Virus record (IMG/VR): IMGVR_UViG_3300021963_000132
Span: 1-62,418 of that record
Length of the DNA stretch: 62,418 nt
Strand: one strand, 5' to 3'
Source of the DNA: a virus
Lineage: Duplodnaviria > Caudoviricetes
The translations under genes and the position numbers were made by a program. How positions within the stretch are numbered: the stretch's first letter is position 1; every line of letters begins with the position of its first letter. Shown here piece after piece: positions 1-62,418 of the stretch. The notes under the pieces were generated by a model that worked only from the letters and a program-made list of their open reading frames with translations, ran no database searches and had not been told where the DNA came from.

Positions 1-3000
1 TGATTCACTGACCAGAATGAAGCGACCATTGAAGGGTTTCAGTATTTTTTGCGCTGGCTTAAGGTCAATACCTACCCATTGAGAATGCGACCAATCGTAT
101 TCCGACAGGTCAATATTTGTGTCAATCTGGGCACGACCAAGGTACGAGTGACGCATATTGCGCCCAGCGAGGTCCTTGGGGCGAATGAATTGTTTACGGA
201 ACGTTTCGGTTCGTGGTGGCGATTTTGCACTGCGCATTGAACGCATTGTTGATGGACCGTTGGGGTCGTCGTCGTCACGGGGAATAGCGCTCCAGTATCG
301 TTCTACGCGCCGTGCATTTTCTTTGCCAAGAAACGCCTCGAAGACCCGCTGGTTAAGAATTTGGTAACGCCCATCTCGCGTGCGTTGAACTGCCAGTGAA
401 GGATTCGCCCCATCAACACTGTTATCATAAAGATAAAACTCATCCATATCGCCACGAAGAATCGCATCAGTAGTAGTTCTACGCAGGTCGTCGGAGTATC
501 CCTGGGCTTTATATAGGGGAAGGTCCGGTCCACCGCCCTTTGCTCGAGCACGCATTCGTTTTTCAGCAACATCAACAGGCGTATAGACAAAATGACCAAT
601 TGTCGTATACCCTGCACGCTTTGCCTCGGACAATTGTTCTGTCCTTACTCCAGTTCCCGTAACAACATGGTCGCGTTGTTGCTCAATCGCCTGTCTGCGT
701 CCATACCTTGTCCACTGAGTGGACCAACGATGGATTTCCAAGGCGCCCTTGCCACCATCCCATCGTGGGTGACCCTTTTTAATTTCATCTGGGTCAATAT
801 CGGGAATTTCATCTGGTGTTGGGACACCAATGAATACACCAGACTGACGCATGCGAGACTTCCCTGAACCGGTTGTACCACCCAAGAACCAAAGAGTGGG
901 CCTATCTGGGTCCATGTTTTTGCGTTTTGCACGTCCGAAGACTGCATCAAGAATCTGTTGACCGAGGCGTGTATCGGGGTCGTTGCTAACACGTGCCCGT
1001 GCTGCACTATCCGAGGCAGAGCGCATTGATTGAATGGTTGCACCAAATGCTGCGTCAACTTTATCCGGGGACATGCGAACAAGCACTTCCAATGGAGCGT
1101 CTTCTAGATAATCGGGGTGCTCGTCGTACCAGTCAATGGCCTCTTTCATTCGTGCACTTCTCATGCCCAGCAATCGGTCACCGAGTGCCTCTAGCCGCTC
1201 TGCCGACAAACTGCTACGACCGCCGCGGCCACGGTCATTACCAAAACGGGTGACGAATTCATTGACGCTTATGCCGAAGACATCAGCCATATTTTGTATT
1301 GATACATTGTCAACGGTAGCGCGGACGGCATAATTGTCATCTGTATATGCAGCAAAAGACTCTGCAAACCATTCGACGCGAGCAGTTTCTGCATACTCAC
1401 TTATTTTGCGTGCCGATGCACGTTCTTGCTTGGTTCCCCAACCGATACGCCGGTATTCGGGCTCAAATGCTCCACCCTCGAAGTCGGTCACATTGCGCGT
1501 TCCACGCTTGAGGTTCTCATGCATTTCGGCGAGCGTTTCAACATAGTGCTCTAGTGAACGAGGATTTTGTTTTGCGGCCATCACCTCCCAGGCGTGAGCC
1601 AGTTCGTGTCGCAACATCTGGTCAACGTCGATATTGCGAAACTCAAAACCACGTGCTCGTGCTGCATCCCCAAAATTTCCTGGATTTGGTATGGCTTCTG
1701 TATTGAACGCAATAAAACCGCTCGACGCATAGCCACCCATAACAAAGTTCCATGCCTCTGGCCCACCGCCACTGATGCCTAGCAGACCCATTCCTTCAAT
1801 ATCTGGCTGAAAATCAGTGACCACAATTGGTGGCATACCGAATTGGCGAAGTGCTGCGGCTACTCCTGGAGTATTCCCAACCTCATCTTGGAGCATAGTT
1901 CGAAGAACTTGAGCAGCCTCAAAGTTCGGCTCAGCATCAGCGATTCGTTTGATTAGGCGGCGCGCATAGTTGCGAGTATATGGATTAGCGCGAAGTGTTT
2001 CTTCTAATTCCTCGAGAGAGGTTGGTACCATCTGAGCGACAAGTTCTTTAAGGTCGGAGTATCCATAGAACTCATACTCGTCAGTTACCTCATCAATATT
2101 ACGCAAAACACCTGATACTTCTTTCCTCGCTTTTTTGCGCGATGTTGATGAAATATCCTCGCCAGTTGCTGCTTCCGTCGGAAGACCTCCCGATTGTCCC
2201 TCTTCCATTTGCTCTTTGCGTTTTTGCGTAGTTGGTTTTGGTTTTCGCAGACCGCCAAAGATGCTTCGCATGCTCTGTAGGGTTTCATTATCCCGTTCAT
2301 TTGTATCGCGTTGTGGTGCAATTGACTCTGGAACAATTCCAGCAATACGAGAGAATGTCTCAGGGTCAATTTCTCCCACTCCAGCGGTGCCGTATCGTCT
2401 ACGGTTATCCTCATTGGCAAGAGCGGTTCCCTCGAAGAGTTTGCTAATGCGCCGACCCGCTCCTTCTGGAACTATGAATTTGGGGATTACAGGACGCTCT
2501 AGTGGCGTACCTTCAAACACAATGCCATCTTTATCCGCATCAATGGCCCCAGTAACATCGACAAATACGAAACCATTAGGGGCGGAACGTAAACCACGGC
2601 CGATACGTTGACCAACCTTTGGCCCGAGTCTCTTTACTTCAATGCCTTCAAATGCATTTGGTGTTGACGGTCCGTGTAGGTCCTCATAGATACTTTTGGC
2701 ACGTCGCCGCTCCGCCTTGGGTTTTGCCTTGCGTATCGCATCCATGATGAATCGCTCAGAACGCTTTTTCATGTTCCTGCGCCCAAGAGCAGTTCGTCCA
2801 GTGCGATTAGAAAGGTCCGACATATTCGTGCATGGCATCCAGATTGTCCGACCCGAACGTGATATGCGGCGACTAATTCCAATACATCCAAGTTGGCGAG
2901 ACCTATCGCGCGCGGCTTCAATATCCGTAAAAACGTCTGGGTCTTCATCCCGTGGCGCGGCTGGCTGGTACGACTTTCCAACGACACCAGATACCAAACC

Positions 3001-3282
3001 ACCACCAGCAATAGTGTCAATCGCTACTACGCCACGAGAACCCAATGGCTCCCATTGTCGCTGAATATTGTTGGAACCTCGTTGTGAGCGTGTGGTTTTT
3101 GCTGGTACGAAAATTGGCGCTCTGGTTAATTGCCCAATGGGCCTAAGGGAGCGCAACTTTTCTGCACTTGCACATGGGTGCCACTTGCCGTCGTCAGTTT
3201 GATGAGCGCCCGAGCAGCCAAGTTTTTTCGCTTCTCGCAGCGCCCTCATCTTCGCCGCGGTTACTGATGTGACCGCATCCAT
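1..3282 (-). CDS. Giant multidomain protein (partial, at least 1094 aa, runs off the left edge): 2x DUF3721-like Cys motif, DxDxDG leader, HExxH zincin, zeta-toxin-like P-loop kinase
   Basis: Absent from the ORF track because it has no stop in the window. Manual translation from ATG at 3282 (MDAVTSVTAAKMRALREAKKLGCSGAH...) stays open to base 1. Motifs: LGCSGAH...WHPC, LGCIG...WMPC, DVTGAIDADKDGIVFEGTPLERP, HELAH (1594-1608), EYAETARVEWFAESF, FLGGTTGSGKS (856-882), DIDPDEIKK. Confidence 0.85.
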   Translation of the reverse strand, partial: MDAVTSVTAAKMRALREAKKLGCSGAHQTDDGKWHPCASAEKLRSLRPIGQLTRAPIFVPAKTTRSQRGSNNIQRQWEPLGSRGVVAIDTIAGGGLVSGVVGKSYQPAAPRDEDPDVFTDIEAARDRSRQLGCIGISRRISRSGRTIWMPCTNMSDLSNRTGRTALGRRNMKKRSERFIMDAIRKAKPKAERRRAKSIYEDLHGPSTPNAFEGIEVKRLGPKVGQRIGRGLRSAPNGFVFVDVTGAIDADKDGIVFEGTPLERPVIPKFIVPEGAGRRISKLFEGTALANEDNRRRYGTAGVGEIDPETFSRIAGIVPESIAPQRDTNERDNETLQSMRSIFGGLRKPKPTTQKRKEQMEEGQSGGLPTEAATGEDISSTSRKKARKEVSGVLRNIDEVTDEYEFYGYSDLKELVAQMVPTSLEELEETLRANPYTRNYARRLIKRIADAEPNFEAAQVLRTMLQDEVGNTPGVAAALRQFGMPPIVVTDFQPDIEGMGLLGISGGGPEAWNFVMGGYASSGFIAFNTEAIPNPGNFGDAARARGFEFRNIDVDQMLRHELAHAWEVMAAKQNPRSLEHYVETLAEMHENLKRGTRNVTDFEGGAFEPEYRRIGWGTKQERASARKISEYAETARVEWFAESFAAYTDDNYAVRATVDNVSIQNMADVFGISVNEFVTRFGNDRGRGGRSSLSAERLEALGDRLLGMRSARMKEAIDWYDEHPDYLEDAPLEVLVRMSPDKVDAAFGATIQSMRSASDSAARARVSNDPDTRLGQQILDAVFGRAKRKNMDPDRPTLWFLGGTTGSGKSRMRQSGVFIGVPTPDEIPDIDPDEIKKGHPRWDGGKGALEIHRWSTQWTRYGRRQAIEQQRDHVVTGTGVRTEQLSEAKRAGYTTIGHFVYTPVDVAEKRMRARAKGGGPDLPLYKAQGYSDDLRRTTTDAILRGDMDEFYLYDNSVDGANPSLAVQRTRDGRYQILNQRVFEAFLGKENARRVERYWSAIPRDDDDPNGPSTMRSMRSAKSPPRTETFRKQFIRPKDLAGRNMRHSYLGRAQIDTNIDLSEYDWSHSQWVGIDLKPAQKILKPFNGRFILVSES

Positions 3283-3289
3283 ATTTTTC

Positions 3290-3628
3290 CTATCTGGAAG
3301 ACAAGTGAACTTCGATGTCGTCTTCAGAAACACCGTCTAGGCGAAGAGCAACCGCAGTTGCCTCACTTGGGTCTAGTGGGTATCTGGCCATCCATAGGGA
3401 TGCCTCCTCAAACTCGACCTCAAATGCCTTCATGGCCTCATCTTGACGCGCAATTGCAGAGCGAACAACTTCTTCTCCTGTCTGAACGCCATCCCATTCT
3501 TCGCCAGTAATCATTTCCACTAATTGTCGACGCTTTTTGGGCATTGAAGAAAATGGTGGGTAATTCATTAAGGCACTCAGAAGGTCGTGTTGTTCCATAA
3601 AGCGCTTTTGGTCATCTGTCAGTTCCAT
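3290..3628 (-). CDS. Hypothetical protein (112 aa)
   Basis: Tightly packed between two giants in the minus-strand operon, with GAGG upstream of the ATG. Confidence 0.75.
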   Translation of the reverse strand: MELTDDQKRFMEQHDLLSALMNYPPFSSMPKKRRQLVEMITGEEWDGVQTGEEVVRSAIARQDEAMKAFEVEFEEASLWMARYPLDPSEATAVALRLDGVSEDDIEVHLSSR

Positions 3629-3635
3629 ATGTACC

Positions 3636-6600
3636 TCAGTCTACTCTTTCGCCAGCATGTAGTTTGGCAACCATATCGGCGCTCAGTGGCACGCCATCTA
3701 TGACCGCCTTTTCAACTGCACGAGTCATTTCCAGACCACCAACTCCACCGTATGTAATTACCGCACCACGGTTAAACACAAGCATAACTCCATTGTTCGC
3801 ACGAATTGCGTCGTATCCATAAAGTGGTGCGAGAAGATTCCTTAGCACCCCACGGGTGGAGCCACGGGCAAAGTAATCAAGGGCAGCCAATGCACGCTTG
3901 CGGTCCTCTGGGTTTTTTGCATTGCGGACAGCATTGACCAACTCCATGATTGTTTTCCCACCACGTGTTTGCCATGCTGGGTCATCTGGTTGGTATTTTG
4001 CGTAAATGTTTTCCTCGATGAGTTCGAGAAGTCTCTTGAGTGCATCGCCTTCAGTTTTTTGCGCAAATCGTTCGGGAAGGTCTGGGCTAGAAAACGCCAA
4101 GTTAATGCCACCAGAAACATCTGCCAATTCATCTTGAAGTGTCTCCAACTCCCTCAACGTAATTACTTTTGCATCAGGTGCCAATGTCGCTACGGCTCCA
4201 CCTGGCCCAGGAATTGTATTTTTGAGCCGTTTTCCAGTCGCCGGGTCCGTTTGATTGTCAGCCGTAATATAACCTTCCCAGTTTGTTACAGCGGCGCGGG
4301 TGTCGCGTCCATCCTCCATAACAATGGCCCAGTACTCGCCGACACCCTGTGCCGAACCGCCTTTACCAGGTGTCACGCGACGTTCGCTGCTGTCGTCCAT
4401 GAAGTCCTCAGCGAATGTCTTTCCGCCGAATCCACGCCTAATAACACGTGCCCCTGGAACCTTTGACAGTTCAGTTAGTTCATCAAGCGTCACAACCGTT
4501 GGGCGGTGATTCAAATCAAGCACATTAAGAATTTGTGCAAGAATTGGGTCGTCGCCAGGGTTGAGACCCTTTTGCTTTTTCTTAATTTTTGCAGCCTCTT
4601 TCGTGTCTGCCTCTGCAAACAACTTACGGAGTTCCGAAAGTAGTTTGATTCCTTCTGGTGTGGTGGCCGAATCCTCGCCGGAGAAGACGCTCTTGCGCGT
4701 GGCGAGCGTCTTATTGGCAGAATCAACCGCACCATTGGCGTCATTACGTCCAGAAGCCAGTAGGCCCAAACGCGAGGCTTTATAACGAGCGAGGATGCGT
4801 AGTTCTTTCTTCGTCTTCTCCCGCGTGCCACTGGTTACCGTACCGCCAGTTCCCGTCTTTAGCGCCGTGAGGCGTCGAGCGGCATCACGCTTACGGTCAT
4901 TGCGGGCGTTGTAGCGCCTGACCCATTGACTTGGGTCGGGGATGATTGTCCTAGCCCAGAAAGAAGAGCCCTTGCGCTTGCTGCCAGTTTTTTCAGATAT
5001 ATCAGCAACATGGAACCCCATTCTGCGCAATGAAGAACTATCGGCATCTAGTTGTTCTTCGGAAACATCACCAAGAACATCAAAATCCTTTCCTTTACCG
5101 CGCAAGCGACCATCCCGGAGTTCGACCTTGTCTTTCCATTTCCACGTATTCCCAACATCGGCGAAAATTTGTTTGTCCAACTCGCCTGACCTGAAACGCT
5201 TAACTAGTTCCTTGTATTCCTTTTTCTTTTTGCTGACTGTACCTCGTTTGGTCCGTGGGACATCTGGAACATTGGCTGCTCCGCTTTCCATCCAGTCGTC
5301 AAACATTGCGTCAAGTGTTGCTCGTGACCCGATTATTCCATCTGGCTCAAACAATTCCTTCCTGTACGTTGAAGGCAGTTGTTCTGGAATGTACCGCATG
5401 GCGTCGCCGCCGTCAGCATTAGTTGAATTATTGTCGTTGCCCGCGAGTCGTCCCTTCGCAATGGTGGATAGTGCTGCCGCATCATCGAGGAATTGACGAT
5501 AAGCAATAGCAACTTTTTCGCGCTGAGTTTTTTTCGCAGCAAGAGAACGTTTGTTTTTTTCTACGTCAGTTCCCTGGGCAATTGCTTTGTTAAGGGCATC
5601 AATATCCTTGTCCAAATCGTCTAGGCGCGAGTTGTAGAGTTTGCGTACGCTAACGATTCTGGTCGCCAAGGTATCGGCGCCTTCTTTCGTGAGACCCAAA
5701 GTCATTTCACCAGTCTCTGGGTCACGAACTCCGGTAACCAATGAGTACTTTTGAAGTTTGGCGAATTTTTTTGCCTTACGCCCTTCAGCAGTGACTTCCT
5801 TTTGAACAGTCGCTCCATCGAGGGCAAGTCGTGGCGCCATGCTGTCACCAAAGATACCAACATCTCGATTTATTCCACCAGCAGACTCAAAAGCACCAAC
5901 TGCGTAGTTGTCGATATTGGCTACGTTCCCATTCGCATCAAATTCCACAGATAGCGAACCACCACTGAGGCGACGAATTGCAGCATCTTCGAGTTTCGCT
6001 ATACGAGAAATGGCCTCTTTACGCTGCTCGTCAGAAAGACTATCCCAGATTTCTCCATCAGAATCATCAATCTTTGTGTGTCCTGGGATAATCGCAATTC
6101 CGCTACGCATGCTTGTACCACGCTCGATGGTGGCAATACGCTGACGCTCCGACACGCTCCCACGAGAAACACCACGCGATGAGCGAAGTCCACCAGCAGG
6201 TTTGTTGGGTGTATCTATGCGTTCGTTAGGTGCCATGACGGAGAAGCGACCACGTCCCCGCAGTTCCCGCATCGCTCCGTCTGACAGTTCATATCCGTTG
6301 CGTCTAAGAATGCCGAGCAGGGCGTCTCTATCAACATTGAATTGTTCTGTTTTCCCGTTTTTGAAAACAACAGTAACGGTTCTTTGCTGAGGGTCGTAAT
6401 AGGCTCCACGCATTGTTGCGGTGTTTTCCTTGACCCGCTCGAGGACCGCTGCTCGGGGAGTTGGTCTGCTGCTGCGACTAGAGGGGCCGCGCGAGGAACG
6501 TGTGCTGGGACCCCCGTCGGTACCCATGCCTTCACCAAAATATGATTCCAACGCAGAATTGCGCATTCGCATAAATTCGTCGAGTTCTTCAGCAGAAGGC

Positions 6601-9600
6601 ATTGACAGTCTCGTGCCTTGAGCCTCTAGCATCGCAGATGTCCAGATATTGCCATCTGCGTCAGCACTCTCCATCTCTTCCAAGACACCTTGCAAGTCGG
6701 AAACATTTCCTCCAGGAAGATTGTCTGGGTCACTCATCCACTTGTCAACAGCCCTCTTCGCGCGAGCAAAGTCATCACGATTCATGACAATCATGTCATT
6801 CCCAGCGGCTGCATTTGCAAGTGCCGCATATAGGTCTGCTATGCCGCGGTAGTCGTCATCGCTGAAATTTTCAGCCGTACGATTGATTAGCCAGACAGCC
6901 TGGTCCAGGGCGCCATATTCAAGTATGGTCATGTCCCCTGCAATTTCATCATCACGAAGACCTGGTTCATCGGAACGTGGGCGTGCCGAACGTGCGGATG
7001 GCATTGAGAGTCTGGTTCCCTCTGCCTCAAGCATTGCTGATGTCCAGATATTGCCATCTGCGTCGGCAATCTCCATCTCATCTAGAACGCCCTGCAAATC
7101 AGAGACAAATCCACCAGGGAGATTGTCTGGATTATTCATCCAGTTGTCAACAGCCCTCTTTGCATTAGCAAAATCACCACGACTCATGACAATCATGTCG
7201 TTCGCAGCAATTGCGTTCTGAATTGCATCGCGTAGTGCCGCTACGGCCGGTGAGTTATCATCGCGCTGCAATAGGCGCACTGCATCATCAAGGGCGTCGT
7301 ACTCACCGATAGTCAAGTCACCGGCAATCTCGTTACTACGAAGACCTGGTTCATCGGAACGTGGGCGTGCCGAACGTGCGCTGCGGAAATTATTCGTATT
7401 TGCTCCCCGACGGCGACGCTTCCCACCGGGCGGCACATCTTCGGGGTCGCGGTCAAAACCATCATCACCAATCAGGTCTTCAAAATCGCGTTCGGCCCGG
7501 ATTGGGTCCCTTTCGTTGTCGCCACCGCGACGTGAACGCTGACTCCGGCTTGATTCTGGAGCCACATCCCGGACAAGGCGGCCAGTCCTCTTGTCACGCC
7601 ACCTACCCTTACTGTCCAAGTACAGATTAGGGTCAACTGCCATTCCTTGGCGAATTTCTTCTTCTAGTTCTGCTGAATCATCCTCTGGGTCATCAAAACC
7701 GGCGGCGATGGCGGCATCGCTGCGACGCGAACGTGTCGTGGGCGTATCGTTGCCACGCTTGAACGAGAAGATAGACAAACCACGCTTCCCTGGGGCCGCT
7801 GCCAATTTTTCTCCGCCAGGGGTAATCTTTGTGCCAGCAACATTGACACGAGCCTCGGGCGTATATTGAGAAAAGTCATCTGCGTACTTCTTCGCCATTT
7901 TCTGACGAGCGGCCAATGTGTCAATGAATGTTTTGCGCATTGCCGCTGGGACGCCAGAGTTGGCCATTTCCTTATCAATAGCGACCAAGTCGAGACCTTC
8001 AACTCTGCGCATTGATGTTACGAAATCGTCATTAGAAACATTCCCGTAGAGGTACTTGGATTGAGCGCTTTGGCTATAAATCATTGTTGCTGGCTCAATC
8101 CATGGGTCGTTTGGATTGAAGGATGGCTTGTCACCTCCGCGTGCGCGGTATAGCCCACCACCGCCAGTATCGAGACGAATAGCGGCACCGGTTCTTGCAT
8201 CCCACTTGGTGTTCTCCCCACCTCCGAATACGTCCCAATTGGAGAGTGCCATATCGATGCCCATGTCAAGTTTTGCAACTGCACGCTGCCGTGCATCTGG
8301 GCGGCCAAGCGTCTCTAGGCCATCTATGCCCTCACTGATAATGTGAGGCTTGCCCTTACCATCAACGATTACGGCGACGTTTGGAGCATGAGCGCCAGCA
8401 GCACGGTAGACAGCAGCAACGGCCGCTTCGTTATAGGCATGATTTGGCGTTGGGGTAGGCTTTACGAAGAACTTACGTCCTGTCTTATCGTCCCTGTACC
8501 ACTGGCCACCGTTGGACCCAAGTGGGCCACTAATGCGTGTCATTCCGTCTAGGTCCTTGAAAGACGGCAATGGACCATTGCCAATTACAGGACCGGTGTA
8601 TGCCGAGCGCATGCTCTGGGGATTATCGTATCCGAAGAAATCCCTGACCTCTTTGGGCGTAATTACTCGACCATCAGCGAGATAGACGAATCCATCGCCA
8701 CGTGCTTCATTCGGTCCAGGACTGCGATATGGCCCCCGGACGTAATCGTCGGCAGTAGACCCAGTGCCACGATATGGCCCCTGGTTGAACCACTCTTTAT
8801 GCCCACGTAGTACGCTGAAATCTACGTCATCAAGAGTCTCAACGGCACTAACAAAATTGCCTGCCGGTACAAAGGACGCACGACGACTACGCGAAGAATC
8901 GTCAGGGCGCATGGATGGGGACATATGCTCAATTCGGTCCCAGAACGATTCAGCCATCTCCATCGCCAACAAGTCCAGCATTGTTTCATCAATATCAGAA
9001 CCCATTTCGTCACGAAGTGCCTGTCGAGCATTTAGGAAGTCTTGTGTTCGTGCTGCTGGGAAATCGACGTCCTCGAAGATATCGGCGATTTCTGCATGGT
9101 CATCGTTGTTGACATCAAAGACTTCCGCGCCAGGGTAGACGTCAAGTGGACGCTTCGACTTGCTATTGAAGTCAATCAACCGCGACGTAGCCCTAAGTAC
9201 CGTATCACGCCGGTCTCTGCGACTGCTACGCGAAGAGGGTTGACCAGGAAGTCGTCCAATTCGGTCCCAGAATGATGCAGTCATCTCCATCGCCATGTCG
9301 TCTATGCCCGCCATGTAGATATCGGAACCCGGCCCCTCAATCATCGGGTGGTTCTCAAGAAGTGCCTGTCGAGCATTTAGGAAGTCTTGTGTTCGTGCTG
9401 CTGGGAAATCAGCATCACTAAATTCTTCGTAAATTGCGGCATGGTCATCATTATCCGGGTCAAATACTTCAGCACCGGGGAAAACATCTAGTGGGTTCCT
9501 TGACCTAGTGTTGAAGTCGGCCAACTTCGACATAGCGCTACGACCGCTACGCTGACTTGGCCTTGCTCCACCCTTGCGTCGGCGCCAGGTTCCGTCCCTG

Positions 9601-12158
9601 TCAACATAGATATCTGGGTCGATGGCGAGACCAAGTTTGATATTTTCCTTTAGTTCTTCGTCTACCTCTGGGTCATCAAAACCTTCTTCGCCAAGAGGGT
9701 CCCTTGTTGGCCGACGACGTGAGCGCGTGCTAGGCGAAGAGGGGCGAGTGGCTTGCTCCAATGCCATGGCGCGGTATTCTGAATCAATTTTTGTTCTACC
9801 CGTAATATTCGCCCCATCAAAACGGGCATCGGTCAAGATGGCGCCCCTCAGGTCTGCACCATCCAAGTTCACTCCTCGGAAATCTGCCCCATTCGCTACG
9901 GCACCCCTCAAGTCCGCATCCGTTAGGTCTGCGCCTGCAAACTTTGCTCTTGAGATGTCGGCCAAACGCATGTCAGCCAGTGGAAGTTGGGCCCTTTGGA
10001 GATTTGCTCTCGAAAGGTCGGTTGCCCTAAGGTCAATGAACGTACCCTTGACATCCTGTAGGTTAATTCCACCCAGGTCCTGCTCCGATAGGTCTGCGCC
10101 TCGCAAATCCGCGCCGCTAAGGTTCGTGGATTCGTCAATCATGAGACGCAGGTCTGCACCAGCAAGTTTCTTCCCTCCATCCAATTCTGCTTCTAGTTCT
10201 GTCTTACGCGGTCTTTTACCGTGGAAACGGACTGTTGAGTCTTTGAGGAAATTCTCACGAACTGAGTCACTTCCTTTTGGCGGAAACGCTTTGTCAATTT
10301 GCATCAACAATCTTGATGGCGTGCGTTGCGAACGCATACCAACACTTTGTTCCCAACCTTTATCTAATTCTGCGCCATCTAGATTGGCATCTTTCAATAT
10401 TGCGCCGTCAAGATATGCACCCGTCAGGTTTGCCCCCTGAAGATTCGCCCCAGTTAAATCAGCACCCCTAAAGTCTGCCCTAATTAAGTCGGCGCCACTC
10501 AAATCTGCTCCGCGAAGGTCAGAATTCTCAAAATCTGCACGACGACCGTAAATCCCAGTCATATCGGCGTTGCGTAGATTTGCACGATAGAAAACCGATT
10601 CCTCTGCTTCTGCGCCTGCCATATTTGCGCCAGAAAGGTTTGCCCCTTGAAAACTCGCCCCAGAAAGAGTTGAGCGATTCAGGTCTGCACCATTGAGATT
10701 GGCGTATGACAAATCAATCTTCTGTAGGTCCTGGTCGGAGAGGTCTGCCCCTTCTAGATTTGCCTCCGGAACGAGTTCGCTTGTGTCTACGTCCTCCCCA
10801 CCACGACGTGAACGCATGCCAGCAAGTTCGCGTTCACGCTGTAGCCCGGTGCGCAAGGTGCGGTCGGGCGCATGGTCTCCACCCTGGACAAATGGATAGC
10901 CCTGTTTTTTGATTTCGTTCAGCGTGCGGCCCAGGAATTCTGGGTTATTTTCTAGTTCCCGCACCCATTTGTCATCCACGCCACTATATGTGTAGACGCG
11001 GCCACCGTTATAGGTAACGATAAGTTCCTTATTGTCGTCATCCCATGTAAGTTTTTCAACTGCACGTGAATCACGTGTGTCAATCTGGCTCTTGCCACCC
11101 TTGCCAACGCGACTTAGGCGACCGACACGGTTGGAGATAATTGCCCTACGCGACTGCTCGGTGGTGGCGCGACCCGGCACCGATGGAGTAAATGTCCGAC
11201 CATCCGCTCCAGTTAAAGATGCTGCGTCATTTCCAAGTAGTTCACGAATGCGACCCTCAACCCTGGAGATATCGGCATCACCAAGTTTTCCGGCACGACG
11301 GAGTGTTTCGTTCTCCTCCGACTCGCCCTCGAGCATTGACGAAATTTGTCTACCGAGATTCTGTGGCACAAGGAAGCGCGGAATAATGGGGCGCTCAAGG
11401 GGAAGTCCCTCAAAGACGATGCCATCTTTATCGGCGTCAATCCGCCCTGTTACGTCAATGAAGACAAAACCATCTGGTGCAGCGCGAAGGCCACGTCCAA
11501 TTCTTTTTCCAATTCGACCACCAAGGCGTTTTTCTTCAATGTCCTCGAATCGTTCTGCCTTGATGGAGTACTTGTAGGCAACATCCTGAAGTCCAGTGCG
11601 ACGCTGAATTGTTCTTGGCGCCACAGAGTCTGCAATATTCTGAGTAACAGCGGCCGAAATTGTTTTATCTCGACCACGGACTAGGCCTGTTTTTATATCA
11701 AAACCGAATGAGCCAGAACGGAGCAAGGCAGCAAACGAACGTGCCTGAACATCGTATTTGAATGCAAGTGTTTTGAAATGGATTGCATTTTGACGAGCAG
11801 ACAAATCAAACGAACGAATCTGGAAGTCACGACCGGATGGCGTTGCGGATTTGGTATTGGTTTTATGGGTTCCAACAAAACTGCGCTTTCCAAGCGTCTG
11901 TTCTGGAGAATTTTCAGAAGCGGCCATTAGCGCCGAAATGAAAGTTCTGTCCTCTGATGGCAAATTGCGTTGTTGTGATGTGGAAACGCCAATGGGCAGG
12001 AGGTCAATAAGTGATTTGCCTTTTTGTGAGTTCGCCCACAGTGCCCACTCTTCGGCACGCTTAGTGGCGCCGTAGGCAACATTGGATGAATCATCAGTAA
12101 CGACAATCCCGTACGGCTTACTTGTTGCCGTATCAGTAAGGATGACGTATTTTTTCAC
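3636..12158 (-). CDS. Giant multidomain protein (2840 aa): DxDxDG leader, KTSC-like, pentapeptide repeats, PI3/4-kinase/HipA-like kinase, internal duplications
   Basis: Long ORF; GTG start overlaps the upstream stop (GTGA) with a GGAGGT RBS. Motifs: DVTGRIDADKDGIVFEGLPLERP; SRAVEKLTWDDDNKELIVTYNGGRVYTYSGV; A(D/N)LxG repeats; GSNGGQWY...FFVK...NE...DMALSNWDVFG...IRLDTGGG. Confidence 0.9.
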   Translation of the reverse strand: MKKYVILTDTATSKPYGIVVTDDSSNVAYGATKRAEEWALWANSQKGKSLIDLLPIGVSTSQQRNLPSEDRTFISALMAASENSPEQTLGKRSFVGTHKTNTKSATPSGRDFQIRSFDLSARQNAIHFKTLAFKYDVQARSFAALLRSGSFGFDIKTGLVRGRDKTISAAVTQNIADSVAPRTIQRRTGLQDVAYKYSIKAERFEDIEEKRLGGRIGKRIGRGLRAAPDGFVFIDVTGRIDADKDGIVFEGLPLERPIIPRFLVPQNLGRQISSMLEGESEENETLRRAGKLGDADISRVEGRIRELLGNDAASLTGADGRTFTPSVPGRATTEQSRRAIISNRVGRLSRVGKGGKSQIDTRDSRAVEKLTWDDDNKELIVTYNGGRVYTYSGVDDKWVRELENNPEFLGRTLNEIKKQGYPFVQGGDHAPDRTLRTGLQRERELAGMRSRRGGEDVDTSELVPEANLEGADLSDQDLQKIDLSYANLNGADLNRSTLSGASFQGANLSGANMAGAEAEESVFYRANLRNADMTGIYGRRADFENSDLRGADLSGADLIRADFRGADLTGANLQGANLTGAYLDGAILKDANLDGAELDKGWEQSVGMRSQRTPSRLLMQIDKAFPPKGSDSVRENFLKDSTVRFHGKRPRKTELEAELDGGKKLAGADLRLMIDESTNLSGADLRGADLSEQDLGGINLQDVKGTFIDLRATDLSRANLQRAQLPLADMRLADISRAKFAGADLTDADLRGAVANGADFRGVNLDGADLRGAILTDARFDGANITGRTKIDSEYRAMALEQATRPSSPSTRSRRRPTRDPLGEEGFDDPEVDEELKENIKLGLAIDPDIYVDRDGTWRRRKGGARPSQRSGRSAMSKLADFNTRSRNPLDVFPGAEVFDPDNDDHAAIYEEFSDADFPAARTQDFLNARQALLENHPMIEGPGSDIYMAGIDDMAMEMTASFWDRIGRLPGQPSSRSSRRDRRDTVLRATSRLIDFNSKSKRPLDVYPGAEVFDVNNDDHAEIADIFEDVDFPAARTQDFLNARQALRDEMGSDIDETMLDLLAMEMAESFWDRIEHMSPSMRPDDSSRSRRASFVPAGNFVSAVETLDDVDFSVLRGHKEWFNQGPYRGTGSTADDYVRGPYRSPGPNEARGDGFVYLADGRVITPKEVRDFFGYDNPQSMRSAYTGPVIGNGPLPSFKDLDGMTRISGPLGSNGGQWYRDDKTGRKFFVKPTPTPNHAYNEAAVAAVYRAAGAHAPNVAVIVDGKGKPHIISEGIDGLETLGRPDARQRAVAKLDMGIDMALSNWDVFGGGENTKWDARTGAAIRLDTGGGGLYRARGGDKPSFNPNDPWIEPATMIYSQSAQSKYLYGNVSNDDFVTSMRRVEGLDLVAIDKEMANSGVPAAMRKTFIDTLAARQKMAKKYADDFSQYTPEARVNVAGTKITPGGEKLAAAPGKRGLSIFSFKRGNDTPTTRSRRSDAAIAAGFDDPEDDSAELEEEIRQGMAVDPNLYLDSKGRWRDKRTGRLVRDVAPESSRSQRSRRGGDNERDPIRAERDFEDLIGDDGFDRDPEDVPPGGKRRRRGANTNNFRSARSARPRSDEPGLRSNEIAGDLTIGEYDALDDAVRLLQRDDNSPAVAALRDAIQNAIAANDMIVMSRGDFANAKRAVDNWMNNPDNLPGGFVSDLQGVLDEMEIADADGNIWTSAMLEAEGTRLSMPSARSARPRSDEPGLRDDEIAGDMTILEYGALDQAVWLINRTAENFSDDDYRGIADLYAALANAAAGNDMIVMNRDDFARAKRAVDKWMSDPDNLPGGNVSDLQGVLEEMESADADGNIWTSAMLEAQGTRLSMPSAEELDEFMRMRNSALESYFGEGMGTDGGPSTRSSRGPSSRSSRPTPRAAVLERVKENTATMRGAYYDPQQRTVTVVFKNGKTEQFNVDRDALLGILRRNGYELSDGAMRELRGRGRFSVMAPNERIDTPNKPAGGLRSSRGVSRGSVSERQRIATIERGTSMRSGIAIIPGHTKIDDSDGEIWDSLSDEQRKEAISRIAKLEDAAIRRLSGGSLSVEFDANGNVANIDNYAVGAFESAGGINRDVGIFGDSMAPRLALDGATVQKEVTAEGRKAKKFAKLQKYSLVTGVRDPETGEMTLGLTKEGADTLATRIVSVRKLYNSRLDDLDKDIDALNKAIAQGTDVEKNKRSLAAKKTQREKVAIAYRQFLDDAAALSTIAKGRLAGNDNNSTNADGGDAMRYIPEQLPSTYRKELFEPDGIIGSRATLDAMFDDWMESGAANVPDVPRTKRGTVSKKKKEYKELVKRFRSGELDKQIFADVGNTWKWKDKVELRDGRLRGKGKDFDVLGDVSEEQLDADSSSLRRMGFHVADISEKTGSKRKGSSFWARTIIPDPSQWVRRYNARNDRKRDAARRLTALKTGTGGTVTSGTREKTKKELRILARYKASRLGLLASGRNDANGAVDSANKTLATRKSVFSGEDSATTPEGIKLLSELRKLFAEADTKEAAKIKKKQKGLNPGDDPILAQILNVLDLNHRPTVVTLDELTELSKVPGARVIRRGFGGKTFAEDFMDDSSERRVTPGKGGSAQGVGEYWAIVMEDGRDTRAAVTNWEGYITADNQTDPATGKRLKNTIPGPGGAVATLAPDAKVITLRELETLQDELADVSGGINLAFSSPDLPERFAQKTEGDALKRLLELIEENIYAKYQPDDPAWQTRGGKTIMELVNAVRNAKNPEDRKRALAALDYFARGSTRGVLRNLLAPLYGYDAIRANNGVMLVFNRGAVITYGGVGGLEMTRAVEKAVIDGVPLSADMVAKLHAGERVD
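6600..7380 (-). repeat. Tandem duplication (about 385-400 bp unit) inside the 2840-aa ORF
   Basis: The sequence gaagacctggttcatcggaacgtgggcgtgccgaacgtgcg is identical at about 6956 and about 7340. Both protein units read SARSARPRSDEPGLR...EIAGD...NDMIVM...PDNLPGG.VSDLQGVL.EME.ADADGNIWTSAMLEA.GTRLSMPSA. Confidence 0.9.
8930..9530 (-). repeat. Tandem duplication (about 345 bp unit) inside the 2840-aa ORF
   Basis: About 50 nt (gaagtgcctgtcgagcatttaggaagtcttgtgttcgtgctgctgggaaatc) are identical at about 9014 and about 9360. Protein units read PLDV.PGAEVFD..NDDHA.I...F.D.DFPAARTQDFLNARQAL...MAMEM..SFWDRI. Confidence 0.85.
9790..10780 (-). repeat. Two blocks of pentapeptide repeats (A[D/N]LxG) within the 2840-aa protein
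   Basis: ANLEG ADLSD...ANLNG ADLNR...ADLSG ADLIR ADFRG ADLTG ANLQG; second block ADLRG ADLSE...ADLTD ADLRG. Boundaries approximate. Confidence 0.9.
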
Positions 12159-14188
12159 TTTTTACCTCCAAGGATTGCGACCATAACTTCCTGCTGGCGC
12201 TCGAGTGTGTCGAGTCTCTGCTTTGAAATCGCAGTAATAATATCCAGGTGGGATAGTTCTGCTTCGCTCATGCGGCCATCACGGGAAAGCCGCTCTTTGT
12301 AGTTTACAAAATTGAATGCTCGGGCACGAGCAAGTAATTGTCGTAGTTCTTCAAGGAATATCCGTCGTTGCTGCGCTTGTAGTTCTTTAAAATACCGACC
12401 ATAGACACCGTCGTCGGTGATACTTGCCATATTCTGAATAGAATTTTTTTGTCTAGCAACAATACTTATTTCCGATAATGCCGTTAACTCCGAACCAAAG
12501 TCCGATACAACTGGGTCATTGGTGTCGGCTCCCTTGAACACATCAATGGTTGCCGGACTTCTGTTTTCTGTCCCATTAACAAAGTCAGAAAGAAGTAGTG
12601 CTGCCATCTTTTTGGGAGACGCTTCAGACAACGCTACGTCCTTGTTTTTTTCACGTCCGGGATATACGTTGTCTGTACTGTCAATGAGATATGATGCTTT
12701 ACGGCCGGTGGCAACACGGTAGATATCGGGCGACTCGAGCCCAAGGTGTTGCTGGAAGTCTGAGGCAAACGCATCATCCAGGTGCCCAAAGGACGACCTG
12801 CCCTGACGCAAAATATACGAACGGTTTGCCGGTCCATCAAAGCGCTCTAGCCCGCCACCAAGATTGCGTCGCTTGAAGAGATTTGTCTGCGACAACGCCT
12901 GTTGAAGAATCTCCGGCGAGATTCGGGAAAGCGAACCTCCTGCCGCAATATGGTCAACCGCAGCAGATAGCGAGGTGATTTTGTCTGATATTTCAGCAAT
13001 AGACGAGGATTCCCTAGTCTCGCCGAGGCTCGCGCTTGGTTTCTTCTTGAGAAGTTGCTGAACCCACTTCTCGGTACGACGACCACCGTTCCCCTTGACC
13101 AGTTCATGTGGACGACTCACTCCAACAAACTTTTCACTATACTTTATTCCATCTCCTGTTTGTTCGACAACTTTCTGAAGTCGTGCAGATGGATTTTCGG
13201 AGTTATCAATGGCACTGGCTGCATTGACAGTGCGGCCAAGTTTGCGGCGCTCACCAACGGTCAGTGGGCGAACCTTTTCTAGGCTCAAGGTTGAACCTCC
13301 TGGCAAAACCCAAGTTACGTTGGTAACTCCAGTATTTGACAGAAGACCCAACTCGTCTTGGCCAATAGACGGAACATCATTGATTCTCAGCAGGTATGTG
13401 CCACCCTCCATGTCGCGGTTGTCTGGAATAGCGCGAAGAATTTTCGGGCTGACAACTGGTTCAAGGACAAAACCATCTCGTCGGACTAATCGTGTTGCCG
13501 AAATTCCTGGCGCACCCATGTCTCGCGCCAAGCGTTCTACTTCACCCAGTCGTGCCTGAACATTTGCATCGCCAACTCGTGGAATTTGGGGACGACGAGA
13601 GTCAATAATTGAATCTCCATATTCTCCGGCGCCGAGTGGAGTGCTCTCAAGTGTGCTTGCGACTGCACGTTCACCACGACGAACGGCTCGTACGATTGCC
13701 GAAATCGCAGACCCCAACGGCCCAGGGAGGTCAAATAATTTCTGCCCGCAAGTTGAAAATTCGTTATCTGTGAACCGGCCTCCGTATTGATACCCCTCTG
13801 GGCAGCGGGCTGTACGGTCTCGCATTTTGGGTCGTCCCCGACCCCCTCCCGGCATGCCTGGCGTCAGGGCTGTAAAAATACCCGAACGGACTGGGCTGCG
13901 AAGCGGCGAAATATCTCCGGGGAGGGCATATGAGCCTGCGGCCTGAAGTGTTTGCCCAAGTCGCCCAGATGAGCCAACCAAGCCGACTCGCTTCACTTCA
14001 TATTTGAATCGGGCCCCAGTGGCCATGCCCATGGCCTTGAATGAAACTATTTCTGGCCTGGAAGCAAAAGACGAATAGTACAGACTGCCACTGCCGTGGT
14101 CGGCTTTTTCTGCAATGACATGCCTCTCAACGATGGATGTTGAGTTGGGGCAGCACTTGCTCTTTTTTTCAAACCGATATGTTCTCAT
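12155..14188 (-). CDS. Putative head-associated protein (677 aa) with RCPxG..FTD motif and a possible degenerate kinase-like C-terminal domain
   Basis: ORF in the operon. ARCPEGYQYGGRFTDNEFSTC; the C-terminal ASDFQQHLGLESPD...LLSDFVNGTENRSPATI weakly resembles HipA/PI3-4K-like D..N.DR patterns. Confidence 0.75.
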   Translation of the reverse strand: MRTYRFEKKSKCCPNSTSIVERHVIAEKADHGSGSLYYSSFASRPEIVSFKAMGMATGARFKYEVKRVGLVGSSGRLGQTLQAAGSYALPGDISPLRSPVRSGIFTALTPGMPGGGRGRPKMRDRTARCPEGYQYGGRFTDNEFSTCGQKLFDLPGPLGSAISAIVRAVRRGERAVASTLESTPLGAGEYGDSIIDSRRPQIPRVGDANVQARLGEVERLARDMGAPGISATRLVRRDGFVLEPVVSPKILRAIPDNRDMEGGTYLLRINDVPSIGQDELGLLSNTGVTNVTWVLPGGSTLSLEKVRPLTVGERRKLGRTVNAASAIDNSENPSARLQKVVEQTGDGIKYSEKFVGVSRPHELVKGNGGRRTEKWVQQLLKKKPSASLGETRESSSIAEISDKITSLSAAVDHIAAGGSLSRISPEILQQALSQTNLFKRRNLGGGLERFDGPANRSYILRQGRSSFGHLDDAFASDFQQHLGLESPDIYRVATGRKASYLIDSTDNVYPGREKNKDVALSEASPKKMAALLLSDFVNGTENRSPATIDVFKGADTNDPVVSDFGSELTALSEISIVARQKNSIQNMASITDDGVYGRYFKELQAQQRRIFLEELRQLLARARAFNFVNYKERLSRDGRMSEAELSHLDIITAISKQRLDTLERQQEVMVAILGGKK

Positions 14189-14191
14189 AAG

Positions 14192-14818
14192 TCAGTCACA
14201 GCCGCAATCGTCAGTTGTTGGAAACGCAGACTTTACAAATTGGCCAGAATCATCTTGGCCCTCAAATTCCCAATTAGTTTCATCACGCAAAAAACCACAG
14301 AATGATGGTTCCATGTCAACAAAATCCCTTAGGACAAGTATGGCATGTTTTACATCATCATTTGTCACAACAAAACCCATATCATCGTCAAAATCTTGTT
14401 TAATATTATACATTTCTGAAAATAGAATTTCATCGGCACTTTTCTTCTTACCGAACCGACTGGCCATACGCTTACTCCAGTCCCCATCAGACCACACCGA
14501 ACCGCTAACAACGTTTTTGAGTTTGCGACGACAATTCTTCATTCCTGGGTGATGACAACCCTCATTGGGCCACAAGCCGGTCGTCTCATGATGTAGCCAC
14601 GCGCAAATATTATTGAGGGGGTACAATTCTGGATGGTCGGCCAGAATGACCTTGCAACGTCGAAATCCCCCAGGCTTTTTCATAATTGGACGCCAGTACC
14701 GAAGCAGTCTTTCGAGGTTTCCTCGTCGAGGGCCACGGCCCTTGAGGATATCTCCCGTGATTCTCTCCTGAGGCAAATCCAGAAGGATGTCCTGCGGTGC
14801 TTTGTAGTTGTATTTCAT
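14192..14818 (-). CDS. Putative head-associated protein (208 aa), Cys/His-rich
   Basis: GNLERLLRYWR...PGGFRRC...CAWLHHETTGLWP resembles a motif I associate with actinophage head-module proteins (recalled, not searched). Confidence 0.7.
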   Translation of the reverse strand: MKYNYKAPQDILLDLPQERITGDILKGRGPRRGNLERLLRYWRPIMKKPGGFRRCKVILADHPELYPLNNICAWLHHETTGLWPNEGCHHPGMKNCRRKLKNVVSGSVWSDGDWSKRMASRFGKKKSADEILFSEMYNIKQDFDDDMGFVVTNDDVKHAILVLRDFVDMEPSFCGFLRDETNWEFEGQDDSGQFVKSAFPTTDDCGCD

Positions 14819-14823
14819 CAGAA

Positions 14824-15162
14824 CTAAATGCCTTCCGTAATAGTCGCAAGGATAGATGAGAGTATCTGCTCTCCGCGTTGAGACGACCAGAAAAATTCGC
14901 GCTGCGAAGGTGGAATAGATAATACATTATGAACAACAAACATCATTGGCAGAGTATCTCCAGACCTATTGAATACAAGTGACGACGATGGTTTATTGGT
15001 GCTGTCGTACGATACGCGCTTGTCGCGATGGGGGTCTTCCCCCGTTATTAGTTGACGAGCGAAACCGATACATTCATCCGGTGTATAGCGAGAATTGCCT
15101 AGTGAGACTACATTTGTTCCAAATAGTCTAATAATTTCTTGATACCACTGTTCGTCGGTCAT
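14824..15162 (-). CDS. Hypothetical protein (112 aa)
   Basis: ATG overlaps the upstream TGA (4-nt overlap); lies within the operon. Confidence 0.7.
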   Translation of the reverse strand: MTDEQWYQEIIRLFGTNVVSLGNSRYTPDECIGFARQLITGEDPHRDKRVSYDSTNKPSSSLVFNRSGDTLPMMFVVHNVLSIPPSQREFFWSSQRGEQILSSILATITEGI

Positions 15163-18100
15163 AGAGGGACCTCATCAAATCGCGCAAGTTTGTCGCCAGG
15201 GAAACTACCACCAAATATCCAGAGCATGTATCTATAGACAAGTTGCATCTCTTCATTGGTAAGCGGACGAGTAAAGCCTCCTCCTTTTGCGACCTGAGCA
15301 AGCGGTATCCCAAGCATCTCTGACAAGCCTGTTTCTGCAGCAAATTCCGCCAATGAGAATCCATCCGACGAAAGCAAGGTTTGTTGGCTTACTAGCGTTG
15401 CCTGATAAGAAGAATACCCCGGCGAATCATTACGCAGAATGGCGCCGGGTGCGGCAGGAAGCCCAACCCGCCCACTGATTTCTCTAAGTTGCTCTTTTTC
15501 TGCGTCAGAAAATGGCGCTAATTCTAGGATTGAAGTCGGCAACATTTCAAAAATCAATCCTGTCGTATCAGTTAGTTTGCCAAAGGCATTAGGAATTTTT
15601 GCACGTTGAATCTGATTGTTGCCGACCTCATCAATCGCTGCATTTGTTGCGGCAATAAGAGTATCCATGTCTGCCGATTCAAAATCTTCAAATGTATTGA
15701 TTCCAAAGCGTCTAAAAGCCCTAGGGAGCAGCACCTCATTTGGTTTTATTAAGTTGTTGTTCTCCGTAGCGGCCCGAATGCGGTCAAAGTTACTGACTGA
15801 CCCCCCGGCCAATGACGATATTGAGGTATGAATTCTATCCATCATTGGGCCGACTCCGAGAAGCGCATCAGCAATTGGCCGTGCTTCCTCTGCAGTCAGT
15901 CCAGCGATTTCTCCCGAACCCGAAATTTTGATATCCGGGAATCCCAACGTATCTAGAACAAAAGCCGACGGAAAGTTGGAGCCAGTCCCTAGCATTACGC
16001 CGCGGAAATCATTCCGATGACTACTGGCTTCCCATTGCAACAAGTCTGGAGAAAGCATAGAGAACAAATGATACGGAGTTAATACATCCCCAGTTTTATT
16101 TGCAACCCCGAGTCGCGCATTCCCAGTAGTCTGCGATATCTCGTTTAGTACTCGTGCTATTGATGCATTCATCCGAACTGGCTGATTGCCGAAGTAAATT
16201 GCCTTGTTTAGTATTCTGGAAATATCTTTATCCAGTTCAGATGCTTCTTGTCTTGAAATTGGAAACGGGAGGCCAAGGAGTCTGCCTAGTTGTGCCCCAC
16301 CAACGGAATCATAGTTTGAGATTAAATTGCTAGTTTGCGCAAATTGTCCGAGATAGAACGGGAGTAGAGCGTCTATCCCAGGACGTGGGGTAACACCATC
16401 TGGTTCGTATTCTGTGCGGTGGAGCACGTCGTTTTGCGAAGATGCCCAATACAGCAGGCGACGCCTAAAACCATCTGGGTCATTTTGTGCAAACGATTGC
16501 AAACTTTCCTTATATACATCTAGATAAAACGATTCAACCGGAAGTTGTTTTTCTAAGGTTTCTTTATCTGGGAGTGTTTTCCCCTCCTGCGCAAATTGTT
16601 TACTCAGGTTAGACAAATAATCGGACCTCAGTTGTGCTGCTCGTTGACGGAGTTTGTCTTGCATTCGCAAAAAATGCAGGGCATGTGTCATTTCGTGTAT
16701 GCCAGTGAATGTCTGATTAATAGGTGACCATTTCTCAACAACACCATTAACTGCATCGATTGTTTGCTTATACCGACCCTGGGTTGTAAGCATCGTTGTT
16801 GCCATGCTTAAATTATCCAGGAAATATCGCATATCATTTAGGGTTCCTCCGAGCATCTCCTGCTGCACGTCTTCGAGGGATATGCCAAGTAGGTTTGCAT
16901 CAACTCTATTAATGCTGTCGACAGTTTCAAGTATAAAAGGAAGATTTCTTTCGATAACTTTTAACAACTGAGGATTCGCATTTACCGCCACCGAAACAAG
17001 TTCGTCCTGAAAAAAAGAAAACGAGGCGACCAATTGAGAGATAGCGTCCAATGTTTCTCTCCGCATACCCAGTGCGAGTGGCGCAATTTCGGCGACATCT
17101 CGGAGGTTCACCAATTTCACTGTGTCAACTTGCATTTGCTTAGAAATCGCAGCCGATAGAACATTGAAATTCTTTTTGTCTTGGCGCAATATCCAGCCCC
17201 AACCTACTCGGTTTGCAAAATTGTCGTCATGACTATACTCAATTTCAATTCCAGGTTGTTCGTACATTTTCCTAGGACGCATTCGTGGGCCGCTACCGCG
17301 CAAGAGCAAGGATTCGTCAACTGGTTCCCACTTGGCTGTTCGCTGTGGTGCCGAAGTTTGTCCGTTAACCCCGGAGTCAGCAGCACTGCTATCTAGACGA
17401 GATATTTTCCACCTAACAGTATTTCGCAATGGTTCATCTTCTAACATGAATACGAATTGAGATATGTATGCCTCCTGCCATGGGTGGAGTTCGTCGTCTG
17501 GTCTCATCTCATCAAGAAAATCTATATACGAACGACCTCTGTCTGTTCTTCCGAATCCGGGAATGATTTTTGTCAATACCCTCTGTGCGTCGGCTTTAGT
17601 TTTGAGCGACTTGCCGCCGTTGTGGCGAACCGCAACGTGGTCTTTGATGTCTTGTACACGTTCGAGCATGGTTTTCCCCGAGATTGAGCGCTCCTTTACC
17701 GTGTCTGCCCTAGCCGTTCGGATACTACGCATGCTTTGCGGCTTTCCTGATTCATCGAGTACAAAGTCAAAGCCAGGTACAAAGGGGCGCATGGTTGGTA
17801 ATCCATCATTAACAAAACCATCGCCATCGCCATCAACCGAACGATTGACACTCAGTGAGGGCCCAAGTGCTTTTGCTCCGGTTGCTGACCTAAGTGGCTC
17901 AATAAAGGAGCGCCGTAACTGTGTTCCATCAAGATGTGGGCTAGATGGGTTTATCATTTTGCGTCGGAATGCGTACGCTCTTTCCTCTGCAGATTTTTTT
18001 GATTTTTTCCCCGGAACCAATTCTGTTACAACCTTGGCGCCAACCAGCAATTCATCATCTATTGGTTGGGTTTTGGAGAGAAACATGCGAGACCAGCGAT

Positions 18101-18332
18101 TTCTATCTTCATTTCGGGGTGGTGGGCTCCACAGAAATCGGTGAAACTTTGAAAATTTGAATTCTTTTATATCTGCAGTTGTGGTAATAAATTGCATAAA
18201 AGGCAGATACTCAATGGCGTCAGACCTAGAGACAAGGGCGCCATCTAATTTTTGTTCTCCATACGGTGTTAGTAAATAAAATAATTTTCTATCATTGTAG
18301 GAGCCAACCAATATTGCGCGAGTTTTCATCAC
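15159..18332 (-). CDS. Large protein (1057 aa) with DGDGDG leader variant and HExxH zincin-like motif
   Basis: KALGPSLSVNRSVDGDGDGFVNDGLPTMRP; QSMRSIR; GIHEMTHALH (16683-16697); distal LAEFAAE. Confidence 0.85.
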   Translation of the reverse strand: MMKTRAILVGSYNDRKLFYLLTPYGEQKLDGALVSRSDAIEYLPFMQFITTTADIKEFKFSKFHRFLWSPPPRNEDRNRWSRMFLSKTQPIDDELLVGAKVVTELVPGKKSKKSAEERAYAFRRKMINPSSPHLDGTQLRRSFIEPLRSATGAKALGPSLSVNRSVDGDGDGFVNDGLPTMRPFVPGFDFVLDESGKPQSMRSIRTARADTVKERSISGKTMLERVQDIKDHVAVRHNGGKSLKTKADAQRVLTKIIPGFGRTDRGRSYIDFLDEMRPDDELHPWQEAYISQFVFMLEDEPLRNTVRWKISRLDSSAADSGVNGQTSAPQRTAKWEPVDESLLLRGSGPRMRPRKMYEQPGIEIEYSHDDNFANRVGWGWILRQDKKNFNVLSAAISKQMQVDTVKLVNLRDVAEIAPLALGMRRETLDAISQLVASFSFFQDELVSVAVNANPQLLKVIERNLPFILETVDSINRVDANLLGISLEDVQQEMLGGTLNDMRYFLDNLSMATTMLTTQGRYKQTIDAVNGVVEKWSPINQTFTGIHEMTHALHFLRMQDKLRQRAAQLRSDYLSNLSKQFAQEGKTLPDKETLEKQLPVESFYLDVYKESLQSFAQNDPDGFRRRLLYWASSQNDVLHRTEYEPDGVTPRPGIDALLPFYLGQFAQTSNLISNYDSVGGAQLGRLLGLPFPISRQEASELDKDISRILNKAIYFGNQPVRMNASIARVLNEISQTTGNARLGVANKTGDVLTPYHLFSMLSPDLLQWEASSHRNDFRGVMLGTGSNFPSAFVLDTLGFPDIKISGSGEIAGLTAEEARPIADALLGVGPMMDRIHTSISSLAGGSVSNFDRIRAATENNNLIKPNEVLLPRAFRRFGINTFEDFESADMDTLIAATNAAIDEVGNNQIQRAKIPNAFGKLTDTTGLIFEMLPTSILELAPFSDAEKEQLREISGRVGLPAAPGAILRNDSPGYSSYQATLVSQQTLLSSDGFSLAEFAAETGLSEMLGIPLAQVAKGGGFTRPLTNEEMQLVYRYMLWIFGGSFPGDKLARFDEVPL

Positions 18333-21300
18333 AGCACCATCTTGTTCTGTGTTTGTGGTAACTCTATTCTATATAAAATCTGCTCATTCCCTGATTTGCG
18401 ACTCGTCGGTTTCTTCGGCCCAAGTCGCTTGGCTAGCGAACGGAGCCATTTAGCCTGTTGTTTGGAGATGTATCCCTCATCGAGTGCGTAGCCAATAGCC
18501 CATGACGACCAACCCTCACGAATGCTCTTGCGGAGTTTGCTCATCACCCCAGAAACCCCACCCTTTTTCCATGAAGACACTAAGTCACTGGTCAATTTCT
18601 CTGTATCTATTTGTTTTGCTACGCCACGGGCAACATTGGAGGCTGCGTCCAAGACTTCCTCGGATGTGTAGCGTCTCCCCGTGCGCTGGCTTCGCATTGT
18701 GGTCGGGGTTTCGGCTCTTCTCCTGATGACATCGCGAGCAGCCGAAATTCCAGCATTTCTTTTTTGACGACGAGCCTCTGCTCGTTCATATAGGAGTTCG
18801 CCTATTTGTTCATCAGTTTTTCGGCGCTTTTCGTCAAGTTCATCAAGGCGTTTCCGAATTTGTTCTTTCTTCTCGCTAGAAAGTGACGTCCACTCCTCTG
18901 GGGTCGGCCCAAAAGTCATCAGTGCGTCGAATGCCTCCTGAGAACCCAGTTCTGCGACTATTTCTGCTTCTACCGCTTCCACCTCGGCATCAAGTTCTTC
19001 ATATGCATTGCCTACAATTCTATTTAATTCTGCTAGTTCCTTCGGATTCGCTCCAGCGATTATTCTTTGCGACTCTTGTTGAATTAAACTTGCGTCTTCT
19101 TCGGCCACGAATGGTTTTGGATTGATGCCATGCCTAGATAGGGCTGGATATTCATCGCTGAACGACCTCCGCTCGCGTAGTGAACGATTTCTTGAGGCAA
19201 CCGAGCCCGCCACCGCCATCCGGTCTGTAACTGTCTCCATGTCCGCACTTCCACGAGATGAGCGCATGCTGGGTGGGGCGCTAGTACCGTCCGCACCGGC
19301 AGTGGGGGTTTTGCCCGCCGCACCACCCCTCCGCGTGCGCTCAATGAAGCGGAAACCTTCTGCAACAGTTTCCGGCGAAGTTGCCTCAACGGCCCCAACC
19401 GGCACGTATGTACCTGCCTTCGACACTGCCGCAATTCGCTCATCAGCGTTCGCGTCATGGTCCTCCAGCATGAGGGTGAATTCATCGGCACTCATTGGCG
19501 CAACTTCTGGACTGAACTTGTAGAAGTCCTCCTCTCCCAACTTTGCCTCCTTGATTCCGACGTGGTCTTGGAATGCTTTGGACATAGTCAAAGAGGCAAT
19601 AATACTGTCTTGGATTTCTTCAGTATGAACAGTTAGTTGTTCATCTTCTGGAAGTGTCAAGTTGGCAGATTTTATTGCTGCCCAGCGATGGTGACCATCC
19701 ACCACATAACCATCCTTTGAGGAGATGATACTTCCATCCATCCACCAAGGGAATGCTGTTTTTGGCTTGCCATTATCATCAAGGATTCGATTTCCATTTC
19801 TGTCAAATAGTGGAATCTCTTCTTTAAGTTCAAAGTTCAGCCATTGCTCGCGAAGTTTCTTAAACTCCTCACTGCCGCGTTTAACTCCGCGACTTTCAGC
19901 CCAAGACACAAATGATTCGTAATTGTCCTCAATGCTAATTACCATTCCGGCTACTTTTTCCGCCTGAATCTGCGACTGTGAGGCGGTAAGTTCCTCAACG
20001 GAAATATTGCGACGAGATACAACAGCATCTCCATCTAGTCCTTTTGCTTTCCATCTCTTATTGAGGTGTTCAATCAGGCGTGGCACAAAGTCCACCTCTG
20101 TGTCGTTCCAGTCCACTAATGAGTAAAATTCTTCTTTTTCTTCATCGCTAAGTGTTCCGGCGACAAACTTACCCTTTTTGTTTGTCTTGGCATGCTTGGC
20201 CTTGAGTTCTTCAAAACGAGCCATTTCCTCTGGCGTTAGTTCAATTTTTTGACCCTCAGGGGTGCGCTTTCCTGGTTTCCATTTTGTATCTACAAGACCA
20301 GCCTTTGCTGCGCGTGCGCCATTGGTGTCGTCTCCCTTGAGGCGCCCAGAAACCTGTGGCATCTTCATTCTCTTTGTACCAATATTTTTAGCACAGAATA
20401 TATTTGTTCCAGAGATGTACATTTTGCACGAGTCAATGGTGTATTGAGCACGCTCTTTTTCTGTCATATCAGGCACACTTTTAAGATAGGTATTAAGTTC
20501 TTGTTGTAATATTTCGTTGGCTTTTTTGCTTTGTTTAGCACGTGCTTTGCTGCCCAGGTCCACATTGTAGCCAAGAGCCATGAGTGCTGCTGCGGTAGAA
20601 ATATCATCAACCCTATATACCGGCTGACCATCGGCAACAGAGACAGTGCCAGTCCGCCTAAGCCCTAATTTTTGTAGTTCATTATCGGACTTATCGTGTA
20701 GGCCGCCTTCACCCATTTCGCGAATCTTTTTGAATGCTTTGACAGATTCAGGGTCGGGCTTGGGTTCGGGTGCTTCAGCACGCTGTGACCGCATGCTGCG
20801 AGGACGCGAGGTTGCGTCAGTGACATCCGGCGCGCCACGTCCACGAACATCGCGGGAGATAGGTGAACCTGAACTTTCGTAGAATCGCATGCCCTCGGCC
20901 AGCGACTCTTCGCGTCCCTCGGCACGCTCAATAGCACCCTTGGGGGCATAAAGACCACGTTTTTTAAGTTCGGCCACCGTGTTTGGCAGGTCATCCGTAT
21001 ATTTGGTGAGCACGGAGCCCAATTCATCTGGGGTTATTGATGGAATATCGGCATTGGGAACAAAGTATTCCTCTTCTCCCAATTTGGCTTTCTTGATTCC
21101 CACATGCTCCATCATTGCCTTGGCGGTATTAAGCGCTTCAAAGATGTTGAGGTCAACCTCTCGCGTATTAATCGTTAATTGTTCTTCTGGTGGAAGACCC
21201 TCGTTGACAATACGAATTGCCGCCCATCGGTGATGGCCATCCACAACATAGCCATCTCGTGCTGTAATAATTGACCCCTTGGCCCACCACGCTTCGGCAA

Positions 21301-24300
21301 ACTTTGGTTTTCCAGTTTTTTTATCAATCTTCTGCACACCGTTTTCATCCAAAAGCGGAATTTGTCCATCAAGTTCGCCCTTAAGGAACTTTGACCGCAT
21401 CTCCATGAATTCTGGAGAACCTCGCTTGATTCCCTGCGACTCAGCAAAAGTTACAAACGAGTTGTAGTTCTCTAGTACGCCATTGGTCATTTTCCCGACT
21501 TTGTCTGCTTGTAGTTCAATTTGTGATGCCGTATAGTTCGACGGGTTAACACCGTCAATTTGGGTAACAATGTCCTCGCGCCCGTAGGCTTCGCGCATTT
21601 GGTCTATCCACTCATCAACGAAGTCAACCTCTGTGTCATTCCAATCAACGAGTTCGTAGAAGCGTGCAGTTTCTTCTGGCGAAAGTGGATTTGCTATTTC
21701 CTTGCCCTTGGCTGGATGGCGGGCTTTGAGGGCCTCAAACTCGGCCATCTCCTCTGGGGTAAGTTCGACCTTTGTTCCATCCGGATTTCTCTTACCCGCT
21801 TCCCACTTGGTCTTGACGAGCCCAGCCTTTGCAGCCCGCGCAGCAAGCGTGTCATCGCCCTGCATGCGCCCACTAACCTGAGGCATCTCTAGGCGCTCAG
21901 TACCAATGCTCTCGCTGCAGAAAAAGTTCGTTCCGCCGATGTACATGCGACAGCCGTTGATTTGATATGAGGCACGCTCTTTGGGGCTAAGGTCGTCGCG
22001 TAGTTTTAGATACTCGTTTAGGTCTTCCTGGAGCGTTTCAGCGGCTCGTTGTGTTTCTATTGCCCGGGCCCCATCACCCAATTCTACGTTATAGCCAAGA
22101 GCGAGCAAGGCTGCGGCAGTCTCATTGTCACTGACTTGATAAACAGGTAGCCCATCATCAATACCGACGTTGTCTGTTCTGGTCAAGCCGAGTTCTGCCA
22201 AATCGTCATCACTGGCATTATGCAGACCGCCTGGCCCCTTGCGCTGGACCTCGTCAAATACCTCACCTATACGACGTTGGCGTTTTGCAATTGGGGTAGT
22301 TGAGCGAACTCCACCATCGGCTCCAGTTATTTCGCGTGTTGACGTGCGGCCCAATAGTGGACCATCGGATGGCTTGGCAGATTGAGCATCTAGGTCATCG
22401 GAAACACGGCGAGCCATCACATTCCCACGCCTGCCAAGTTCATCCAAATCTGCCAATTCGTCATCACTCAATACAACATCTGTGAATTCTGAAGAAACTC
22501 GCGCAGACCGAAGTCCAACCTCCCTGCGCCGTTCCATTTCTGGCGTACGGAGAGTTGACTCGTCAGCATGCTCGCCGCCAGTAGTAACACGCCCCCTTGC
22601 ACTTGACTTGGCAAACATTACGGCGTCCGAAATAAAAACTGGGTCCCTGGTCCCATCACTGTCATCCTTATGCGTGCGTTCAATAAGCAAAACATACTTT
22701 GGGTCAACTCCAGAATATGTTTCAGTGACTCCGTTTTTCCATGTAACGATAAGTTCGCGATTATCGTCGTCCCATGTAATGGCGTCAATCAGTTGTGAAC
22801 GCCTGGTATCAATTCGTGTTTTCCCACCTTTGCCGACACGGGAAAGTTCACGTTCTATGTCGGAAGGGTTGTCGGCAAAATCAATAACCCAATCTGGTAT
22901 TTCTTCCTCAGGTATATCATCCCCCGTCGTCGGGGTGTTGTCTCCGCCCCTACCGACATCGGGGGTTCGTCTGCGACGTTCAATTTCGTCTCTTGCAAGA
23001 GGCAGTTTCCCAGTTCGCATATACTCGGCCCGAAGGGGTTCATCGTTATATGTTCCCCCTTTGCTGCCCCTCATGGTCAGTGACCTAATGTTTTCGGTGT
23101 TCATGTCGTAGCGCAAGCGTTTGAAAAGTAGTTCTTCATTCGGCTCACCTGACACAGCACCGGTAATCGCAGTAAGGGCATTTATGTCATGGAGTGCTAT
23201 TCCGTGTGGATTTGTAACTATTAAAGTTGCTGAATCACCAAAATCTTTTTTATGTTGTTCAACTGCTCGTTTTGCTGTCTTGTGTTGACGCAACAATAAA
23301 AATGCATTTTTAAATCTGGCTGCTGGGTGATTATCTGGAAGTGTTCCATCCAGCAACCCGTCTATTGTGGAATCTAAGTCTCCGGTAATGCCCGAATCCA
23401 TCAGGAGTTGTTTTATTTTTTCCCGACCACCAATTTCTTCTGCTGTCAATTTTTCTAATTCAAGGCTATTAATTGGAATCTTTGCGGTGGCGACATCGTC
23501 GGTGGTCACCTGGCCACCGATAACGGCCTGATGTGTGGCGGGTGTTTTTGCACTTCGCATGGAACGCATGCCGCTACGGCCAGAGCCAAGACCTGTTAGT
23601 TTTTCGCTTGATGTCGCTTCGGCAACCTCTATCAACTCTTCCAATGATTCAAGTTCGGTTGCTCCATGTTGTTGACTGGCAAGGTGTGCTGCAGCAACCT
23701 CGTCCCTATCGGTTGACAGAAGTGGTGTTGGTTGGCGTTTGCCGTCAAGTATATCGCCGCGTGTATAGGCAGTACGTTTTGCTGTCTCTGGCGAAAGAAC
23801 CAATTCAATGACTTTACCGCCGCGTTTATGTTGGGCGTATTGGTCCATGTCATCGGTACCAGAAAAAAACTCTGCGCTTCTACCTATGAAGCCTTCGCCC
23901 GGAAGCGAATCAAGGTATTCCTGAGTTTGCTGCTCGTTGGTTTGGTGAGACAGGTATCCAAAGTGCGAGCGCTCGGAGTCCGGTAGTTTCCCCGATACGC
24001 CATTGGCATCCTCAAATGCCCGCTGTAGAGAGGAGCCAATACTGTCTGGCCGCTTCTCTGCCGGAGAGGGTAGTTTCCCGCTTACTACAAAATCTGCGTA
24101 TTCGTCCTCTGTGAGGGAAATACGTGGCCTATCGTCGAAACGTTCATGGAATCTGAATACCGTATTATTGATTTCATCAATGGCATTATCAGAAAATAAA
24201 ACTTCCATTGTTGACGAACTTATGGAGTCTAGGAGTTCGTAATATTCCTCTGGCAAATCGCCTGCATCATATTTGTTTCGTAGTTCTTCTAGTCTCCCCA

Positions 24301-27300
24301 GGGCCGTCTCGCGCTGTGCTCTTCCCTGTCTTATGCGTTCCGCCCTTCTTCTCTGGGCATCCAGCATATCGAGGCTTCTTGAACCCAAATCAGGAGTGGT
24401 CCCAAAGTAATCACTCCCACTCTCTGCCATTGTCTCGTGTACTGCCTTGACTTTTTTGTTATTCCGCGTTGACACCGCAGCATCGGCACTTCTTCCACGG
24501 ACAGAGCGCGATGACACGGGAATCTTTCCACGTTCTTCTACGAGTGTGTCGCGCAGAATTCGTTTTTCTTCCGCTGCTGCGGAGCCCATGGGAGCGTCAA
24601 TCGCTTCAACTTTGTCAATCAAATCTGTGAGTATCTCATCTTTTGATTTTTGTTTTGATGGCGTCAGAATTGGTGTGCCATCAGGCATTTCGCCCGTTAC
24701 CTCAAGTGAGCCTGGTGGCATGAGAACGCCATCCGTTGCACCGTCATGACCATTCTTTGTGTGCATCGCACGAGTGCCTTTGGGGGCAACAATAACAACG
24801 CGCTGCGACATTTCGGGGGATGTCAATTTTAGTGAATCGCCAGCATCCGAGTCAACGAGCAGGCCACGCACGGGAGATGAGTGCTCGATGACGCTTCCAA
24901 CCGTTAGGGGCTCATCCAATTCAATTGCTGAAACAATTGTCATCTCGTCTTCGACAACAGAACTTTCAAGACCATCCAATGTTGGGAATATCTTGTCGCG
25001 CATCTGGTTCTCCAGCAGGGCGTCAACACTTTCCTGGTCTGGCGTACTCATTGTCCCAGCGCCCTCGCGAAGTGATTCGCGCGCACGTGCCGAGCGGTCA
25101 ACGGATGCACGAATTTCCGTCACATCATCAGCAAGTAACCCAGATGCGGTTTGCCATTCTCTACTGAGTTCAATGGGCTGGTCTGCTTCAGCGATGGCTT
25201 TATGCTGCGGCCCATTGCGCTCTGCTATTTCGTCTATCTTGCGACGCCCAACAAGGTCTGGGGCACTGGAAAGCGTTGCTGATGCAAGTTCCTCGCTAGT
25301 TGGTTCATATTCTGGGGAACGACGCTTCTTCTTATCGCCCTTGTCTGGGGCATTCTCCTTGTTACGTACTTTCCCGGGGACATATTGCCTATTGGATGAA
25401 TCAAAGCCATCTCGTCCTGTTGTGAGGTCGCCGGTATGGTCGGCGATTTCGCGCTGCCAGTGGGCAAGTTCATCATCATCAACTTCGGTAATGTCGTCAT
25501 AGCCACGAGCGCGCCTCTTATTTAGTGCACTCTGGCGAAGACCTTTTTGGTTTGGCCGGAGACTAGAGTCAGCGCGACGCATGTATTTGCCCGGCTGTGG
25601 GTTGTAGCCCTTAGCGTTATAGTCCGCAACCTTGTCGTCGGACATCTTTGAACGCGTAGTGTTTTGGTCAAGAATTTGACGCATTCCCTTAATGGCAAGC
25701 CACATGCGAGCCTGTTCATCTGCGGTAAGCGGTTCTGTCGCCGACTTGTCACGTAGGCGCTGGTACTCCGCTTCTAATTTTTCGTAGCGTGCATCCAGTT
25801 GCTCTGGGCTCATCTTCCAATATGCATCAGTTTTATGGCGTATGCCACTCAATGGGTCATTGGGGTCCGGTCCGCCCTCTTCTGGTCCTAGGCCGAATGC
25901 AGCGTCAATAAACTGACGAATTTCGTCGTCATTTTGTTCAAGTGGAATACTCGAGGAGTCTTCTGGATGCCACTGTGTTTCGTTGTCCATCCAGATGTGA
26001 CCAGCCAAGTCACCAAAACCAACAGGAACCTCTTTGGGTTTTCCAGTTTCATCTACATCTGGAGTTGGTGGGGCTGAGGGGGTTGGCACTCCGGGTGGGT
26101 CGGCTTGAGGCGGGTCAACCTCTATGTCTGGTGAACCCCTGGGGGGTATTGGAGCATCAGGGTCGCCGAATCCTGGAGGGACATTGCCCGGTATGTCGCT
26201 GGGGCGCCTATACGTCTGACTCTCTGGCAACATCCATTTAATGCTGGTTCTTACCTCTTCTCCAGCAAGTAATCCCATTTCCCACTGTGCGTATATTTCT
26301 GTGCTTCCCTCCATGAGGGCTTTACGCAACTCTTTGGCTGCTTCTTCAGGTTTGCCTGCCTCGAGGAGACGTTCCGCGTTTCTTAATTTATCTTGATAGT
26401 ACTTGCCAGCAAATATATTAGTAAGACTTCCCTCGAGCGTATACGCACCTCCAGGCGGAAAGTCATAGGCGTTGGGGGAATTCATGAATTCACTGAGTAC
26501 CGCATGCATCCACTCGTCGTTAGTCCATGTCTCTGGGGGACTTTCTAGAACTCTTCCGCTCGGCAAGACAATACGCCCATCTCGCTCATATATATCCAAA
26601 ATCTTTTGCTGAGTAGCGTTATATTGAAGTGCATGTCCAAGTTCGTGGTACGCGATATGTCGAGCCTTCCCCCTGATGCCATCAATACCAAGTGCTGCCT
26701 GGAGTCTTGCTGAACTCACTTCGTTGGCATAACCAACTGATTCTGCGAATACCATCGCGTTACTAATTTCTTCGGCAACTCGCAGCATCTCGGCCAAGCG
26801 TTGTGGTTCGCTAAAACTTTCATCTGGTACTACATACCATCCACCCTTGCCATCCTCTGCTACGCGCTTGGCGCCGCTAGGTCCAAGTAGGTGGGTCAGT
26901 GCTAGCCCAACAGAGTTGAATTTAACAGTGGTAGAAAGCCGTCCATCAATAAGTGTTGCAGGACTTGTCGCACCTTCGATTTCGGCAAATTCCGCAATAC
27001 TTTCGCCGGGTCCTAGTTCATTACCTACCGTAAGCGCTGTAATATTGCCTAGTGTTTTGGCTGCATCCGGATAATCCCTACTCCATACGGCAACCGTAGA
27101 CAGAGATTCCCTTTGTGCCAAATGGTGTCGCCTCCTTACGTCATCTAGTACAGTTTGTCGTTGTTCGGGCGTAAGGCTACTTAGAAATTCCGGGTCAATA
27201 TGACTCTCTAGTACTTTGCGAATTTCTGCGTCATAAACAGCAGAGGCTGTTTTCATATTTTCCCTGAATGACTTCGTGTCATCCCACCGCATACTGCACC

Positions 27301-28411
27301 CAGAGGTGTCGTCGCCACGACAAATTTTAAAACCTGGAACGTCGGCGAATATCCCAGCCTCTTGTTCTCCGGAGTAGTTTACGTTTGGACCAAAAAGAAA
27401 GGCAAATGCTTCTTCCTCTGCCTCTTTTTGCGTAAGACCTTCATCCATAAAGCGAGCCGTCAGGTCGTTGTATATTCCCTCCATGACATCCGCATTGGCA
27501 TTTTCCAATGAAATATCTTCTGGGATATCTCCCAAGACTTCTTTAAGAACTTGATTGAAACGCTCACCTCTGGCTTGGATGTGTTCGCGACTTCCAATTT
27601 GGTCACGCCGGGCACGCTCAAACCTATTTTGCTGCTCGCGCTCGAATGGGGTAAGAAAGCGGCCATATCTCTGGACGTCGGAGCCAAGTTCCGCCATTTG
27701 GTTTAGGCGCTTCCCGACACGGAGGAAACCTCTAACAATTGTTCCAACGCCTATTGTCATGCAGTTGGACATATCGACATCAGTGAACTGGTTGGCATTG
27801 GGTGTGCCCGGGGGGCACCGCATCTTGCCATTGGCGTCAATGATTCCGCCAGCAGCACGGAATGCCGCCTGACCAATTTCGCCCGCTTCTTCGGAAATTC
27901 TTTTTCCAAGAGCCTTGAAACGAATTTTGTCGGTTACTTTCCCCGATGGAGTGCCGGATTCGCTTGTCTCGTAGCGAACAAGATGAACGGGGGGACGATT
28001 GACGTAGTACTGACGCAACTCCTCCCTGGCTTTTTCTGCTTCTTCTTTTGTGGCAGGACCAGGTGGGTCAACCCAACCGAATTTTGCACCGTTGGGCGAG
28101 GTTAATTCACGAAATGTCGTGTGTAATTTAAGTAGTTGCCCAGGCTTTCTTTTTGCCGATGGGTTGTAGTCAAGTTTTATCTGGGGTACTTCTTCGTTTA
28201 ATTCCCCCGTTTGTTCTCGATTGCTCCCGCCACCAATTGTTTTGGCGGCTGGCGGAAGTGCCTTGATTGCGATGTTGGGCACAAGACTAGGCTGAGCGGC
28301 GGAGAACCCCCTCAGTTCCTTGAAATATAGGCATGCCTCATTAATGTCACGGGCGCGCAGGCTATACGCCTTTCGCATGATGTGACGATGAGGGATTTTC
28401 CTACCCGCCAT
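18329..28411 (-). CDS. Giant multidomain protein (about 3360 aa): RCPxG motif, HExxH zincin, degenerate ART-like, DUF3626-like, KTSC-like, 2x ParB/Srx-like
   Basis: ATG at 28411 has a GGAG RBS (the track starts at TTG 28423). Motifs: MRCPPGTPNANQFTD; HELGH (26633-26647); VVIVAPKGTRA...VLMPPGSLEV; RTAYTRGD; ITWDDDNRELIVTWKNG; DGYVVDGHHRWAA twice. Confidence 0.9.
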   Translation of the reverse strand: MAGRKIPHRHIMRKAYSLRARDINEACLYFKELRGFSAAQPSLVPNIAIKALPPAAKTIGGGSNREQTGELNEEVPQIKLDYNPSAKRKPGQLLKLHTTFRELTSPNGAKFGWVDPPGPATKEEAEKAREELRQYYVNRPPVHLVRYETSESGTPSGKVTDKIRFKALGKRISEEAGEIGQAAFRAAGGIIDANGKMRCPPGTPNANQFTDVDMSNCMTIGVGTIVRGFLRVGKRLNQMAELGSDVQRYGRFLTPFEREQQNRFERARRDQIGSREHIQARGERFNQVLKEVLGDIPEDISLENANADVMEGIYNDLTARFMDEGLTQKEAEEEAFAFLFGPNVNYSGEQEAGIFADVPGFKICRGDDTSGCSMRWDDTKSFRENMKTASAVYDAEIRKVLESHIDPEFLSSLTPEQRQTVLDDVRRRHHLAQRESLSTVAVWSRDYPDAAKTLGNITALTVGNELGPGESIAEFAEIEGATSPATLIDGRLSTTVKFNSVGLALTHLLGPSGAKRVAEDGKGGWYVVPDESFSEPQRLAEMLRVAEEISNAMVFAESVGYANEVSSARLQAALGIDGIRGKARHIAYHELGHALQYNATQQKILDIYERDGRIVLPSGRVLESPPETWTNDEWMHAVLSEFMNSPNAYDFPPGGAYTLEGSLTNIFAGKYYQDKLRNAERLLEAGKPEEAAKELRKALMEGSTEIYAQWEMGLLAGEEVRTSIKWMLPESQTYRRPSDIPGNVPPGFGDPDAPIPPRGSPDIEVDPPQADPPGVPTPSAPPTPDVDETGKPKEVPVGFGDLAGHIWMDNETQWHPEDSSSIPLEQNDDEIRQFIDAAFGLGPEEGGPDPNDPLSGIRHKTDAYWKMSPEQLDARYEKLEAEYQRLRDKSATEPLTADEQARMWLAIKGMRQILDQNTTRSKMSDDKVADYNAKGYNPQPGKYMRRADSSLRPNQKGLRQSALNKRRARGYDDITEVDDDELAHWQREIADHTGDLTTGRDGFDSSNRQYVPGKVRNKENAPDKGDKKKRRSPEYEPTSEELASATLSSAPDLVGRRKIDEIAERNGPQHKAIAEADQPIELSREWQTASGLLADDVTEIRASVDRSARARESLREGAGTMSTPDQESVDALLENQMRDKIFPTLDGLESSVVEDEMTIVSAIELDEPLTVGSVIEHSSPVRGLLVDSDAGDSLKLTSPEMSQRVVIVAPKGTRAMHTKNGHDGATDGVLMPPGSLEVTGEMPDGTPILTPSKQKSKDEILTDLIDKVEAIDAPMGSAAAEEKRILRDTLVEERGKIPVSSRSVRGRSADAAVSTRNNKKVKAVHETMAESGSDYFGTTPDLGSRSLDMLDAQRRRAERIRQGRAQRETALGRLEELRNKYDAGDLPEEYYELLDSISSSTMEVLFSDNAIDEINNTVFRFHERFDDRPRISLTEDEYADFVVSGKLPSPAEKRPDSIGSSLQRAFEDANGVSGKLPDSERSHFGYLSHQTNEQQTQEYLDSLPGEGFIGRSAEFFSGTDDMDQYAQHKRGGKVIELVLSPETAKRTAYTRGDILDGKRQPTPLLSTDRDEVAAAHLASQQHGATELESLEELIEVAEATSSEKLTGLGSGRSGMRSMRSAKTPATHQAVIGGQVTTDDVATAKIPINSLELEKLTAEEIGGREKIKQLLMDSGITGDLDSTIDGLLDGTLPDNHPAARFKNAFLLLRQHKTAKRAVEQHKKDFGDSATLIVTNPHGIALHDINALTAITGAVSGEPNEELLFKRLRYDMNTENIRSLTMRGSKGGTYNDEPLRAEYMRTGKLPLARDEIERRRRTPDVGRGGDNTPTTGDDIPEEEIPDWVIDFADNPSDIERELSRVGKGGKTRIDTRRSQLIDAITWDDDNRELIVTWKNGVTETYSGVDPKYVLLIERTHKDDSDGTRDPVFISDAVMFAKSSARGRVTTGGEHADESTLRTPEMERRREVGLRSARVSSEFTDVVLSDDELADLDELGRRGNVMARRVSDDLDAQSAKPSDGPLLGRTSTREITGADGGVRSTTPIAKRQRRIGEVFDEVQRKGPGGLHNASDDDLAELGLTRTDNVGIDDGLPVYQVSDNETAAALLALGYNVELGDGARAIETQRAAETLQEDLNEYLKLRDDLSPKERASYQINGCRMYIGGTNFFCSESIGTERLEMPQVSGRMQGDDTLAARAAKAGLVKTKWEAGKRNPDGTKVELTPEEMAEFEALKARHPAKGKEIANPLSPEETARFYELVDWNDTEVDFVDEWIDQMREAYGREDIVTQIDGVNPSNYTASQIELQADKVGKMTNGVLENYNSFVTFAESQGIKRGSPEFMEMRSKFLKGELDGQIPLLDENGVQKIDKKTGKPKFAEAWWAKGSIITARDGYVVDGHHRWAAIRIVNEGLPPEEQLTINTREVDLNIFEALNTAKAMMEHVGIKKAKLGEEEYFVPNADIPSITPDELGSVLTKYTDDLPNTVAELKKRGLYAPKGAIERAEGREESLAEGMRFYESSGSPISRDVRGRGAPDVTDATSRPRSMRSQRAEAPEPKPDPESVKAFKKIREMGEGGLHDKSDNELQKLGLRRTGTVSVADGQPVYRVDDISTAAALMALGYNVDLGSKARAKQSKKANEILQQELNTYLKSVPDMTEKERAQYTIDSCKMYISGTNIFCAKNIGTKRMKMPQVSGRLKGDDTNGARAAKAGLVDTKWKPGKRTPEGQKIELTPEEMARFEELKAKHAKTNKKGKFVAGTLSDEEKEEFYSLVDWNDTEVDFVPRLIEHLNKRWKAKGLDGDAVVSRRNISVEELTASQSQIQAEKVAGMVISIEDNYESFVSWAESRGVKRGSEEFKKLREQWLNFELKEEIPLFDRNGNRILDDNGKPKTAFPWWMDGSIISSKDGYVVDGHHRWAAIKSANLTLPEDEQLTVHTEEIQDSIIASLTMSKAFQDHVGIKEAKLGEEDFYKFSPEVAPMSADEFTLMLEDHDANADERIAAVSKAGTYVPVGAVEATSPETVAEGFRFIERTRRGGAAGKTPTAGADGTSAPPSMRSSRGSADMETVTDRMAVAGSVASRNRSLRERRSFSDEYPALSRHGINPKPFVAEEDASLIQQESQRIIAGANPKELAELNRIVGNAYEELDAEVEAVEAEIVAELGSQEAFDALMTFGPTPEEWTSLSSEKKEQIRKRLDELDEKRRKTDEQIGELLYERAEARRQKRNAGISAARDVIRRRAETPTTMRSQRTGRRYTSEEVLDAASNVARGVAKQIDTEKLTSDLVSSWKKGGVSGVMSKLRKSIREGWSSWAIGYALDEGYISKQQAKWLRSLAKRLGPKKPTSRKSGNEQILYRIELPQTQNKMVL
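19350..22230 (-). repeat. Diverged tandem duplication of a roughly 490-aa ParB/Srx-like module
   Basis: Both units contain GGLH..SD..L..LGL.RT, C.MYI.GTN.FC, MPQVSGR, LVDWNDTEVDFV, TASQ...QA.KV, WW..GSII...DGYVVDGHHRWAAI and HVGIK.AKLGEE. Confidence 0.9.
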
Positions 28412-28433
28412 TCCGGGCTCCAATCCCTAGTGC

Positions 28434-30047
28434 TTACTTGTTGTCGTCGACTTCGGTCTGAAGAAGTTCAAACTCAACCAGGCTCTTCAGGAACTCGTCG
28501 GTGCTTCCATCTGTGACCTGAATTGCCTTTTCGCCAGCAGTCCACTCGGTAGGAATTAACTTTTCCATACCCATTTCTTGTGCACGCTTCATTATGTGGC
28601 GCTTTGCGGCGGCCATGTCCTTGGCGCGACCATGGGCCATAACAGCATTGCGAAGGTCTTCTTCGGATGCGATTGGGAATGAACCATCTTCCATTGCCTC
28701 GCCAGACTCAGCCATCTGCTGACGTGATTCCTCGGAAAATGCACGCTTCAGTGCAATTTCTGCGGCTTCCGCCTCAATCTCATCAACATCATCCGGCTCC
28801 CACTTGTCCCATCCGAGAACCTCGCCATCAAGCGCAACATACACGTCATAGGACTTGGCGTCAAAGCCATCAATTTCAACCTGGAAGGCATCAAAGCCCT
28901 CAAAAACGCCCGGCTCCACGGCCACAATAGTCCCTGGCACCGACTTGACAGCAATTTCTGCAGCCTCATTGAAATTGATTAGTTCAATATCGTCCATCAA
29001 AGACTTCTGCTCAAAGACGCTGTCATCTAAACGATGAAAGCCAAGAACTTCAGCAGTTGTTCCATCAATGAAAATTTCATTTACGTGACCGGACTTCGTC
29101 TGAACGTCAACAACGAACATGTCGGCCTCAGCCGAGTACCCTGAGTCAATGACGTCACCCTTGAACATCGTTTCTGCAAGACCCTCAACGTGGAGCAGGC
29201 CCGGAAGACCCTTTTCGGCCACACAACCGCCAGGGCAGTCGTTGCACACAGAAATTGAACCAGGGTAAACCTTGCGGTCAATCGCACACATGAAGCCATT
29301 CATCCCGATGTCGGCTGACTTGGTTCCAAGTTTGCGAAGACGAGCCATACGCATGGCTTCCATGTCGGGTGCAGGCCCACCAGCAACGCCAGGACGCATC
29401 GGCATTGCTTCCATCTCCTCGTCTTCCATTTCTTCATCCTCCATTTCCATGTCCTCGTCGTCCATGTCCATGTCGTCAGTTTCCTTGTAGGACATCATGC
29501 GCTTGCCCCAGCCCTTGGGGGTAGCCATGGGCTCCATTTCCTCGTCTTCGTATTCCTCTTCGTCCATATCTGGCGCCATGGGCATCCCCATTCCCTTGCG
29601 ATAGCCCTTTGCAGCCGGTTCAAGATAAGCGCTCAATGAATCGTCCTCTTCGTCGGCCATGTCATCCTCAATGATGTCATCCTCAACCATGGCTGCAGCG
29701 GCTTGAGCAGCCTTTTTGCGACGCATCATCATCTTCTGATATGTCATTTCTTCTTCATCCATGGACGCTTCATCTTCGGTCGCATCCATTTCATAGGGCT
29801 TCATTCCCATGCCCTTTTGGGCGCGACGCATAGCCATCATCTTCACCATTTCGTCATCGTCCATCATCTCGTCGTCCTCGATGTCCATGACGGGAACCAT
29901 CTTGACTTCCACAGCCATAGCCCCACACTTGCCGCATACTTTTGCGCCTGCCTTGTAGCCACACTCTCCACCGGCAAGGCCTTTGGCGCATTTGGCAACC
30001 GTTCCGTCCTTCTCGATTTTAACGATTGCTTTTTCGTCATAATTCAT
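28434..30047 (-). CDS. Acidic Met-rich protein (about 537 aa), scaffold-like, with PepSY-like repeats and a C-terminal DGSFPI domain
   Basis: AAGGAG RBS precedes ATG 30047 (MNYDEK). D/E/M-rich low complexity; INFNEAAEIAVKSVPGTIVAVE...YDVYVALDGEVL; DGSFPIASEEDLRNAVMAHGRA...KRHIMKRA. Confidence 0.75.
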   Translation of the reverse strand: MNYDEKAIVKIEKDGTVAKCAKGLAGGECGYKAGAKVCGKCGAMAVEVKMVPVMDIEDDEMMDDDEMVKMMAMRRAQKGMGMKPYEMDATEDEASMDEEEMTYQKMMMRRKKAAQAAAAMVEDDIIEDDMADEEDDSLSAYLEPAAKGYRKGMGMPMAPDMDEEEYEDEEMEPMATPKGWGKRMMSYKETDDMDMDDEDMEMEDEEMEDEEMEAMPMRPGVAGGPAPDMEAMRMARLRKLGTKSADIGMNGFMCAIDRKVYPGSISVCNDCPGGCVAEKGLPGLLHVEGLAETMFKGDVIDSGYSAEADMFVVDVQTKSGHVNEIFIDGTTAEVLGFHRLDDSVFEQKSLMDDIELINFNEAAEIAVKSVPGTIVAVEPGVFEGFDAFQVEIDGFDAKSYDVYVALDGEVLGWDKWEPDDVDEIEAEAAEIALKRAFSEESRQQMAESGEAMEDGSFPIASEEDLRNAVMAHGRAKDMAAAKRHIMKRAQEMGMEKLIPTEWTAGEKAIQVTDGSTDEFLKSLVEFELLQTEVDDNK

Positions 30048-30197
30048 TTGTTGACTCCTTGCTTGGGATGGCGCAACGTTCAGTTGTATTGGATAGTAGT
30101 CGCAAGGCGACATTCTGTTGGGAAAGATAAAATTGGATTTATTGCTCTGGCCACTCGAGTATACAGCAAATTAATGCTGCTATTTCTGCAATTTTGA

Positions 30198-33100
30198 CTA
30201 TTCATACAGGGCAACTTCTACCTCATCGCCTTGTTCATTAATTTTCTTTATGGTACGTGAATTTATGGGCTGTACAGTCTTATCTACAAAAGTTGCCATT
30301 GCTGCCTTTGCCATCAGTTCTGCCATCTCTGCAAAAAGGGATACACGAACATCACCACCCCTTCCCAGTTGTCGGTCAAGTGCGACATATAGTGCTTCAA
30401 TTATTTCATCAAGTTCACGCTGTGTAAGGAAGAGTGCGCCAGCATTGGTTCTTTTGTCAGTAAGTAATCCAGATTTTTGCCGACGCATAATCTGCTTCAG
30501 CATTAACAGTGCTTGCTTTGTTCTGGCATCGTCGGCTTTCTGTGCCTCGACATCGAGGGAGTCCATTAATTCTTTAAAACGTGTTGCTTCTGCCCTAATC
30601 TCTGCGCGGCCATCTTTTTGACTCCTCATTGAGGCGGGCTTTTGCTGTTCGTTGCGTCGGGCAGCAAAGTATTTTTCGACATCTGGAATTCGATTAAAGG
30701 AGTTGCGCTTTGCCGATGAAGGCCTTTGCCTCTGTGGTTCAATTACTTGAGTCAACTTTGCGCCACGACCGGGGGTTCTGTCTATAAATGGGTCGTCGGC
30801 ATAGGACTCTCTTATTTTTTGCAAGCCATCCCTAATGCCTTCTGCGTTGGCAATATTTTTGAGTACTACTTGCTTTGAGCGAGCATTTGTTCGCGGCCCG
30901 AATCCGGAACCCCTGTTGGCCAAGGCATCCGCCACAACATCACTGACCAAATAATCATCAAGTAGCGATAGGGCATCGTCTAATTGACCAATTGATAAAT
31001 CACGACCCTCATCTGGGCTTGGTGATTCAAATAATTTATTGAGGTCGCGCCAAATCAGACTATGGCGCATGTCATCGTTGCGTGCTGCATACCCGGCGGC
31101 AATTGCGTCATCCATTTGTGCAATAAATTCGGATATTTTATTTGCTCGATTTTGTCTTTGCTGCTTGGCAGCCACTGGGTTATCTGGGGTTGATGATGTC
31201 CTTGCTTTACGTTTCTCGCTTTCGGTAATTCGTTTCGTAAGAGAAGAACGACTCAGCAGCGATGCCAACGAGTTATCTACCGATGATGGTCCATCACTAG
31301 CACGCTCGACGCCAACCGGAGCCTGCGGGTCCTCCTCTTCCAAAAGCATTCCTGAACGCAACTTGCGAGACACCGCTTCTAGTGTTTTTTGGCTAGCAGT
31401 TATTGCATCTTGCCACAAAGCGTTAATGTCAGCATCATTTATTTCTAGCGGGCCCGTCTTCTTCTTGTTTGCCTCTGGGCGCAATATCCGTATGACATCA
31501 ACGGCTTGAAGTGGATTCAGTTCCAAGAAGTCCAAATCGTAAACTTTTTGTGATTGGAAATTCAGAGCATCCTTCGAGGAACTTGATAGCGAATCCCAGG
31601 ACCTAGCGAAAGACGGTAGTGAGCCACGGGAGTCGGGTGCGTCATATGCGAGCGACTCAAATTTTTGTTTTTGTTCGGCGTTGCTGTCCGCCAAGGACAA
31701 CACGGAGAAAATATTATTTGCTTCATCAATTGCATCTTGCTTGCGAATCCCCTTCTTATTGTCTGGAGATGCGCTGTTTTGATTAATCCATGCCAATTTC
31801 TCCACTGGTGACATATTTTTGTATTCCGGTGGAATCATTTGCCTTAGCGGAGAGCCAGCACCATTATCAATTCTTGTAAAATTGCTGGTTCCTGAACTGC
31901 GCATTGATTGTGGGGACAGATTTCGGAGTGCTTGCAGGCCATTCCATTCATTGAGTGTTAGTCGTGAACTCAGGGATATCTCTTTTGCTATGCCGATGTT
32001 TGAAGATTGAGCCCAGGCGAGTAGTTTTTCTTGCTCCTCTTTCCCCATCGACATTGGTGCGCCATTGTTGAAAAGCGTTTCGCTTGAAATTCCGGAAATG
32101 CGACCCATATCGGTTGTGTCAAATTTATTCTTTGGACTAGCCGCCGCTTGCTCAAGTGGCGTGAAGCCTGACATTGCTGGTAAACCCGGTTGCTTATATG
32201 CAAATTCGTATGCTTGTAATATTTCGGCAAATTGTGCTGGACTAACAGAAAAGTTTGAACGAATTCCGCTACCTTGCGAACCTTCGATTAGTGCGTCATA
32301 TAATTTGAATCCAGCAGCAGCATTTGTATTCGCCTGAAACACTTGTTGCAGGCGCGCAAGTTCATCACGGATAATTCCCATTTCGTCACTGGAAAGGCTT
32401 ATGTCTATTGGGTTTTGTGGCAGGGACCCAAACCTACGAGAGAGTGGGGCAATCTGGTTTTTGAACATTGTTGAAACACCGACCGAGTCAACAGCATCAA
32501 GGATATTGGTCGCCATGGCTGGCTCACCATTGCTGAATAGACGGGAGACAAGGCTGTGAAGTTTTTCTGGTGTAACGGATTCAATAGCCTGGGCATTAGC
32601 ACCAGAAACAAGACCGTCAAGAATTGATTTAACGGTTTTTTGTTCGTTGTCTGATAATTGAACCCTCTTGATATCGCGCTCTAGTAGTGACTTGAGGTCG
32701 GGGACACGTCCACGCGCACGTCCTCCAGAATCAACGACATAGCGAGCGTTTGTAGCAATGTCATTAAGTGCTTGACGCGCAGAAGACCTACCGAATGCAA
32801 AATTTTCAATTTCCGTGTCGGTCAATCCGCCATATCGTATGACGTTTCCATTCTTTTTGCCGACAATGACTTCGCCCCTATTGCCATCTATGTTGATGAA
32901 TCGAACATCGGAGTCAGCAAACTTCTCACTTCTCCCGGGATAAAGGCGTTCCGTGTCCGGTAGACCCCTTCCGGTGGGGACGCTTGACCTGCCCATGGTT
33001 CGTCCCACGCGCTTTGCGCTTCGCGTTGTCGGAGCGATTGCGAGAACTTCGCTTTCCGTAATGTCGGCCGAAGTTGTATTGATGATTGCATTTTTTGCAC

Positions 33101-36100
33101 TTAGTAGTTGTTTGCCGCGCTGTATGGAAACATAAGCATGACGCAGCATGTGTGTTGCCGCTGAATTGATTGCTCTAATTTCATCTTCGTCATTAACATC
33201 ATCTAATGACAAAACTTCATCAATATCAAAATTATAAAATGGCGTAAAGTTATTTGAATCCTTTGCAAATTCTTTAATAATTTTATTCAAACTATCTGCA
33301 AGGTTATTAGCCGACATTGTGCTCGCCCTACCACCTGCCGGAAGGTCAAATAGTATTTCTCGTTCCCGTGGTGAGCCCTGTATAAGTGCCGATACTTGTT
33401 GCCATTCATCTTGAGAAAGACCGACTTTATCAATGTCCTTAGCCGTATATTTCTTGGCATCAGAAAGAGCAATTTCTCTAGTAATTTTGTCAATAGAATC
33501 CTGGCGTTGCTCGGCCAACAGATATTCAATAGTTGATTGAACCTCTTCAATCTCGTCACCTACGGCCAAAAGCATGTTGTCCAATACGCCAAAACGCAAG
33601 TCGTCTTCATCTGACAATTCGCCCTCTTCGTTTATCCGTGCTTCGATTTGGTCTCGCTGTGCTGAAATACTTGCGTTTTCTTCAAGTAGACGCTTTACAC
33701 GACTCTTTATTTTTTCATGATTTAGATTTCTGAAATCATCCAAAATGTCTGCCCGTACAGCAGGCAATAGGGAACGAGAACTTCGCATGGAGGCGGAGCG
33801 ACCGACATTCAATAATTGATGGTCATCCTGCACGTAGGCCGAAAGTGATGAGCCAGTTTTTAGGTCGCGCAGTAACACTTGTGATGAATTTTTCTTAGCC
33901 TTACTTATGCCCATCACAACGTAACGTTGTTCACCCTGGAGGTCCAAATTGGAAAGAAAGTTGTTGGGCAATATGTCGCCCAGTTTTATGTCGCCACCAA
34001 ATGAGAGATAGCCGTCTTGTCCATCTGGCGATGATGAACCAATGGGCCTTCCGGCTACCCCGTAGTTCAGTCCTACAGTATTCGCCGCAAGGTCCTGCAG
34101 GTAGCGCGCCCTCTCCCCAACCGCTCGCCCACTTTTCATGGAGCGATACTCACGCCATTCATTTTTGCTCGGGCCTTGGTCCTTCTTGCCGGGTATCTTT
34201 TTGGCGCGACGACGCTGCTCTTGCTCGAGGCGAACTTGCTCCGGGGTGAGTTTCTTCATGTTGCTGGTAACTTTTTTATCACCGGTAACATTCCATTTTT
34301 TGCGATTTTTGCCTCTGCGTGACCGCATTGAAAGTGGCTGACCCCCACTAAGGAACATTGCGTCAATTTTGTCAACACCAAGTGCAGTTAGTTGACCAAA
34401 ATCAAGTTCCGCCAAGTCCGACTTTTCTAGTTCGGTGCCATACATTTCGTTATAGTCCGCAATGAGCCCGCGCACCATGTTCATTTCTTCAGGTGACAAC
34501 TGTGGCTGCCGTTCGCCGTCAATATCGAAACCAAGCAAACGGCTCAACCCATCACGTACCCCATTGTCACGCTGCTGACGTAATTGCGCATAATTGGCCA
34601 ATGAATTGAATACGCTGTCGTCAATTACGCCATCATCAAACATGTCCTGAACAACAGGGTCAAATTTTCTCTGCGAACGGAAGTTGGGAACCGCCTGTGA
34701 ATAAAACACAATATCGAGTGGTTTCAACAATGGGTCGTTGTCAATATTGAGGCGCTCTCCGGCATCGATGAGGGCACGCATGCGCCTCTGGGCAACAACG
34801 TCTTGGTATGTGTTGCGTATTGCCGTATGGGCGCTGAGCCATGCATCGTGCTCTTCTACGCTCATTTCCCCGCTCGCCTTGCGGCGGCGCATCTCCACTG
34901 CGTCGGAGTCAAGTTTGTCTCCAAAATTATTAAATTCCCTATCATTCATAGATTGCAAATTGCTAATTAGTTTCCAGTCTTTAAATTCACGACCTTTTCG
35001 TGTCGTCAATTGCTGTCCTGTTCTAAGTGTTTCTGACTCTATAAACTCTGGCAATTTTGCTGACGAAAGTGGAATGCGTCTATCAATCTGTTCTGGTAGG
35101 GCCTGCGGGTTCGGTGCGGCAAAGAACATGGGGTCCGTAAAACGCGTGCTGCGTGCATCGCCCATCCGCAATCTGGTGACCATATAGCCACGTGTCTGCA
35201 GTTCAAGAATTATCTGGTCCGAACTAGGAAACCATGAAGGGATTGTGACGCCAGAATCATCTGGCGTTGCCGCTTTTTCTGGAATCCTTATGTTGTACAT
35301 CTCAAGTGCATCGATTAGTTCACCATCACTAAATGATGCAAGTGCGGGATTCGGCGTAGTTGTTGGTGCAACCTGCACCTGTTCGGTTAATACAGGACTT
35401 GTCTTCAAGTCGAATCGTGGTGGAGCAATCTTTGTATCGCTATTGCCAGTTCTTCTCGAACGAAGTGATGTTGGGGTTGGCGTCGGCGACATCAACAGAT
35501 TGATTTCATCTTCACTAAAGCCAAGGCCTCGCATCCAGGCAATTTGTTTTTGCCTTTGTTGCTCAAGAAACGCAGCCGAATCCCATGTTTGCTCCCCAGC
35601 GGATGGGGCAATTCCCTGTTGTGGTTGTTTTGGTTTTTCTTCAAGCGGTTCTTCTGGCCTGGCTTCAACGCGTCTGCGCCCGGTTATCTGCGCCCTTTCT
35701 TTACCAAGTTCCGCCGAGCGCCTGCGTAGCGGAATTTGTTCTTTGCGGTACTCATCCAGTGTTATCTCTTCAGCGTCGAGCCGCGCATCAAGGTTTGCCA
35801 TTGACTTGGATATTTGGCTAAGTTCATCATCAATGTCTTTGATATTTCGCGCAGAACGCACGCCTGTTGGCTCACCTGGAATTGTGTCATCAGAAACAAC
35901 GCTTCTAGATGACCGGGCAGAGGCAATACTCCTGTCGCCAGATTCGTTAATTATCCTCTGTGCACGCCGTGCGAATGAGGGCAATAACTCATCATTGTCA
36001 CGCATCTCCAAAATTTCTTCAGCCGTGAACCACTCAACATTTGTATTTTCTCCATCGCGAGGACGTAGTTTCCGCAATTCCCGCGGCCCAACCTCATAAA

Positions 36101-39100
36101 CATATGTATCGTAGGTCCAGTCTGGTGCCATGGGGTCAGAGAAGGAGTACACGGGCTCAATTGCCCTAATGTCTCCGCCGACCTCTTGCATGAATTCGTC
36201 AACGGCGGTAATCCCCGGAATCATCGCATCTATTTCATCACGATGTGCTCCACCAGGGAATGACCACTTACCGGCACCCACGCTCATATTCGGCGAACGG
36301 CGAGCCAACAGATATTCATAAGTTCCGTCTTTGCGTTTACGCCTTACAAGGGCACCAGATGCACCGTAGCGGCCATAGAAACGACGTCCAGTTACGGAGA
36401 AGTAATAGCCTTCGCCAGTACGCTGATTGTTGCCTCCACCAAGGGGGGCGAAAAACGGCAAAAACGGTGGTTTAATAAGTCCATTGCGTAGTGCCCGAAC
36501 ATGCTGGTAGGAGATGTCTCGCGCATAATGAATGCCATCATCTGTTCGGCGTATTTCGTAGGTGTCCCAGATTTTTTCGCTCAATGGCTCCTCTGGGTCT
36601 ATGTCTCGTTTTCTTGCAGTCTTCGGACGAACCCTGCGCGTGCTGCGCGTGCTGCGGCTAGTGGGCTCTGATGCTCGTGCTGTTGGTGCATGCCAGGGTG
36701 GCAGGTATTCATCCGTATCAGAAAAATCCTCAATTTCTAGGAGGCGCAGTATTTCTTCAAAAAGAGTGTCTTTTGTTATGTTTATTTCCCCAACGAATCG
36801 ACGACCAGCAAAAGACTCTATACCACGACTTCTTGCCAATTGCTCACGACTCACAAAAAGGTGATACGGATTCGATGTCTTGATTAATTTTTTAAGTGTA
36901 TTGAGTTGCTTATCCGTGATTGTGCTGGCATCTACGGTAAGTTCGCCTCCAAGTCCGGTCATGAGGCGAACCATCCCATCACCAAAGGCATCCTGATAAT
37001 CAAATTCCATCTCGTGTCGGTCAACGGGATAAAGAGTTCCGTCTGGATACATCCATGCACCCCAATAGAAACTTTTTGCGAATTCATCAACAGACATTTT
37101 CTGCATCGCCATTGGTCGTGGATTAGCGCCACGGCGCAGACGGGAACCGGCATCCAGACCCTTAATCACGTCCTTTAGGTCATTAATGATTGTGTCACGT
37201 GCTGGTGAGGGCGGCGCGTGCTCCATCAATAAGCGAAGTAAATCTGCCCTTCGTTGACTCCCCAAAACCACATAGGGATTGTTGTACATGGCTCCTTCAT
37301 CAATTAAACTTTGTAATATTCTGGATGTTTTGGCTATTTCTTGTTCATCATCATCGTCACTATCGCCAAGTCTGTCATCAATATCTTCCAGTATGGACAA
37401 AAGTTTGGCATTCTCCTCAAGACCGCGTTCTTTGCGTTGCTCTTTCCAATTTATGGCTTGCTGCTGCCGCTCTTTAATACGGCGTCGTTTCTCTTGGATT
37501 TGGGGGTCGTCGTCAATTGAAATACTGGAGCGCATTGAGCGTGTAGATGACGATGTGGCATCGGACTGCGTGGGGCGGGTGGTTATCCCCTCGCGTACCC
37601 CCACTTTCTCAATTTGTTCTGTTGTGATTTCCCAGGCGTCGTCGTCTTTTTCGATAAACACACTCGCGTGTGGGATGCGTGCTGCGAGGTCCGTGATTGC
37701 GTTAATTTGCTCATCAGTTGGAGGATTTGTGGTGTTGTAATCGATAACGATATTGCCAGGAATCGTCCGAATTTCGTAGTCTCGGCCTGGGAGCATCCAG
37801 TTGACGCGAGTCTTCTCGCGAGTTGCGACAAGCCTGATGAGCCCATCAGAAAATGCCTCTTCATAATCGTGCTCATCGCCATGGTAAAAACCAACTGGAT
37901 ATATCGAGCCATCCGGATATATCCAGCCCGCTCCCCAATCGGAATCAGCAAACTCTTCTGATGTTATTCGGTCAAAATGCAGACTTCGCTCATTACCGCC
38001 GCGTCGTCGCCGCAGGGGCTGTGTGGACTCTTCGCGTAATCGTTTTTTGATGTCGGCGCGCAGAGCAATGACAATTTGTTGTTCTTCTGGTGTCAGCGGT
38101 TCAACCTTCTCGCCATATTCCGTGATTATGGCGTCAATGGTAAGCAACCCATCTATGGATGAAGCCCCAGCATCGGTTGCAAGGGGATTATCCAATGCGG
38201 CAGAATCAGAAATAACTCCGCGTAGCAGGTCATCTCTCTTTTCTAGAGCAGTTCTCGCATACCAATTATCACCATCATCACTTCTTGGTCGCGGCTCGTC
38301 ATCACCGGTCAAGTTTGCTACTACGTCTGAATTCAAAATACGTGTTAGAAGGTCAACGAGTGTGCGATTTCGCTCAGTTCTTTTGTATCTAGTCCGTACC
38401 TCTCGGGAAAGTGCTTCGCGTTGTTCTTGTTTGGCCTTGGCGGCTAATTTTCGTCCTTCTGGCGACTCCCGAGTGACCAAACGTCTGGAGCGCTGCGTTC
38501 TGCTGCTTCGTCCATCGAGTAGCCCACGGGTGGTTGGCAACGAACGTGCTGGGCTACCCCCAGATAGGCGCTCCTCTCTAACCGATATTCCCTCAACCGA
38601 ATCAAGGGCAACTTTGCCAAGGTCTTCATCGGAGGCATCGGCAAGACGGATTGACCGAGTTGACCTCATTGAAACTTGTTGGTCAGGCGGGTCTAGGCGG
38701 TCAATGACTTCGTCAATCGGCCCGTCATAGTTCAGGAAACCAACCTCGATTTGTTCTCGTGTAAATTGGCTGGGTAGGTCTATGTTGCTTATTTGAGTTG
38801 GTGGCCTTACTATTCTGGTTATCCAGTTAGAAGCAACTTCAGCAAGTGTTGCCCGTAAATATATTTCTCTGTCTTCTTCTGTCAAATCCTCTAAACCCGG
38901 TATTTGGCGGAGGCTATTCCAGAAGTCCTTATCCCTCGCAAATGAAAGAGACGCAAGTATATTTCCCCACTCTGAATGTCGGTCAAAGGTGTTTCCTAAC
39001 GTATAGTGACCCAAAATGTCATGAAAGACAGTAAGGGGACTTAACACAAAACCACGTTTTTCTAGTTCGTCATGAATGCTCTGCCATGCATGGGGGTCTG

Positions 39101-40331
39101 TCAGTAGGTGTAGGTAGCCGTGAATAAACTCGTTTTCGTTTTTATTTGCTCCGCCAATTCTGGCATCTTCATTACGTGCTATTTTTTCTAATTCCGGAAT
39201 TATGTAATATTTGAGAAGTTTTGCAGAAATTTCATTAGCACGCAACATAATTGCATTTTGTGAATTGGCGCTGTAATCAGTCTTTAGTTGCTCCACATAT
39301 TTGTCCATAAACAAATCGTGGAAGGGGAATCGTTCGCCGTTTCCTGGCCACTTGGCAAGATTCGCATTACGTCTATTGCCGCCCTGGAACGTTGAATTGA
39401 CGAGGTCCTCCCACTTGGCCGCATCGCGGTTATTTGAAAGGTCGTCCACAATCTCCTGCAGAACCCCTGCATTGGGAATTTCGGTATTGTGGTAATCCCT
39501 GTCCCCTGGCAACAAGGAGCGGAGAATCCCATTCGGCGGAAGTCTGAGCGAAATTGTGCCATCGTCGTGAATCCGCAACTCAGAATTATTTACGATGTCC
39601 TCAATGGTAAGGTCAATATCTGGATGTGATTCAAATCCATCAATGATGGTTTTTCTTCTGAGAAGACCAGTACGCTCACGACGACCCATTAATTCCCATA
39701 CGTCACGCATCTGCCTAAGGTTGTTGACCAGTAGATACGTTTGTCGCTCAATGCGGTTTTTCTGAATAGGCGTCCAGTCCCCCATAGACAGAATTTTTTG
39801 TTCAAGTTTTTCGCGTATGCCGAGCCAGAAGTAACCTCTGCCCAAGTTATCTAATTCCTCGTAGTCCGAGTCATCTTTGTCCGTGCCCTCTACAACAACA
39901 TCACTTAGCGGAATTCTTTCACGGATGCTTCGCATGGATACTCGACCACGAGCAGTCCGGGCATCTCTCAGTTGTTCTGGCTTGCCGTCAATTCCACTGA
40001 GCAATGACCGCAATTTGTTCTCATCAAACTCAATGTTGACATTTCCGGCACGGCGCTGGTTTTCAATCTCAACAGCGTCACCTTCGGTCAACTTCGCAAG
40101 CCGTCGAGCAAGATTCTTGGGAACAATAAAACGAGGAATTATTGGACGCTCAAGTGGTTTGCCTTCAAAGACGATGCCATCTGCGTCAGCGTCAACAACG
40201 CCAGTAATGTCAACAAATGCCATGCCTGGTCCAGCGGAGCGCAACCCACCACCTAGGCGCTGGCCAACCCTGGGGCCGAGTTGTTTCAGTTCGGCATTGA
40301 GCCCTGACTCAGGAAAGTCGGGCGTCAGTAT
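30198..40331 (-). CDS. Giant multidomain protein (3377 codons), predicted to be expressed as a -1 frameshift extension of the prohead protease; DxDxDG leader, HDxxGH motif, Nudix, KTSC-like
   Basis: The frame is open upstream of the track's TTG (40244) as far as the A7 run at 40331-40337, and the conserved leader (KQLGPRVGQRLGGGLRS) begins before that TTG. Nudix: YGASGALV...YLLARRS...WSFPGGAHRDE...AVDEFMQEVG. HDILGH at 39006-39023. Confidence 0.88.
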   Translation of the reverse strand: MLTPDFPESGLNAELKQLGPRVGQRLGGGLRSAGPGMAFVDITGVVDADADGIVFEGKPLERPIIPRFIVPKNLARRLAKLTEGDAVEIENQRRAGNVNIEFDENKLRSLLSGIDGKPEQLRDARTARGRVSMRSIRERIPLSDVVVEGTDKDDSDYEELDNLGRGYFWLGIREKLEQKILSMGDWTPIQKNRIERQTYLLVNNLRQMRDVWELMGRRERTGLLRRKTIIDGFESHPDIDLTIEDIVNNSELRIHDDGTISLRLPPNGILRSLLPGDRDYHNTEIPNAGVLQEIVDDLSNNRDAAKWEDLVNSTFQGGNRRNANLAKWPGNGERFPFHDLFMDKYVEQLKTDYSANSQNAIMLRANEISAKLLKYYIIPELEKIARNEDARIGGANKNENEFIHGYLHLLTDPHAWQSIHDELEKRGFVLSPLTVFHDILGHYTLGNTFDRHSEWGNILASLSFARDKDFWNSLRQIPGLEDLTEEDREIYLRATLAEVASNWITRIVRPPTQISNIDLPSQFTREQIEVGFLNYDGPIDEVIDRLDPPDQQVSMRSTRSIRLADASDEDLGKVALDSVEGISVREERLSGGSPARSLPTTRGLLDGRSSRTQRSRRLVTRESPEGRKLAAKAKQEQREALSREVRTRYKRTERNRTLVDLLTRILNSDVVANLTGDDEPRPRSDDGDNWYARTALEKRDDLLRGVISDSAALDNPLATDAGASSIDGLLTIDAIITEYGEKVEPLTPEEQQIVIALRADIKKRLREESTQPLRRRRGGNERSLHFDRITSEEFADSDWGAGWIYPDGSIYPVGFYHGDEHDYEEAFSDGLIRLVATREKTRVNWMLPGRDYEIRTIPGNIVIDYNTTNPPTDEQINAITDLAARIPHASVFIEKDDDAWEITTEQIEKVGVREGITTRPTQSDATSSSTRSMRSSISIDDDPQIQEKRRRIKERQQQAINWKEQRKERGLEENAKLLSILEDIDDRLGDSDDDDEQEIAKTSRILQSLIDEGAMYNNPYVVLGSQRRADLLRLLMEHAPPSPARDTIINDLKDVIKGLDAGSRLRRGANPRPMAMQKMSVDEFAKSFYWGAWMYPDGTLYPVDRHEMEFDYQDAFGDGMVRLMTGLGGELTVDASTITDKQLNTLKKLIKTSNPYHLFVSREQLARSRGIESFAGRRFVGEINITKDTLFEEILRLLEIEDFSDTDEYLPPWHAPTARASEPTSRSTRSTRRVRPKTARKRDIDPEEPLSEKIWDTYEIRRTDDGIHYARDISYQHVRALRNGLIKPPFLPFFAPLGGGNNQRTGEGYYFSVTGRRFYGRYGASGALVRRKRKDGTYEYLLARRSPNMSVGAGKWSFPGGAHRDEIDAMIPGITAVDEFMQEVGGDIRAIEPVYSFSDPMAPDWTYDTYVYEVGPRELRKLRPRDGENTNVEWFTAEEILEMRDNDELLPSFARRAQRIINESGDRSIASARSSRSVVSDDTIPGEPTGVRSARNIKDIDDELSQISKSMANLDARLDAEEITLDEYRKEQIPLRRRSAELGKERAQITGRRRVEARPEEPLEEKPKQPQQGIAPSAGEQTWDSAAFLEQQRQKQIAWMRGLGFSEDEINLLMSPTPTPTSLRSRRTGNSDTKIAPPRFDLKTSPVLTEQVQVAPTTTPNPALASFSDGELIDALEMYNIRIPEKAATPDDSGVTIPSWFPSSDQIILELQTRGYMVTRLRMGDARSTRFTDPMFFAAPNPQALPEQIDRRIPLSSAKLPEFIESETLRTGQQLTTRKGREFKDWKLISNLQSMNDREFNNFGDKLDSDAVEMRRRKASGEMSVEEHDAWLSAHTAIRNTYQDVVAQRRMRALIDAGERLNIDNDPLLKPLDIVFYSQAVPNFRSQRKFDPVVQDMFDDGVIDDSVFNSLANYAQLRQQRDNGVRDGLSRLLGFDIDGERQPQLSPEEMNMVRGLIADYNEMYGTELEKSDLAELDFGQLTALGVDKIDAMFLSGGQPLSMRSRRGKNRKKWNVTGDKKVTSNMKKLTPEQVRLEQEQRRRAKKIPGKKDQGPSKNEWREYRSMKSGRAVGERARYLQDLAANTVGLNYGVAGRPIGSSSPDGQDGYLSFGGDIKLGDILPNNFLSNLDLQGEQRYVVMGISKAKKNSSQVLLRDLKTGSSLSAYVQDDHQLLNVGRSASMRSSRSLLPAVRADILDDFRNLNHEKIKSRVKRLLEENASISAQRDQIEARINEEGELSDEDDLRFGVLDNMLLAVGDEIEEVQSTIEYLLAEQRQDSIDKITREIALSDAKKYTAKDIDKVGLSQDEWQQVSALIQGSPREREILFDLPAGGRASTMSANNLADSLNKIIKEFAKDSNNFTPFYNFDIDEVLSLDDVNDEDEIRAINSAATHMLRHAYVSIQRGKQLLSAKNAIINTTSADITESEVLAIAPTTRSAKRVGRTMGRSSVPTGRGLPDTERLYPGRSEKFADSDVRFINIDGNRGEVIVGKKNGNVIRYGGLTDTEIENFAFGRSSARQALNDIATNARYVVDSGGRARGRVPDLKSLLERDIKRVQLSDNEQKTVKSILDGLVSGANAQAIESVTPEKLHSLVSRLFSNGEPAMATNILDAVDSVGVSTMFKNQIAPLSRRFGSLPQNPIDISLSSDEMGIIRDELARLQQVFQANTNAAAGFKLYDALIEGSQGSGIRSNFSVSPAQFAEILQAYEFAYKQPGLPAMSGFTPLEQAAASPKNKFDTTDMGRISGISSETLFNNGAPMSMGKEEQEKLLAWAQSSNIGIAKEISLSSRLTLNEWNGLQALRNLSPQSMRSSGTSNFTRIDNGAGSPLRQMIPPEYKNMSPVEKLAWINQNSASPDNKKGIRKQDAIDEANNIFSVLSLADSNAEQKQKFESLAYDAPDSRGSLPSFARSWDSLSSSSKDALNFQSQKVYDLDFLELNPLQAVDVIRILRPEANKKKTGPLEINDADINALWQDAITASQKTLEAVSRKLRSGMLLEEEDPQAPVGVERASDGPSSVDNSLASLLSRSSLTKRITESEKRKARTSSTPDNPVAAKQQRQNRANKISEFIAQMDDAIAAGYAARNDDMRHSLIWRDLNKLFESPSPDEGRDLSIGQLDDALSLLDDYLVSDVVADALANRGSGFGPRTNARSKQVVLKNIANAEGIRDGLQKIRESYADDPFIDRTPGRGAKLTQVIEPQRQRPSSAKRNSFNRIPDVEKYFAARRNEQQKPASMRSQKDGRAEIRAEATRFKELMDSLDVEAQKADDARTKQALLMLKQIMRRQKSGLLTDKRTNAGALFLTQRELDEIIEALYVALDRQLGRGGDVRVSLFAEMAELMAKAAMATFVDKTVQPINSRTIKKINEQGDEVEVALYE

Positions 40332-40337
40332 TTTTTT
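40301..40337 (-). other. Predicted programmed -1 ribosomal frameshift signal
   Basis: mRNA reads UCA AAA AAA UAC UGA: heptamer A_AAA_AAA (40337-40331), 7-nt spacer, then hairpin GCCC-GACU-UUCCUG-AGUC-A-GGGC (40323-40301). Confidence 0.8.
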
Positions 40338-41749
40338 GAACCACCGGCCTTGCCGTAAAGAACCTCATCAATAGTTCCGGCAACATGCTCAAGGGCCATA
40401 ATCGCGTCCGCAGTGAGGCCGTTACTTATGTGGATTCCCTCGTCGTCAACCTCAGCATCTAGTCGGTGGTAGTCAATGACTGGGTCCAATAGGCTTTTTA
40501 CCTGATACGCCTCATTGGGGGTGCAGAGCACCGTGAAAACTTCTTGCTCTTCGGACTTGGACGCAGTGGGCTTAAGCGATTCCAGGAGTTCAATGGCTCG
40601 CGTAAGTTTTTCGGCAGGAACAATGCCCGAGCCGAGTGTTGCGTCAAGAATGACATCGGCGGCTTCATCCATCTGCTCATCCAATGACTTGCCACCACTG
40701 GTCATGAACACCATTCCAGTTGGCATGCCCATTCCAGGCTTCACGCTCATTGGCATTGAGGGCATCTGCGATGGGACGACCGTGGGTGACGGCATCCGAC
40801 TTTCTTCATTGCGCATGCCAATTTTTTCCGGCTTACCAAACATGTACTCGCCAGAATCGTAATCGTGGTGGTAGCCGAGACGGTAGGTGACCATGTTGCC
40901 GTTGCCTGCATCACGGTTGAAAACGACAGAATTCTCCGTTGCGTACAGGACATCCAGTCGTGAGCGCGAACGGCTCATCAACTCCATAGATAGTGCCGCA
41001 AGCGCCTCATCGGGTAGTTGGCGAGCCTCGCCTTCTGCAAAAATATCCTCACGCTGACGGGGGTATTCGCGATTGCGCTCCTCGTGATGGCGAACGGGCA
41101 GTTGGGGCAGAATTGGACGACCCACGACGGCGGGTCCTCGTGGTGTCATTAGGGCGGTTGGCCCCATTCCTGGCATTCCGCACTTTTCGGCGTCATCACT
41201 CTTTACCGAGATAGTCCCAGTCAGTTGATTCGCGCCGTGAAGAACAGGGCTGACTTCATACAACTCAACCTCATGCAGGACATTTGCTTGCGCATGGGGG
41301 TCAAATGTGGCGTTGAGGGTTTTATAGCCAATGCTCCACTCCTGCTCATGTCCAAAGAATGCAACACTCGCAAATGCCTCACGGCCCTTTTCGGTTGCAA
41401 GGTTGAATTGAACCTTGGCAAACAGTCCACCGACATTGGCCATCTTCATTTTTGCTGGAAGGCGGGGGTCGGAGGCGGGAACTTCGTAGATTTCAAGAAC
41501 CTTGCCGATGGGGTCATTCCAACTATGCCCCCATACAACGCGAGGCTTACGGCGCTTCAGACTTTCAGTAAACGCGCCAGTTGCAACAACGTCACCGACA
41601 CTGTCTTTGTTGCCAATTGCCGCCACAAAACATTCAACAATTCCCTGTGCCTCGTCAATGTTGACCTGGCCATTTAGCGCCTTAAAGTTGATTTGGTCCT
41701 GCGTAGAGTTGCTCATATTGCTCCAATCGTCTTCTTCAATAATAGTCAA
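40325..41749 (-). CDS. HK97-family prohead (capsid maturation) protease with C-terminal extension
   Basis: GNKDSVGDVVATGAF...VVWGHSWNDPIGK (His)...EWSIGY (Ser)...LHEVELYEVSPV..GAN; lies directly downstream of the portal. The true start may be MSNSTQ. Confidence 0.92.
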   Translation of the reverse strand: MTIIEEDDWSNMSNSTQDQINFKALNGQVNIDEAQGIVECFVAAIGNKDSVGDVVATGAFTESLKRRKPRVVWGHSWNDPIGKVLEIYEVPASDPRLPAKMKMANVGGLFAKVQFNLATEKGREAFASVAFFGHEQEWSIGYKTLNATFDPHAQANVLHEVELYEVSPVLHGANQLTGTISVKSDDAEKCGMPGMGPTALMTPRGPAVVGRPILPQLPVRHHEERNREYPRQREDIFAEGEARQLPDEALAALSMELMSRSRSRLDVLYATENSVVFNRDAGNGNMVTYRLGYHHDYDSGEYMFGKPEKIGMRNEESRMPSPTVVPSQMPSMPMSVKPGMGMPTGMVFMTSGGKSLDEQMDEAADVILDATLGSGIVPAEKLTRAIELLESLKPTASKSEEQEVFTVLCTPNEAYQVKSLLDPVIDYHRLDAEVDDEGIHISNGLTADAIMALEHVAGTIDEVLYGKAGGSKKY

Positions 41750-41819
41750 TCAAACGACATTTTCTTGTACCATTGGGTCATTTCGTGATGTTTACTTAAA
41801 GTCCAACAATTTCAGCAAA

Positions 41820-43868
41820 CTATGGGCGGCTGAATTCCCACGCCCTACGAGCCTCCATGTCAGCAAGGTTTGGTCGTGCGTTGGCGATTGCATCAGCGAA
41901 AATCATGTTCACTGATGTGCGCAACGCTGAATACCTATCATCTTCGCTCGGAATCCCATATGAATTGAATATGGAAGACGAAATATCTGTTGATATTTTT
42001 TCAACAATAGATTTGATGCGGCTCATCTGAGATTCCGAGTGGACAGCAGTTTCGTTTTTGCTCGGAGCCACATACTTGGCTGATTTTTCATTATAAATAT
42101 TTTGCGAATCACGAATAATGGTGGCTAAAACCGGCTTTACGTCCTCATCCAATTGTTTAAACCAAGTTTCCTTGCTTAGGATTGACTCAATATCAAGAGA
42201 GCCGGAGGCAAGTGCTTTTCGTGATTTTTGACCGCTCATCTTCTCGAGGACAACTCTCTGCATTCGCTCAAGAACGCGCTCAATGCTTCTGTCAAGAATC
42301 TCCGTCCAACGGGATACAGACAACTCACTTTGTTCATCTTTGGTAAAGAGTTCTGGCCCGATTGCGTCTGCCATCATCATCCCTGGTGGTGCACCGGCCC
42401 CTGGGGCGCCCATTGCCTCAATGGCCATTGCTCCAGCCATTGTTGTTGGGTCTGGAGAACCGCCAGCACCCATATCTGGTGGGACCGCTGCCGCGTCCCC
42501 GCCCGGGGGCATTCCTGGCATTCCTGGCATTCCTGGGATGGCCGCACCACCTGCATCGGGGGGCATTCCTGGCATCCCCGGAATAGCCCCACCACCCGGA
42601 AGTTCCATTCCTGGCTGCTGTGTTGGCATCGGCTTTTTGGTATTGGCAATTGGCGTTAGGTTGGGGTTCATGAGTAGGCTGTCCGCCAAGTCAGCCTCTA
42701 CGTCCTTACGTCCAGTGCCAGTTCGGTATTCGTTGACACTAATAAGACCCGCCTGCAATTCTTGCATCAGATATCTTTCGGATTCTTGTTTGGCAAGAAT
42801 CAAGACAGGCACATCCGATGTGTCGAAATCAATGTAATGGTCTTCATCCAGTTCATCAAGGGCGCGAGCCAAAACCTCCAAGTGTGGAGCCATTGTCTCG
42901 TTCCAGAAAACACGAATTTCTTCACCGGCATTACTAAACGTCCTGCCTGCTGCATTTCCAATTACCGACTCTGGCACACCAAAAGAAGCAAGAATCTCCT
43001 CCTTGGTGATTTGGCGCATCTGAATGTATGCAGCGTCACGCGGGTTTGATGAGGTATCTACGAAGTCAACTCCATCGTCAGCGGAAATCACCGTGGTTTG
43101 CCCCACTTTGCCCAGATTTCCCCTGAATCTATTGCGTAATTCATCCTTATCATCATCGTCGATTTCGCCACGGAGAACAAGGAGACCACCCGGCCGACCA
43201 TCATTGAGAAGGTAGTTGCGGTTGTACAACTTGGCCAAATTTTCAATTTCTACGGCTATGCCAGCAGACTCCAGTGGCGTTAGGGAGAGATATGGGTCGA
43301 GGGGGTGTGGTCGGCGAATCCATACAACATCTTTTGGATTCATCATTATCTTGTCGCCATTCGGCATCAAAACCTCATAGCCAGAAACAAAAGTTTTTGA
43401 ATCTGGAATCGGTGCCGTTGACTGTGGGGGCAGGAGGTTTAGTCCGATAATTCCACCATCTCGGCCACGAACCTTTTCAATAAAAACTCCTCGCGTACCT
43501 AGGAGCAACTGTGATGACATTCTATATCTAAATATAAATGAATTTTCACCAATGTTGCTTTTGGTGTTTAAGAGGTCCAGGATGCCCTTCTGCTTACCGG
43601 GTTTGTTTTTTACAACCGTCCCCTCAGGGGAATTGTCGCGCCTGAGGATAATGGGCAGCCGTGCCTGGTTGCCAGCAATTGCATCAATGCAGCGAGATAC
43701 CCAAGTAACTTTCTGCATTCCCTCGCGATAGGCGCGCTCAATATCCCAGGGGTCGCGATATGCCTTGCCAGCATACGAAGCGTTCTGGGCTACAATGCCA
43801 CCGGGTCCGATGGCTGATTTCTGTGCCTCATTGGCCAGAGATTTTGTGTCAATTTTGTTCCAGGCCAT
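41820..43868 (-). CDS. Portal protein, HK97-like family, with Pro/Gly/Met-rich linker and C-terminal extension
   Basis: WVSRCIDAIAGNQARLP...QLLLG...WIRRPHPLDPYLSLTPLE...NDGRPGGLL...RQITKEEILASFGVP...ISVNEYR. Confidence 0.92.
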   Translation of the reverse strand: MAWNKIDTKSLANEAQKSAIGPGGIVAQNASYAGKAYRDPWDIERAYREGMQKVTWVSRCIDAIAGNQARLPIILRRDNSPEGTVVKNKPGKQKGILDLLNTKSNIGENSFIFRYRMSSQLLLGTRGVFIEKVRGRDGGIIGLNLLPPQSTAPIPDSKTFVSGYEVLMPNGDKIMMNPKDVVWIRRPHPLDPYLSLTPLESAGIAVEIENLAKLYNRNYLLNDGRPGGLLVLRGEIDDDDKDELRNRFRGNLGKVGQTTVISADDGVDFVDTSSNPRDAAYIQMRQITKEEILASFGVPESVIGNAAGRTFSNAGEEIRVFWNETMAPHLEVLARALDELDEDHYIDFDTSDVPVLILAKQESERYLMQELQAGLISVNEYRTGTGRKDVEADLADSLLMNPNLTPIANTKKPMPTQQPGMELPGGGAIPGMPGMPPDAGGAAIPGMPGMPGMPPGGDAAAVPPDMGAGGSPDPTTMAGAMAIEAMGAPGAGAPPGMMMADAIGPELFTKDEQSELSVSRWTEILDRSIERVLERMQRVVLEKMSGQKSRKALASGSLDIESILSKETWFKQLDEDVKPVLATIIRDSQNIYNEKSAKYVAPSKNETAVHSESQMSRIKSIVEKISTDISSSIFNSYGIPSEDDRYSALRTSVNMIFADAIANARPNLADMEARRAWEFSRP

Positions 43869-43870
43869 AA

Positions 43871-44080
43871 TTATTCAGAACCAAGCAGATATCCGTATAG
43901 TCCGCAATTTACACCTGCCACGATAAGGCCCGCTGGGGGCAATAGAAGTGCTGCTCCTACGCTAGTTAGCAAGATAAACAATACCATCAATAAATGAGCA
44001 GAAAAGGAACGTGTGATGATTCGGTCGCGTCCCAAATGCATCCGAAGACGAATGAGCAGTTTGGCGATTAGATTTTTCAT
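43871..44080 (-). CDS. Small membrane protein upstream of the portal
   Basis: Likely start MKNLIAK; two hydrophobic segments (HLLMVLFILLTSVGAALLLPPAGLIVAG). Position typical of HK97-type head modules. Confidence 0.65.
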   Translation of the reverse strand: MKNLIAKLLIRLRMHLGRDRIITRSFSAHLLMVLFILLTSVGAALLLPPAGLIVAGVNCGLYGYLLGSE

Positions 44081-44153
44081 GTGATAGGTTTCGTGCCAGT
44101 TCTTTTGATGTGCCAAGTACAATCTAATACACAAAACGTGCGCGGAGTGGAAG

Positions 44154-46487
44154 ATGACAGATTGGAATAAAGTGCTTCAGTTTCTGGAGCCCAAGGAGCC
44201 GCTCTTCTGCCCAGAGGAGCCGTCAATTACGCAAAAGGTATTTTTGCGTACATATTGCATGGAGGCGCTATTCGGCGGAGCGGCTGGCGGAGGAAAAAGT
44301 TCGGCTTTATTGATGTCGGCGTTGCAATATGTTGATATTCCCGGATACTCTGCAATTATTTTTCGTCGTACGTATGCTGACTTGGCCCTACCTGGCGCAA
44401 TCATGGACCGTTTCATTAATTGGGTGGCCCCCTATGATGAAGTTCGTTGGAATGCCAATAACTATATTGCTACATTCCCATCTGGAGCCAGAATTTCGTT
44501 TGGATATCTGAATAATCAACAAGATTATTTACGCTACAAGGGGCCGATGGCGAAAGGAACAGAAGTATTGACCAGTATTGGCTGGAAGAAGATTGAAGAC
44601 ATTCAGGTCGGGGAGTTGGTTGCCTCGATGAATCCAGCAACTCGTGAGTGGGATTACCAGCCGGTCACCCATACTTGGGTCTACGACCATGACGGTCCGA
44701 TTTATAGCCCGCGCAAAGGGTCTGACGTTTCGTTCGCGGCCACCGAGGACCACACCTGGTGGGTGTCAACGCAAAAGATTAATCAATTGCGTAAGTACAG
44801 AACTAACGAATTGCCCAAGGTTGCACGATTTCCGCAGGCAGCCGAATTTGTGGGCGGCCTTCATCCGGGCGCTTCACTCTTTCCCCGTTCTGGCCACGGC
44901 AAACAGAAAAGTTCTGACCTCGTATTCTCTGCTGAAGCATGGTCAACATTTCTTGGGTGGTACATAGCAGAAGGATGCACAAGCAAGGGCTCAATCCATA
45001 TAGCGCTACATGACAGCCATAGCAGAAATCATAAAAATAATTTAGTGCACCTGCTTGAGTCTTCTGGCGCACACGTTTATGACAACCCACGATACTTGCA
45101 GTTCTCTAACCAGAAACTTGCTTCCTGGCTTGACGAAAACACCGGCAAAGGGGCACACAACAAGCGAATCCCCGACGAAGTGTTCCTTTGGAAAACCGAG
45201 TATGCCCGCCTTGTCCTTCAGTCATTGGTTGAGGGCGATGGCACTTGGAGAACTGATACGAATGCGCATTTTGTGACTGTTTCGCGCGAACTTGCTGATG
45301 ACATAATGCGTCTCGCTCAGCACTGCGGGTTCAGGGCAACCCTTGATGAACGCCACGACAATACGGTAACGCCGGACGGAAAGAAGCATGAAGTAACTGC
45401 CTTCCATGTTCACCTCTTGCATCGAGCCGGACACGACACTGGGATTAGCCTTGCTATTGATAATCAGCCGATTGTTTCCGAGCACTACAAAGGAACAGTC
45501 CACTGCCTCACTGTCCCACCACATCACACATTTTTGATTCGCCACAATGGCAGGGTTGTGTGGACTGGTAATTCAGAATTTCAGTTTATTGGGATGGACG
45601 AGGTTACGGAAATCAGAGAATCTGACTATCGTTACCTCTTCTCTCGTATGCGTCGCCCTGTATCTGGACCCCTATCCCAAGTCCCACTACGAATGCGCTC
45701 CGCCTGCAACCCCGCACCCAACTGGGTGAGACAGAGATTCATCGTAGAAGGGCAGACCGAGGGAAGAATTTTCGTACCTTCAAAATTGTCCGATAACCCT
45801 GGAATCGATGCTGATTCGTATCGTGCGGCACTTCAGGCACTAGACCCCCTGGAACGGAGGAGATTGGAGGAAGGCGACTGGTGGGCCACAACCCTTGGTT
45901 CAATGTTCCAGCGTGAGTCGATTATTGTTATTGACCCGACGGACTTGCCCAAAATCACTTCGTCTGCGCGTGCAGTTAGATTCTGGGACCTTGCGGCTTC
46001 GGAGCCAAGTCACACCAACCCCGACCCCGACTGGACGGTTGGCACTTTGATGCTTTTTGATAGCGGAATTGCTTACATACTTGATGTTCGGCGTGCTCGC
46101 GTACGGGGAGAAAAAGTTGAGGAACTAGTTGCTAGAACAGCGTATGAAGATGGGCACTCCGTAGCAATTCGCATGGAGCAGGAGCCTGGTTCGTCTGGAA
46201 AGGCGTTAATCGACCAGTATGCTCGCTACGTTCTGCCGGGTTTTGATTTTCAGGGTATTCGTTCAACCGGCGACAAGGTCACCAGGGCTCGCCCCTTTGC
46301 AGCGGCAGCCGCAAATGGAAACATTCGTTGCGTTCGTGGGCCGTGGCTCACCGACTGGCTTGATGAATTATCAACCTTCCCCGAAGCGTGTGACCACGAC
46401 GACCAGGTAGACTCGGCCGTCGGTGCATTCACCTATCTCGCTGGTTTGGGGTTGCCCCAACGCAAGCGGGTGGGTATCATCATCTGA
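44154..46487 (+). CDS. terL: Terminase large subunit containing an intein
   Basis: Walker A FGGAAGGGKS; after intein removal Walker B FIGMDE; CNP motif; nuclease FWDLA...DWT...EQEPG...HDDQVDS. Confidence 0.93.
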   Translation: MTDWNKVLQFLEPKEPLFCPEEPSITQKVFLRTYCMEALFGGAAGGGKSSALLMSALQYVDIPGYSAIIFRRTYADLALPGAIMDRFINWVAPYDEVRWNANNYIATFPSGARISFGYLNNQQDYLRYKGPMAKGTEVLTSIGWKKIEDIQVGELVASMNPATREWDYQPVTHTWVYDHDGPIYSPRKGSDVSFAATEDHTWWVSTQKINQLRKYRTNELPKVARFPQAAEFVGGLHPGASLFPRSGHGKQKSSDLVFSAEAWSTFLGWYIAEGCTSKGSIHIALHDSHSRNHKNNLVHLLESSGAHVYDNPRYLQFSNQKLASWLDENTGKGAHNKRIPDEVFLWKTEYARLVLQSLVEGDGTWRTDTNAHFVTVSRELADDIMRLAQHCGFRATLDERHDNTVTPDGKKHEVTAFHVHLLHRAGHDTGISLAIDNQPIVSEHYKGTVHCLTVPPHHTFLIRHNGRVVWTGNSEFQFIGMDEVTEIRESDYRYLFSRMRRPVSGPLSQVPLRMRSACNPAPNWVRQRFIVEGQTEGRIFVPSKLSDNPGIDADSYRAALQALDPLERRRLEEGDWWATTLGSMFQRESIIVIDPTDLPKITSSARAVRFWDLAASEPSHTNPDPDWTVGTLMLFDSGIAYILDVRRARVRGEKVEELVARTAYEDGHSVAIRMEQEPGSSGKALIDQYARYVLPGFDFQGIRSTGDKVTRARPFAAAAANGNIRCVRGPWLTDWLDELSTFPEACDHDDQVDSAVGAFTYLAGLGLPQRKRVGIII
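44544..45572 (+). mobile_element. Class 3 intein (343 aa) with LAGLIDADG homing endonuclease
   Basis: Starts YKG|PMAKGTEVLT (Pro1) and ends WTGN|SEF. WCT triad: block B TEDHTW, block F VHCLTV, block G TGN. LAGLIDADG motifs FLGWYIAEG and LQSLVEGDG. Confidence 0.88.
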
Positions 46488-46512
46488 ACACACCCAATAC
46501 GAAGGGGGCACA

Positions 46513-47004
46513 ATGGAAGCGCTTGAGCGCATTGCCGAAATACGAAAGACACTCGACCAATCAATAGTCGCAGCGCTTGCTGCCACGGGAGAGGGTGGCG
46601 CATCTCTCGATGACATTTGCGAGGTTCTCTTGGCTCTGCGCGACTTAAAGCGCGATGTCGCCGCATTGGACGGAGAGGTCGAGCAGGCCATCATTGGGAT
46701 AATGGACGAGAGTATCGTTATTCTTGCCTCCGGTCAACAGGTTGAGAAACGAACGGGCGCAGACCGCAAGGCGTGGGACCATAAGTCGCTCGCCTCTGTT
46801 GTCGCGGAAAGGGTCTACGAGTCATCAATTGACATGGATACGGGCGAGGTTCTATTGTCGCCCAAGGACATGATGGCGAAGATGTTTGAGTACGCGGCCC
46901 CTTCCTACTGGAGGGTCGGGGAACTCAACAAAATCGGCATCTCCGCCGATGCCTATTGCGAGAAAAGCGAAGGCAAAACCAGTATTTCCATCAGCAAAAA
47001 ATAG
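46513..47004 (+). CDS. Hypothetical phage protein
   Basis: Likely start MEALERI after GAAGGGGG; first gene of the recombination cluster. Confidence 0.7.
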   Translation: MEALERIAEIRKTLDQSIVAALAATGEGGASLDDICEVLLALRDLKRDVAALDGEVEQAIIGIMDESIVILASGQQVEKRTGADRKAWDHKSLASVVAERVYESSIDMDTGEVLLSPKDMMAKMFEYAAPSYWRVGELNKIGISADAYCEKSEGKTSISISKK

Positions 47005-47019
47005 GATTAAATCATCATT

Positions 47020-47844
47020 ATGTCTACTGCTAAGAAACAAACACCTGCCACTACCACCGAAGGGGAAAACATGACCACCGACACTGAGCACTCTCCTCTT
47101 GAGGAGCGCGTTGCCAAAGAATCGTACTATCGGGAATTGCGCGCCAAGGATGAGAAAAAGTGCAAGGAGGAGATGCATTCTCTTCTCATTGACTTGAGCG
47201 AGCCTTTTCCTCCGGAAGTTGAGCGAGAACTACGCAAGGGCGGAACATCGCTTACCTACATTCCCGTAAGTGAAGTGATTGCTCGCCTGAATCGATGCTT
47301 TGGCGTACTGAATTGGTCGTCGGAGATTGTCAGGTGCGAACGTGACCCTCTTGACCCCGACTTCATCGTCGCTCATGTTCGTCTGACGGCCTACTCAGAC
47401 GGCGGCTGGGGCAGCAGCGTCACCAAGGATGGTTTTGGTGGACAGAAAATCAAGCGCACCAAGCAGGGCGAAATCGTTGACCTTGGTGATGAGTTCAAGG
47501 GAGCCGTGTCTGACGCACTCAAGAAGGCGGCACAGCAGTTTGGTGTTGCCCTGTATCTCGCCCGCTCTGATGAGGCCCTAAGCATAGAGATTGAGCAGGA
47601 TATGGCGCAGTCACGCCCTCAGATTGACCCGAAGGTTGCTGGTTTATGGGAGCAGTTCAAGACAATTAGTGGTGGGTTCAATGCTGAGCAGAAGGCACAA
47701 CTCGGTAAGTTCTGGAACGAGTACGCCAATGGTGCGCCAAAGCCCACGATTGAGACCGCTACACCTCAGGTGATGATGGCCCTATTGGAGGAATGCACTC
47801 GCATTAGTTTCCCCGGTTCCGAAGTAATCACGGATTCGGAATAA
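47020..47844 (+). CDS. Rad52/22-family (Sak-like) single-strand annealing protein
   Basis: LTYIPVSEVIARLNRCFG..WS and KGAVSDALKKAAQQFGVALYL. Confidence 0.85.
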   Translation: MSTAKKQTPATTTEGENMTTDTEHSPLEERVAKESYYRELRAKDEKKCKEEMHSLLIDLSEPFPPEVERELRKGGTSLTYIPVSEVIARLNRCFGVLNWSSEIVRCERDPLDPDFIVAHVRLTAYSDGGWGSSVTKDGFGGQKIKRTKQGEIVDLGDEFKGAVSDALKKAAQQFGVALYLARSDEALSIEIEQDMAQSRPQIDPKVAGLWEQFKTISGGFNAEQKAQLGKFWNEYANGAPKPTIETATPQVMMALLEECTRISFPGSEVITDSE

Positions 47845-47850
47845 TCGGAA

Positions 47851-48639
47851 GTGGCTGACCTAACCGAACCAATTGGACCGCCATACAAGCCACCGGCATA
47901 TCTATCCCCATCATCGATGGGCACATTCCGGCAATGCCCACAGAAGTTTAAGTTCTCCAAGATTGATGGATTGCCAGATAAGCCAAGTGAAGCCACGCTC
48001 CTAGGCAATTTTGTTCATGAGATTCTTGAGAACTTCTATGTCCTCCCCAATGACGAACGCTCAATTGGGGCAGCAAAAGGACTTGCCGCACAGGTATGGG
48101 CTGAATCCGGATGGGAAGAGCGTATTGATGGCTACGTCAAACCCGACCAATTCAGGCGTTTTCGTTGGAATGCTTGGTGGTGCATTGAGAACCTATGGAA
48201 GGTTGAGAATCCAAAATCAATCAGCCCACTCGGCATTGAGCGCGAAGTAATGGGGAATCTCAAGAGCGCACCTGTTCGTGGCTTCATTGACCGATATGAG
48301 ACATCCGATGATGGCTTGATTCGCATCTCTGATTACAAAACCGGCAAGACCCCAGCCAAATCGTGGGTGGCAGACAAGTTCATTCAGTTGCGCATCTATG
48401 CAGCGCTCATGGCACCGGAGTCACCAGATGTTGGCACTCTCCAGTTGTTGTATCTGAAAGACGGGGTATCATTCTCTTACCAGATAACGCCAGAGAATAC
48501 TGAAGATATTATTAACTACGTTGAGGAGACATACAACGAGGTTCTTGCCGCATGCAACAGTGGCGATTTCCCGTATAGTCGCTCACGTCTCTGCGATTAC
48601 TGTGCCTACAAACCAATATGCCCAGGATGGAAAAAATGA
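47851..48639 (+). CDS. PD-(D/E)XK RecB-like/Cas4-like exonuclease
   Basis: LSPSS...CP...GNFVHEILE...E...RGFIDR...ISDYKTG...QLRIYA...CDYCAYKPIC. Confidence 0.88.
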   Translation: MADLTEPIGPPYKPPAYLSPSSMGTFRQCPQKFKFSKIDGLPDKPSEATLLGNFVHEILENFYVLPNDERSIGAAKGLAAQVWAESGWEERIDGYVKPDQFRRFRWNAWWCIENLWKVENPKSISPLGIEREVMGNLKSAPVRGFIDRYETSDDGLIRISDYKTGKTPAKSWVADKFIQLRIYAALMAPESPDVGTLQLLYLKDGVSFSYQITPENTEDIINYVEETYNEVLAACNSGDFPYSRSRLCDYCAYKPICPGWKK

Positions 48640-49142
48640 AACAAATTACCGATGACGCCTTCGCTTACCTAGTAGCCGAGGAGGTCAAGAATCGCCTCGC
48701 CCCATCACAACGAGAGATTCTGCTTAACGAAAGCAATTGGACCCGCTGGCAGCGTGCTTTGGTCGCGCTGGTTGAGAATCTTGATGAGCAGTTGCTTTCC
48801 CTCGCTGACAGCGAATCATCTGACGAAAAGAGATTCTCTGAAATCGGAAGCAAGAGGATGCAGGCATCCATGCGTTCGTCATACAACCAAAAGAGGACGC
48901 GTATCGAGCGTTTTCGTTTTCATGTCAACAAGCGCCTAGACGAAGTTACGGTCATGATTGAGACCGGAGTAACCCCCACAAGCAATCCCTGGGAAGTTGT
49001 GGAATTTCTTAAGCGAGCGATTTACCAGCATCGCAAAATGATGCATGAGAATGACCTCGAGCCAACCCCAATAGATACCGCTCTGTGGGCAGCACTTTCC
49101 GAAAAGTGGGAATTTGATAACATTGACACATCGCTTCTCTAA
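48636..49142 (+). CDS. Hypothetical protein
   Basis: Likely start MKQITDD overlapping the upstream stop; helical composition. Confidence 0.7.
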   Translation: MKQITDDAFAYLVAEEVKNRLAPSQREILLNESNWTRWQRALVALVENLDEQLLSLADSESSDEKRFSEIGSKRMQASMRSSYNQKRTRIERFRFHVNKRLDEVTVMIETGVTPTSNPWEVVEFLKRAIYQHRKMMHENDLEPTPIDTALWAALSEKWEFDNIDTSLL

Positions 49143-49153
49143 CGGGGGTCAAT

Positions 49154-49465
49154 GTGTTGCGTCGACGGAGTAAGAAAAAAGAAAAAGAATACGTCGTACG
49201 CAGGGAAATTGTAGGAAGACTCCTTTCTGAGCGCCCCTATTGTGAGGCGTGTCCAAAATTTGCCAAATACGACGGCAAAGTGTCATATGTGCGCCGCGGA
49301 AGCGTTGATATTCATGAGGTTGTTCGCCGTTCACAGGGCGGCTCAATTATTGATGAATCTAATTTGCTCGCAGTATGCCGTGAGTGCCATAACCGCATTG
49401 GTCGTGAGCCGCAGTTGGCATTCGACCTGGGCCTAGCCAAGCATGGCTGGGAGCGCGACAGTTAA
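49154..49465 (+). CDS. HNH endonuclease
   Basis: CEAC...DIHEVVRRSQGG....SNLLAVCRECHN. Confidence 0.82.
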   Translation: MLRRRSKKKEKEYVVRREIVGRLLSERPYCEACPKFAKYDGKVSYVRRGSVDIHEVVRRSQGGSIIDESNLLAVCRECHNRIGREPQLAFDLGLAKHGWERDS

Positions 49466-49558
49466 GTCGTCACAAATTTGGGGGAATTGTTCACCGGGAA
49501 GGCGATGTGGTGTAGTAAAGTCTATTTGTCGTAACCCTCACTAGACACGGAGACAAAT

Positions 49559-49945
49559 ATGAGTGAAGTCCTTACCCTCCAGATTCCAGGAACCCTTGCT
49601 ACTAGCAGCGAAGTAAAGGTAGTTGCTCCAGTATCTGGAAAAATTACAGGCGCATATGTCGCCGTAACCACCGCCCCAGTTGGTAGCGCCCTTACCGCTA
49701 ACCTTCTGGTTGGAGCCAGTACTGCTGGTGCCTTCTCGGTCGCCGCTGCTGGAACAAGCGATGAGGCTACCCTTACCGCCGCCAACTGCTCCTTCAACAA
49801 GGGTGACGTAATCACGCTCGACATCACTGCTGTCGGTTCTAGCACCGCTGGCGCCAACATTGTGGCTTCTGTCGCCGTGGAAGTCGATGCCGAAGAGACC
49901 ACCCCAATCGCCATTGAGCCCGACAACCGCTTCGGCCAAGCCTGA
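49559..49945 (+). CDS. Small Ala/Thr/Val-rich beta protein, possibly virion decoration
   Basis: GGAG RBS, composition and codon bias; followed by a terminator-like hairpin. Confidence 0.6.
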   Translation: MSEVLTLQIPGTLATSSEVKVVAPVSGKITGAYVAVTTAPVGSALTANLLVGASTAGAFSVAAAGTSDEATLTAANCSFNKGDVITLDITAVGSSTAGANIVASVAVEVDAEETTPIAIEPDNRFGQA

Positions 49946-50016
49946 TAGCGGCACCGTCTAGCGGTGCGACAACCGAATACCTTTAGGTAAACAGTTCCGT
50001 TACCTTAGGAGTCACT

Positions 50017-50041
50017 GACGGGAGGGAGACCTCCCGTCTTT
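50017..50041 (+). terminator. Putative rho-independent terminator
   Basis: 9-bp stem GACGGGAGG / CCTCCCGTC with GAGA loop, followed by a short TTT tract. Confidence 0.55.
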
Positions 50042-50068
50042 GGCATTTCCGGGTGCTACGGTGAACCC

Positions 50069-50602
50069 ATGCGCCTTGTTGGTCTTGACCTCTCCCTGAC
50101 CTCGACCGGCGTATCTATTGGTGGCTCAACACGCGCAATAACCAGCAAACATAAAGAAGTTCAGCGTCTTCGGGATATTCGTGACCAACTCTCTGATGTT
50201 CTTCTGGACGCCCAAATACAGGGTGCAATCATTGAGGGGTATGCATTTTCTGCACGCAATTCGCAATCACACAAGATTGGTGAACTGGGTGGCGTTGTGC
50301 GTCTACTGTTGCACGAGATGATGATTCCATTTGTTGATGTACCGCCCACCAGTCGCGCAAAATTTGCAACAGGCAGGGGCAATGCAGCAAAGACAGAAGT
50401 TATTTCTGCTGTATCTGCGCGCACTGGACTTGTTTGGTCGGGGAAAAGTGCAGATGATGAATGCGACGCGTGGCTACTTGAAGAAATGGGCTTGCAGGCA
50501 TTGGGTATCGGCAAGTACAGTTGGCCTGAAGCAAATATGTCATCGCTCAAAAATATAGATTGGTCACCAATAAAGGAGGTTGCTCGTAATGGGGCTTCGT
50601 GA
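50069..50602 (+). CDS. RuvC-like Holliday junction resolvase
   Basis: VGLDLSLTSTG...IIEGYAF...ELGGVVR...KFATGRGNAAK...DDECDA. Confidence 0.88.
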   Translation: MRLVGLDLSLTSTGVSIGGSTRAITSKHKEVQRLRDIRDQLSDVLLDAQIQGAIIEGYAFSARNSQSHKIGELGGVVRLLLHEMMIPFVDVPPTSRAKFATGRGNAAKTEVISAVSARTGLVWSGKSADDECDAWLLEEMGLQALGIGKYSWPEANMSSLKNIDWSPIKEVARNGAS

Positions 50603-50936
50603 TAACCCAATTAGTCAGGTAGAAATCGAGTCTGAACTTCTCCGTCTCATTGACATGCTGGAAGAAGAGACGGAGGCATTTGAAAAACTTGCCGAAGATG
50701 CAGCCAAAAAAGAGGCTATCTACAAAGCCAACTGGGCCAAGGAGTACCTTGCCGCGAAAGGCTCCATCAAAGAGCGCGAAGCGTGGGCTGACTATAAGTT
50801 GGCAGACGAGCAATTTGATTACAAAATTTCTGAGGCCCTCGTAAAGTCAAAGCGCGAAAAACTTCTTTCGCTGCGCACCTCCATTGATGCCATGCGAACA
50901 TTGAACGCCAACGTCCGAGCACAAGTTATGCCATGA
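50589..50936 (+). CDS. Hypothetical coiled-coil protein
   Basis: AAGGAGG RBS before MGLRDNP; helical heptad pattern. Confidence 0.75.
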   Translation: MGLRDNPISQVEIESELLRLIDMLEEETEAFEKLAEDAAKKEAIYKANWAKEYLAAKGSIKEREAWADYKLADEQFDYKISEALVKSKREKLLSLRTSIDAMRTLNANVRAQVMP

Positions 50937-50984
50937 TGTAATCAAGGCAAGAAATCAAGTTACTCATTCATTTGTGGAGAAATC

Positions 50985-51782
50985 ATGAATCATAAAGTTG
51001 ATGAATCACTAGTTAGTCTTCTGGTTGACATCGGAACACTCGTTCCCCTTGCTGGCAATCCGCGACGCGGAAACATTGATGCAATCGTTGCATCGTATGC
51101 CGAATTCGGGCAAGTTAAACCAGTTGTTGTCCGTCCCAACGACGATGGCACAGCAACGATTATTGCAGGCAACCACCAGGTTATGGCTGCAAAAAAGTTA
51201 GGCTGGACGCACATTGCGGCTGTTCCTATGGATGCCGATGACTCCCGAGCAATTGCATTTGCCCTCGCTGATAATCGAACTTCCGAGTTGGGGCAAACCG
51301 ATGACGCTCTTGTGTCGGAACTCCTGGCCAATGTTGTCGACGATTACGGCAGCCTATTCGATGACCTCGGCTGGGATGAATTCGAAATTGCCGCAATGGA
51401 GGAGGTCGCATTTGAGTCCGACCGCACGGGAAGTAAGCGCGAGGCGACCCCCTATATTCCCCCGGTAATTCAAGATATTCCGAACGTCAATGAAGCAATT
51501 CTCTCCTCATTGGTGAAAAGCAACGACGAAGGGGAGAGGCAGATTGTTGCGCCGTCGAACGTCGAACACAAGGATGTAGTTGTTCAGGGCAGCGGCTTGG
51601 TGACCGGACAGATGCAAAATATGCCCAAGGCTGTCGTTCAGTACACGATTGTTTTTGATGACCCAGAACAACAGCGTCGGTGGTACGACTTCATTAGGTG
51701 GCTACGCAATGAGCCAGCATATGATGGAGAAACAAATGCCGAAAAATTAATTTCGTTTATTGATGCACACTCAGAGTGCTAA
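50985..51782 (+). CDS. ParB/Srx-like N-terminal domain protein
   Basis: NPRRG...S..EFGQVKPVVV...IIAGNH...AAKKLGW...ALADNRT. Confidence 0.85.
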   Translation: MNHKVDESLVSLLVDIGTLVPLAGNPRRGNIDAIVASYAEFGQVKPVVVRPNDDGTATIIAGNHQVMAAKKLGWTHIAAVPMDADDSRAIAFALADNRTSELGQTDDALVSELLANVVDDYGSLFDDLGWDEFEIAAMEEVAFESDRTGSKREATPYIPPVIQDIPNVNEAILSSLVKSNDEGERQIVAPSNVEHKDVVVQGSGLVTGQMQNMPKAVVQYTIVFDDPEQQRRWYDFIRWLRNEPAYDGETNAEKLISFIDAHSEC

Positions 51783-51783
51783 T

Positions 51784-51984
51784 TCACCACTTGCCCAAGG
51801 GGCAACTTGCGTTTTTTAGGCGAACCTTTATCTTCATGAAGCAACCACACTCTTTGCATGTTCTCGTGGGTCGGAATAACCTGTCGCACGAAATGCAGAG
51901 GTTCCAACGCTTGACGGCATAATTCGGCGCATCAAGGTCGCCGTCAACTCCAGCGGCCAATGGCTCATCTTCTTCAGATTGCAT
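51784..51984 (-). CDS. Small Cys-rich protein (DUF6171-like)
   Basis: R...CISCD...TCKECGCFM..K..L..ASCPLGKW. Confidence 0.7.
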   Translation of the reverse strand: MQSEEDEPLAAGVDGDLDAPNYAVKRWNLCISCDRLFRPTRTCKECGCFMKIKVRLKNASCPLGKW

Positions 51985-52315
51985 TTTTTGCTTTTCCTTC
52001 TAAAACAAATGTTTTATGTGAATAACGATAAATGAGATTTTGCAGATGTGTTGCCATTCCTGCCAAACCAACAATGTCTACCAGCGGCATTCCATCATCG
52101 ATGTAGCGAATTGTGTTAATAACCTCACTTACTGATTCATCTTCGCGAGATACTATCGACAATGTTGCATCCTTTGATTTATTATCCATGCGTAATTCCC
52201 ATATCCTGCCGAGATATGTTGCTCGCACAGAAACGTAAAATCCCAAAGTTTCTACTTGAGGAATATCTTCGGGATTAGTTATTACTAGTGGCATTTCTGG
52301 TTCTGGTGCAATCAT
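51974..52315 (-). CDS. Hypothetical protein
   Basis: Likely start MIAPEPE; part of a minus-strand cluster of small genes. Confidence 0.55.
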   Translation of the reverse strand: MIAPEPEMPLVITNPEDIPQVETLGFYVSVRATYLGRIWELRMDNKSKDATLSIVSREDESVSEVINTIRYIDDGMPLVDIVGLAGMATHLQNLIYRYSHKTFVLEGKAKNAI

Positions 52316-52325
52316 GGCTCTCTCT

Positions 52326-52652
52326 TTATGCTGGCGCGACAAAAAACCCAATAAGGAAGCATATTGCTCCAATGATGACTGTGCTACCAATCCATGCCAA
52401 CAATTTCATTGCTCCTCCATCTATTTGCTCCACCGAAAGGCTATCAGGGTCTTTGTCGATGTTAAAGAAGTCGTCTTCAAAAGTATTAAGGGAATCACCA
52501 TCGACCACAAAATCTGGTATGAGTCGCTCTTCTATGACGATTATTTCCATAAGTCTTGAAACGACATCACCAGTACTAATGAATTCGCCAGTATTATCCA
52601 AATTTCTGGAAGCGAGTTCAACAACGTAGTCTTCAAGGTATTTTAAATGCAC
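52326..52652 (-). CDS. Hypothetical protein with C-terminal TM helix
   Basis: LLAWIGSTVIIGAICFLIGFFVA. The true start may be internal. Confidence 0.5.
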   Translation of the reverse strand: MHLKYLEDYVVELASRNLDNTGEFISTGDVVSRLMEIIVIEERLIPDFVVDGDSLNTFEDDFFNIDKDPDSLSVEQIDGGAMKLLAWIGSTVIIGAICFLIGFFVAPA

Positions 52653-52657
52653 GATTT

Positions 52658-52876
52658 TTACCTATCGCGAAAGAGTAGGTGAAATGCAAGCAGACCAGCA
52701 ATAGCGCCAGATATTTCTGGCCCATAGCCAAGTGCCTTAAGGTGATGAACATCACGAGTAATAGTATTGCGTTTGCGCTTAATGGCAATTACGTCATACA
52801 CAAGTATGAAAAAGGTTACCGCCAGGGGGCCGGTTAAGTGTTTTTCATCAAGTTTACGCAGTAATTTATTCATCAT
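52658..52876 (-). CDS. Small two-TM membrane protein
   Basis: Likely start MMNKLL; hydrophobic segments LAVTFFILVYDVIAI and ISGAIAGLLAFHLLF. Confidence 0.55.
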   Translation of the reverse strand: MMNKLLRKLDEKHLTGPLAVTFFILVYDVIAIKRKRNTITRDVHHLKALGYGPEISGAIAGLLAFHLLFRDR

Positions 52877-53123
52877 CGGCAAGCGACAACGCTGGGAGCG
52901 AGTCATCGGAGGCACGTCGGTGGGCGTGATTCCTTAACAGACGAGAAATTTCTGTGCCAAATCGCTCATCGGCAAAAGTCTTCATGTCCTCAAGGAGAAA
53001 TGCCATTTCGTCAGAGTGGTCAACCTCATCGACATAGCGAGCCCTCTCCGTAGCAACTTCTTCCTTGAGTTCTGAGACTTTTTGTTTCAGTGAATGAATC
53101 TTATTGACGAGTTCACTCATCAC
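52866..53123 (-). CDS. Hypothetical coiled-coil protein
   Basis: ORF with GAGG upstream, packed against its neighbours. Confidence 0.6.
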   Translation of the reverse strand: MMSELVNKIHSLKQKVSELKEEVATERARYVDEVDHSDEMAFLLEDMKTFADERFGTEISRLLRNHAHRRASDDSLPALSLADDE

Positions 53124-53292
53124 GTTCCTCTCGGATGCGGTCTACGCCTGCTCGCGCTTTTCTGATGCGCAAATTGTTGTTATTCATCACCAATGAGCGA
53201 AGCAGTTTTGTCGCCTGTTCTTCAGTGAGACTATTTTCGTCAGCACCAATAAGTGCTGCGGCTTCCCTGATTATCCCTATTCGTTTTTCCAT
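53113..53292 (-). CDS. Hypothetical protein (59 aa, below the track cutoff)
   Basis: Manual translation MEKRIGIIREAAALIGADENSLTEEQATKLL...; fills the gap in the cluster. Confidence 0.55.
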   Translation of the reverse strand: MEKRIGIIREAAALIGADENSLTEEQATKLLRSLVMNNNNLRIRKARAGVDRIREERDE

Positions 53293-53352
53293 ACTGAATC
53301 ACCTGACCTGGACAAATGATACATCGCAAGTATGGATAGGAGTAACAGGTGG

Positions 53353-53766
53353 TCAGCGCTTATTCTTTTTGCCCCTACGACCAAATAGGCGAGCGAAGAA
53401 GCCCTTCTTTCTGGGTAGGGGGGTTCTTACCGGGGTGGGACTTGACCAGGTTGTATTGACAGTAACCTGTGGCGTTGCGCCCGATGCGGTCGTTGTCGTT
53501 GCGGCTGGTGCGATTTCGGCTCCAGTTACCTGAACATTGGGGACCGGGCGGGTTGCGGCAACTCGCGCCGGATTCTTCTTGGTAGTGGGGGCAACGGTCG
53601 CTTCCTTGCGGGGACGTCCGGGCTTACGCTTGGCGGCGCTGGATGAAGCGGGATTCGACTTCTTTGCAGCACCACCTTTTGCGGCAGCCTTCTTGGGCGC
53701 CACCTTGGGAGTAGCGGCCGTTTTGGTTGTTTGCTTTTTGTTTTTGTTGTTTTTGGAAGTAGCCAT
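53353..53766 (-). CDS. Basic Lys/Ala/Thr-rich histone H1-like protein with AT-hook-like motif
   Basis: MATSKNNK...APKKAAAKGGAAKK...KRKPGRPRK. Confidence 0.6.
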   Translation of the reverse strand: MATSKNNKNKKQTTKTAATPKVAPKKAAAKGGAAKKSNPASSSAAKRKPGRPRKEATVAPTTKKNPARVAATRPVPNVQVTGAEIAPAATTTTASGATPQVTVNTTWSSPTPVRTPLPRKKGFFARLFGRRGKKNKR

Positions 53767-53831
53767 AAGTGGGAACATAGCACGGCGAAATGCTGCAATG
53801 GCGGAAGTATTCGTTCGAGTAGTTTGAGGGC

Positions 53832-54467
53832 GTGAACAACTACGATGACGCGATGAGCAAAATGGCACTTAGTCTTACCAGTGCTCAAGTTGCAAAGAAC
53901 TATATTGTTGAGGATTTTGGCATCGGAGAAGACCTGCCATTCACTTTCTTTTTCTGGCAAGGAGGGCATCTTTTAATGGCAGCACAAATGCGTCGGGAAT
54001 TGATGCTTCTCGCGGTTCAGGACAGATTGGAAAGGTGTGGCCACATGGCCGCGAAGGTGAGTTCGTCCTTCCCTGACGTTTCTGCCATCACATTCGTCGC
54101 GGAGGCATTCGAAACACTTGACAAGAGTAGGCTTGACGGGCGAGAATTGCGGGCCGCTTTTGTGGAGGAAAAAGACTTGGTCAGGGAATGTCTCACAATC
54201 ACTCACTGTGAACAAAATCGCGCAAACGGTCAACTTGAGTTGACGCTTGCCTCGCTTCCATACGAGTACAAATTGGGGCGCACCATTGATTGGGGTGCTC
54301 CACTTGGCTTTGTCGGTGGAGTGGATAAGGTTCTAAAAACCTCGGCAGTATCCAGAGTTCTCCTTGGTGCATTATCTGTTGAACGCGACATCATTACGAA
54401 TGATGCTGATATAGAAGTATTTTTTTCGACACTAATTACTGACGGTTTTAATATACAAGAGTTCTGA
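53832..54467 (+). CDS. Hypothetical protein (211 aa)
   Basis: GAGGG RBS before GTG; ends just before the tRNA. Confidence 0.75.
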   Translation: MNNYDDAMSKMALSLTSAQVAKNYIVEDFGIGEDLPFTFFFWQGGHLLMAAQMRRELMLLAVQDRLERCGHMAAKVSSSFPDVSAITFVAEAFETLDKSRLDGRELRAAFVEEKDLVRECLTITHCEQNRANGQLELTLASLPYEYKLGRTIDWGAPLGFVGGVDKVLKTSAVSRVLLGALSVERDIITNDADIEVFFSTLITDGFNIQEF

Positions 54468-54475
54468 GTTCCCAG

Positions 54476-54551
54476 GAGCCAGTAACTCAGTGGTAAGAGT
54501 GGCATTCTTATAAAATGCAGGTCGCGGGTTCAATTCCCGCCTGGCTCACCA
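54476..54551 (+). tRNA. tRNA-Ile, anticodon UAU
   Basis: Acceptor GAGCCAG/CTGGCTC plus ACCA; D arm ACTC..GAGT; anticodon arm GCATT-CT TAT AA-AATGC; T arm GCGGG-TTCAATT-CCCGC; 76 nt. Confidence 0.93.
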
Positions 54552-54582
54552 AACCAACTGATGGATATGATAAATTTATTGT

Positions 54583-54894
54583 GTGGACCTTTATTTCTCA
54601 CAGTACCTCGGCGCCGATAGCGATTTTATGCGCGACATCAAGTTTGCGCGCGCCGATAGACAGCCCTGCATAGTCTGTGGTCATCCAACGGGAGACTGCG
54701 CGTCGGACACGTCCAATCCAACTCACGTGATTGGATTTGACGTTGCTGGCGAGCAGAGAACACCGTTGGTCTTTCTTGAAGAAGATGTTTGGGAAGAGCG
54801 AGCAATAACGCCTTACACGAAGGCTCGCGTGCTGGTATACAAGAAGGGTCAGAGCATTGGCCGTGACGAAGCGGAAAGATTGGGTCTTATCTAG
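54583..54894 (+). CDS. Hypothetical protein with C-x2-C-x-H-x4-C motif
   Basis: PCIVCGHPTGDC. Confidence 0.7.
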   Translation: MDLYFSQYLGADSDFMRDIKFARADRQPCIVCGHPTGDCASDTSNPTHVIGFDVAGEQRTPLVFLEEDVWEERAITPYTKARVLVYKKGQSIGRDEAERLGLI

Positions 54895-54962
54895 ACACTT
54901 TCATTATTCGCGGGTCGCCTACAATGGACCTCTCTGATTAACCAACACTTCTAAGGATTGCC

Positions 54963-56888
54963 ATGGCTCGCATTGATGATGATTTTGTCCGTTCGTACTC
55001 AACCCAAACTCCACCCTGGGGATTCAATGGTATGGGAGAGATTGTTTTCCTTCGTACCTATAGCCGCAAAAAGGAGAATGGCGATACCGAAACATGGCCA
55101 GAGACAATTCAGCGCGTCATCAACGGAGCGCTCGATATCGGTGTTCCATACACGCAGGATGAGGCGGAACGCCTGTTCGACCATCTCTTCAATCTTCGCT
55201 GTTCGTTTTCCGGTCGCTCATTGTGGCAACTTGGTACTCCGCTGACCCAGAAGTTCTCAGGAACTAGCCTCAATAATTGTTATTTCGTCAACATCGAGGC
55301 CATCGAGGACCTTGAGTTGCTCTTTGATTACCTCATGCTTGGCGGTGGCGTTGGCTTCTCTGTTGAGCGTTCCAAGATTCATGACCTTCCCAAGGTGAAG
55401 GCTGGTGTCTCAATCACGCATGAGCGCTCCAACGATGCCGACATTATTGTTCCAGACTCACGCCAGGGATGGCGTCGCCTGCTCCACGCTGTCTTGAAGT
55501 CGTATTTTGAGACTGGCAAATCCTTTTCGTATTCGACAATTCTCATTCGTGAGTTTGGCGCACCACTAAAGACATTTGGTGGAACCGCTTCTGGTCCTGG
55601 GGCACTCATTGATGGAATTGCCGACATCTGCAAGGTGATGGATAATCGCATTGGCAAGAAATTGCGCTCCATTGATGTTCTCGATATCTGTAACATCATT
55701 GGGCGCATTGTCGTATCGGGTTCTTCACGTCGTTCTGCTCAGATTGCTATTGGTGACCCGGATGACGTCCTGTTTCTTCGTGCAAAGAACTGGGGAACTG
55801 GCAACATCCCTGCTTGGCGGGCCAACAGCAATAACAGCATCTATGCCGACGCATATGACGAGATTCTGCCAGAACTGTGGCGTGGCTACGATGGCAGCGG
55901 AGAGCCATATGGCCTTGTTAACCGTCGCCTTGCCAGAAAGTACGGACGTATCGGTCAGGCAAAACCGGACCCGACAATTGAGGGCTATAACCCGTGCGCC
56001 GAGATTGCCCTGGGTGATGGTGAGTCATGTAACCTGTCTACGATTTTCCTACCAAACGTGCAGTCACTTGAGCAACTAACAGACATCTCCTATTTGCTCT
56101 ACAAGACGCAGAAGCAAATCACTCGCATGAACTACCCATACGAGAAGACGACAAAAATTGTTCAAAAGAATGCCCGTCTGGGTCAGTCAATCACCGGAAT
56201 TCTCCAATGCCCAGAAGAGAAGATTGCGTGGCTTGACCCCGCATACAAGGCGCTAGAAACCCTAGATGCTGTGTACTCCAGGGACAATGGTCTTCCTGTG
56301 TCTGTTCGCCTCACTACCGTTCAGCCATCCGGAACACTCTCGTTGCTTCCGGGTGTAACTCCGGGGATTCACCCCGCTTTTGCGCAGTATTACATCCGCC
56401 GAGTCCGCTTTGGTTCGTCTGACCCGCTGGTTGATGCTTGCCGCAAGCGTGGTTACAAAGTTCAGTATGATGTTGGCATCGATGGACGAGAGGACCATAC
56501 GCGCTTTGTTGTGGAGTTCCCCTGTGAGTCACCAGAAGGTTCTGTTCTCGCGAAGGACATGACGGCGGTGGCTCAGTTGGAGTGGGTCAAGAAGATGCAG
56601 ACCGAATGGGCAGACAATGCTGTGTCGGTAACTGTCTATTACCGCAAGGAAGAACTTGCGGAAATCAAGGAATGGCTTGCCAAGAACTATGACGACTCAG
56701 TAAAGTCTGTTTCGTTCTTATTGCACTCTGACCACAACTTCCCATTACCACCCTATGAGGAAATTACCAAAGAGGCGTATGACAAGATGCTGGCAAAGGT
56801 TGACTTCTCTATTCCGCTTCACCGCCCTGCTTTTGATGGCTCCGTGGAATTGGATGACTGTGCGACGGGGGCTTGCCCAATCAAATGA
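54963..56888 (+). CDS. nrdJ: Class II (adenosylcobalamin-dependent) ribonucleotide reductase
   Basis: RTYSR, NNC, GGGVGFSV, RRSAQI, NPCAEI, CNL, TTVQPSGT and C-terminal CATGACPIK; no NrdB-like gene nearby. Confidence 0.92.
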   Translation: MARIDDDFVRSYSTQTPPWGFNGMGEIVFLRTYSRKKENGDTETWPETIQRVINGALDIGVPYTQDEAERLFDHLFNLRCSFSGRSLWQLGTPLTQKFSGTSLNNCYFVNIEAIEDLELLFDYLMLGGGVGFSVERSKIHDLPKVKAGVSITHERSNDADIIVPDSRQGWRRLLHAVLKSYFETGKSFSYSTILIREFGAPLKTFGGTASGPGALIDGIADICKVMDNRIGKKLRSIDVLDICNIIGRIVVSGSSRRSAQIAIGDPDDVLFLRAKNWGTGNIPAWRANSNNSIYADAYDEILPELWRGYDGSGEPYGLVNRRLARKYGRIGQAKPDPTIEGYNPCAEIALGDGESCNLSTIFLPNVQSLEQLTDISYLLYKTQKQITRMNYPYEKTTKIVQKNARLGQSITGILQCPEEKIAWLDPAYKALETLDAVYSRDNGLPVSVRLTTVQPSGTLSLLPGVTPGIHPAFAQYYIRRVRFGSSDPLVDACRKRGYKVQYDVGIDGREDHTRFVVEFPCESPEGSVLAKDMTAVAQLEWVKKMQTEWADNAVSVTVYYRKEELAEIKEWLAKNYDDSVKSVSFLLHSDHNFPLPPYEEITKEAYDKMLAKVDFSIPLHRPAFDGSVELDDCATGACPIK

Positions 56889-57385
56889 TTAACGACAACT
56901 TACCCAAGTACGACCTTGGCGGGGGAACAAACTCCCCAGAGGGGTTTCTTGCGGTTGACATCATTGAGACAGCGGACATAGTTTGCGACATTCGTCGTGG
57001 TCTTCCGTTTGAGGACAACTCAGTTGGCGTCATCCGCGCTCAAGACTTCCTGGAACACATCCCCCATTGCCGAGATTCAACATGTCTGCACATGGCTTGC
57101 CACTGCACCGTTGGATTGATGAATGAGATTCACAGGGTACTGGTGAAGGGCGGTCAGTTATTGTCCATGACCCCATCAACGGGTGGTCGCGGAGCATTTC
57201 AAGACCCAACACATTGCTCATTCTGGAACCCGAACTCATTCTGGTACTACATGCGCGAGGAACAGGCTCGTTTTGTTCCCGGCATCAAAGCAAGATTTGC
57301 GGGCGATGTCTGGGAGGATTTCCCAACTCCATGGCACAAACAGCATCACATCCTGTATGTTTATGCGAATCTTGTAAAAGTGTAA
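56885..57385 (+). CDS. Class I SAM-dependent methyltransferase-like protein
   Basis: DLGGG...VDI...GLPFEDNSV...DFLEHI...EIHRVLVKGG...DPTH. Confidence 0.75.
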   Translation: MINDNLPKYDLGGGTNSPEGFLAVDIIETADIVCDIRRGLPFEDNSVGVIRAQDFLEHIPHCRDSTCLHMACHCTVGLMNEIHRVLVKGGQLLSMTPSTGGRGAFQDPTHCSFWNPNSFWYYMREEQARFVPGIKARFAGDVWEDFPTPWHKQHHILYVYANLVKV

Positions 57386-57401
57386 AAGTGGGAGCGATTC
57401 A

Positions 57402-58052
57402 ATGCCTGAGTTGAATGCCAACATACCGCCGATTGAGTGCTACGTAAGAGGGAACTACCTGCGTGACCAGAGAGATTCTCATGACCTCTATTTTCCTTGT
57501 GTAATTTTCGGTGTTGCCTCAATTCAGGGTCGGAGTCCACTTTTTCATTTCCTAATGGAGGACGGGGGTGTTTGGTGGCGCATGCCCATTTCTGCGTTTT
57601 GCATGAAACCAGGCGTGCCGGAGGAGGACATACACAACTTAGTCCTATGGAATTCCTTCTCGGCCCATATTGCCGTAACAGAATTTCAGGCGATGCGCAA
57701 TATGAGAATGACGTATGTTGCACGCACTGGAGAATTCGTCAATGGCAAATACCTTTTCACACTTGACTGGCACGCCCCAGATGACAACAACATTAATCTA
57801 GGTTTTTCCATCAACCCTGGACAGCATAAGTGTGGTCATGTCATTGCTCGGGATGATGGGAATATTGCAATTCAACCCAATAATCGTGTTCGTCTTTTTG
57901 ACCCCTCAATAACAACAAAATCGGGCACCCTCATAGAACGACTTGTCAACACCAGACAATGGGATGTCGAAGATGCGACAAAATGGCGGACATCCGATGA
58001 TGATAGGTACGAATACGACATCACGATTGCGCAGGAATATGACAATGAATAA
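57402..58052 (+). CDS. Hypothetical phage protein (216 aa)
   Basis: LNANIP...WRMPISAF...GKYLFTLDW...HKCGH...DGNIAIQPNNR. Confidence 0.75.
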   Translation: MPELNANIPPIECYVRGNYLRDQRDSHDLYFPCVIFGVASIQGRSPLFHFLMEDGGVWWRMPISAFCMKPGVPEEDIHNLVLWNSFSAHIAVTEFQAMRNMRMTYVARTGEFVNGKYLFTLDWHAPDDNNINLGFSINPGQHKCGHVIARDDGNIAIQPNNRVRLFDPSITTKSGTLIERLVNTRQWDVEDATKWRTSDDDRYEYDITIAQEYDNE

Positions 58053-58419
58053 AATGAGCCACGGTATTGAAAAAACCATTTTGGGAGCGGGTATTGAAGA
58101 AGCCATTGCCCAAGCAGAGCGAATGTTGTGTCCCAAGGGACTACCGCATACAGGCGAAAACAATCGCGCCGAACACGGGCACACTGAATGCTGGGTGATT
58201 GGTGAACTATTGAACGAGATTGACCGATTGCGGGCTGCGCTCAGGGACACAGACAATGACTTTCACACCCTTAAGACACTGTTCGATAAGATGCGTATCG
58301 ACCGCGACCGTTGGCACAAAATTGCCGACGGTTTGTACGGCTGGGCAATCGAGGTACAGGGAGACCACGTGAAAACGGCAGAAGTATTGGCCTATAAGCA
58401 GGCGGTGCACGATGAGTAA
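58045..58419 (+). CDS. Hypothetical protein
   Basis: Likely start MNKMSHG overlapping the previous gene; EIDRLR coiled coil. Confidence 0.55.
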   Translation: MNKMSHGIEKTILGAGIEEAIAQAERMLCPKGLPHTGENNRAEHGHTECWVIGELLNEIDRLRAALRDTDNDFHTLKTLFDKMRIDRDRWHKIADGLYGWAIEVQGDHVKTAEVLAYKQAVHDE

Positions 58420-58570
58420 TGATATCGTGACTCGCTTGCGACAATGGGATGACCAACAGCCACCATTCCAGATAATGATGGATGCCGCTAATGAAATTGA
58501 ACGATTACGCAACATTCTTGAGAGTGTGCGAGTTGAGCGAGATATGTGGGAGCGCGAGGCGCGTCGGTAG
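58412..58570 (+). CDS. Small phage protein (52 aa)
   Basis: Manual translation MSNDIVTRLRQW...MDAANEIERLR; this DIVxRLR/AAxEIERLR pattern is common in small phage proteins. Confidence 0.6.
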   Translation: MSNDIVTRLRQWDDQQPPFQIMMDAANEIERLRNILESVRVERDMWEREARR

Positions 58571-58599
58571 TTTGTAAAACATCAACACCAGGAGACAAA

Positions 58600-58767
58600 A
58601 TGAGTTACCAAAATCAAGCAGCAATTGACGCGAACAGACGACTGGAGAGGCAGCGAGACATTTACTCTGCTGGTGAGCCAACGCGCAGCATGCATGATAC
58701 GCTGAAAGAGATAAAAGTGATTTTATCCGAAATTTTGGAGTTAATGAAACAAAATGGCCCACAATGA
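58600..58767 (+). CDS. Hypothetical protein
   Basis: AGGAG RBS before MSYQNQ. Confidence 0.55.
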   Translation: MSYQNQAAIDANRRLERQRDIYSAGEPTRSMHDTLKEIKVILSEILELMKQNGPQ

Positions 58768-58969
58768 TGATATCGCAAAGATAATTATCGCCCCAACAGT
58801 TGAACGAAGGAAGTCTGTTAGGTGTCTGGTGTTTGGAGACACTATTCGTTGGGCTCGCGAAACACCTATGGAGCAAGTCTGGCCCGATGGGGACCCAGTC
58901 GCTCGCGATAAAGAGATGCTCGTGGAATGGATTACGGAGGAAGAATTTATCAATGAACAAACCCACTGA
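58754..58969 (+). CDS. Hypothetical protein
   Basis: Overlaps both neighbours in a packed run of genes. Confidence 0.5.
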   Translation: MAHNDDIAKIIIAPTVERRKSVRCLVFGDTIRWARETPMEQVWPDGDPVARDKEMLVEWITEEEFINEQTH

Positions 58970-59342
58970 AAAGGACATGGGGATTGTCATAGATAGAATT
59001 ATCGACGGCTACTGGAGGGGCATATCGTGCGACCAGGGCTGGTGGGGCTTGGTTCTTGAGTGCGATAAGGAACTTGCCAATATTGACCCGGACTACACCA
59101 TCTACCAGGTTAAGGAAAAGTTTGGAGGTCTTCGTTTTTACTTTGACACCAAAGATATTCGTGCCAAGAACACAATGAATAAAATTGTTCGCAAATACGA
59201 AGAATTGGCGGCACGGACTTGCGAGGTGAGTGGAAAAGCCGGAGTCCTAATGTTGAAACTTGGAAGATACCGTACATTGGGCCCAGAATTCGCCGATGAG
59301 GGCTGGTCGCCGGTAGAAAACATTCTTAAAGAAAAAGGATGA
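58953..59342 (+). CDS. Phage protein with QVKEKFGGLRFY motif
   Basis: Likely start MNKPTEK; GW..L...QVKEKFGGLRFY...TCEVSG. Confidence 0.7.
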   Translation: MNKPTEKDMGIVIDRIIDGYWRGISCDQGWWGLVLECDKELANIDPDYTIYQVKEKFGGLRFYFDTKDIRAKNTMNKIVRKYEELAARTCEVSGKAGVLMLKLGRYRTLGPEFADEGWSPVENILKEKG

Positions 59343-59363
59343 TAGGTTGTCGGAAGATAAACC

Positions 59364-60518
59364 ATGACGCGCCAAAGAATGTTCCTAGATATGTCTGTCG
59401 TAGAAGCGGCAAGACAACGAATTCGCCACGTATACGATACCTTTGACACAGTTTGTGTTCAGTTCTCTGGCGGCAAAGACTCAAGTGCTGTCCTTTATCT
59501 GGCCAAAGAGATACACGAAGAGCGTGGACTCGGACCAGTCAAGGTTATTTTCCGTGACGAGGAATTCGTCAGTCCTGCTGTGGATGAATACGTGCAATTT
59601 ATTAGTAAGCAAGACTGGGTCGACATGGAGTGGTACTGCTTGCCCCAGGGCATTGAGGTCGCATCTCTTGGGCGACGACTGGACGAAATCATTTGGTCAG
59701 AAGAAAGAATCCGAGAAGGACGTCTCTTTAGGCCCATACCTGACGGTGCCATAACCGGTTATCACTTTGGCCTAGACCACTCGCAACCCGTACCAGAGCA
59801 CATGGACTACTACACCACGGCGGGGAAGAAGGGCAATATTGCCTTTATCTTGGGTATTCGTGCGGCCGAATCAATGATTCGGTATAGGTCGTGCGTGCAG
59901 AAATTGCACGAAAACTACATAGTTACACCATTTATGTCCAAAAAGGGACTACCAGTTAAGTTTGCCAAAATCATTTATGACTGGCAAATTAATGATGTAT
60001 TTAAGTTCCTCTCCGAAGAACACAATGCCCCCTACTGCGAGTACTACGACCTTGCAACTCTAACTGGCTCCAACAATAGAGTTGGGCACCCCTTGCACAT
60101 GGTTGCGATGAGAAGGATTGGCGATGTTGTGGCGACAGAACCAGACTTCTATGACAATTTGTACGACACATACCCAATCATCGATGCCCATCGACGTTGG
60201 TGGCCAGACTACGACCTCGAAAAAATTATTGAGTCTCAGGCTGCACTGGGGTTTGGCGGCATACGTGATTTTATTAATCAGTTTTATTGGGGTCAGGATA
60301 CGGCGAAGAGGGCAATGTCATTGGTCGCCGAGTTCCGCAAAAAGCACGCGAAAGACCCCTACTCATATCCACTTGAATACTTAATCAGAATACTCTTGAC
60401 TGCCGAGGTTTGGGGCCACACAATTTCGCCCGTTGGACCCAAGACGAGAGCCCATACAGTAAGACTGGCAGCACGAAATATGGAAGAAGGAGACGACCCC
60501 CATGACATTGAAGATTGA
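59364..60518 (+). CDS. PAPS-reductase-family PP-loop protein (IbrA-like)
   Basis: QFSGGKDS...IFRDEE...LGIRAAES..R...IYDW...DVF. Confidence 0.85.
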   Translation: MTRQRMFLDMSVVEAARQRIRHVYDTFDTVCVQFSGGKDSSAVLYLAKEIHEERGLGPVKVIFRDEEFVSPAVDEYVQFISKQDWVDMEWYCLPQGIEVASLGRRLDEIIWSEERIREGRLFRPIPDGAITGYHFGLDHSQPVPEHMDYYTTAGKKGNIAFILGIRAAESMIRYRSCVQKLHENYIVTPFMSKKGLPVKFAKIIYDWQINDVFKFLSEEHNAPYCEYYDLATLTGSNNRVGHPLHMVAMRRIGDVVATEPDFYDNLYDTYPIIDAHRRWWPDYDLEKIIESQAALGFGGIRDFINQFYWGQDTAKRAMSLVAEFRKKHAKDPYSYPLEYLIRILLTAEVWGHTISPVGPKTRAHTVRLAARNMEEGDDPHDIED

Positions 60519-61062
60519 AAATGTTGACATAGCAACACTCAAGGAGCCTCAGTGGAGTACCACGCACATCCTTCGTCCGGATTTGTTGGTTCTCGCTGAT
60601 TCCATTGGTGTATATGGGGTCCTGTCGCCGCTGCTGGTTCAGTCGTCAACAAACGTAGTTATTGATGGCACTCAACGCCTACGACTTATTTCTGGGAACA
60701 AGCATCTTCTGCAAAAAACTGGCGGCATAGTTCCTGTTGTCTACATGGATGTAGACGAACTAGACGCGATGATTATTCACGTTCAGGTGAATCGAGGACG
60801 CGGAGCGATGGTTGCCAAGAAACTGTCAGCAATTGTTCGGATGTTGAGCAAAACCAAGAAATTTTCTGAATCAGATTTTGGTAAACGATTTGCTATGAGG
60901 TTTTTGGAATTAGAACTTATGCTTGACGCCTCAATCCTCAAGCATCGCGATATTAAAAATCATACATACTCAAGGGCATGGGTTCCTGTTGAGGCTCCTC
61001 CTGGAACGGTTGAGAGTGGCGATGAAATCTCCATTGAGCGCCCACCCAACCCCGATAGATAA
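60502..61062 (+). CDS. ParB/Srx-like protein (IbrB-like partner)
   Basis: L..SI..YGVLSPLLV...VIDGTQR...H...NRGRG...AWVP; overlaps the PP-loop gene. Confidence 0.8.
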   Translation: MTLKIENVDIATLKEPQWSTTHILRPDLLVLADSIGVYGVLSPLLVQSSTNVVIDGTQRLRLISGNKHLLQKTGGIVPVVYMDVDELDAMIIHVQVNRGRGAMVAKKLSAIVRMLSKTKKFSESDFGKRFAMRFLELELMLDASILKHRDIKNHTYSRAWVPVEAPPGTVESGDEISIERPPNPDR

Positions 61063-61086
61063 CTAAATGCCAAGGAAGACCACCAG

Positions 61087-61095
61087 TGGTATACT
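61087..61095 (+). promoter_or_regulatory. Putative extended -10 promoter (TGnTATACT)
   Basis: TGGTATACT in the intergenic region upstream of the neck genes. Confidence 0.4.
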
Positions 61096-61126
61096 CGCAA
61101 TATCGTAATTTCTCAAAGGAGAAACA

Positions 61127-61273
61127 ATGCCCAAGACTAGACGACTTGTACGAGCGCTAAATGTTGCTGGCGGAGTAGTCCGTCGCGGCCTTCAGCGAAC
61201 AGCAGAGCGCGGCCGTCGCCTCCGCGAAGGCATCAGAGGCCGAATAGCACTGCGACGCTCCGCTGGCCGCTGA
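61127..61273 (+). CDS. Small Arg-rich basic protein (48 aa)
   Basis: AAAGGAG RBS; MPKTRRLVRALNVAGGVVRRGLQRTAERGRRLREGIRGRIALRRSAGR. Confidence 0.6.
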   Translation: MPKTRRLVRALNVAGGVVRRGLQRTAERGRRLREGIRGRIALRRSAGR

Positions 61274-61299
61274 CCCTTCTAAACGCCTGGAGGTGACCC

Positions 61300-62160
61300 A
61301 TGCTGGTCACTGTCAATGACCTCATAACCTACATGGATATCTCTTTTAGCCTACGCCAAAGAGATGCGGCTGAATTCGTCCTGGCTGGTCTTCAGAGTGA
61401 ACTGGAGACGTACCTTCGTCGCCCGATAGAGGTTGAGAATTTTACCGAGCAATACGTATTGCCGTATGACCACGTAGGAATGCCAACGTCATCCTTCTTC
61501 TACAACACGTCGTTGGATACGACAATGAACCCCCTTACCTACAGTCAGCCGTCTCCAACAATATATTTTCGTAATTCACCAGTAACTAAAGTTCATTACG
61601 TAAAAATTATCAACTCTTCAACCCCTGGCTTGTTTATGGCGGAGTCTATTGATAGGCGCGCGACTGTTACTGGTGCCGTCAAGGCGGGGACAACAGTGAC
61701 GTATACGGCTGCCGGTCACGGATTTACCAAGGGTCAGCATGTAACAATAACTGGCGTTATTCCAACTGGATATAATTTGGTTGATAAAGAAATTACTGCA
61801 GTCACATCAACGACATTCGCTGTTGGTGGAATCACCGACAGTATCGCAGCATTCGTGTCCGGGGGAACCGCAGATGCATTTGGGTATGATTATACAGTTC
61901 GCCGCTATGGAATAGACGTATATCGTGGTTTCGCTAATGATATTTTCGAAGTCTCCTATGATGCTGGGCTAGATGGTGACAATATCCCCGTATTCAAACT
62001 TATGATTTTGCGTGCCGCCACCAGGGAAATGCAAAACATGCACGACGACGTTGTTGGAATCAAGGACCTAGAACCCAGAAATGTTGCCCCACTTGAAACT
62101 GGGTTTACCGAGAGAGAACTCATGGCACTCAAAAAATACAAGCGAGTGAGGGTTTCTTAA
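61300..62160 (+). CDS. Head-tail adaptor/connector-like protein with an inserted beta domain
   Basis: GGAGG RBS; MLVTVNDLITYM...ELETYLRR...FRNSPV...VSYDAGL...LKKYKR; insert AGHGFTKGQHVTITGV.PTGYN...ITAVTSTTF. Confidence 0.7.
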   Translation: MLVTVNDLITYMDISFSLRQRDAAEFVLAGLQSELETYLRRPIEVENFTEQYVLPYDHVGMPTSSFFYNTSLDTTMNPLTYSQPSPTIYFRNSPVTKVHYVKIINSSTPGLFMAESIDRRATVTGAVKAGTTVTYTAAGHGFTKGQHVTITGVIPTGYNLVDKEITAVTSTTFAVGGITDSIAAFVSGGTADAFGYDYTVRRYGIDVYRGFANDIFEVSYDAGLDGDNIPVFKLMILRAATREMQNMHDDVVGIKDLEPRNVAPLETGFTERELMALKKYKRVRVS

Positions 62161-62418
62161 TGTCCGGGCTTCGCGTAACACTTCGCCTCAGTGACAACGA
62201 TATCCCAGACGAAGTGGAAAAAATCAAAGACAACCTTGATGACTTCGGGCCCGTTTTTCGTCGAGCAAAAGAAGACCTTCAAACATTGTGGAAAAACAAC
62301 TTTCTTCAAAATGGGTTGCCGGTTGGGGGATGGAAACCACTTGATGCCGAGTACGGCTCATGGAAGTCGGTGAACTTCCCTGGAAGGGGGCCGATGATTC
62401 GAAGTGGGAAACTGTTCA
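62160..62418 (+). CDS. Virion morphogenesis / tail-completion-like protein (partial)
   Basis: ATG overlaps the previous TAA; MSGLRVTL...FLQNGLPVGGWKPL...MIRSGKLF; runs off the right edge. Confidence 0.65.
   Translation, partial: MSGLRVTLRLSDNDIPDEVEKIKDNLDDFGPVFRRAKEDLQTLWKNNFLQNGLPVGGWKPLDAEYGSWKSVNFPGRGPMIRSGKLF

Follow-up and report, generated by a model that had tools for sequence, protein, structure and literature searches.

Giant modular proteins punctuated by a recurring serine-centred motif in the head operon of an uncultured tailed phage

The stretch of DNA analysed here (the window; 62,418 nucleotides) is a fragment of an uncultured, aquatic tailed phage. Its minus strand carries a head-morphogenesis operon that opens with the portal gene and continues with a gene for an S78 prohead protease and about 40 kb of giant ORFs, with the TerL, portal and protease genes adjoining one another. 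On this arrangement of giants downstream of a portal and an HK97-type protease, the ORF map and the Pfam and PHROG matches agree with the initial annotation.

41820..43868, minus strand: portal, 682 aa, first gene of the head operon (PF04860, 8e-45; phrog_2662, 2e-58)
40325..41749, minus strand: prohead protease ORF, 474 aa (PF04586 Peptidase_S78, 5e-13; phrog_80, 5e-28)
30198..40364, minus strand: giant G1, 3388 aa from stop to stop, 3348 aa from a TTG (30198-40244)
28434..30113, minus strand: 559-aa ORF, acidic, Met-rich and motif-free, a conserved member of the module
18329..28423, minus strand: giant G2, 3364 aa, a conserved N-terminal part of about 1300 aa followed by motif-separated modules
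15159..18332, minus strand: 1057-aa ORF (o1057), with a weak leader, one motif site and a HEMTH zincin motif
12155..14818, minus strand: 208-aa and 677-aa ORFs, motif-free conserved core genes of the module
3636..12158, minus strand: giant G3, 2840 aa, with many modules
1..3333, minus strand: giant G4, more than 1111 aa, truncated by the end of the contig

The order portal-protease-G1-559-G2-1057-208-677-G3-G4-capsid is conserved in relatives. In complete relatives the capsid gene lies 23-48 kb downstream of the protease, after the orthologue of G4, for which a full-length form (P0133) measures 2772 aa. The smaller ORFs are conserved as well: the 559-aa ORF, which had no match in family searches (Pfam, PHROG), has a syntenic counterpart in the complete relative G001 with 62% identity across 308 aa, and the 208-aa and 677-aa ORFs are 40-58% identical to syntenic ORFs of G001 and of a second complete relative, G003.

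Within the protease, the S78 domain spans residues 32-184 (window 41198-41656; 50 bits for PF04586 against a cut-off of 21) and is followed by a conserved C-terminal extension of about 290 aa that ends in GGSKKY. The columns of H65 and S114, the catalytic His and Ser of HK97 gp4, are invariant in eight aligned S78 sequences. Of 8000 candidates scored, 640 are homologous to the protease ORF at E <= 1e-20.

Two features mark the junction between the protease and G1.

40331..40337, minus strand: A_AAA_AAA slippery heptamer in the protease register, one codon ahead of the stop (40325-40327)
40298..40327, minus strand: possible stimulatory hairpin, 3-7 nt past the heptamer

The protease frame terminates ...GGT TCA AAA AAA TAC TGA, and G1 lies in the -1 frame, which is open from 40364 and has no ATG, GTG or TTG between there and 40244. 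In an alignment of nine sequences, homology in the leader (described below) extends upstream of the TTG of G1, and the heptamer and -1 arrangement are kept in eight distinct related sequences. Of 27 related loci with a length of 14 kb or more, 15 have protease and G1 fused in frame; many of the loci may represent one phage sampled more than once, so the counts are not independent. These in-frame fusions retain GGSKK with the leader next, the same junction as that predicted for the frameshift. A junction of this kind accounts for gene callers mis-starting the first giant; in five representatives the called start falls mid-leader. The initial annotation had suggested a frameshift fusion, and the conserved heptamer, the lack of a start before 40244 and the in-frame fusions of relatives all argue for it. 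From the sequence we propose that G1 is produced via a -1 frameshift from the protease frame, with transcriptional slippage on A7 as an alternative to the ribosomal event. The hairpin has a minimum free energy of -25.1 kcal/mol that is not significant (z = -0.89); its GCCC/GGGC stem is conserved, and no covariation was found in it among relatives. Contigs from RNA libraries are short pieces of the locus, none of them across the slip site.

A leader of about 100 aa, with 29 invariant columns in nine sequences, is common to three of the giants.

39999..40310, minus strand: leader in G1, containing ..LGPRVGQRLGGGLRSAGPGMAFVDITGVVDADADGIVFEGKPLERPIIPRF.. (HMM 3e-55; residues 19-122 of the open frame)
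11238-11546, minus strand: leader copy in G3 (HMM 3e-37; residues 205-307)
2383-2643, minus strand: leader copy in G4 (HMM 4e-35; residues 231-317)

The earlier statement that the giants begin with shared leaders is thus borne out in part: the leader is strong in G1, G3 and G4, but an HMM search of the giants gave a weak match in o1057 and none in G2, and in G3 and G4 it is internal rather than N-terminal. Just 55 representative clusters of 1.84 billion contain it, nearly all of them giants.

Between their modules, the giants carry a short recurring motif. Together, G1, G2, o1057, G3 and G4 (11,760 aa) contain 46 RSxR sites, against 6.6 +/- 2.5 expected by residue shuffling (maximum 16 in 2000), and RSxR is absent from the portal, the protease, the 559-, 208- and 677-aa ORFs and 15 plus-strand ORFs (4,396 aa). 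The extended form [STG][MTSLA]RSx[RK] has 36 matches in the giant ORFs, against 0.7 +/- 0.8 by shuffling (maximum 4), and none elsewhere in the window. The xRSxR punctuation noted at the outset is therefore real and confined to the giants. G1 holds 12 of the extended matches in 10 places (12 clusters by a looser rule), G2 seven, o1057 one and G3 12. The invariant Ser is spelled by all six codons (TCN 25, AGY 16), as is the Arg, which points to selection on the protein rather than to a DNA repeat. Among the sites are the following.

39921-39938, minus strand: SMRSIR in G1
38655-38672, minus strand: SMRSTR in G1
37530-37547, minus strand: STRSMR in G1
34314-34331, minus strand: SMRSRR in G1
33774-33791, minus strand: SMRSSR in G1
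30615-30632, minus strand: SMRSQK in G1
17718-17735, minus strand: SMRSIR in o1057

The modules that the motif separates include NUDIX, zeta-toxin kinase, CtkA-like kinase, pentapeptide (two), KTSC (three to four), ParB-like (two) and HExxH modules, several of which are placed as follows.

35913-36644, minus strand: NUDIX module in G1 (PF00293, 3.1e-6, exceeding its cut-off)
20792-22507 and 19265-20788, minus strand: ParB-like copies in G2 (phrog_1033, 2.6e-6)
10941-11069, minus strand: KTSC in G3 (Pfam 1e-7; fold match Z 10.7)
10332-10811 and 9726-10331, minus strand: pentapeptide beta-helices in G3 (Pfam 4e-57; fold match Z about 20)
7731-8609, minus strand: CtkA-like kinase in G3 (fold match Z 10.5)
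241-1020, minus strand: zeta-toxin kinase module in G4 (PF06414, 4e-9)

G4 also contains, besides its leader, two DUF3721 copies (PF12518, 2e-10) and a HELAH zincin-like module. Every Pfam or PHROG domain falls within a single inter-motif fragment, and duplicated modules begin and finish at motifs: the two ParB-like copies, 49% identical across 502 aa, each have a motif at their end, and several duplicated small modules in G3 have motifs at their borders. We also looked for motifs within folded domains. In two AlphaFold models, both poor overall (mean pLDDT 46 and 47), all 11 linker sites (4/4 and 7/7) fall in predicted coil with pLDDT <50. Three domains are modelled with confidence, KTSC (26-98), pentapeptide (154-280) and kinase (867-1121), and all three lie between sites. 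The quality of the models means that placement in a linker is weakly tested outside these three domains; with that qualification, the predictions support the modular build and the match of fragment to domain that the initial annotation had put forward.

The punctuation recurs in related phages in other letters. A single motif is common to all giants of a genome and differs between lineages (PSTRSxR, GGMSS, RGMASR, GSKSTT, (K/R)LSSG(K/R) and GMRSxR), with Ser as the sole constant residue. These differing motifs occupy the same alignment columns as the linkers of the window, where 10 of 11 linker clusters coincide with those of relative L006 (random mean 1.1; none of 5000 placements reached 10), five of 11 with L015 (P 0.0008), L021 (P 0.0006) and L046 (P 0.004), and four of 11 with L045 (P 0.019). 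Two complete relatives have most of their sites within the giants, with 12 sites in 6,037 giant aa against 5 in about 38,000 other aa in G003, and 15 in 5,773 against 6 in about 41,700 in G001. Of the expectation that related phages would show the same motif and synteny, gene order and site positions therefore hold, and the motif letters are lineage-specific. This shift of the motif in concert at fixed positions, with Ser constant, suggests a single trans-acting recogniser.

Taken together, the linkers are probably proteolytic sites. The best overall explanation, which we regard as evenly balanced between right and wrong, is that the giants are 'polyvalent proteins' of the head module that are cut at these linkers. 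They would share a plan of a class-specific N-terminal domain, the leader and a string of domain-sized modules, spaced by unstructured linkers with one genome-wide motif (S/G-M/T/S-R-S-x-R in the window). In G1 the N-terminal domain would be the S78 prohead protease, supplied by frameshift in the window and, in many relatives, by direct fusion in frame. N-terminal domain and leader may carry the giants into the procapsid, where a protease would cleave every linker, by analogy most likely ahead of the invariant Ser, as at K103|S104 of HK97, and so free at least 45 modules from the window. These would comprise NUDIX, two kinase types, DNA-mimic pentapeptide helices, ParB-like, KTSC and zincin modules, which would stay inside the head until delivery together with the DNA; the balance tips slightly towards the products being packaged and ejected in this way. 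Counting against this explanation, the portal, the protease ORF and the 559-, 208- and 677-aa proteins are motif-free.

The bond cleaved in HK97, K103/S104, belongs to a stretch without structure (PMC10275583). The capsid proteins of four relatives have [M/I/V]-Y|S-[G/A] aligned with this position, together with a conserved upstream [F/I]-K-S-[I/V]-G. These capsid junctions have hydrophobic-x-Ser in common with the linkers and do not track the lineage motif, the sole near match being QLSSRE in G001, which weighs against S78 as the cutter of the linkers.

Candidates for the cutter are found within the giants too. An embedded zincin-like metallopeptidase, in G2 and/or in o1057 and G4, might cut the linkers and leave S78 limited to capsid and scaffold.

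26633-26647, minus strand: HELGH, an HExxH motif in the N-terminal part of G2

In each of the three genomes examined (window, G003 and G001), the G2 orthologue has this HExxH in an equivalent position, and the HExxH of o1057 is likewise retained in the orthologues of the window and G003. The N-terminal part of G2 is 25-29% identical between lineages, which would allow its specificity to shift along with the motif; the S78 domain, by contrast, is almost unchanged in alignments of lineages with strongly different linker motifs, a poor fit to simple protease-site co-evolution. Autoproteolysis by MPTase domains of polyvalent proteins has also been proposed (PMC5512222). The zincin assignment is nonetheless putative, coming from the HExxH motif and a weak Pfam M61 match below cut-off (E 0.0085); moreover, a zincin would leave the physical coupling of G1 to S78 in every lineage without explanation, and an invariant Ser after the cut resembles the HK97 site. 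We consider cutting by a zincin unlikely, though a real rival, and favour the prohead protease, to which we nevertheless give a little short of an even chance of being the linker-cutting enzyme.

It is also conceivable, if more unlikely still, that the linkers are flexible spacers in giants that stay intact, with the Ser modified (for example by embedded kinases) or the motif making a basic contact with DNA. That no residue but Ser is invariant between lineages, that the giants hold two kinase-type modules and that the window's variant is rich in Arg would all suit this reading, as would the packaging of N4 vRNAP unprocessed (PMC5512222). The LSSG, GSKSTT and GMSS variants, however, are not basic, and sites that stand at essentially all module borders and are scarce in 40,000 other aa look like punctuation rather than regulation; a weaker point is that BLAST with few queries did not detect the CtkA-like kinase module in the giants of G001 and G003. 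Very improbable, in our view, is that the giants are not internal cargo at all and represent late intracellular proteins, or external or structural ones (decoration, fibres), encoded in the head operon. Pentapeptide and repeat-rich giants can be structural, but every complete relative likewise has its giants between the genes for protease and capsid, the covalent tie to the prohead protease would place at least G1 in the procapsid, and NUDIX, kinase and ParB-like domains are typical content of injected polyvalent proteins.

Internal proteins of other phages offer partial parallels. The T4 internal proteins and Alt, with the protease gp21, and the phiKZ ejection proteins, with gp175, reside inside the head and are delivered at infection, and the propeptides of such proteins act in targeting. 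As in T4, phiKZ and SPN3US (gp21, gp175/gp245), a short consensus is common to many substrates in the window, where their processing is presumed. Proteases of the gp21 type, however, cut after Glu and mostly trim N-terminal propeptides of separate proteins, whereas in the giants the sites are internal, as many as a dozen per protein, and separate enzyme modules. A further parallel is retroviral Gag-Pro-Pol, in which a -1 frameshift on a slippery heptamer yields a minor protease-enzyme fusion that is packaged and cut at short linkers; similarly, the frameshift here might set a low ratio of protease-G1 to protease. This is an analogy only, without homology: the phage is a dsDNA tailed phage, its enzyme is a serine protease of the HK97/herpesvirus assemblin fold, and in the window the protease lies upstream of the frameshift, unlike in Gag-Pro-Pol. 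In SPN3US, the prohead protease cuts ejection proteins at a short AXE motif (PMC10052503). The 250-kDa DarB of P1 is packaged through an N-terminal signal, and the genes of the Dar system (DarB, DarA, DdrB) adjoin those for portal and protease, as here; no targeting consensus common to the Dar proteins was found, and they have no multi-site punctuation (PMC9024508), whereas a 100-aa leader is common to three giants here.

The initial annotation had put the giants forward as a candidate new system; they are not wholly new, since polyvalent proteins, domain release and the polyprotein analogy are already in Iyer et al. 2017 (PMC5512222). That paper defines 'polyvalent proteins' in phages and conjugative elements as having 2-15 biochemically unrelated domains per polypeptide, proposes that embedded peptidases release the domains, draws the analogy with RNA-virus polyproteins and records fusions to assemblin-like (prohead) peptidases 'always at the C termini' (PMC5512222). 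The giants resemble these proteins in having several unrelated effector-type domains, putative embedded peptidases and a virion-gene context beside portal and terminase. They differ in that S78 stands at the N terminus, attached through a predicted -1 frameshift or by fusion in frame. The main text of Iyer et al. mentions no recurring inter-domain motif, and the word 'linker' is absent from it (PMC5512222). New relative to that work are a single operon whose four giants comprise at least 45 modules under a strict genome-wide linker motif, and the lineage-specific change of that motif at conserved positions.

More tentatively, and with somewhat less than an even chance of being right, we suggest that a widespread aquatic phage family uses a true polyprotein strategy, in which a protease-led giant and three leader-sharing giants would be cut by a lineage 'site code' (x-x|Ser) into dozens of injected effectors. 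On this view, as much as a third of the genome would encode a library of effector modules open to shuffling, and the punctuation would co-evolve with its cutter. Should the linkers indeed be cleaved, no tailed phage would offer a clearer example of polyprotein processing, and a readable site code would make the mature products of hundreds of uncharacterised giants predictable from sequence. Leader and linkers might serve as a natural means of filling a capsid with many heterologous proteins, and offer a tractable test of joint change in protease specificity and dozens of sites.

The nearest cultured relatives are the Gordonia phages GMA6 and Chidiebere and the Brevibacterium phage Cantare, with portals about 40-42% and capsid proteins 46-50% identical. 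A tblastn search with the leader against 50,697 phage records gave no match. Between portal and capsid gene, the cultured relatives have 7-14 kb of extra genes, among them a VIP2-like ADP-ribosyltransferase toxin, an RNA ligase and proteins of around 1000 aa, which unlike the giants of the window are separate and of ordinary size. The phage family is itself common, and DNA near-identical to the window is present in 14 runs from nine studies, with two possible source samples excluded.

The window spans the whole viral contig of the IMG/VR record, whose completeness is estimated at 42%. On its plus strand are encoded a large terminase with a LAGLIDADG match inside it, Rad52-like, PD-(D/E)XK, RuvC-like and ParB-like proteins, a class II ribonucleotide reductase and a PAPS-reductase-like protein. 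The minus strand forms a single long operon, and its ORF layout confirms the arrangement described in the initial annotation, in which a portal and an HK97-type S78 protease are followed downstream by giant ORFs (here G1-G4):

41820-43868, minus strand: portal, first gene of the operon
40325-41749, minus strand: 474-aa ORF with a Peptidase_S78 (HK97-type) domain
Minus strand, after the protease ORF: G1, 3348 aa counted from its TTG
28434-30113, minus strand, after G1: acidic protein of 559 aa
Minus strand, after the 559-aa protein: G2, 3364 aa
Minus strand, after G2: ORFs of 1057 aa (o1057), 208 aa and 677 aa, the last two at 12155-14818
Minus strand, after the 677-aa ORF: G3, 2840 aa
Minus strand, last of the operon: G4, >1111 aa, truncated by the contig end

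The capsid gene is absent from the window. No protein of the module is better conserved than those encoded by the 208-aa and 677-aa ORFs (40-58% identity in G001 and G003, two complete related genomes); both lack a family match and the linker motif, and may be assembly or scaffold components. PADLOC returned no match for seven proteins. The large terminase (44154-46487, plus strand, 777 aa) has terminase matches at residues 6-126 and 539-763, with a LAGLIDADG_3 match at residues 350-406 between the two parts; the insertion that splits it is probably an intein. Met/Pro/Gly-rich low-complexity stretches (PGMPGMP.., MPSMPMSVKPGMGMP..) are common to the C-terminal part of the portal, the protease extension and the acidic 559-aa protein.

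The recurring RSxR linker was confirmed and, within the window, is confined to the giants and o1057: 46 copies lie in the 11,760 aa of G1, G2, o1057, G3 and G4, far above the expectation from residue shuffling (6.6 +/- 2.5, maximum 16 in 2000), and none in the five other minus-strand proteins or in 15 plus-strand ORFs (4,396 aa). Some of these matches likely arose by chance, for example ISRSGR within the second copy of DUF3721 in G4; matches of this kind are left out by the extended motif [S/T/G]-[M/T/S/L/A]-R-S-x-[R/K], which was observed 36 times against 0.7 +/- 0.8 expected (maximum 4). Across the 41 matches to a looser seven-residue pattern, all six Ser codons (TCN 25, AGY 16) and all six Arg codons are in use, implying that the constraint acts on the protein rather than on a DNA repeat. 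Given this full spread of codons, an origin of the motif in a DNA repeat or at a recombination junction is rejected.

Splitting the giants at the motifs yields 45 fragments, most of 90-430 aa, and each family match (NUDIX at 3e-6, Zeta_toxin, two pentapeptide blocks, KTSC copies, ParB-like and DUF3721) falls inside a single fragment. Duplicated modules have motifs at both borders, as seen in G2 (1973-2544 versus 2546-3053, 49% identity over 502 aa) and three times in G3 (1596-1723 versus 1724-1886, 72%; 813-977 versus 978-1090; 450-609 versus 610-811). AlphaFold models of G1 residues 11-1190 and G3 residues 330-1485 were of poor overall quality (mean pLDDT 46.4 and 47.5, respectively) and gave no fold for the second pentapeptide block or the small modules. 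They nevertheless contain three confident domains, all between sites (model residues): KTSC (26-98), a pentapeptide helix (154-280) and a kinase-like domain (867-1121). These matched known structures, the helix aligning with pentapeptide proteins (Z about 20), KTSC over 70 residues (Z 10.7, rmsd 2.0) and the kinase-like domain with the H. pylori kinase CtkA (Z 10.5, 211 aligned, rmsd 4.3), while phmmer searches of PDB sequences with three modules found nothing meaningful. The proposed equation of fragments with domains is supported by these domains and by the family matches. All 11 modelled linker clusters (four of four in the first model and seven of seven in the second) lie in coil with pLDDT <50. 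About 60% of the residues of each model fall below this value, which puts the probability of this coincidence, taken by itself, arising by chance at roughly 0.005; as model-based evidence it is not overwhelming. Residues flanking the motif at a distance of 4-15 are slightly less hydrophobic than the remainder (22% versus 28%).

G1, G3 and G4 also have in common a leader of ~100 aa (..LGxxxGxRxGxGLRxAxxGxxFVDxTGxxDADxDGIVFEGxPLERPxIP..), which is the best-conserved part of G1; the claim of shared leaders is thus partly borne out, with only a weak copy in o1057 and none in G2. Only 55 of 1.84 billion representative proteins match it, 33 at E <= 1e-30, and almost all are 900-4,980 aa long. There was no match among INPHARED phages and no usable match in the protein Atlas. 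The leader lies at residues 1-120, about 200-320, or about 450-570 behind a protease, so that all classes of giant follow one plan, in which an N-domain specific to the class precedes the leader and the modules come last. As its N-domain, G1 has the protease plus extension, G3 an 'MKQY..LTD' domain and G4 two DUF3721 copies. In G001 and G003, the DUF3721 part is a separate protein (243 and 546 aa, respectively) encoded just upstream of the capsid gene. A complex prediction for the leader and the capsid protein of a relative (score 0.00) spoke neither for nor against an interaction. A full-length G4 orthologue (P0133, 2772 aa) has extra pentapeptide-like repeats, more zincin-like motifs and a Cys/His domain (GDGDC...HAW) in its C-terminal ~200 aa, parts before which the G4 of the window ends.

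The protease frame ends GGT TCA AAA AAA TAC TGA, with a slippery heptamer, A_AAA_AAA, at 40331-40337. G1 occupies the -1 frame, open from 40364, in which there is no ATG, GTG or TTG upstream of 40244, and leader homology begins upstream of its TTG. The heptamer and -1 arrangement were found again in eight distinct related sequences. Among 27 related loci that are 14 kb or longer, protease and giant share one frame in 15, overlap in the -1 frame in 10 (one of which, L021, lacks the heptamer) and are distant and without giants in two. In-frame forms read ..GGSKK(A) followed by the leader, which is the product expected from a -1 slip in the window. This comparison supports the suggestion that the first giant is joined to the protease by a frameshift. 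Slippage of RNA polymerase on A7 may take the place of ribosomal frameshifting, and a hairpin after the heptamer was no better than in shuffles. RNA-library contigs from four runs, compared over 26000-44000, contributed seven short pieces within the protease and 559-aa ORFs, none across the slippery site. One such contig (depth 2.7) lacks 15 bases of the 559-aa ORF at ~29659, which probably reflects strain variation within the acidic repeats.

Through the protease we gathered 60 related viral contigs. The complete relatives are G001 (160 kb) and G003 (137 kb), both with terminal repeats, and G002 (172 kb, linear). In these three and two large fragments, the capsid gene lies 23-48 kb downstream of the protease and the intervening gene order is conserved. 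The expected synteny was found. The motif itself differs by lineage: PSTRSxR (locus L006), GGMSS/GMRS (L015), RGMASR (L018), GSKSTT (L021), (K/R)LSSG(K/R) (L045, L046, L028) and GMRSxR (L060), with x-R-S variants in representative giants. Each genome uses one motif across all its giants, and it is rare in that genome's other proteins. The matches that G001 and G003 have outside their head modules, in a tape-measure-like, a tail-fibre-like and one unassigned protein, are probably due to chance. In a six-way alignment of G1 orthologues, differing motifs occupy the same columns: 10 of 11 clusters coincide between the window and L006 (random mean 1.1), and 4-5 of 11 in the other four comparisons with the window (P 0.0006 to 0.019). 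Conserved place, concerted change and a constant Ser only would be the pattern expected for targets of one trans-acting reader.

We infer, in line with the initial annotation, that the giants may be packaged into the head and cleaved at their linkers (at R|S in the window), with the S78 protease as the candidate cutter. Counting for S78 are its apparent physical coupling to G1 in every lineage, together with its conserved His and Ser columns, and the known motif-specific processing of ejection proteins by prohead proteases; in SPN3US, for example, AXE cleavage is reported at 14 sites in 9 substrates (PMC10052503). In addition, the linkers, with their hydrophobic-(R/K/S/A)-Ser pattern, are similar to the K103|S104 site of HK97, which is likewise found in an unstructured stretch. 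Counting against S78 is the finding that its domain hardly varies among lineages with very different motifs. The capsid junctions also count against it: in four relatives, the position equivalent to the HK97 site reads [M/I/V]-Y|S-[G/A], and an [F/I]-K-S is conserved upstream of it. Neither sequence tracks the lineage motif (the one near match being QLSSRE in G001), and co-variation of the junction with that motif was not convincing. The extension of the protease ORF contains no lineage motif.

An embedded zincin-like HExxH metallopeptidase, acting by autoprocessing, is a rival, less probable candidate for the cutter. HExxH is kept in G2 orthologues from each of the three genomes examined, as well as in o1057 orthologues, and Iyer et al. 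(PMC5512222) proposed autoprocessing of this sort. Alternatively, the linkers may be uncut and their constant Ser a modification site.

The observation of the giants and their motif is confirmed, but a wholly new system is not borne out. Iyer et al. 2017 (PMC5512222) define polyvalent proteins, suggest their packaging and peptidase-mediated release, draw the analogy to polyproteins and describe assemblin-like peptidases at their C termini; the word 'linker' gave no match in their main text. PMC9024508 describes a 30-residue capsid-targeting signal on the 250-kDa DarB of P1. The interpretation plausibly extends the polyvalent-protein concept in a testable way; its new elements are strict punctuation, a lineage-specific code at conserved positions, a common leader and Gag-Pol-like coupling to an N-terminal prohead protease. 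In the literature searched, main texts chiefly from non-subscription journals, no account of a recurring linker motif or a protease-giant frameshift in phages was found.

The nearest cultured phages are the Gordonia GMA6 and Chidiebere group and Brevibacterium Cantare (portal about 40-42% identity, capsid 46-50%), which carry toxin and enzyme genes of ordinary size where the window has giants. Between portal and capsid gene, Chidiebere and Cantare encode an RNA ligase and ~1000-aa proteins, and Chidiebere also a VIP2-like ADP-ribosyltransferase toxin and two ORFs with a head maturation protease annotation. The phage itself is widespread: DNA near-identical to 39800-41800 of the window (at least 86% of sampled 31-mers) was found in 16 DNA runs, 14 of which belong to nine studies other than the two samples that may be its source; their labels are marine, estuary, freshwater, aquatic and ballast water.

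Follow-up and report, generated by a model that had tools for sequence, protein, structure and literature searches.

A recurrent arginine-serine linker motif in the giant proteins of an uncultured aquatic phage as a candidate cleavage code of its prohead protease

We analysed a window of 62,418 nt that covers about 42% of the ~150-kb genome of an uncultured aquatic tailed phage. The gene order runs from the portal through an HK97-type (S78) prohead protease into a succession of giant genes spanning more than 40 kb, and every feature given below lies on the minus strand. The portal protein (41820..43868; Pfam Phage_portal, E 8.3e-45) marks the head-module context, and the protease gene (40325..41749) belongs to the same head module, placed between the portal upstream and the first giant downstream. 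The protease, I474, matches Peptidase_S78 (Pfam PF04586) over aa 32-184 with an E-value of 4.9e-13 and the PHROG annotation "head maturation protease" with an E-value of 5e-28. It carries a C-terminal extension of ~280 aa and shares 39-41% identity with the corresponding proteases in Gordonia phages GMA6 and DalanDe and in Brevibacterium phage Cantare. The capsid family PF05065 was not found in the window; in relatives, the block of giants continues after the protease as far as the capsid gene, and the capsid gene of this phage is positioned past the left end of the window.

The initial annotation had described roughly 35-40 copies of a short motif across five proteins, between positions 225 and 39940. 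We measured sites from nt 223 to 39938 and found all 26 of the example strings that it had quoted, each in the protein named. In what follows, "strict" denotes the pattern [SGT][MLTSA]RS.[RK], which occurs 36 times in the five giants (11,720 aa in total), and "core" denotes [SGT][MLTSA]RS. The motif is typically set as P-x-S-M-R-S-x-R in this window, a basic form with Arg at positions 0 and +3.

The first giant, H3348 (30198..40244), has 16 core sites, 12 of them strict, at aa 103, 525/528, 900/903, 1195/1198, 1442/1445, 1593, 1972, 2152/2155, 2406, 2780 and 3205, and these bracket a NUDIX module (E 3.2e-6) within segment 1202-1448. Directly behind it lies G559 (28434..30113), an acidic, Cys-rich, scaffold-like protein that also keeps this position in 9 related loci. 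Over aa 456-534 it shares 45.6% identity with the C-terminal end of the protease protein of DalanDe, and the motif was not found in it past its likely start codon. F3364 (18329..28423) has 9 core sites, 7 of them strict, together with KTSC matches, a ParB-like region and an HExxH sequence at aa 593. The smallest of the five, E1057 (15159..18332), contains HExxH at aa 546 and a single site, SMRSIR at aa 200, which sits directly behind a shared N-terminal module and is aligned to SLRSIT in the orthologue from the related genome G001. B2840 (3636..12158) has 15 core sites, 12 of them strict, and two pentapeptide blocks (E 9e-41 and 2.9e-32) in segments 451-610 and 611-813, with sites at aa 447, 607 and 810; the blocks are parted by GMRSQR. 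A1111 (1..3333) is cut off by the contig end before its C-terminus, its G001 orthologue reaching 2,770 aa; it has 7 core sites (4 strict), two DUF3721 matches, HExxH at aa 576 and a Zeta_toxin match between the sites at aa 769 and 1029-1032. Taken together, the unrelated effector-type domains of the five giants after the protease form a polyvalent-type layout. A search of the protein atlas with the shared N-terminal module (~105 aa) gave no usable match; for C677 the atlas score was at most 0.83, which we record as a lead.

We compared motif counts in the giants with those in the window's other 30 ORFs (~8,200 aa) and in whole-protein shuffles (300 per pattern). The 36 strict matches stand against 0.7 +/- 0.8 in the shuffles (maximum 5) and none in the other ORFs, and the 48 core matches against 4.9 +/- 2.2 (maximum 13) and 1. 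For MRS the counts were 23 in the giants, 1.9 in the shuffles and 3 in the other ORFs; for SMRS they were 16, 0.1 and 1. The enrichment that the initial annotation had put forward for checking against such controls is therefore directly observed, and its impression that the motif is missing from the metabolic genes was borne out for the strict pattern, which the replication genes lack as well.

Could the motif have no function and simply reflect recent duplication, or linkers of S/R-rich low complexity? Some sites, such as SSRSSR and SARSAR, do resemble SR-rich low complexity, and one pair of sites is recently duplicated. Shuffling within blocks of 10, 20 or 40 aa (500 shuffles each), which controls for local composition, nevertheless left 1.55, 1.18 and 0.88 strict matches (maximum 7). 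The reversed strict pattern gave 2 matches against 36 forward, the reversed four-residue pattern 8 against 48, and 10 of the 11 other permutations of SMRS occur 0 times, the remaining one, MRSS, occurring 4 times. Against the 36 sites, these block, reversed and permuted controls thus yield 0-2 matches, and the residue order of the motif is specific. As the initial annotation had noted, the codons are varied: all six Arg codons (CGT 17, CGC 14, CGA 6, CGG 6, AGA 3, AGG 2) and all six Ser codons (TCA 13, AGC 11, AGT 10, TCG 6, TCC 5, TCT 3) are used at the invariant positions. Likeness between the flanks of different sites was confined to one pair, B2840 aa 1593 and 1721, the flanks being otherwise unrelated. 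Since six-codon use at both positions is combined with unlike flanks, selection acts on the motif at the level of the protein. Arg and Ser are also conserved amid variable linkers, and aligned sites in relatives show parallel M-to-T differences. The by-product reading is already contradicted by the shuffles, the codons, the flanks, the conserved Arg and Ser and the M-to-T differences, and we give it hardly any credence.

The sites lie between modules. Each Pfam or PHROG domain match (two pentapeptide, NUDIX, Zeta_toxin, two KTSC, two DUF3721 and the ParB-like PHROG match) falls inside one motif-delimited segment, in agreement with the earlier claim that the motif brackets modules. The "kinase" module of that claim is indeed bracketed by sites, but it is a zeta-toxin-type domain and not a protein kinase. 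The hydrophobic fraction of the site flanks is 0.204, as compared with 0.271 at random positions (z -5.8). Single-sequence AF2 prediction of B2840 aa 400-860 placed all three sites at pLDDT below 50, beside a confident beta-helix; for H3348 aa 1150-1650 the mean pLDDT of 44 was too low to judge linkers. A coincidence of the motif with duplication boundaries was found only in part. SMRS closes the ~105-aa module that four of the giants have in common. Of 17 large indels that separate the window from related locus L017, 6 begin or end no more than 15 alignment columns from a site, a control-free count that we do not use as evidence. One clear cassette, H3348 aa 107-531, is absent from L010, L017 and L018.

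Related genomes carry the motif in clade-specific versions, namely SMRS, STRS, SSRS, GMSS, GMAS, GSKST, G[LM]xS and [RK]LSSG. The tetrapeptides over-represented in the giants of the individual clades are STRS, SSRS, GMSS/GMRS, GMAS, GSKSTT, LSSG and FSSG, the G[LM][RSA]S clade showing 6 observed against 0.43 expected, and the matrix of genomes by motifs is near-diagonal. The motif is concentrated in the giants genome-wide in these relatives: the complete 160-kb genome G003 has 14 copies of [LF]SSG in its protease-giant fusion versus 6 in its other 43,904 aa, and G001 has 51 motif copies in four giants (12,617 aa) versus 5 in 14,736 aa. Positions are conserved even where the residues have changed. 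Of the 11 site clusters of H3348, 9 match the other clade's own motif in L007, 8 in L010, 6 in L017, 5 in L018, 4 in L023 and 3 in L020, against permutation means of at most 1.3, although these coincidence counts may be inflated because MAFFT can draw similar short motifs together. Across all five giants, 24 of 39 clusters match in the G001 orthologues (permutation means total ~3.5). MRS and TRS number 23 and 10 in the window and 3 and 45 in G001, and 13 of the 23 window MRS are aligned to T/S/L/-RS in G001, with none aligned to MRS. The Arg and Ser positions are identical to L007 in 20 of 28 cases versus 127 of 317 in the flanks. In the LSSG clade, 0-1 of the 11 clusters match, at an alignment identity of ~23%. 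Such a concerted, clade-wise change of the motif points to one trans-acting recogniser.

This recogniser need not be a protease. The motif might be left uncut and serve instead as a docking or modification site of one trans-acting factor: its Ser could be phosphorylated, or the motif could make a contact in packaging or with a scaffold, or bind DNA through its basic residues. The concerted change and the conserved positions would then equally require a common recogniser. The basic form of the motif in the window and the presence of a zeta-toxin-type kinase domain in the giants would fit such a role as well. Zeta toxins, however, are small-molecule kinases, and a protein-kinase family was not found in the giants. 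The GMSS, GMAS and GSKSTT versions are non-basic, which argues against a DNA-binding patch. Strict placement between modules at a domain-sized spacing, with 102-425 aa between sites in H3348, is needed for processing but not for docking. We therefore regard an uncut docking or modification site as distinctly unlikely.

I474 is the enzyme that we propose to read the linker motif, and its gene appears to be tied to the first giant. A slippery heptamer, A_AAA_AAA (40331..40337), lies 4-10 nt before the protease stop codon and reads TCA AAA AAA TAC TGA in the zero frame. At the nucleotide level, the slippery-site sequence GGTGGTTCAAAAAAA of the window recurs unchanged in 14 of 60 related loci (L003, L005-L012 and L015-L019), the 14 coming from three clades. 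Three assemblies made independently, X3, X4 and X15, are free of indels at the slippery site; the RNA contig X17 spans nt 40386-40663 only, outside it. A predicted hairpin (40301..40323), a possible frameshift stimulator, begins 7 nt past the slippery run and was folded by ViennaRNA in 10 of 10 sequences tested. RNAalifold recovered the outer GCCC/GGG(C/U) stem in all 10, with two-sided compensation in 0 of 9 pairs, and the energy z-scores were -0.9 to -3.4 relative to mononucleotide shuffles.

From the slippery site to the listed TTG "start" of H3348, the -1 frame is open and conserved (40245..40337) and translates as FKKILTPDFPESGLNAELKQLGPRVGQRLGGG, followed by LRS. No ATG, GTG or TTG was found in this stretch in the 31 codons past the slip site. 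Upstream of the slippery run, the -1 frame is closed by a stop 3 codons before the run in L015-L017 and L019, the nearest such stop in L018 being 10 codons before it. Synonymous and non-synonymous differences in the -1 frame number 7:2 for the window versus L003, 3:0 for L010 versus L011 and 5:0 for L015 versus L018. A homologue of the stretch is internal in A1111 (aa 228-250), and in the fused clades it is in frame. Judged from its substitutions and context, the -1 frame is coding and lacks a start codon of its own, and we propose A_AAA_AAA as a -1 programmed frameshift site. In 32 of the 60 related loci protease and giant are fused in frame. The first giant is accordingly linked to the S78 protease in either of two ways, through a conserved site of predicted frameshifting in the clade of the window or through in-frame fusion in other clades. 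The strict motif was not found in the C-terminal part of the protease.

The capsid protein offers a view of what an S78 protease of this type may cut. In relatives it is a close homologue of HK97 gp5 (E ~1e-55). In HK97 gp5, the length of the mature chain (282 residues) places the boundary at 103/104, where the sequence is TFNK|SLG, and the delta domain or N-arm of the relatives' capsid proteins contains EIKSLI, SFKSVG and EFKSLQ. Within the first ~150 capsid residues of five records, [FI]KS occurs in 1-3 copies (3 in three of them, 2 in L064/L067). By its residues, the linker motif resembles the HK97 K|S capsid cleavage site and the capsid [FI]KS. The capsid [FI]KS stays constant across the clade-specific motif forms, so the protease would have to tolerate any of K, R, S and A at the residue preceding the invariant Ser. 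Its catalytic domain is highly conserved between clades with unlike motifs, with few candidate specificity positions differing. We also considered protease alignment columns against motif class as evidence of specificity and set this aside, the comparison being confounded by phylogeny; the columns serve as candidates only. A control-free predicted complex of the protease domain (aa 12-195, 21-row alignment) with a 40-aa linker peptide (H3348 aa 1954-1993) scored 0.00, a value that decides neither way.

The same sites could also be cleaved by a zincin-like metallopeptidase within the giants, in cis or in trans, and in the head or after injection. The HExxH sequences of A1111, E1057 and F3364 stand in a plausible zincin context and are retained both in G003 and in the orthologues from G001, and the first giant of the LSSG clade contains ArdC-N and MPTase-PolyVal (PF18818, E 3.7e-44). 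With HExxH domains in three of the five giants and MPTase-PolyVal in that clade, another protease is at hand, and the variable hydrophobic residue of the motif (M/L/F/T) could serve as a zincin P1'. A processing role for the MPTase domain has been proposed, according to the excerpted text of Iyer et al. (2017; PMC5512222). On the other hand, HExxH is absent from H3348 and B2840, which together account for 31 of the 48 core sites, and PF18818 was not found in the window's giants. The three HExxH regions of the window gave no significant peptidase family, the best match being M61 at E 0.0023, below the cut-off. The metallopeptidase model furthermore gives no account of why Ser is invariant, why the motif looks like HK97 K|S and the capsid [FI]KS, or why the frameshift site or the fusion to the S78 protease is conserved. 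We consider it the chief competitor of the prohead-protease reading, but an improbable one.

Protease relatives of this phage are found in water metagenomes (640 at E <= 1e-20), and near-identical DNA was recovered from sequencing runs of several studies; the lineage is common in such metagenomes. Its common ground with cultured phages is limited to the portal and the protease, at ~40% identity. A tblastn search with H3348 aa 1-3000 against 50,697 phage records gave no match, so the giants are without a found cultured relative. The linker motif was not found in the head proteins of cultured relatives, in which a k-mer scan returned only EIKS, four times, in the DalanDe capsid protein. A host protease might cut the sites once the giants have entered the cell, with the clade forms following the hosts. 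The clade-wise change of the motif fits host switching, and post-injection processing is among the options discussed for polyvalent proteins in the excerpted text of PMC5512222. Clades with unlike motifs nevertheless differ little in the rest of the head module and come from similar water metagenomes, which is weak evidence against such a dependence on hosts. A host protease would also leave the link to the phage protease and the HK97-type K|S likeness unexplained, and we think this explanation very unlikely.

The explanation that we favour, and hold to be slightly better than evenly probable, is that the motif marks prohead-protease cleavage sites in packaged polyvalent polyproteins, processed in a manner like that of Gag-Pro-Pol. 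Cleavage by the phage protease was already implied by the initial annotation, and it gains comparative support from the clade-wise change of positionally conserved sites, from the link of the first giant to the protease and from the likeness to HK97 K|S. The giants are strings of independent modules, many of them of unassigned family, on flexible, hydrophobic-poor linkers, each linker with the motif. The protease would be translated alone, and a -1 slip at A_AAA_AAA would also yield a ~3,850-aa fusion with the first giant, the remaining giants being translated as separate products. The procapsid would take in the fusion, and the other giants via their shared ~105-aa N-terminal module. Once activated, the protease would cleave all linkers at the motif. 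The likeliest scissile bond is Arg|Ser, by analogy with HK97 K103|S104; alternatively, the cut could fall behind the invariant Ser (a P3-x-P1 pattern). Some 45 domain-sized pieces would be held in the head and ejected with the DNA as takeover or anti-defence enzymes. What the sequences themselves establish is the enrichment of the motif, its place in linkers, selection on the protein, conserved positions with concerted change by clade, and the frameshift or fusion link; cleavage, packaging and ejection we infer. A wider statement, which we make tentatively and with a little less than even confidence, is that a widespread lineage of ~140-160-kb uncultured aquatic tailed phages carries a polyprotein arsenal of Gag-Pro-Pol type, occupying up to one third of the genome. 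In it the protease would be fused to more than 3,000 aa of effector modules, by -1 frameshift or directly, with further giants packaged alongside, and all would be diced inside the capsid by a linker code (SMRS, STRS, GMSS, GMAS, GSKST or LSSG) coevolving with the protease by clade, so that dozens of finished enzymes enter with the DNA.

If true, this would be polyprotein logic in tailed phages at a scale so far undescribed for them, combining cargo fused to its own protease, a cleavage code that runs through the genome and a stoichiometry set by frameshifting. In each genome the cargo genes would supply more than 11,700 aa, to be divided into ~45 modules. The model offers a concrete answer to the processing question left by the 2017 survey of polyvalent proteins. 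At least six motif variants, alongside near-identical S78 proteases differing at few positions, would constitute a natural specificity experiment. The linker code would also divide giant "hypothetical" phage ORFs into units, each a candidate anti-defence or takeover enzyme.

Several known systems share parts of this scheme. HK97 gp4 and gp5 provide a precedent for the cut itself: the protease is of the same Peptidase_S78 family, and gp5 is cleaved at K103|S104, a basic residue followed by Ser, similar to M-R-S and to the [FI]-K-S of this family's capsid proteins. HK97 differs in its P2 residue, which is N, in a stand-alone protease of 225 aa and in having no packaged polyproteins. In T4, phiKZ, 201phi2-1 and SPN3US (gp21, gp175, gp245), a prohead protease likewise reads a short recurrent motif and head-internal proteins are ejected; the excerpted text of PMC10052503 gives, for SPN3US gp245, 14 sites in 9 proteins, cut after A-X-E with Ser favoured at P1'. 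These proteases are of the gp21 type, however, their motif ends in Glu, and their substrates mainly shed N-terminal propeptides. Here, by contrast, the protease is of the HK97/S78 type and the motif is [SG]-[MTLF]-[RKSA]-S, with 1-16 sites spread along proteins of 1,057-3,364 aa and one more giant truncated by the contig. Whole proteins would be diced, and one substrate is predicted to be fused translationally to the protease.

The polyvalent proteins, such as P1 DarB/DdrB and the N4 vRNAP, are huge as well, with numerous unrelated effector-type domains, and their genes neighbour virion genes. A giant of one relative has ArdC-N and MPTase-PolyVal, and in the window the giants include modules of ParB-like, zeta-toxin, Nudix and pentapeptide type. 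Iyer, Burroughs, Anand, de Souza and Aravind (2017; PMC5512222) proposed the MPTase domain as the processor; the features described in the excerpted text of that survey do not include a recurrent linker motif or a link to a prohead protease. The window's own giants are without a recognisable MPTase-PolyVal. Within PMC open-access and bioRxiv full text, which leaves subscription-only papers outside, we found no account of giant polyproteins joined to a prohead protease by fusion or frameshift, and none of a recurrent linker cleavage code for HK97-type phages.

Two further systems lie beyond the tailed phages. Herpesvirus assemblin, whose fold is related to that of phage prohead proteases, cuts at maturation and release sites of the form (V/L/I)-x-A|S. 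The likeness lies in the Ser behind the scissile bond and the hydrophobic residue two or three positions ahead of it, but assemblin is not known to cut anything beyond itself and the scaffold, at two sites, or to act on polyprotein cargo. In retroviral Gag-Pro-Pol and in dnaX, an X_XXY_YYZ heptamer (A_AAA_AAG in dnaX) with a downstream hairpin gives a minor long product, and in Gag-Pro-Pol a capsid-associated protease is fused to enzymes that it frees at consensus sites inside the particle. The phage described here resembles Gag-Pro-Pol in its slippery heptamer, with a hairpin predicted behind it, and in a protease that would be fused to a string of enzymes. Unlike a retrovirus, it is a DNA phage; its capsid has the HK97 fold, and its protease is a serine enzyme of assemblin-like fold. 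Its frameshift is predicted, and in many clades the fusion is in frame.

We counted the strict motif [SGT][MLTSA]RS.[RK] 36 times in the five giant proteins of the window (A1111, B2840, E1057, F3364 and H3348, each designated by a letter and its length in residues; 11,720 aa), against 0.7 ± 0.8 matches (maximum 5) in 300 shuffles and none in the other 30 ORFs (~8,200 aa). The shorter core [SGT][MLTSA]RS occurs 48 times in the giants, compared with 4.9 in the 300 shuffles and a single match in the other 30 ORFs, while for SMRS the corresponding values are 16, 0.1 and 1. Shuffling in blocks of 10-40 aa left 0.9-1.6 strict matches, the reversed pattern matched twice, and of the 11 alternative orderings of SMRS, 10 had no match. 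The motif is not a composition effect. These counts confirm the recurrent motif described in the initial annotation, which had called for such a regex comparison with shuffles and other ORFs, and all of the strings that it quoted were found in the window proteins. A logo of the 48 sites reads P-[P/R/Q]-S-M-R-S-x-R-[S/G/T]. The varied codon use noted earlier is borne out as well: every one of the six Arg codons and of the six Ser codons, the latter from both families, is found at the invariant positions. Since, in addition, the flanks are related in a single pair of sites only, the signal resides in the protein sequence and is not a product of recent duplication.

The window is a virus contig of 62,418 nt with an estimated completeness of 42%. 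Its minus strand carries, in order, genes for a portal (41820-43868) and for a 474-aa prohead protease of the HK97 family (Peptidase_S78; 40325-41749), then ORFs of 3348, 559, 3364, 1057, 208, 677 and 2840 aa, and finally A1111, whose ORF exceeds 1111 aa and is truncated by the left contig end. The plus strand encodes a large terminase with a LAGLIDADG insertion, Rad52, a PD-(D/E)XK nuclease, RuvC, ParB, a class II ribonucleotide reductase and a PAPS-reductase-like gene. In the terminase (44154-46487, 777 aa), LAGLIDADG_3 matches at aa 350-406 (E = 1.2e-6), upstream of the RNaseH-like nuclease domain, and is probably an intein or homing-endonuclease insertion. The closest cultured phages, Gordonia phages GMA6 and DalanDe and Brevibacterium phage Cantare, are all myoviruses and have only the portal and protease in common with the window, at ~40% identity; H3348, the first giant, had no match among 50,697 phage records. 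Among the related uncultured records are two complete genomes bearing terminal repeats (137 and 160 kb), and the capsid gene of the relatives lies 23-48 kb downstream of the protease, that of the window being beyond the contig end. Near-identical DNA to window 39300-41300 (at least 86% of sampled words) was found in estuary, freshwater, aquatic and marine metagenome runs from several studies besides the probable source, which suggests a phage widespread across waters of varying salinity. Two DUF3721 domains at the A1111 N-terminus (aa 28-56 and 140-171, window about 2821-3250) may be a hint to the host, DUF3721 being known mainly from marine picocyanobacteria.

At E ≤ 1e-20 the protease has at least 640 relatives. 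Through the protease we collected 60 related loci, and wherever the downstream DNA extends far enough, a giant ORF comes next. Each clade has a tetrapeptide of its own that is strongly over-represented in its giant: STRS in L007 and L010, SSRS in L004, GMSS or GMRS in L015 and L017, (R)GMAS(R) in L020, GSKSTT in L023, [RK]LSSG[RK] in L025, L030, L034, L047 and L048, FSSGR in L051, GMRS in L062, and a degenerate G[LM][RSA]S in L022 (6 matches, 0.43 expected). The genome-by-motif table is nearly diagonal, and the core common to all clade motifs is [S/G]-[M/T/L/F/S]-[R/K/S/A]-S, in which the Ser is invariant. At genome scale the motif keeps to the giants, both in record G003 (LSSG clade), where the protease-giant fusion has 14 clade motifs and the other 43,904 aa have 6, and in G001 (STRS clade), with 51 in four giants against 5 in 14,736 aa.

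The positions of the sites are conserved. In a 12-sequence alignment of the protease and first giant, the window sites are matched in position by the other clades' versions of the motif, as in PLSMRSRRGKNRKKW / LMSTRSRRGKNRKKW / GGMSSKRKSNKKITSKW and PASMRSQKDGRAEIR / STRSTRSSTKEGRAEIR / AEGMRSSTGMASKTGRAEI / ITGSKSTTSDGRRKME / RGMSSRSGGSGRQGRTMIT. H3348 has 11 site clusters, and the numbers coinciding with the partner's motif were 9 (L007), 8 (L010), 6 (L017), 5 (L018), 4 (L023) and 3 (L020), where permutation gave means no higher than 1.3; in the LSSG clade, distant at ~23% identity, just 0-1 of the 11 coincide. When all five giants were compared with G001, 24 of 39 clusters coincided, against permutation means summing to ~3.5. 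MRS and TRS occur 23 and 10 times in the window giants and 3 and 45 times in those of G001, and 13 of the 23 window MRS sites align to T/S/L/-RS in G001, none to MRS. Compared with L007, 20 of 28 R and S positions are unchanged, against 127 of 317 in the flanks. That dispersed sites hold their place while their wording shifts jointly is the prediction of co-evolution with a single trans-acting reader. A recogniser that does not cleave, acting in phosphorylation, docking or DNA binding, would be compatible with this concerted change, but it lacks a protein kinase, fits poorly with the non-basic motifs of other clades and has no need of strict inter-module placement; we consider it distinctly unlikely. 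Less likely than such a recogniser are cutting of the sites by a host protease, which we regard as improbable, and neutral low complexity, which we regard as extremely so.

The first giant is linked to the protease by its reading frame. Ahead of the listed TTG of the 3348-aa ORF, the frame stays open for 40 codons and overlaps the protease stop; this stretch encodes ...FKKILTPDFPESGLNAELKQLGPRVGQRLGGG-LRS... without any ATG, GTG or TTG, and its homologues are an interior region of A1111 and sequence that other clades carry in frame. The listed TTG is probably not a true start. The protease frame reads GGT TCA AAA AAA TAC TGA and holds the heptamer A_AAA_AAA, from which a -1 slip leads into the giant's frame, with a predicted trans-frame junction peptide ...GGSKK-ILTPDFPESGLNAELK. 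The window and 14 of the 60 loci (three clades) share GGTGGTTCAAAAAAA without a nucleotide difference, and the stop codons that follow it differ. The protease is fused in frame in 32 loci, L023 has another arrangement, one locus is cut by the contig end, and 12 had no match to the anchor pattern used. Differences between close relatives, read in the -1 frame, are synonymous to non-synonymous at 7 to 2, 3 to 0 and 5 to 0. A hairpin is predicted 7 nt downstream of the slippery run in 10 of 10 sequences, its outer stem being conserved, with no compensatory pairs among the ten. The slippery site and predicted hairpin, situated where the protease gene ends, and the start-less coding stretch together span window 40245-40345 (minus strand). 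A predicted dnaX- or Gag-Pol-like -1 frameshift, which would yield a protease-giant fusion of ~3,850 aa, is likely; transcriptional slippage on the A-run, instead of a ribosomal shift, is possible, and the A-run had no indel in three independent assemblies. Through the clade-wise concerted change and this protease link, the cleavage interpretation of the initial annotation is supported as far as sequence can go: cleavage of the sites by the prohead protease, packaging of the giants and frameshifting are all predicted.

Hydrophobic residues are scarce in the site flanks (0.204, compared with 0.271 for random positions; z = -5.8), which are enriched in P/S/T/G/Q/N/R/K (z = 4.3); the flank analysis also drew on the TOP-IDP scale. 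Splitting the giants at their sites gives domain-sized pieces, of 102-425 aa in H3348. A Pfam search was run on 43 motif-delimited pieces of at least 40 aa, and every domain match, Pfam or PHROG, is confined to a single piece. By Pfam these are two pentapeptide blocks in B2840 (aa 451-610 and 611-813, one piece each), NUDIX in H3348 (piece aa 1202-1448), Zeta_toxin in A1111 (piece aa 773-1035), two KTSC and the two DUF3721; a ParB-like PHROG match lies at F3364 aa 2894-2985, in piece 2547-3055. This agrees with the earlier proposal that the motif brackets the pentapeptide, kinase, Nudix and ParB modules. A single-sequence AF2 model covering B2840 aa 400-860 places the three sites there in regions of pLDDT <50 on either side of a confident beta-helix; a second AF2 model was too poor for use.

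A module of ~105-130 aa is common to four of the five giants (A1111 aa 228-357, B2840 aa 204-330, E1057 aa ~109-203, and H3348 aa 1-106 plus the upstream extension), with the pattern K.LG.K.GQR.G.GLR-S/A-..G..FVD.TG..DAD.DG..FEG. Its H3348 copy directly follows the protease; the module had no family match and may serve in capsid targeting or docking. The whole motif-delimited segment H3348 aa 107-531 (window 38652-39926) is present in the window and L007 and missing from L010, L017 and L018, with deletion edges at motif sites, and the sequences indicate cassette-like module gain or loss. Two non-giant ORFs of the block also stand out. The 559-aa protein (28434-30113, minus strand), acidic and D/E/M-rich with two Cys-rich stretches, holds a conserved place immediately behind the first giant in every clade; over its C-terminal end it shares 45.6% identity with that of the DalanDe 'capsid maturation protease' (1,633 aa), its true start is probably the Met near aa 24, and it is likely a scaffold or capsid-docking protein. 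The 677-aa protein (12155-14188, minus strand) is the best conserved of the block, sharing 75% identity with its orthologue in G001, and is devoid of the motif; a protein atlas gave a weak lead (score 0.83) to phage clusters with ADP-ribosyltransferase domains in some members.

The main rival to the prohead protease is that zincin-like peptidase domains within the giants cut the sites. HExxH occurs in a zincin-like context in A1111 (aa 576, nt about 1591-1605; HELAHAW), E1057 (aa 546, nt about 16681-16695; HEMTHAL) and F3364 (aa 593, nt about 26632-26646; HELGHALQ), and is conserved in the G001 and G003 orthologues, with no significant Pfam peptidase family match in the three regions. The LSSG-clade protease-giant fusion (L047:16592-17494, record G003) has ArdC-N and MPTase-PolyVal (PF18818, E = 3.7e-44), hallmark domains of published polyvalent proteins that are absent from the window's giants; this makes the giants polyvalent proteins sensu Iyer et al. 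2017, who propose MPTase self-processing of such proteins (PMC5512222). However, the zincin reading is weakened by H3348 and B2840, which hold 31 of the 48 sites and have no HExxH, and it leaves both the invariant Ser and the fusion to the S78 protease unexplained, so that we judge it unlikely.

Cleavage by the prohead protease has a precedent in its specificity. The relatives' capsid protein is a close homologue of HK97 gp5 (E about 1e-55). The mature HK97 chain in the PDB comprises 282 of the 385 gp5 residues with an alignment offset that fits a start at Ser104, where the gene reads TFNK|SLG; the founder S78 protease thus cuts between a basic residue and Ser. Capsid proteins of the relatives have EIKSLI, SFKSVG(D/E)xF and EFKSLQ in the delta domain or N-arm. 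In that of DalanDe (L001:27476-28846), a culturable phage, EIKS appears four times within the N-terminal 140 residues and may be a delta-domain cleavage motif. By analogy, a putative cut before the invariant Ser is favoured. The T4 cleavage pattern, L/I-x-E, is of the P3-x-P1 type. The alternative, a putative cut after the invariant Ser, would follow this type too, like the head-protein cleavage motif A-X-E reported for SPN3US (PMC10052503). Counter-evidence comes from the capsid [FI]KS of the relatives, which does not track the clade motif, and from the protease catalytic domains, which differ at few, phylogenetically confounded positions between clades, one being the residue that precedes EQEWS; the catalytic Ser belongs to a conserved EWSIGY.

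A full-text search of PMC open-access and bioRxiv found no account of such a system. Processing of packaged head proteins at a short motif by a prohead protease is already established for T4-type proteases, and polyvalent proteins and -1 frameshifts are each already known. New would be their combination in an HK97-type system, its scale (five giants, 48 sites and more than 40 kb), the predicted translational link of cargo to protease, and the clade-by-clade turnover of the motif code.

Follow-up and report, generated by a model that had tools for sequence, protein, structure and literature searches.

A phage prohead protease gene ends in a conserved candidate −1 recoding site that opens into a 3,377-codon reading frame

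Results

The protease gene and the reading frame behind it

We analyzed a 62,418-nt stretch of DNA from a virus of the class Caudoviricetes (IMG/VR record IMGVR_UViG_3300021963_000132; hereafter, “the window”), in which all the features described here lie on the minus strand. The head module runs in the order portal, protease, giant ORFs; in four relatives, some 25-50 kb separate the protease from the HK97-type capsid gene. The prohead (capsid maturation) protease gene occupies 40325..41749. Its product belongs to the HK97-type prohead serine protease family (MEROPS S78 / PF04586), matching Pfam PF04586 at 50 bits (cut-off 21) and phrog_80 (head maturation protease) at E 5e-28; with NCBIfam TIGR01543 it scores 55 bits, under the cut-off of 59, and is no certified equivalog. 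The S78 domain covers about residues 32-184 and is followed by a C-terminal extension of ~285 aa. H64 and S128, which are invariant across a 27-sequence protease alignment, are the candidate catalytic residues. Homologues are 456-486 aa long and begin at the MS.. position; the ATG at 41716 is likely the true start, for a protein of 463 aa.

The protease gene ends, on the minus strand, GGT GGT TCA AAA AAA TAC TGA. Read directly, this end contains the slippery heptamer A_AAA_AAA (40331..40337; read with the protease, TC[A AAA AAA]), which places two Lys codons in the ribosomal P and A sites, and a 7-nt spacer, UACUGAC (40324..40330), in which UAC, the final sense codon, is followed by the UGA stop of the zero frame (40325..40327). 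Directly beyond it, RNA folding predicts a candidate stimulatory hairpin, GCCCGACUU-uccu-GAGUC(A)GGGC (40301..40323), with a 9-bp stem, one bulged A, and a 4-nt loop. The fold has an energy of -15.2 kcal/mol (z -4.60), and none of 200 dinucleotide shuffles was equally stable. A first-pass annotation of this DNA had described the same heptamer, spacer, and hairpin, all of which we recovered on re-reading 40337..40301. It had also suggested that the hairpin could gain further pairing; an extra UGA/UCA pairing is indeed predicted, in the window alone.

The -1 frame is open from stop to stop over 3,388 codons (40364..30198). Counted from the slip codon ATA (40331), the giant ORF spans 30198..40331 and encodes 3,377 aa plus a stop, with the N-terminal sequence ILTPDFPESG; the first-pass annotation had likewise noted a very long -1 frame. 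It had put the predicted fusion at about 3850 aa, and we obtain 3,850 aa from the TTG at 41749 or 3,839 aa from the ATG at 41716.

Within the window, the protease site stands apart from other sequences of the same kind. Nine large minus-strand genes contain 21 in-frame X_XXY_YYZ heptamers (YYY = A or T); the protease site is the only one followed by a strong hairpin (runner-up z -1.96) and the only one at which the -1 frame is open for more than 54 codons. Runs of A7 are not enriched (12 observed vs 24.9 expected). The protease uses AAG for 15 of its 23 Lys codons, and the slip-site pair is AAA + AAA. In E. coli, A_AAA_AAG is a more efficient shift site than A_AAA_AAA, and a Shine-Dalgarno (SD) sequence 10-14 nt upstream aids the -1 shift in dnaX; the SD-like GGUGGU of the window is located 3 nt upstream of the heptamer. 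No Rfam frameshift family gave a covariance-model match at E<=10 within 40150-40500, and no promoter-like or terminator-like site was found on the coding strand at the junction.

The length of the homopolymer, which the first-pass annotation had singled out for confirmation, is A7 without an indel in contigs from three DNA runs of three studies. Although such contigs are blind to rare variants, three independent assemblies leave an A8 assembly error unsupported. The sole RNA contig found covers 40386-40663 and ends short of the slip site.

Start codons and the leader module

The product of the -1 frame opens with a conserved leader module of ~100 aa, delimited by alignment from K16 to about residue 110 (40002..40286), with the consensus K.LG..G.R.G.GLR.A..G..FVD.TG..DAD.DGIVFEG.P.ERPIIPRF.VP. 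and 23 invariant columns among 25 sequences. The start used by both the ORF listing and the annotation, a TTG at 40242..40244, falls inside this module: it encodes L30, the invariant Leu of GGGLR, and is preceded by the nearly invariant K16 and G19 and the invariant G29. The module thus begins 14 codons upstream of the annotated start, in agreement with the first-pass annotation, which had also reported no ATG or GTG ahead of the leader. We find none of ATG, GTG, or TTG between the upstream stop of the -1 frame (40367-40365) and TTG 40244. The TTG codon is not conserved as a start, since the seven distinct sequences tabulated for the L003 group (L003, L006-L009, L064, L065) have CTT in its place.

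An alternative start from a gene caller, the ATG at 40221..40223 (Met of GPGMAFVD; 3,341-aa product), is internal to the module as well, and its Met is replaced by Leu in L002. Five database gene calls, P0272 (3,341 aa) included, begin at the equivalent of this Met and drop about 27 module positions. ATG, GTG, and TTG codons upstream of the module are absent from seven of 13 distinct frameshift-type sequences (the window, L001, L065, and four L013-type sequences). The other six have a GTG or TTG two codons past the slip codon, a codon that gene callers have taken as a start (P0243, ‘MPDFTELG’). The 15-codon linker has a pN/pS of 0.80, versus 0.88 and 0.83 in the other frames, so that there is no frame-specific purifying selection and the encoded peptide evolves almost freely.

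Searched against 1.84 billion representatives, a profile of the leader retrieved 41 clusters at E<=1e-10; among the profile matches listed, five of 53 proteins have the module at residues 451-470, a position that fits an in-frame fusion to the protease. In the window it occurs twice more, in each case internally, about 205-220 aa from the start of another large ORF. One copy (11238..11537; tblastn 54% identity, E 5e-31) lies at about residues 207-307 of a 2,840-aa ORF, behind a ‘type A’ head of ~205 aa. The other (2377..2670; 57% identity, E 1.5e-32) lies at about residues 222-320 of an ORF of at least 1,111 aa with Pfam matches to DUF3721 and Zeta_toxin, and here the preceding ‘type B’ head contains the DUF3721. 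The sister giant ORFs of the window include pentapeptide and KTSC domains and a Zeta_toxin-like kinase.

Scanned whole, the giant protein gave no Pfam or PHROG match. Scanned in 500-aa pieces, it matches Pfam PF00293 (26 bits vs a cut-off of 21.1), and it matches PDB 6uuf (RenU) at E 1.3e-7, which identifies a NUDIX hydrolase-like domain with a partly divergent Nudix box at about residues 1305-1459 (35955..36419). This is the one domain recognised in the 3,377 aa.

Conservation among loci that need the shift

We compared 60 IMG/VR and 32 metagenome loci, of which 22 need a shift to join the two frames, two of these being duplicates of other contigs. All 22 keep the A-run (A7, or A8 in one), and the heptamer is invariant in the 9 relatives that were aligned. 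In every one of the 22, the zero-frame stop (TAA, TGA, or TAG) follows 0, 1, or 4 codons past the heptamer and the -1 frame runs without a stop for 439-1,334 codons, as far as the locus extends. These lineages share 44-81% identity over the last 120 residues. Of the 28 stand-alone protease clusters tabulated as closest (P0122-P0149, 60-93% identity), 23 end in GG[SQ]KK plus 0-4 residues and the remaining five in LKK, SKK, or PKK; the residues before KK (S, Q, L, and P) all possess NNA codons.

The hairpin is kept in position while its sequence varies. It recurs 6-7 nt past the A-run in four different sequence contexts, with GCCCGACUU, UGCCCAA, and GCCCUUAG..CUAAGGGC among its sequences and z from -1.5 to -3.8 in the relatives. 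Nucleotide diversity, averaged over sequence pairs, is 0.10 and 0.08 in the two stem arms, versus 0.41 in the spacer (variable at 6 of its 7 columns) and 0.36 in the loop, so that the stems are about four times less variable. In an alignment of nine sequences, 98.8% of cells pair, and one pair alternates among G-C, G-U, and A-U. None of the nine pairs shows double-sided covariation, and 205 of 500 shuffles scored at least as high as the real alignment. Because the hairpin shares its nucleotides with coding sequence, it may owe some of its conservation to constraint on the -1 frame. The first-pass annotation had named conservation of the heptamer and hairpin as a check on its reading of a programmed -1 frameshift, and the comparison of related loci supports that reading.

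In-frame fusions and unfused relatives

A window-type protease forms the N-terminus of at least 350 proteins, 831-2,370 aa in length; gene annotation labels these in-frame fusions simply ‘prohead protease’. The GGSKK junction of the window recurs in the natural in-frame fusions of L012, L060, L070, L071, and L073, and other domains found in the in-frame relatives are ArdC-N, MPTase-PolyVal, UvrD, sigma-70 region 4, HTH, and pentapeptide. A slip-prone site (A7, G_GGA_AAA, U_UUU_UUA, or A10-11) sits at the junction in 38 of the 39 in-frame loci in which the junction is covered, against a background of 14 per 10,737 codons, and in every case checked the -1 frame at the junction reaches a stop after 1-13 codons. 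In L012, L070, and L073, a -1 slip would lead to a stop after one codon (KKR*), and a hairpin is present (z -3.4 to -4.4). The junctions of 26 in-frame relatives have A10-A11 without downstream structure (z >= -0.3).

Other relatives have no fusion. L021-type loci lack a slip site and have a separate ATG, accompanied by an SD-like AAGGG, and L075, L076, and L078 contain leader-first ORFs with an ATG of their own, so synthesis of the leader protein is possible without a fusion.

Discussion

We consider the 3' end of the prohead protease gene to be a conserved programmed -1 recoding site, with a probability of roughly 0.75 judged from sequence comparison, and the recoding to be probably ribosomal. 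Most likely, the conserved A-run and hairpin make some ribosomes shift into the 3,377-codon gene, so that the phage would make both free protease and protease tethered to the giant protein. Most ribosomes would read ..GGS KK Y and terminate at the UGA, releasing a free protease of 463-474 aa. Held up by the hairpin 7 nt downstream, which would sit at the mRNA entry, a fraction would pause while two Lys-tRNAs occupy A_AAA_AAA and slip one base backward to read AUA (Ile). These ribosomes would add 3,377 codons, yielding a protease-extension-giant fusion of about 3,840-3,850 aa with the junction ..GGSKK-ILTPDF.... The fusion would be a minority product beside the free protease, although the low ratio, already proposed in the first-pass annotation, is something inferred by analogy, and relatives of opposite polarity, in which the genes are in frame and a -1 slip truncates, imply that it need not be low everywhere. 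The giant protein probably rides inside the capsid: like Gag with Pol in retroviruses, the protease/assembly part would carry this effector-like, NUDIX-bearing protein into the prohead in a set proportion, and the protease would later free it.

The same fusion could arise without any shift by the ribosome if RNA polymerase added an A to the A7, in which case the hairpin would be incidental. Transcriptional slippage would yield an identical product, and the A10-A11 junctions of the 26 in-frame relatives, devoid of downstream structure, look prone to it; an A8 mRNA may contribute some fusion in the window. As the main route we think it unlikely. Efficient slippage by bacterial RNA polymerase typically needs runs of 9 or more A or T, longer than the A7 of the window. 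A stable hairpin at 6-7-nt spacing accompanies A7 and not the A10-11 sites, as would fit a ribosomal stimulator.

Slightly less probable again is that there is no recoding, the giant ORF starting independently at CTG 40328 (which overlaps the stop as cTGA), TTG 40244, or ATG 40223, and the A-run being a relic of an ancestral in-frame fusion. Relatives with their own ATG (the L021 type, L075, L076, L078) lend this some credit, as do the GTG or TTG at +2 in six of 13 frameshift-type sequences, the linker pN/pS of about 0.8, and an AGGTGG 4 nt before TTG 40244. However, that SD-like motif is merely the Gly-Gly-Gly codons, seven of the 13 sequences offer no ATG, GTG, or TTG upstream of the module, and the TTG is CTT in seven distinct relatives. 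Starting at the TTG or the ATG would also remove invariant leader positions. A relic A-run, moreover, would be expected to lose its AAA AAA (in an AAG-rich protease), the nearby stop, and the hairpin across lineages that are 44-81% identical. Homopolymers are classic error sites and in-frame fusions are known among the relatives, which raises the further thought that a homopolymer error masks an in-frame fusion, or that a frameshift mutation killed the giant gene. We regard either as very improbable: the assemblies from three studies are independent and free of indels, the arrangement is common to all 22 loci with three different zero-frame stop contexts, and an untranslated frame would not stay open for 3,377 codons here and, in every relative, as far as the locus extends.

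Taking ribosomal recoding as the preferred reading, we tentatively extend it, at a little under even odds, to a junction that acts as a recoding switch whose polarity has flipped within one phage family. In the window clade the slip would extend the protease; in the sister, in-frame lineages it would truncate the fusion to free protease, at a slip site that has a hairpin or has been lengthened to A10-11, which would favor slippage by the polymerase. Both forms in a set ratio would then be what selection maintains, a tether like that of Gag-Pol would load effectors of about 400 kDa, and the paralogous ‘head plus leader’ giants would use other anchors.

If true, the site would enlarge the small set of conserved phage frameshifts by a new gene pair. 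It would also provide a testable route by which very large effectors enter the capsid in controlled numbers, tethered to a self-cleaving maturation protease, and the extend-by-shift, truncate-by-shift, and long-homopolymer junctions would form a natural experiment on the tuning of recoding efficiency. Because gene callers start inside the module or at the GTG/TTG after the stop, and the fusions are labelled ‘prohead protease’, metagenomic phage annotations miss this architecture. The literature searched yielded no account of a frameshift at the gene for a prohead protease.

Several known systems share elements with the window. The E. coli dnaX gene (tau/gamma) likewise has an A-rich Lys-Lys heptamer and a stable hairpin 6-7 nt downstream, and would share with the window the making of two products with a common N-terminal part in a set ratio. 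The dnaX slip truncates, a logic that L012, L070, and L073 match exactly, whereas that of the window would add 3,377 aa; the dnaX heptamer, A_AAA_AAG, ends in G and that of the window in A, and the window has neither an upstream SD at the dnaX spacing nor an Rfam frameshift family match. Lambda G/GT, T7 10A/10B, and the capsid of Lactobacillus phage A2 are closer in setting: -1 shifts in morphogenesis genes set the ratio of a short to a C-terminally extended product, as we propose here. The genes joined are different ones (a head protease and a giant protein), and their extensions are tens to a few hundred codons, in contrast to 10 kb in the window, which to our knowledge would be among the longest for a phage.

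In its head-morphogenesis/packaging context (portal, protease, giant ORFs), the giant ORF resembles the polyvalent proteins, giant multi-domain proteins encoded in the head module and predicted to be packaged and injected, for which fusions to MuF, portal, and assemblin-like peptidase are reported (Iyer et al. 2017, PMC5512222). The in-frame relatives carry ArdC-N, MPTase-PolyVal, and UvrD, among others. As points of difference from the polyvalent proteins, the protease here is N-terminal, and NUDIX alone is recognised in the giant ORF of the window. The word ‘frameshift’ does not occur in the text of Iyer et al. (2017, PMC5512222). In the nested lambda genes C/Nu3, P2 gpO, and T4 capsid-targeting sequences, a shared or fused assembly segment recruits either a protease or internal proteins to the prohead, with proteolytic release thereafter, but these rely on in-frame starts that are nested or on short tags at the N-terminus, with small cargo and no recoding.

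By working principle, the closest analogue is the retroviral and totiviral Gag-Pol or Gag-Pro-Pol. There, a low-frequency -1 shift extends an assembly protein into an enzyme polypeptide, the enzymes are co-assembled, and a protease of the same polyprotein releases them. The upstream part of Gag-Pol is the shell protein, whereas in the window it is the maturation protease with its extension, and the virus is a tailed dsDNA phage, for which packaging and cleavage are the steps that we infer.

A probable recoding site at the end of the prohead protease gene

The window is a single viral contig of 62,418 bp with a CheckV completeness of ~42%. On its minus strand, the portal gene (43868..41820; Pfam Phage_portal) precedes the prohead protease gene (41749..40325; Pfam Peptidase_S78, 50 bits vs a cut-off of 21), and 3' of the protease lie very large ORFs of 3,348, 559, 3,364, 1,057, 677, 2,840 and at least 1,111 aa, between which sit two small ones (112 and 208 aa). 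The large terminase gene is divergent to these genes, on the plus strand (44154-46487, 777 aa). It carries a LAGLIDADG_3 domain (aa 350-406) between its N-terminal part and its RNaseH-like nuclease domain, which could mark an intein or the insertion of a homing endonuclease.

The protease gene ends GGT GGT TCA AAA AAA TAC TGA, where an A7 run read from the sequence lies in frame as A_AAA_AAA (40337..40331, minus strand). The zero-frame stop (40327..40325) follows on the same strand, as does, after a spacer of 7 nt, the hairpin GCCCGACUU-uccu-GAGUC(A)GGGC (40323..40301), which has a folding energy of -15.2 kcal/mol and a z-score of -4.60; none of 200 shuffles was equally stable. No stop interrupts the -1 frame between 40364 and 30198, and its product, counted from the slip codon AUA (40331), would be 3,377 aa long with the N-terminal sequence ILTPDFPESG. 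The first-pass annotation proved right on the coordinates, the heptamer with its spacer and hairpin, the length of the ORF and the junction peptide. The predicted fusion junction includes ..AGGSKKILTPDF.., and ILTPDFPESGLNAELK is a predicted tryptic peptide from upstream of TTG 40244.

This site stands apart within the window. In nine large genes, slippery heptamers with YYY = A or T occur in frame 21 times, and the one at the protease end is alone among them in having strong downstream structure (next best z -1.96) and alone in having a long open -1 frame. The window shows no excess of A7 runs (12 observed vs 24.9 expected). Both slip-site codons are AAA, in a gene that encodes Lys with 15 AAG vs 8 AAA. 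No frameshift family in Rfam matches. The phage also encodes a tRNA-Ile with anticodon UAU (54476-54551, plus strand), which reads AUA, the first codon after a -1 slip; the two giant ORFs of ~3,370 aa use AUA for 30% and 25% of their Ile residues, the RNR, TerL, portal and protease genes for 0-10%. This tRNA may chiefly serve the giant genes.

The first-pass annotation had made its proposal depend on the homopolymer being A7. Contigs from three DNA runs in three studies cross the site without an inserted or missing letter, and an A8 assembly error hiding a plain fusion is not supported, at the resolution of contigs, which are insensitive to rare variants. The sole metatranscriptome contig found (X17) spans 40386-40663 and ends short of the slip site. 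Two other readings were rejected. No T-run follows the hairpin and no terminator-like site occurs on the coding strand, which argues against a terminator; and stop-codon reassignment fails because the zero-frame stop varies (TAA, TGA, TAG) among relatives and read-through would leave the frame unchanged.

Related loci and conservation of the signal

Searching IMG/VR with the protease gave 60 loci, and searching metagenomes with the giant-ORF leader gave 32, of which L063 and L066 duplicate the contigs of L001 and L013. The junction region had no blastn match among 50,697 phage records, and in tblastn only the protease domain was matched in cultured phages, at no more than 41% identity, so cultured phages offer no direct comparison. 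Candidate host labels conflict: six MAG contig matches fall in five bacterial classes or families (Phycisphaerae, Gammaproteobacteria, Bacteroidia, Nitriliruptoraceae, Acidimicrobiia), and no host can therefore be inferred. The sites where this phage occurs are freshwater or estuarine.

Among the IMG/VR loci, 15 (L001-L010, L013-L017) need a -1 shift at GGTGGTTCAAAAAAA, with L002 carrying the variant GGC CAA AAA AAA, an A8. Protease and giant protein are instead in frame at an A7 junction in two loci (L012, L060), at G_GGA_AAA in two (L018, L020), at U_UUU_UUA in four (L022, L023, L035, L053) and at A10-A11 runs (‘LKKK[IL]’) in 26 (L024-L034, L036-L038, L041-L052). One locus (L021) has a separate giant gene with its own ATG and without a slip site, four (L011, L019, L039, L040) end before the junction, and six distant outgroups (L054-L059) lack a giant -1 ORF, with an ordinary protease of 504-514 aa where the end of the ORF lies in the locus. 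The metagenome loci comprise seven of frameshift type, three in-frame A7 fusions (L070, L071, L073), 19 paralogous leader-bearing giants with an N-terminal head of ~200-250 aa, and three leader-first ORFs with their own ATG (L075, L076, L078). Two further in-frame fusions came from MAG contigs, one with a G_GGA_AAA junction (L099) and one with no slip site (L102). In a protease tree of 33 rows, built after removing duplicates, truncated loci and any row whose HSP contained stops, the frameshift-type rows group together (two changes needed, one also possible) with an in-frame clade as sister; L012 and L021 are of unsettled placement near the frameshift clade.

The expectation that the heptamer would be conserved in homologous protease genes held in the frameshift-type loci. 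All 22 of them keep the A-run, all have a zero-frame stop (TAA, TGA or TAG) 0, 1 or 4 codons on, and none has a stop in the -1 frame before the locus ends, 439-1,334 codons on, at 44-81% identity to the window across the last 120 protease residues. Of the 28 closest stand-alone protease clusters tabulated (P0122-P0149, 60-93% identity), 23 end in GG[SQ]KK plus 0-4 further residues and the other five in LKK, SKK or PKK. As S, Q, L and P can each be encoded by an NNA codon, the residue before KK is compatible with A7 in these clusters, which were compared as protein.

For the hairpin, it is the position that is kept. Thirteen distinct frameshift-type sequences, with at least three different stem sequences among them, have a stem 6-7 nt after the run (z -1.5 to -3.8), and 98.8% of cells pair in an alignment of nine. 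Those nine show no double-sided change against the commonest pair and do not beat column shuffles, so the stem is not proven by covariation. Mean pairwise diversity is lowest in the heptamer (0) and the stem arms (0.10 and 0.08) and higher in the spacer (0.41), the loop (0.36) and the 15 nt that follow (0.215), a pattern of substitution that favours a constraint on RNA. The peptide encoded by the 15-codon linker changes almost freely; its pN/pS of 0.80, vs 0.88 and 0.83 in the other two frames, is alike in all frames and thus gives no frame-specific sign of linker translation.

The leader module and the start of the giant protein

The giant protein begins with a module of ~100 aa (K.LG..G.R.G.GLR.A..G..FVD.TG..DAD.DGIVFEG.P.ERPIIPRF), which has 23 invariant columns in 25 sequences and is rare, with 41 clusters at E<=1e-10 among 1.84 billion cluster representatives. 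An AlphaFold2 model of the module, built with 25 sequences (mean pLDDT 60, pTM 0.48), was too poor for a fold search. Two further copies lie on the minus strand of the window: at 11238-11537, about residue 207 of the 2,840-aa ORF, and at 2377-2670, about residue 222 of the ORF of at least 1,111 aa. The heads of ~200 aa before these internal copies are of two unrelated types, type A beginning VKQYVILTD... and type B carrying DUF3721. Descent of these heads from the protease extension was rejected, as BLAST against the protease was not significant (best E 0.032). Some related contigs have two or three leader-bearing giants.

The module bears directly on whether the giant protein might be initiated on its own rather than by recoding. 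Relatives lend this idea some weight: a GTG or TTG stands two codons past the slip codon in 6 of 13 distinct frameshift-type sequences, the giant gene of L021-type relatives has its own ATG with an SD-like AAGGG, and leader-first proteins exist (L075, L076, L078). Separate and leader-first forms imply that in this family the giant protein is viable without fusion. In the window, however, the available starts lie inside the conserved module. TTG 40244 encodes the invariant Leu of GLR and ATG 40223 the Met of GMxFVD; as the first-pass annotation had noted, the leader begins upstream of the TTG, with the nearly invariant K16 and G19 and the invariant G29 preceding it. A codon listing likewise upheld the absence of ATG or GTG, and added that of TTG, from the stretch that separates the module from the stop before it in the -1 frame; no promoter-like or terminator-like sites were found there on the coding strand. 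CTT replaces the TTG in all seven distinct L003-group sequences that were tabulated (L003, L006-L009, L064, L065), and the Met of GMxFVD is Leu in L002.

The module is, moreover, internal in paralogs and protease fusions. Among the 53 matches listed, it sits at residues 451-470 in five in-frame protease fusions, at about residues 196-223 in roughly twenty paralogs and at residues 9-25 in eight gene calls, and is cut at the Met in five, including a 3,341-aa call that equals the window ORF from ATG 40223. Judged on these sequences, independent initiation of the giant ORF in the window is unlikely. Public gene calls start inside the module at the Met or at a GTG/TTG just past the protease stop (P0271, P0272, P0273, P0278, P0280; P0243, P0249), and the only name given to in-frame fusions is ‘HK97 family phage prohead protease’; the protease-giant architecture is systematically mis-annotated.

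Natural in-frame fusions and their slip-prone junctions

At least 350 database proteins of 831-2,370 aa carry a window-type protease at the N-terminus (>90% of the protease covered in most), with tails that include ArdC-N, MPTase-PolyVal, UvrD-type helicase, sigma-70 region 4, HTH, pentapeptide and KTSC domains. The window shares its GGSKK junction and leader with the in-frame loci L012, L070 and L073. A slip-prone site lies at the junction in 38 of 39 in-frame loci with the junction covered, vs a background of 14 strong heptamers per 10,737 codons, and in the in-frame junctions checked the -1 frame stops after 1-13 codons (KKR* in L012, L070 and L073, by TAG or TGA; KKSA* in L060; KKKNNF* in L024).

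Strong hairpins (z -3.2 to -4.4) accompany the in-frame A7 sites and the L020 site. In L012 (4596-4646), L070 (2264-2318) and L073, a GGGGCG/CGCCCC hairpin lies 6 nt downstream of A7 (z -3.4 to -4.4), and the stop one codon into the -1 frame is conserved. The A10-A11 and U_UUU_UUA sites have no downstream structure (z >= -0.3), as expected if long runs rely on polymerase slippage. The A10-A11 junctions (26 loci in L024-L052) recur across many independent assemblies, and a stop is reached within a few codons in the -1 and the +1 frame alike; they are candidate sites of transcriptional slippage that would yield free protease. These sequences are most simply read as those of a family under selection to produce a short protease as well as a long fusion, whichever the polarity.

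The giant proteins and their setting

A NUDIX-like domain at about aa 1305-1459 of the giant protein (PDB 6uuf RenU, E 1.3e-7; Pfam NUDIX, 26 bits vs 21.1, scanned in pieces) has a partly divergent Nudix box, and profile scans found no other recognisable domain. The neighbouring minus-strand giants differ in content: in the 2,840-aa ORF (3636-12158) there are long arrays of pentapeptide repeats as well as a KTSC domain; the 3,364-aa ORF (18329-28423) has weak ParB-like and methyltransferase-like PHROG matches and no leader module; and the ORF running off the left end (1-2658) has a leader, DUF3721, a Zeta_toxin-type P-loop kinase domain (Pfam 37 bits vs 22.3) and a weak zincin-like match.

Four longer relatives (G001-G004, the records behind L006, L015, L021 and L018) have an HK97-type major capsid gene roughly 25-50 kb from the protease, which places giant ORFs between the two, in the head module. 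Unlike in most HK97-like phages, the capsid gene is not adjacent to the protease in these records. This setting fits the ‘polyvalent protein’ idea of packaged, injected effectors. The article on polyvalent proteins reports assemblin-like peptidases only at C-termini and never mentions frameshifting (PMC5512222).

Proposed mechanism and comparison with known systems

The signal, its conservation and, in the in-frame relatives, the fusion architecture can be read from the genomes themselves. We propose that two Lys-tRNAs slip -1 in tandem, stimulated by the hairpin, with A7-to-A8 transcriptional slippage possibly contributing. The fusion, of about 420 kDa beside a protease of ~50 kDa, would be a minority product, co-assembled into the prohead through its protease part, and the giant part might then be released by the protease and delivered with the DNA. 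We use ‘scaffold’ for the protease's C-terminal extension by analogy only.

Full-text searches of the open literature turned up neither a frameshift at a prohead protease gene nor polyvalent proteins linked by frameshifting. The junction appears to combine two known kinds of element, a programmed -1 frameshift and an assembly-domain-fused polyvalent protein. In the cultured actinophage Gordonia phage DalanDe (L061), gp27 is a 1,633-aa annotated ‘capsid maturation protease’ with S78 in its C-terminal third; this C-terminal arrangement is the opposite fusion order to that of the window family. The closest functional analogue is the Gag-Pol frameshift. The closest mechanistic analogue is the dnaX frameshift, and the likeness extends to the in-frame A7 junctions of L012, L070 and L073, where a slip would truncate the fusion.
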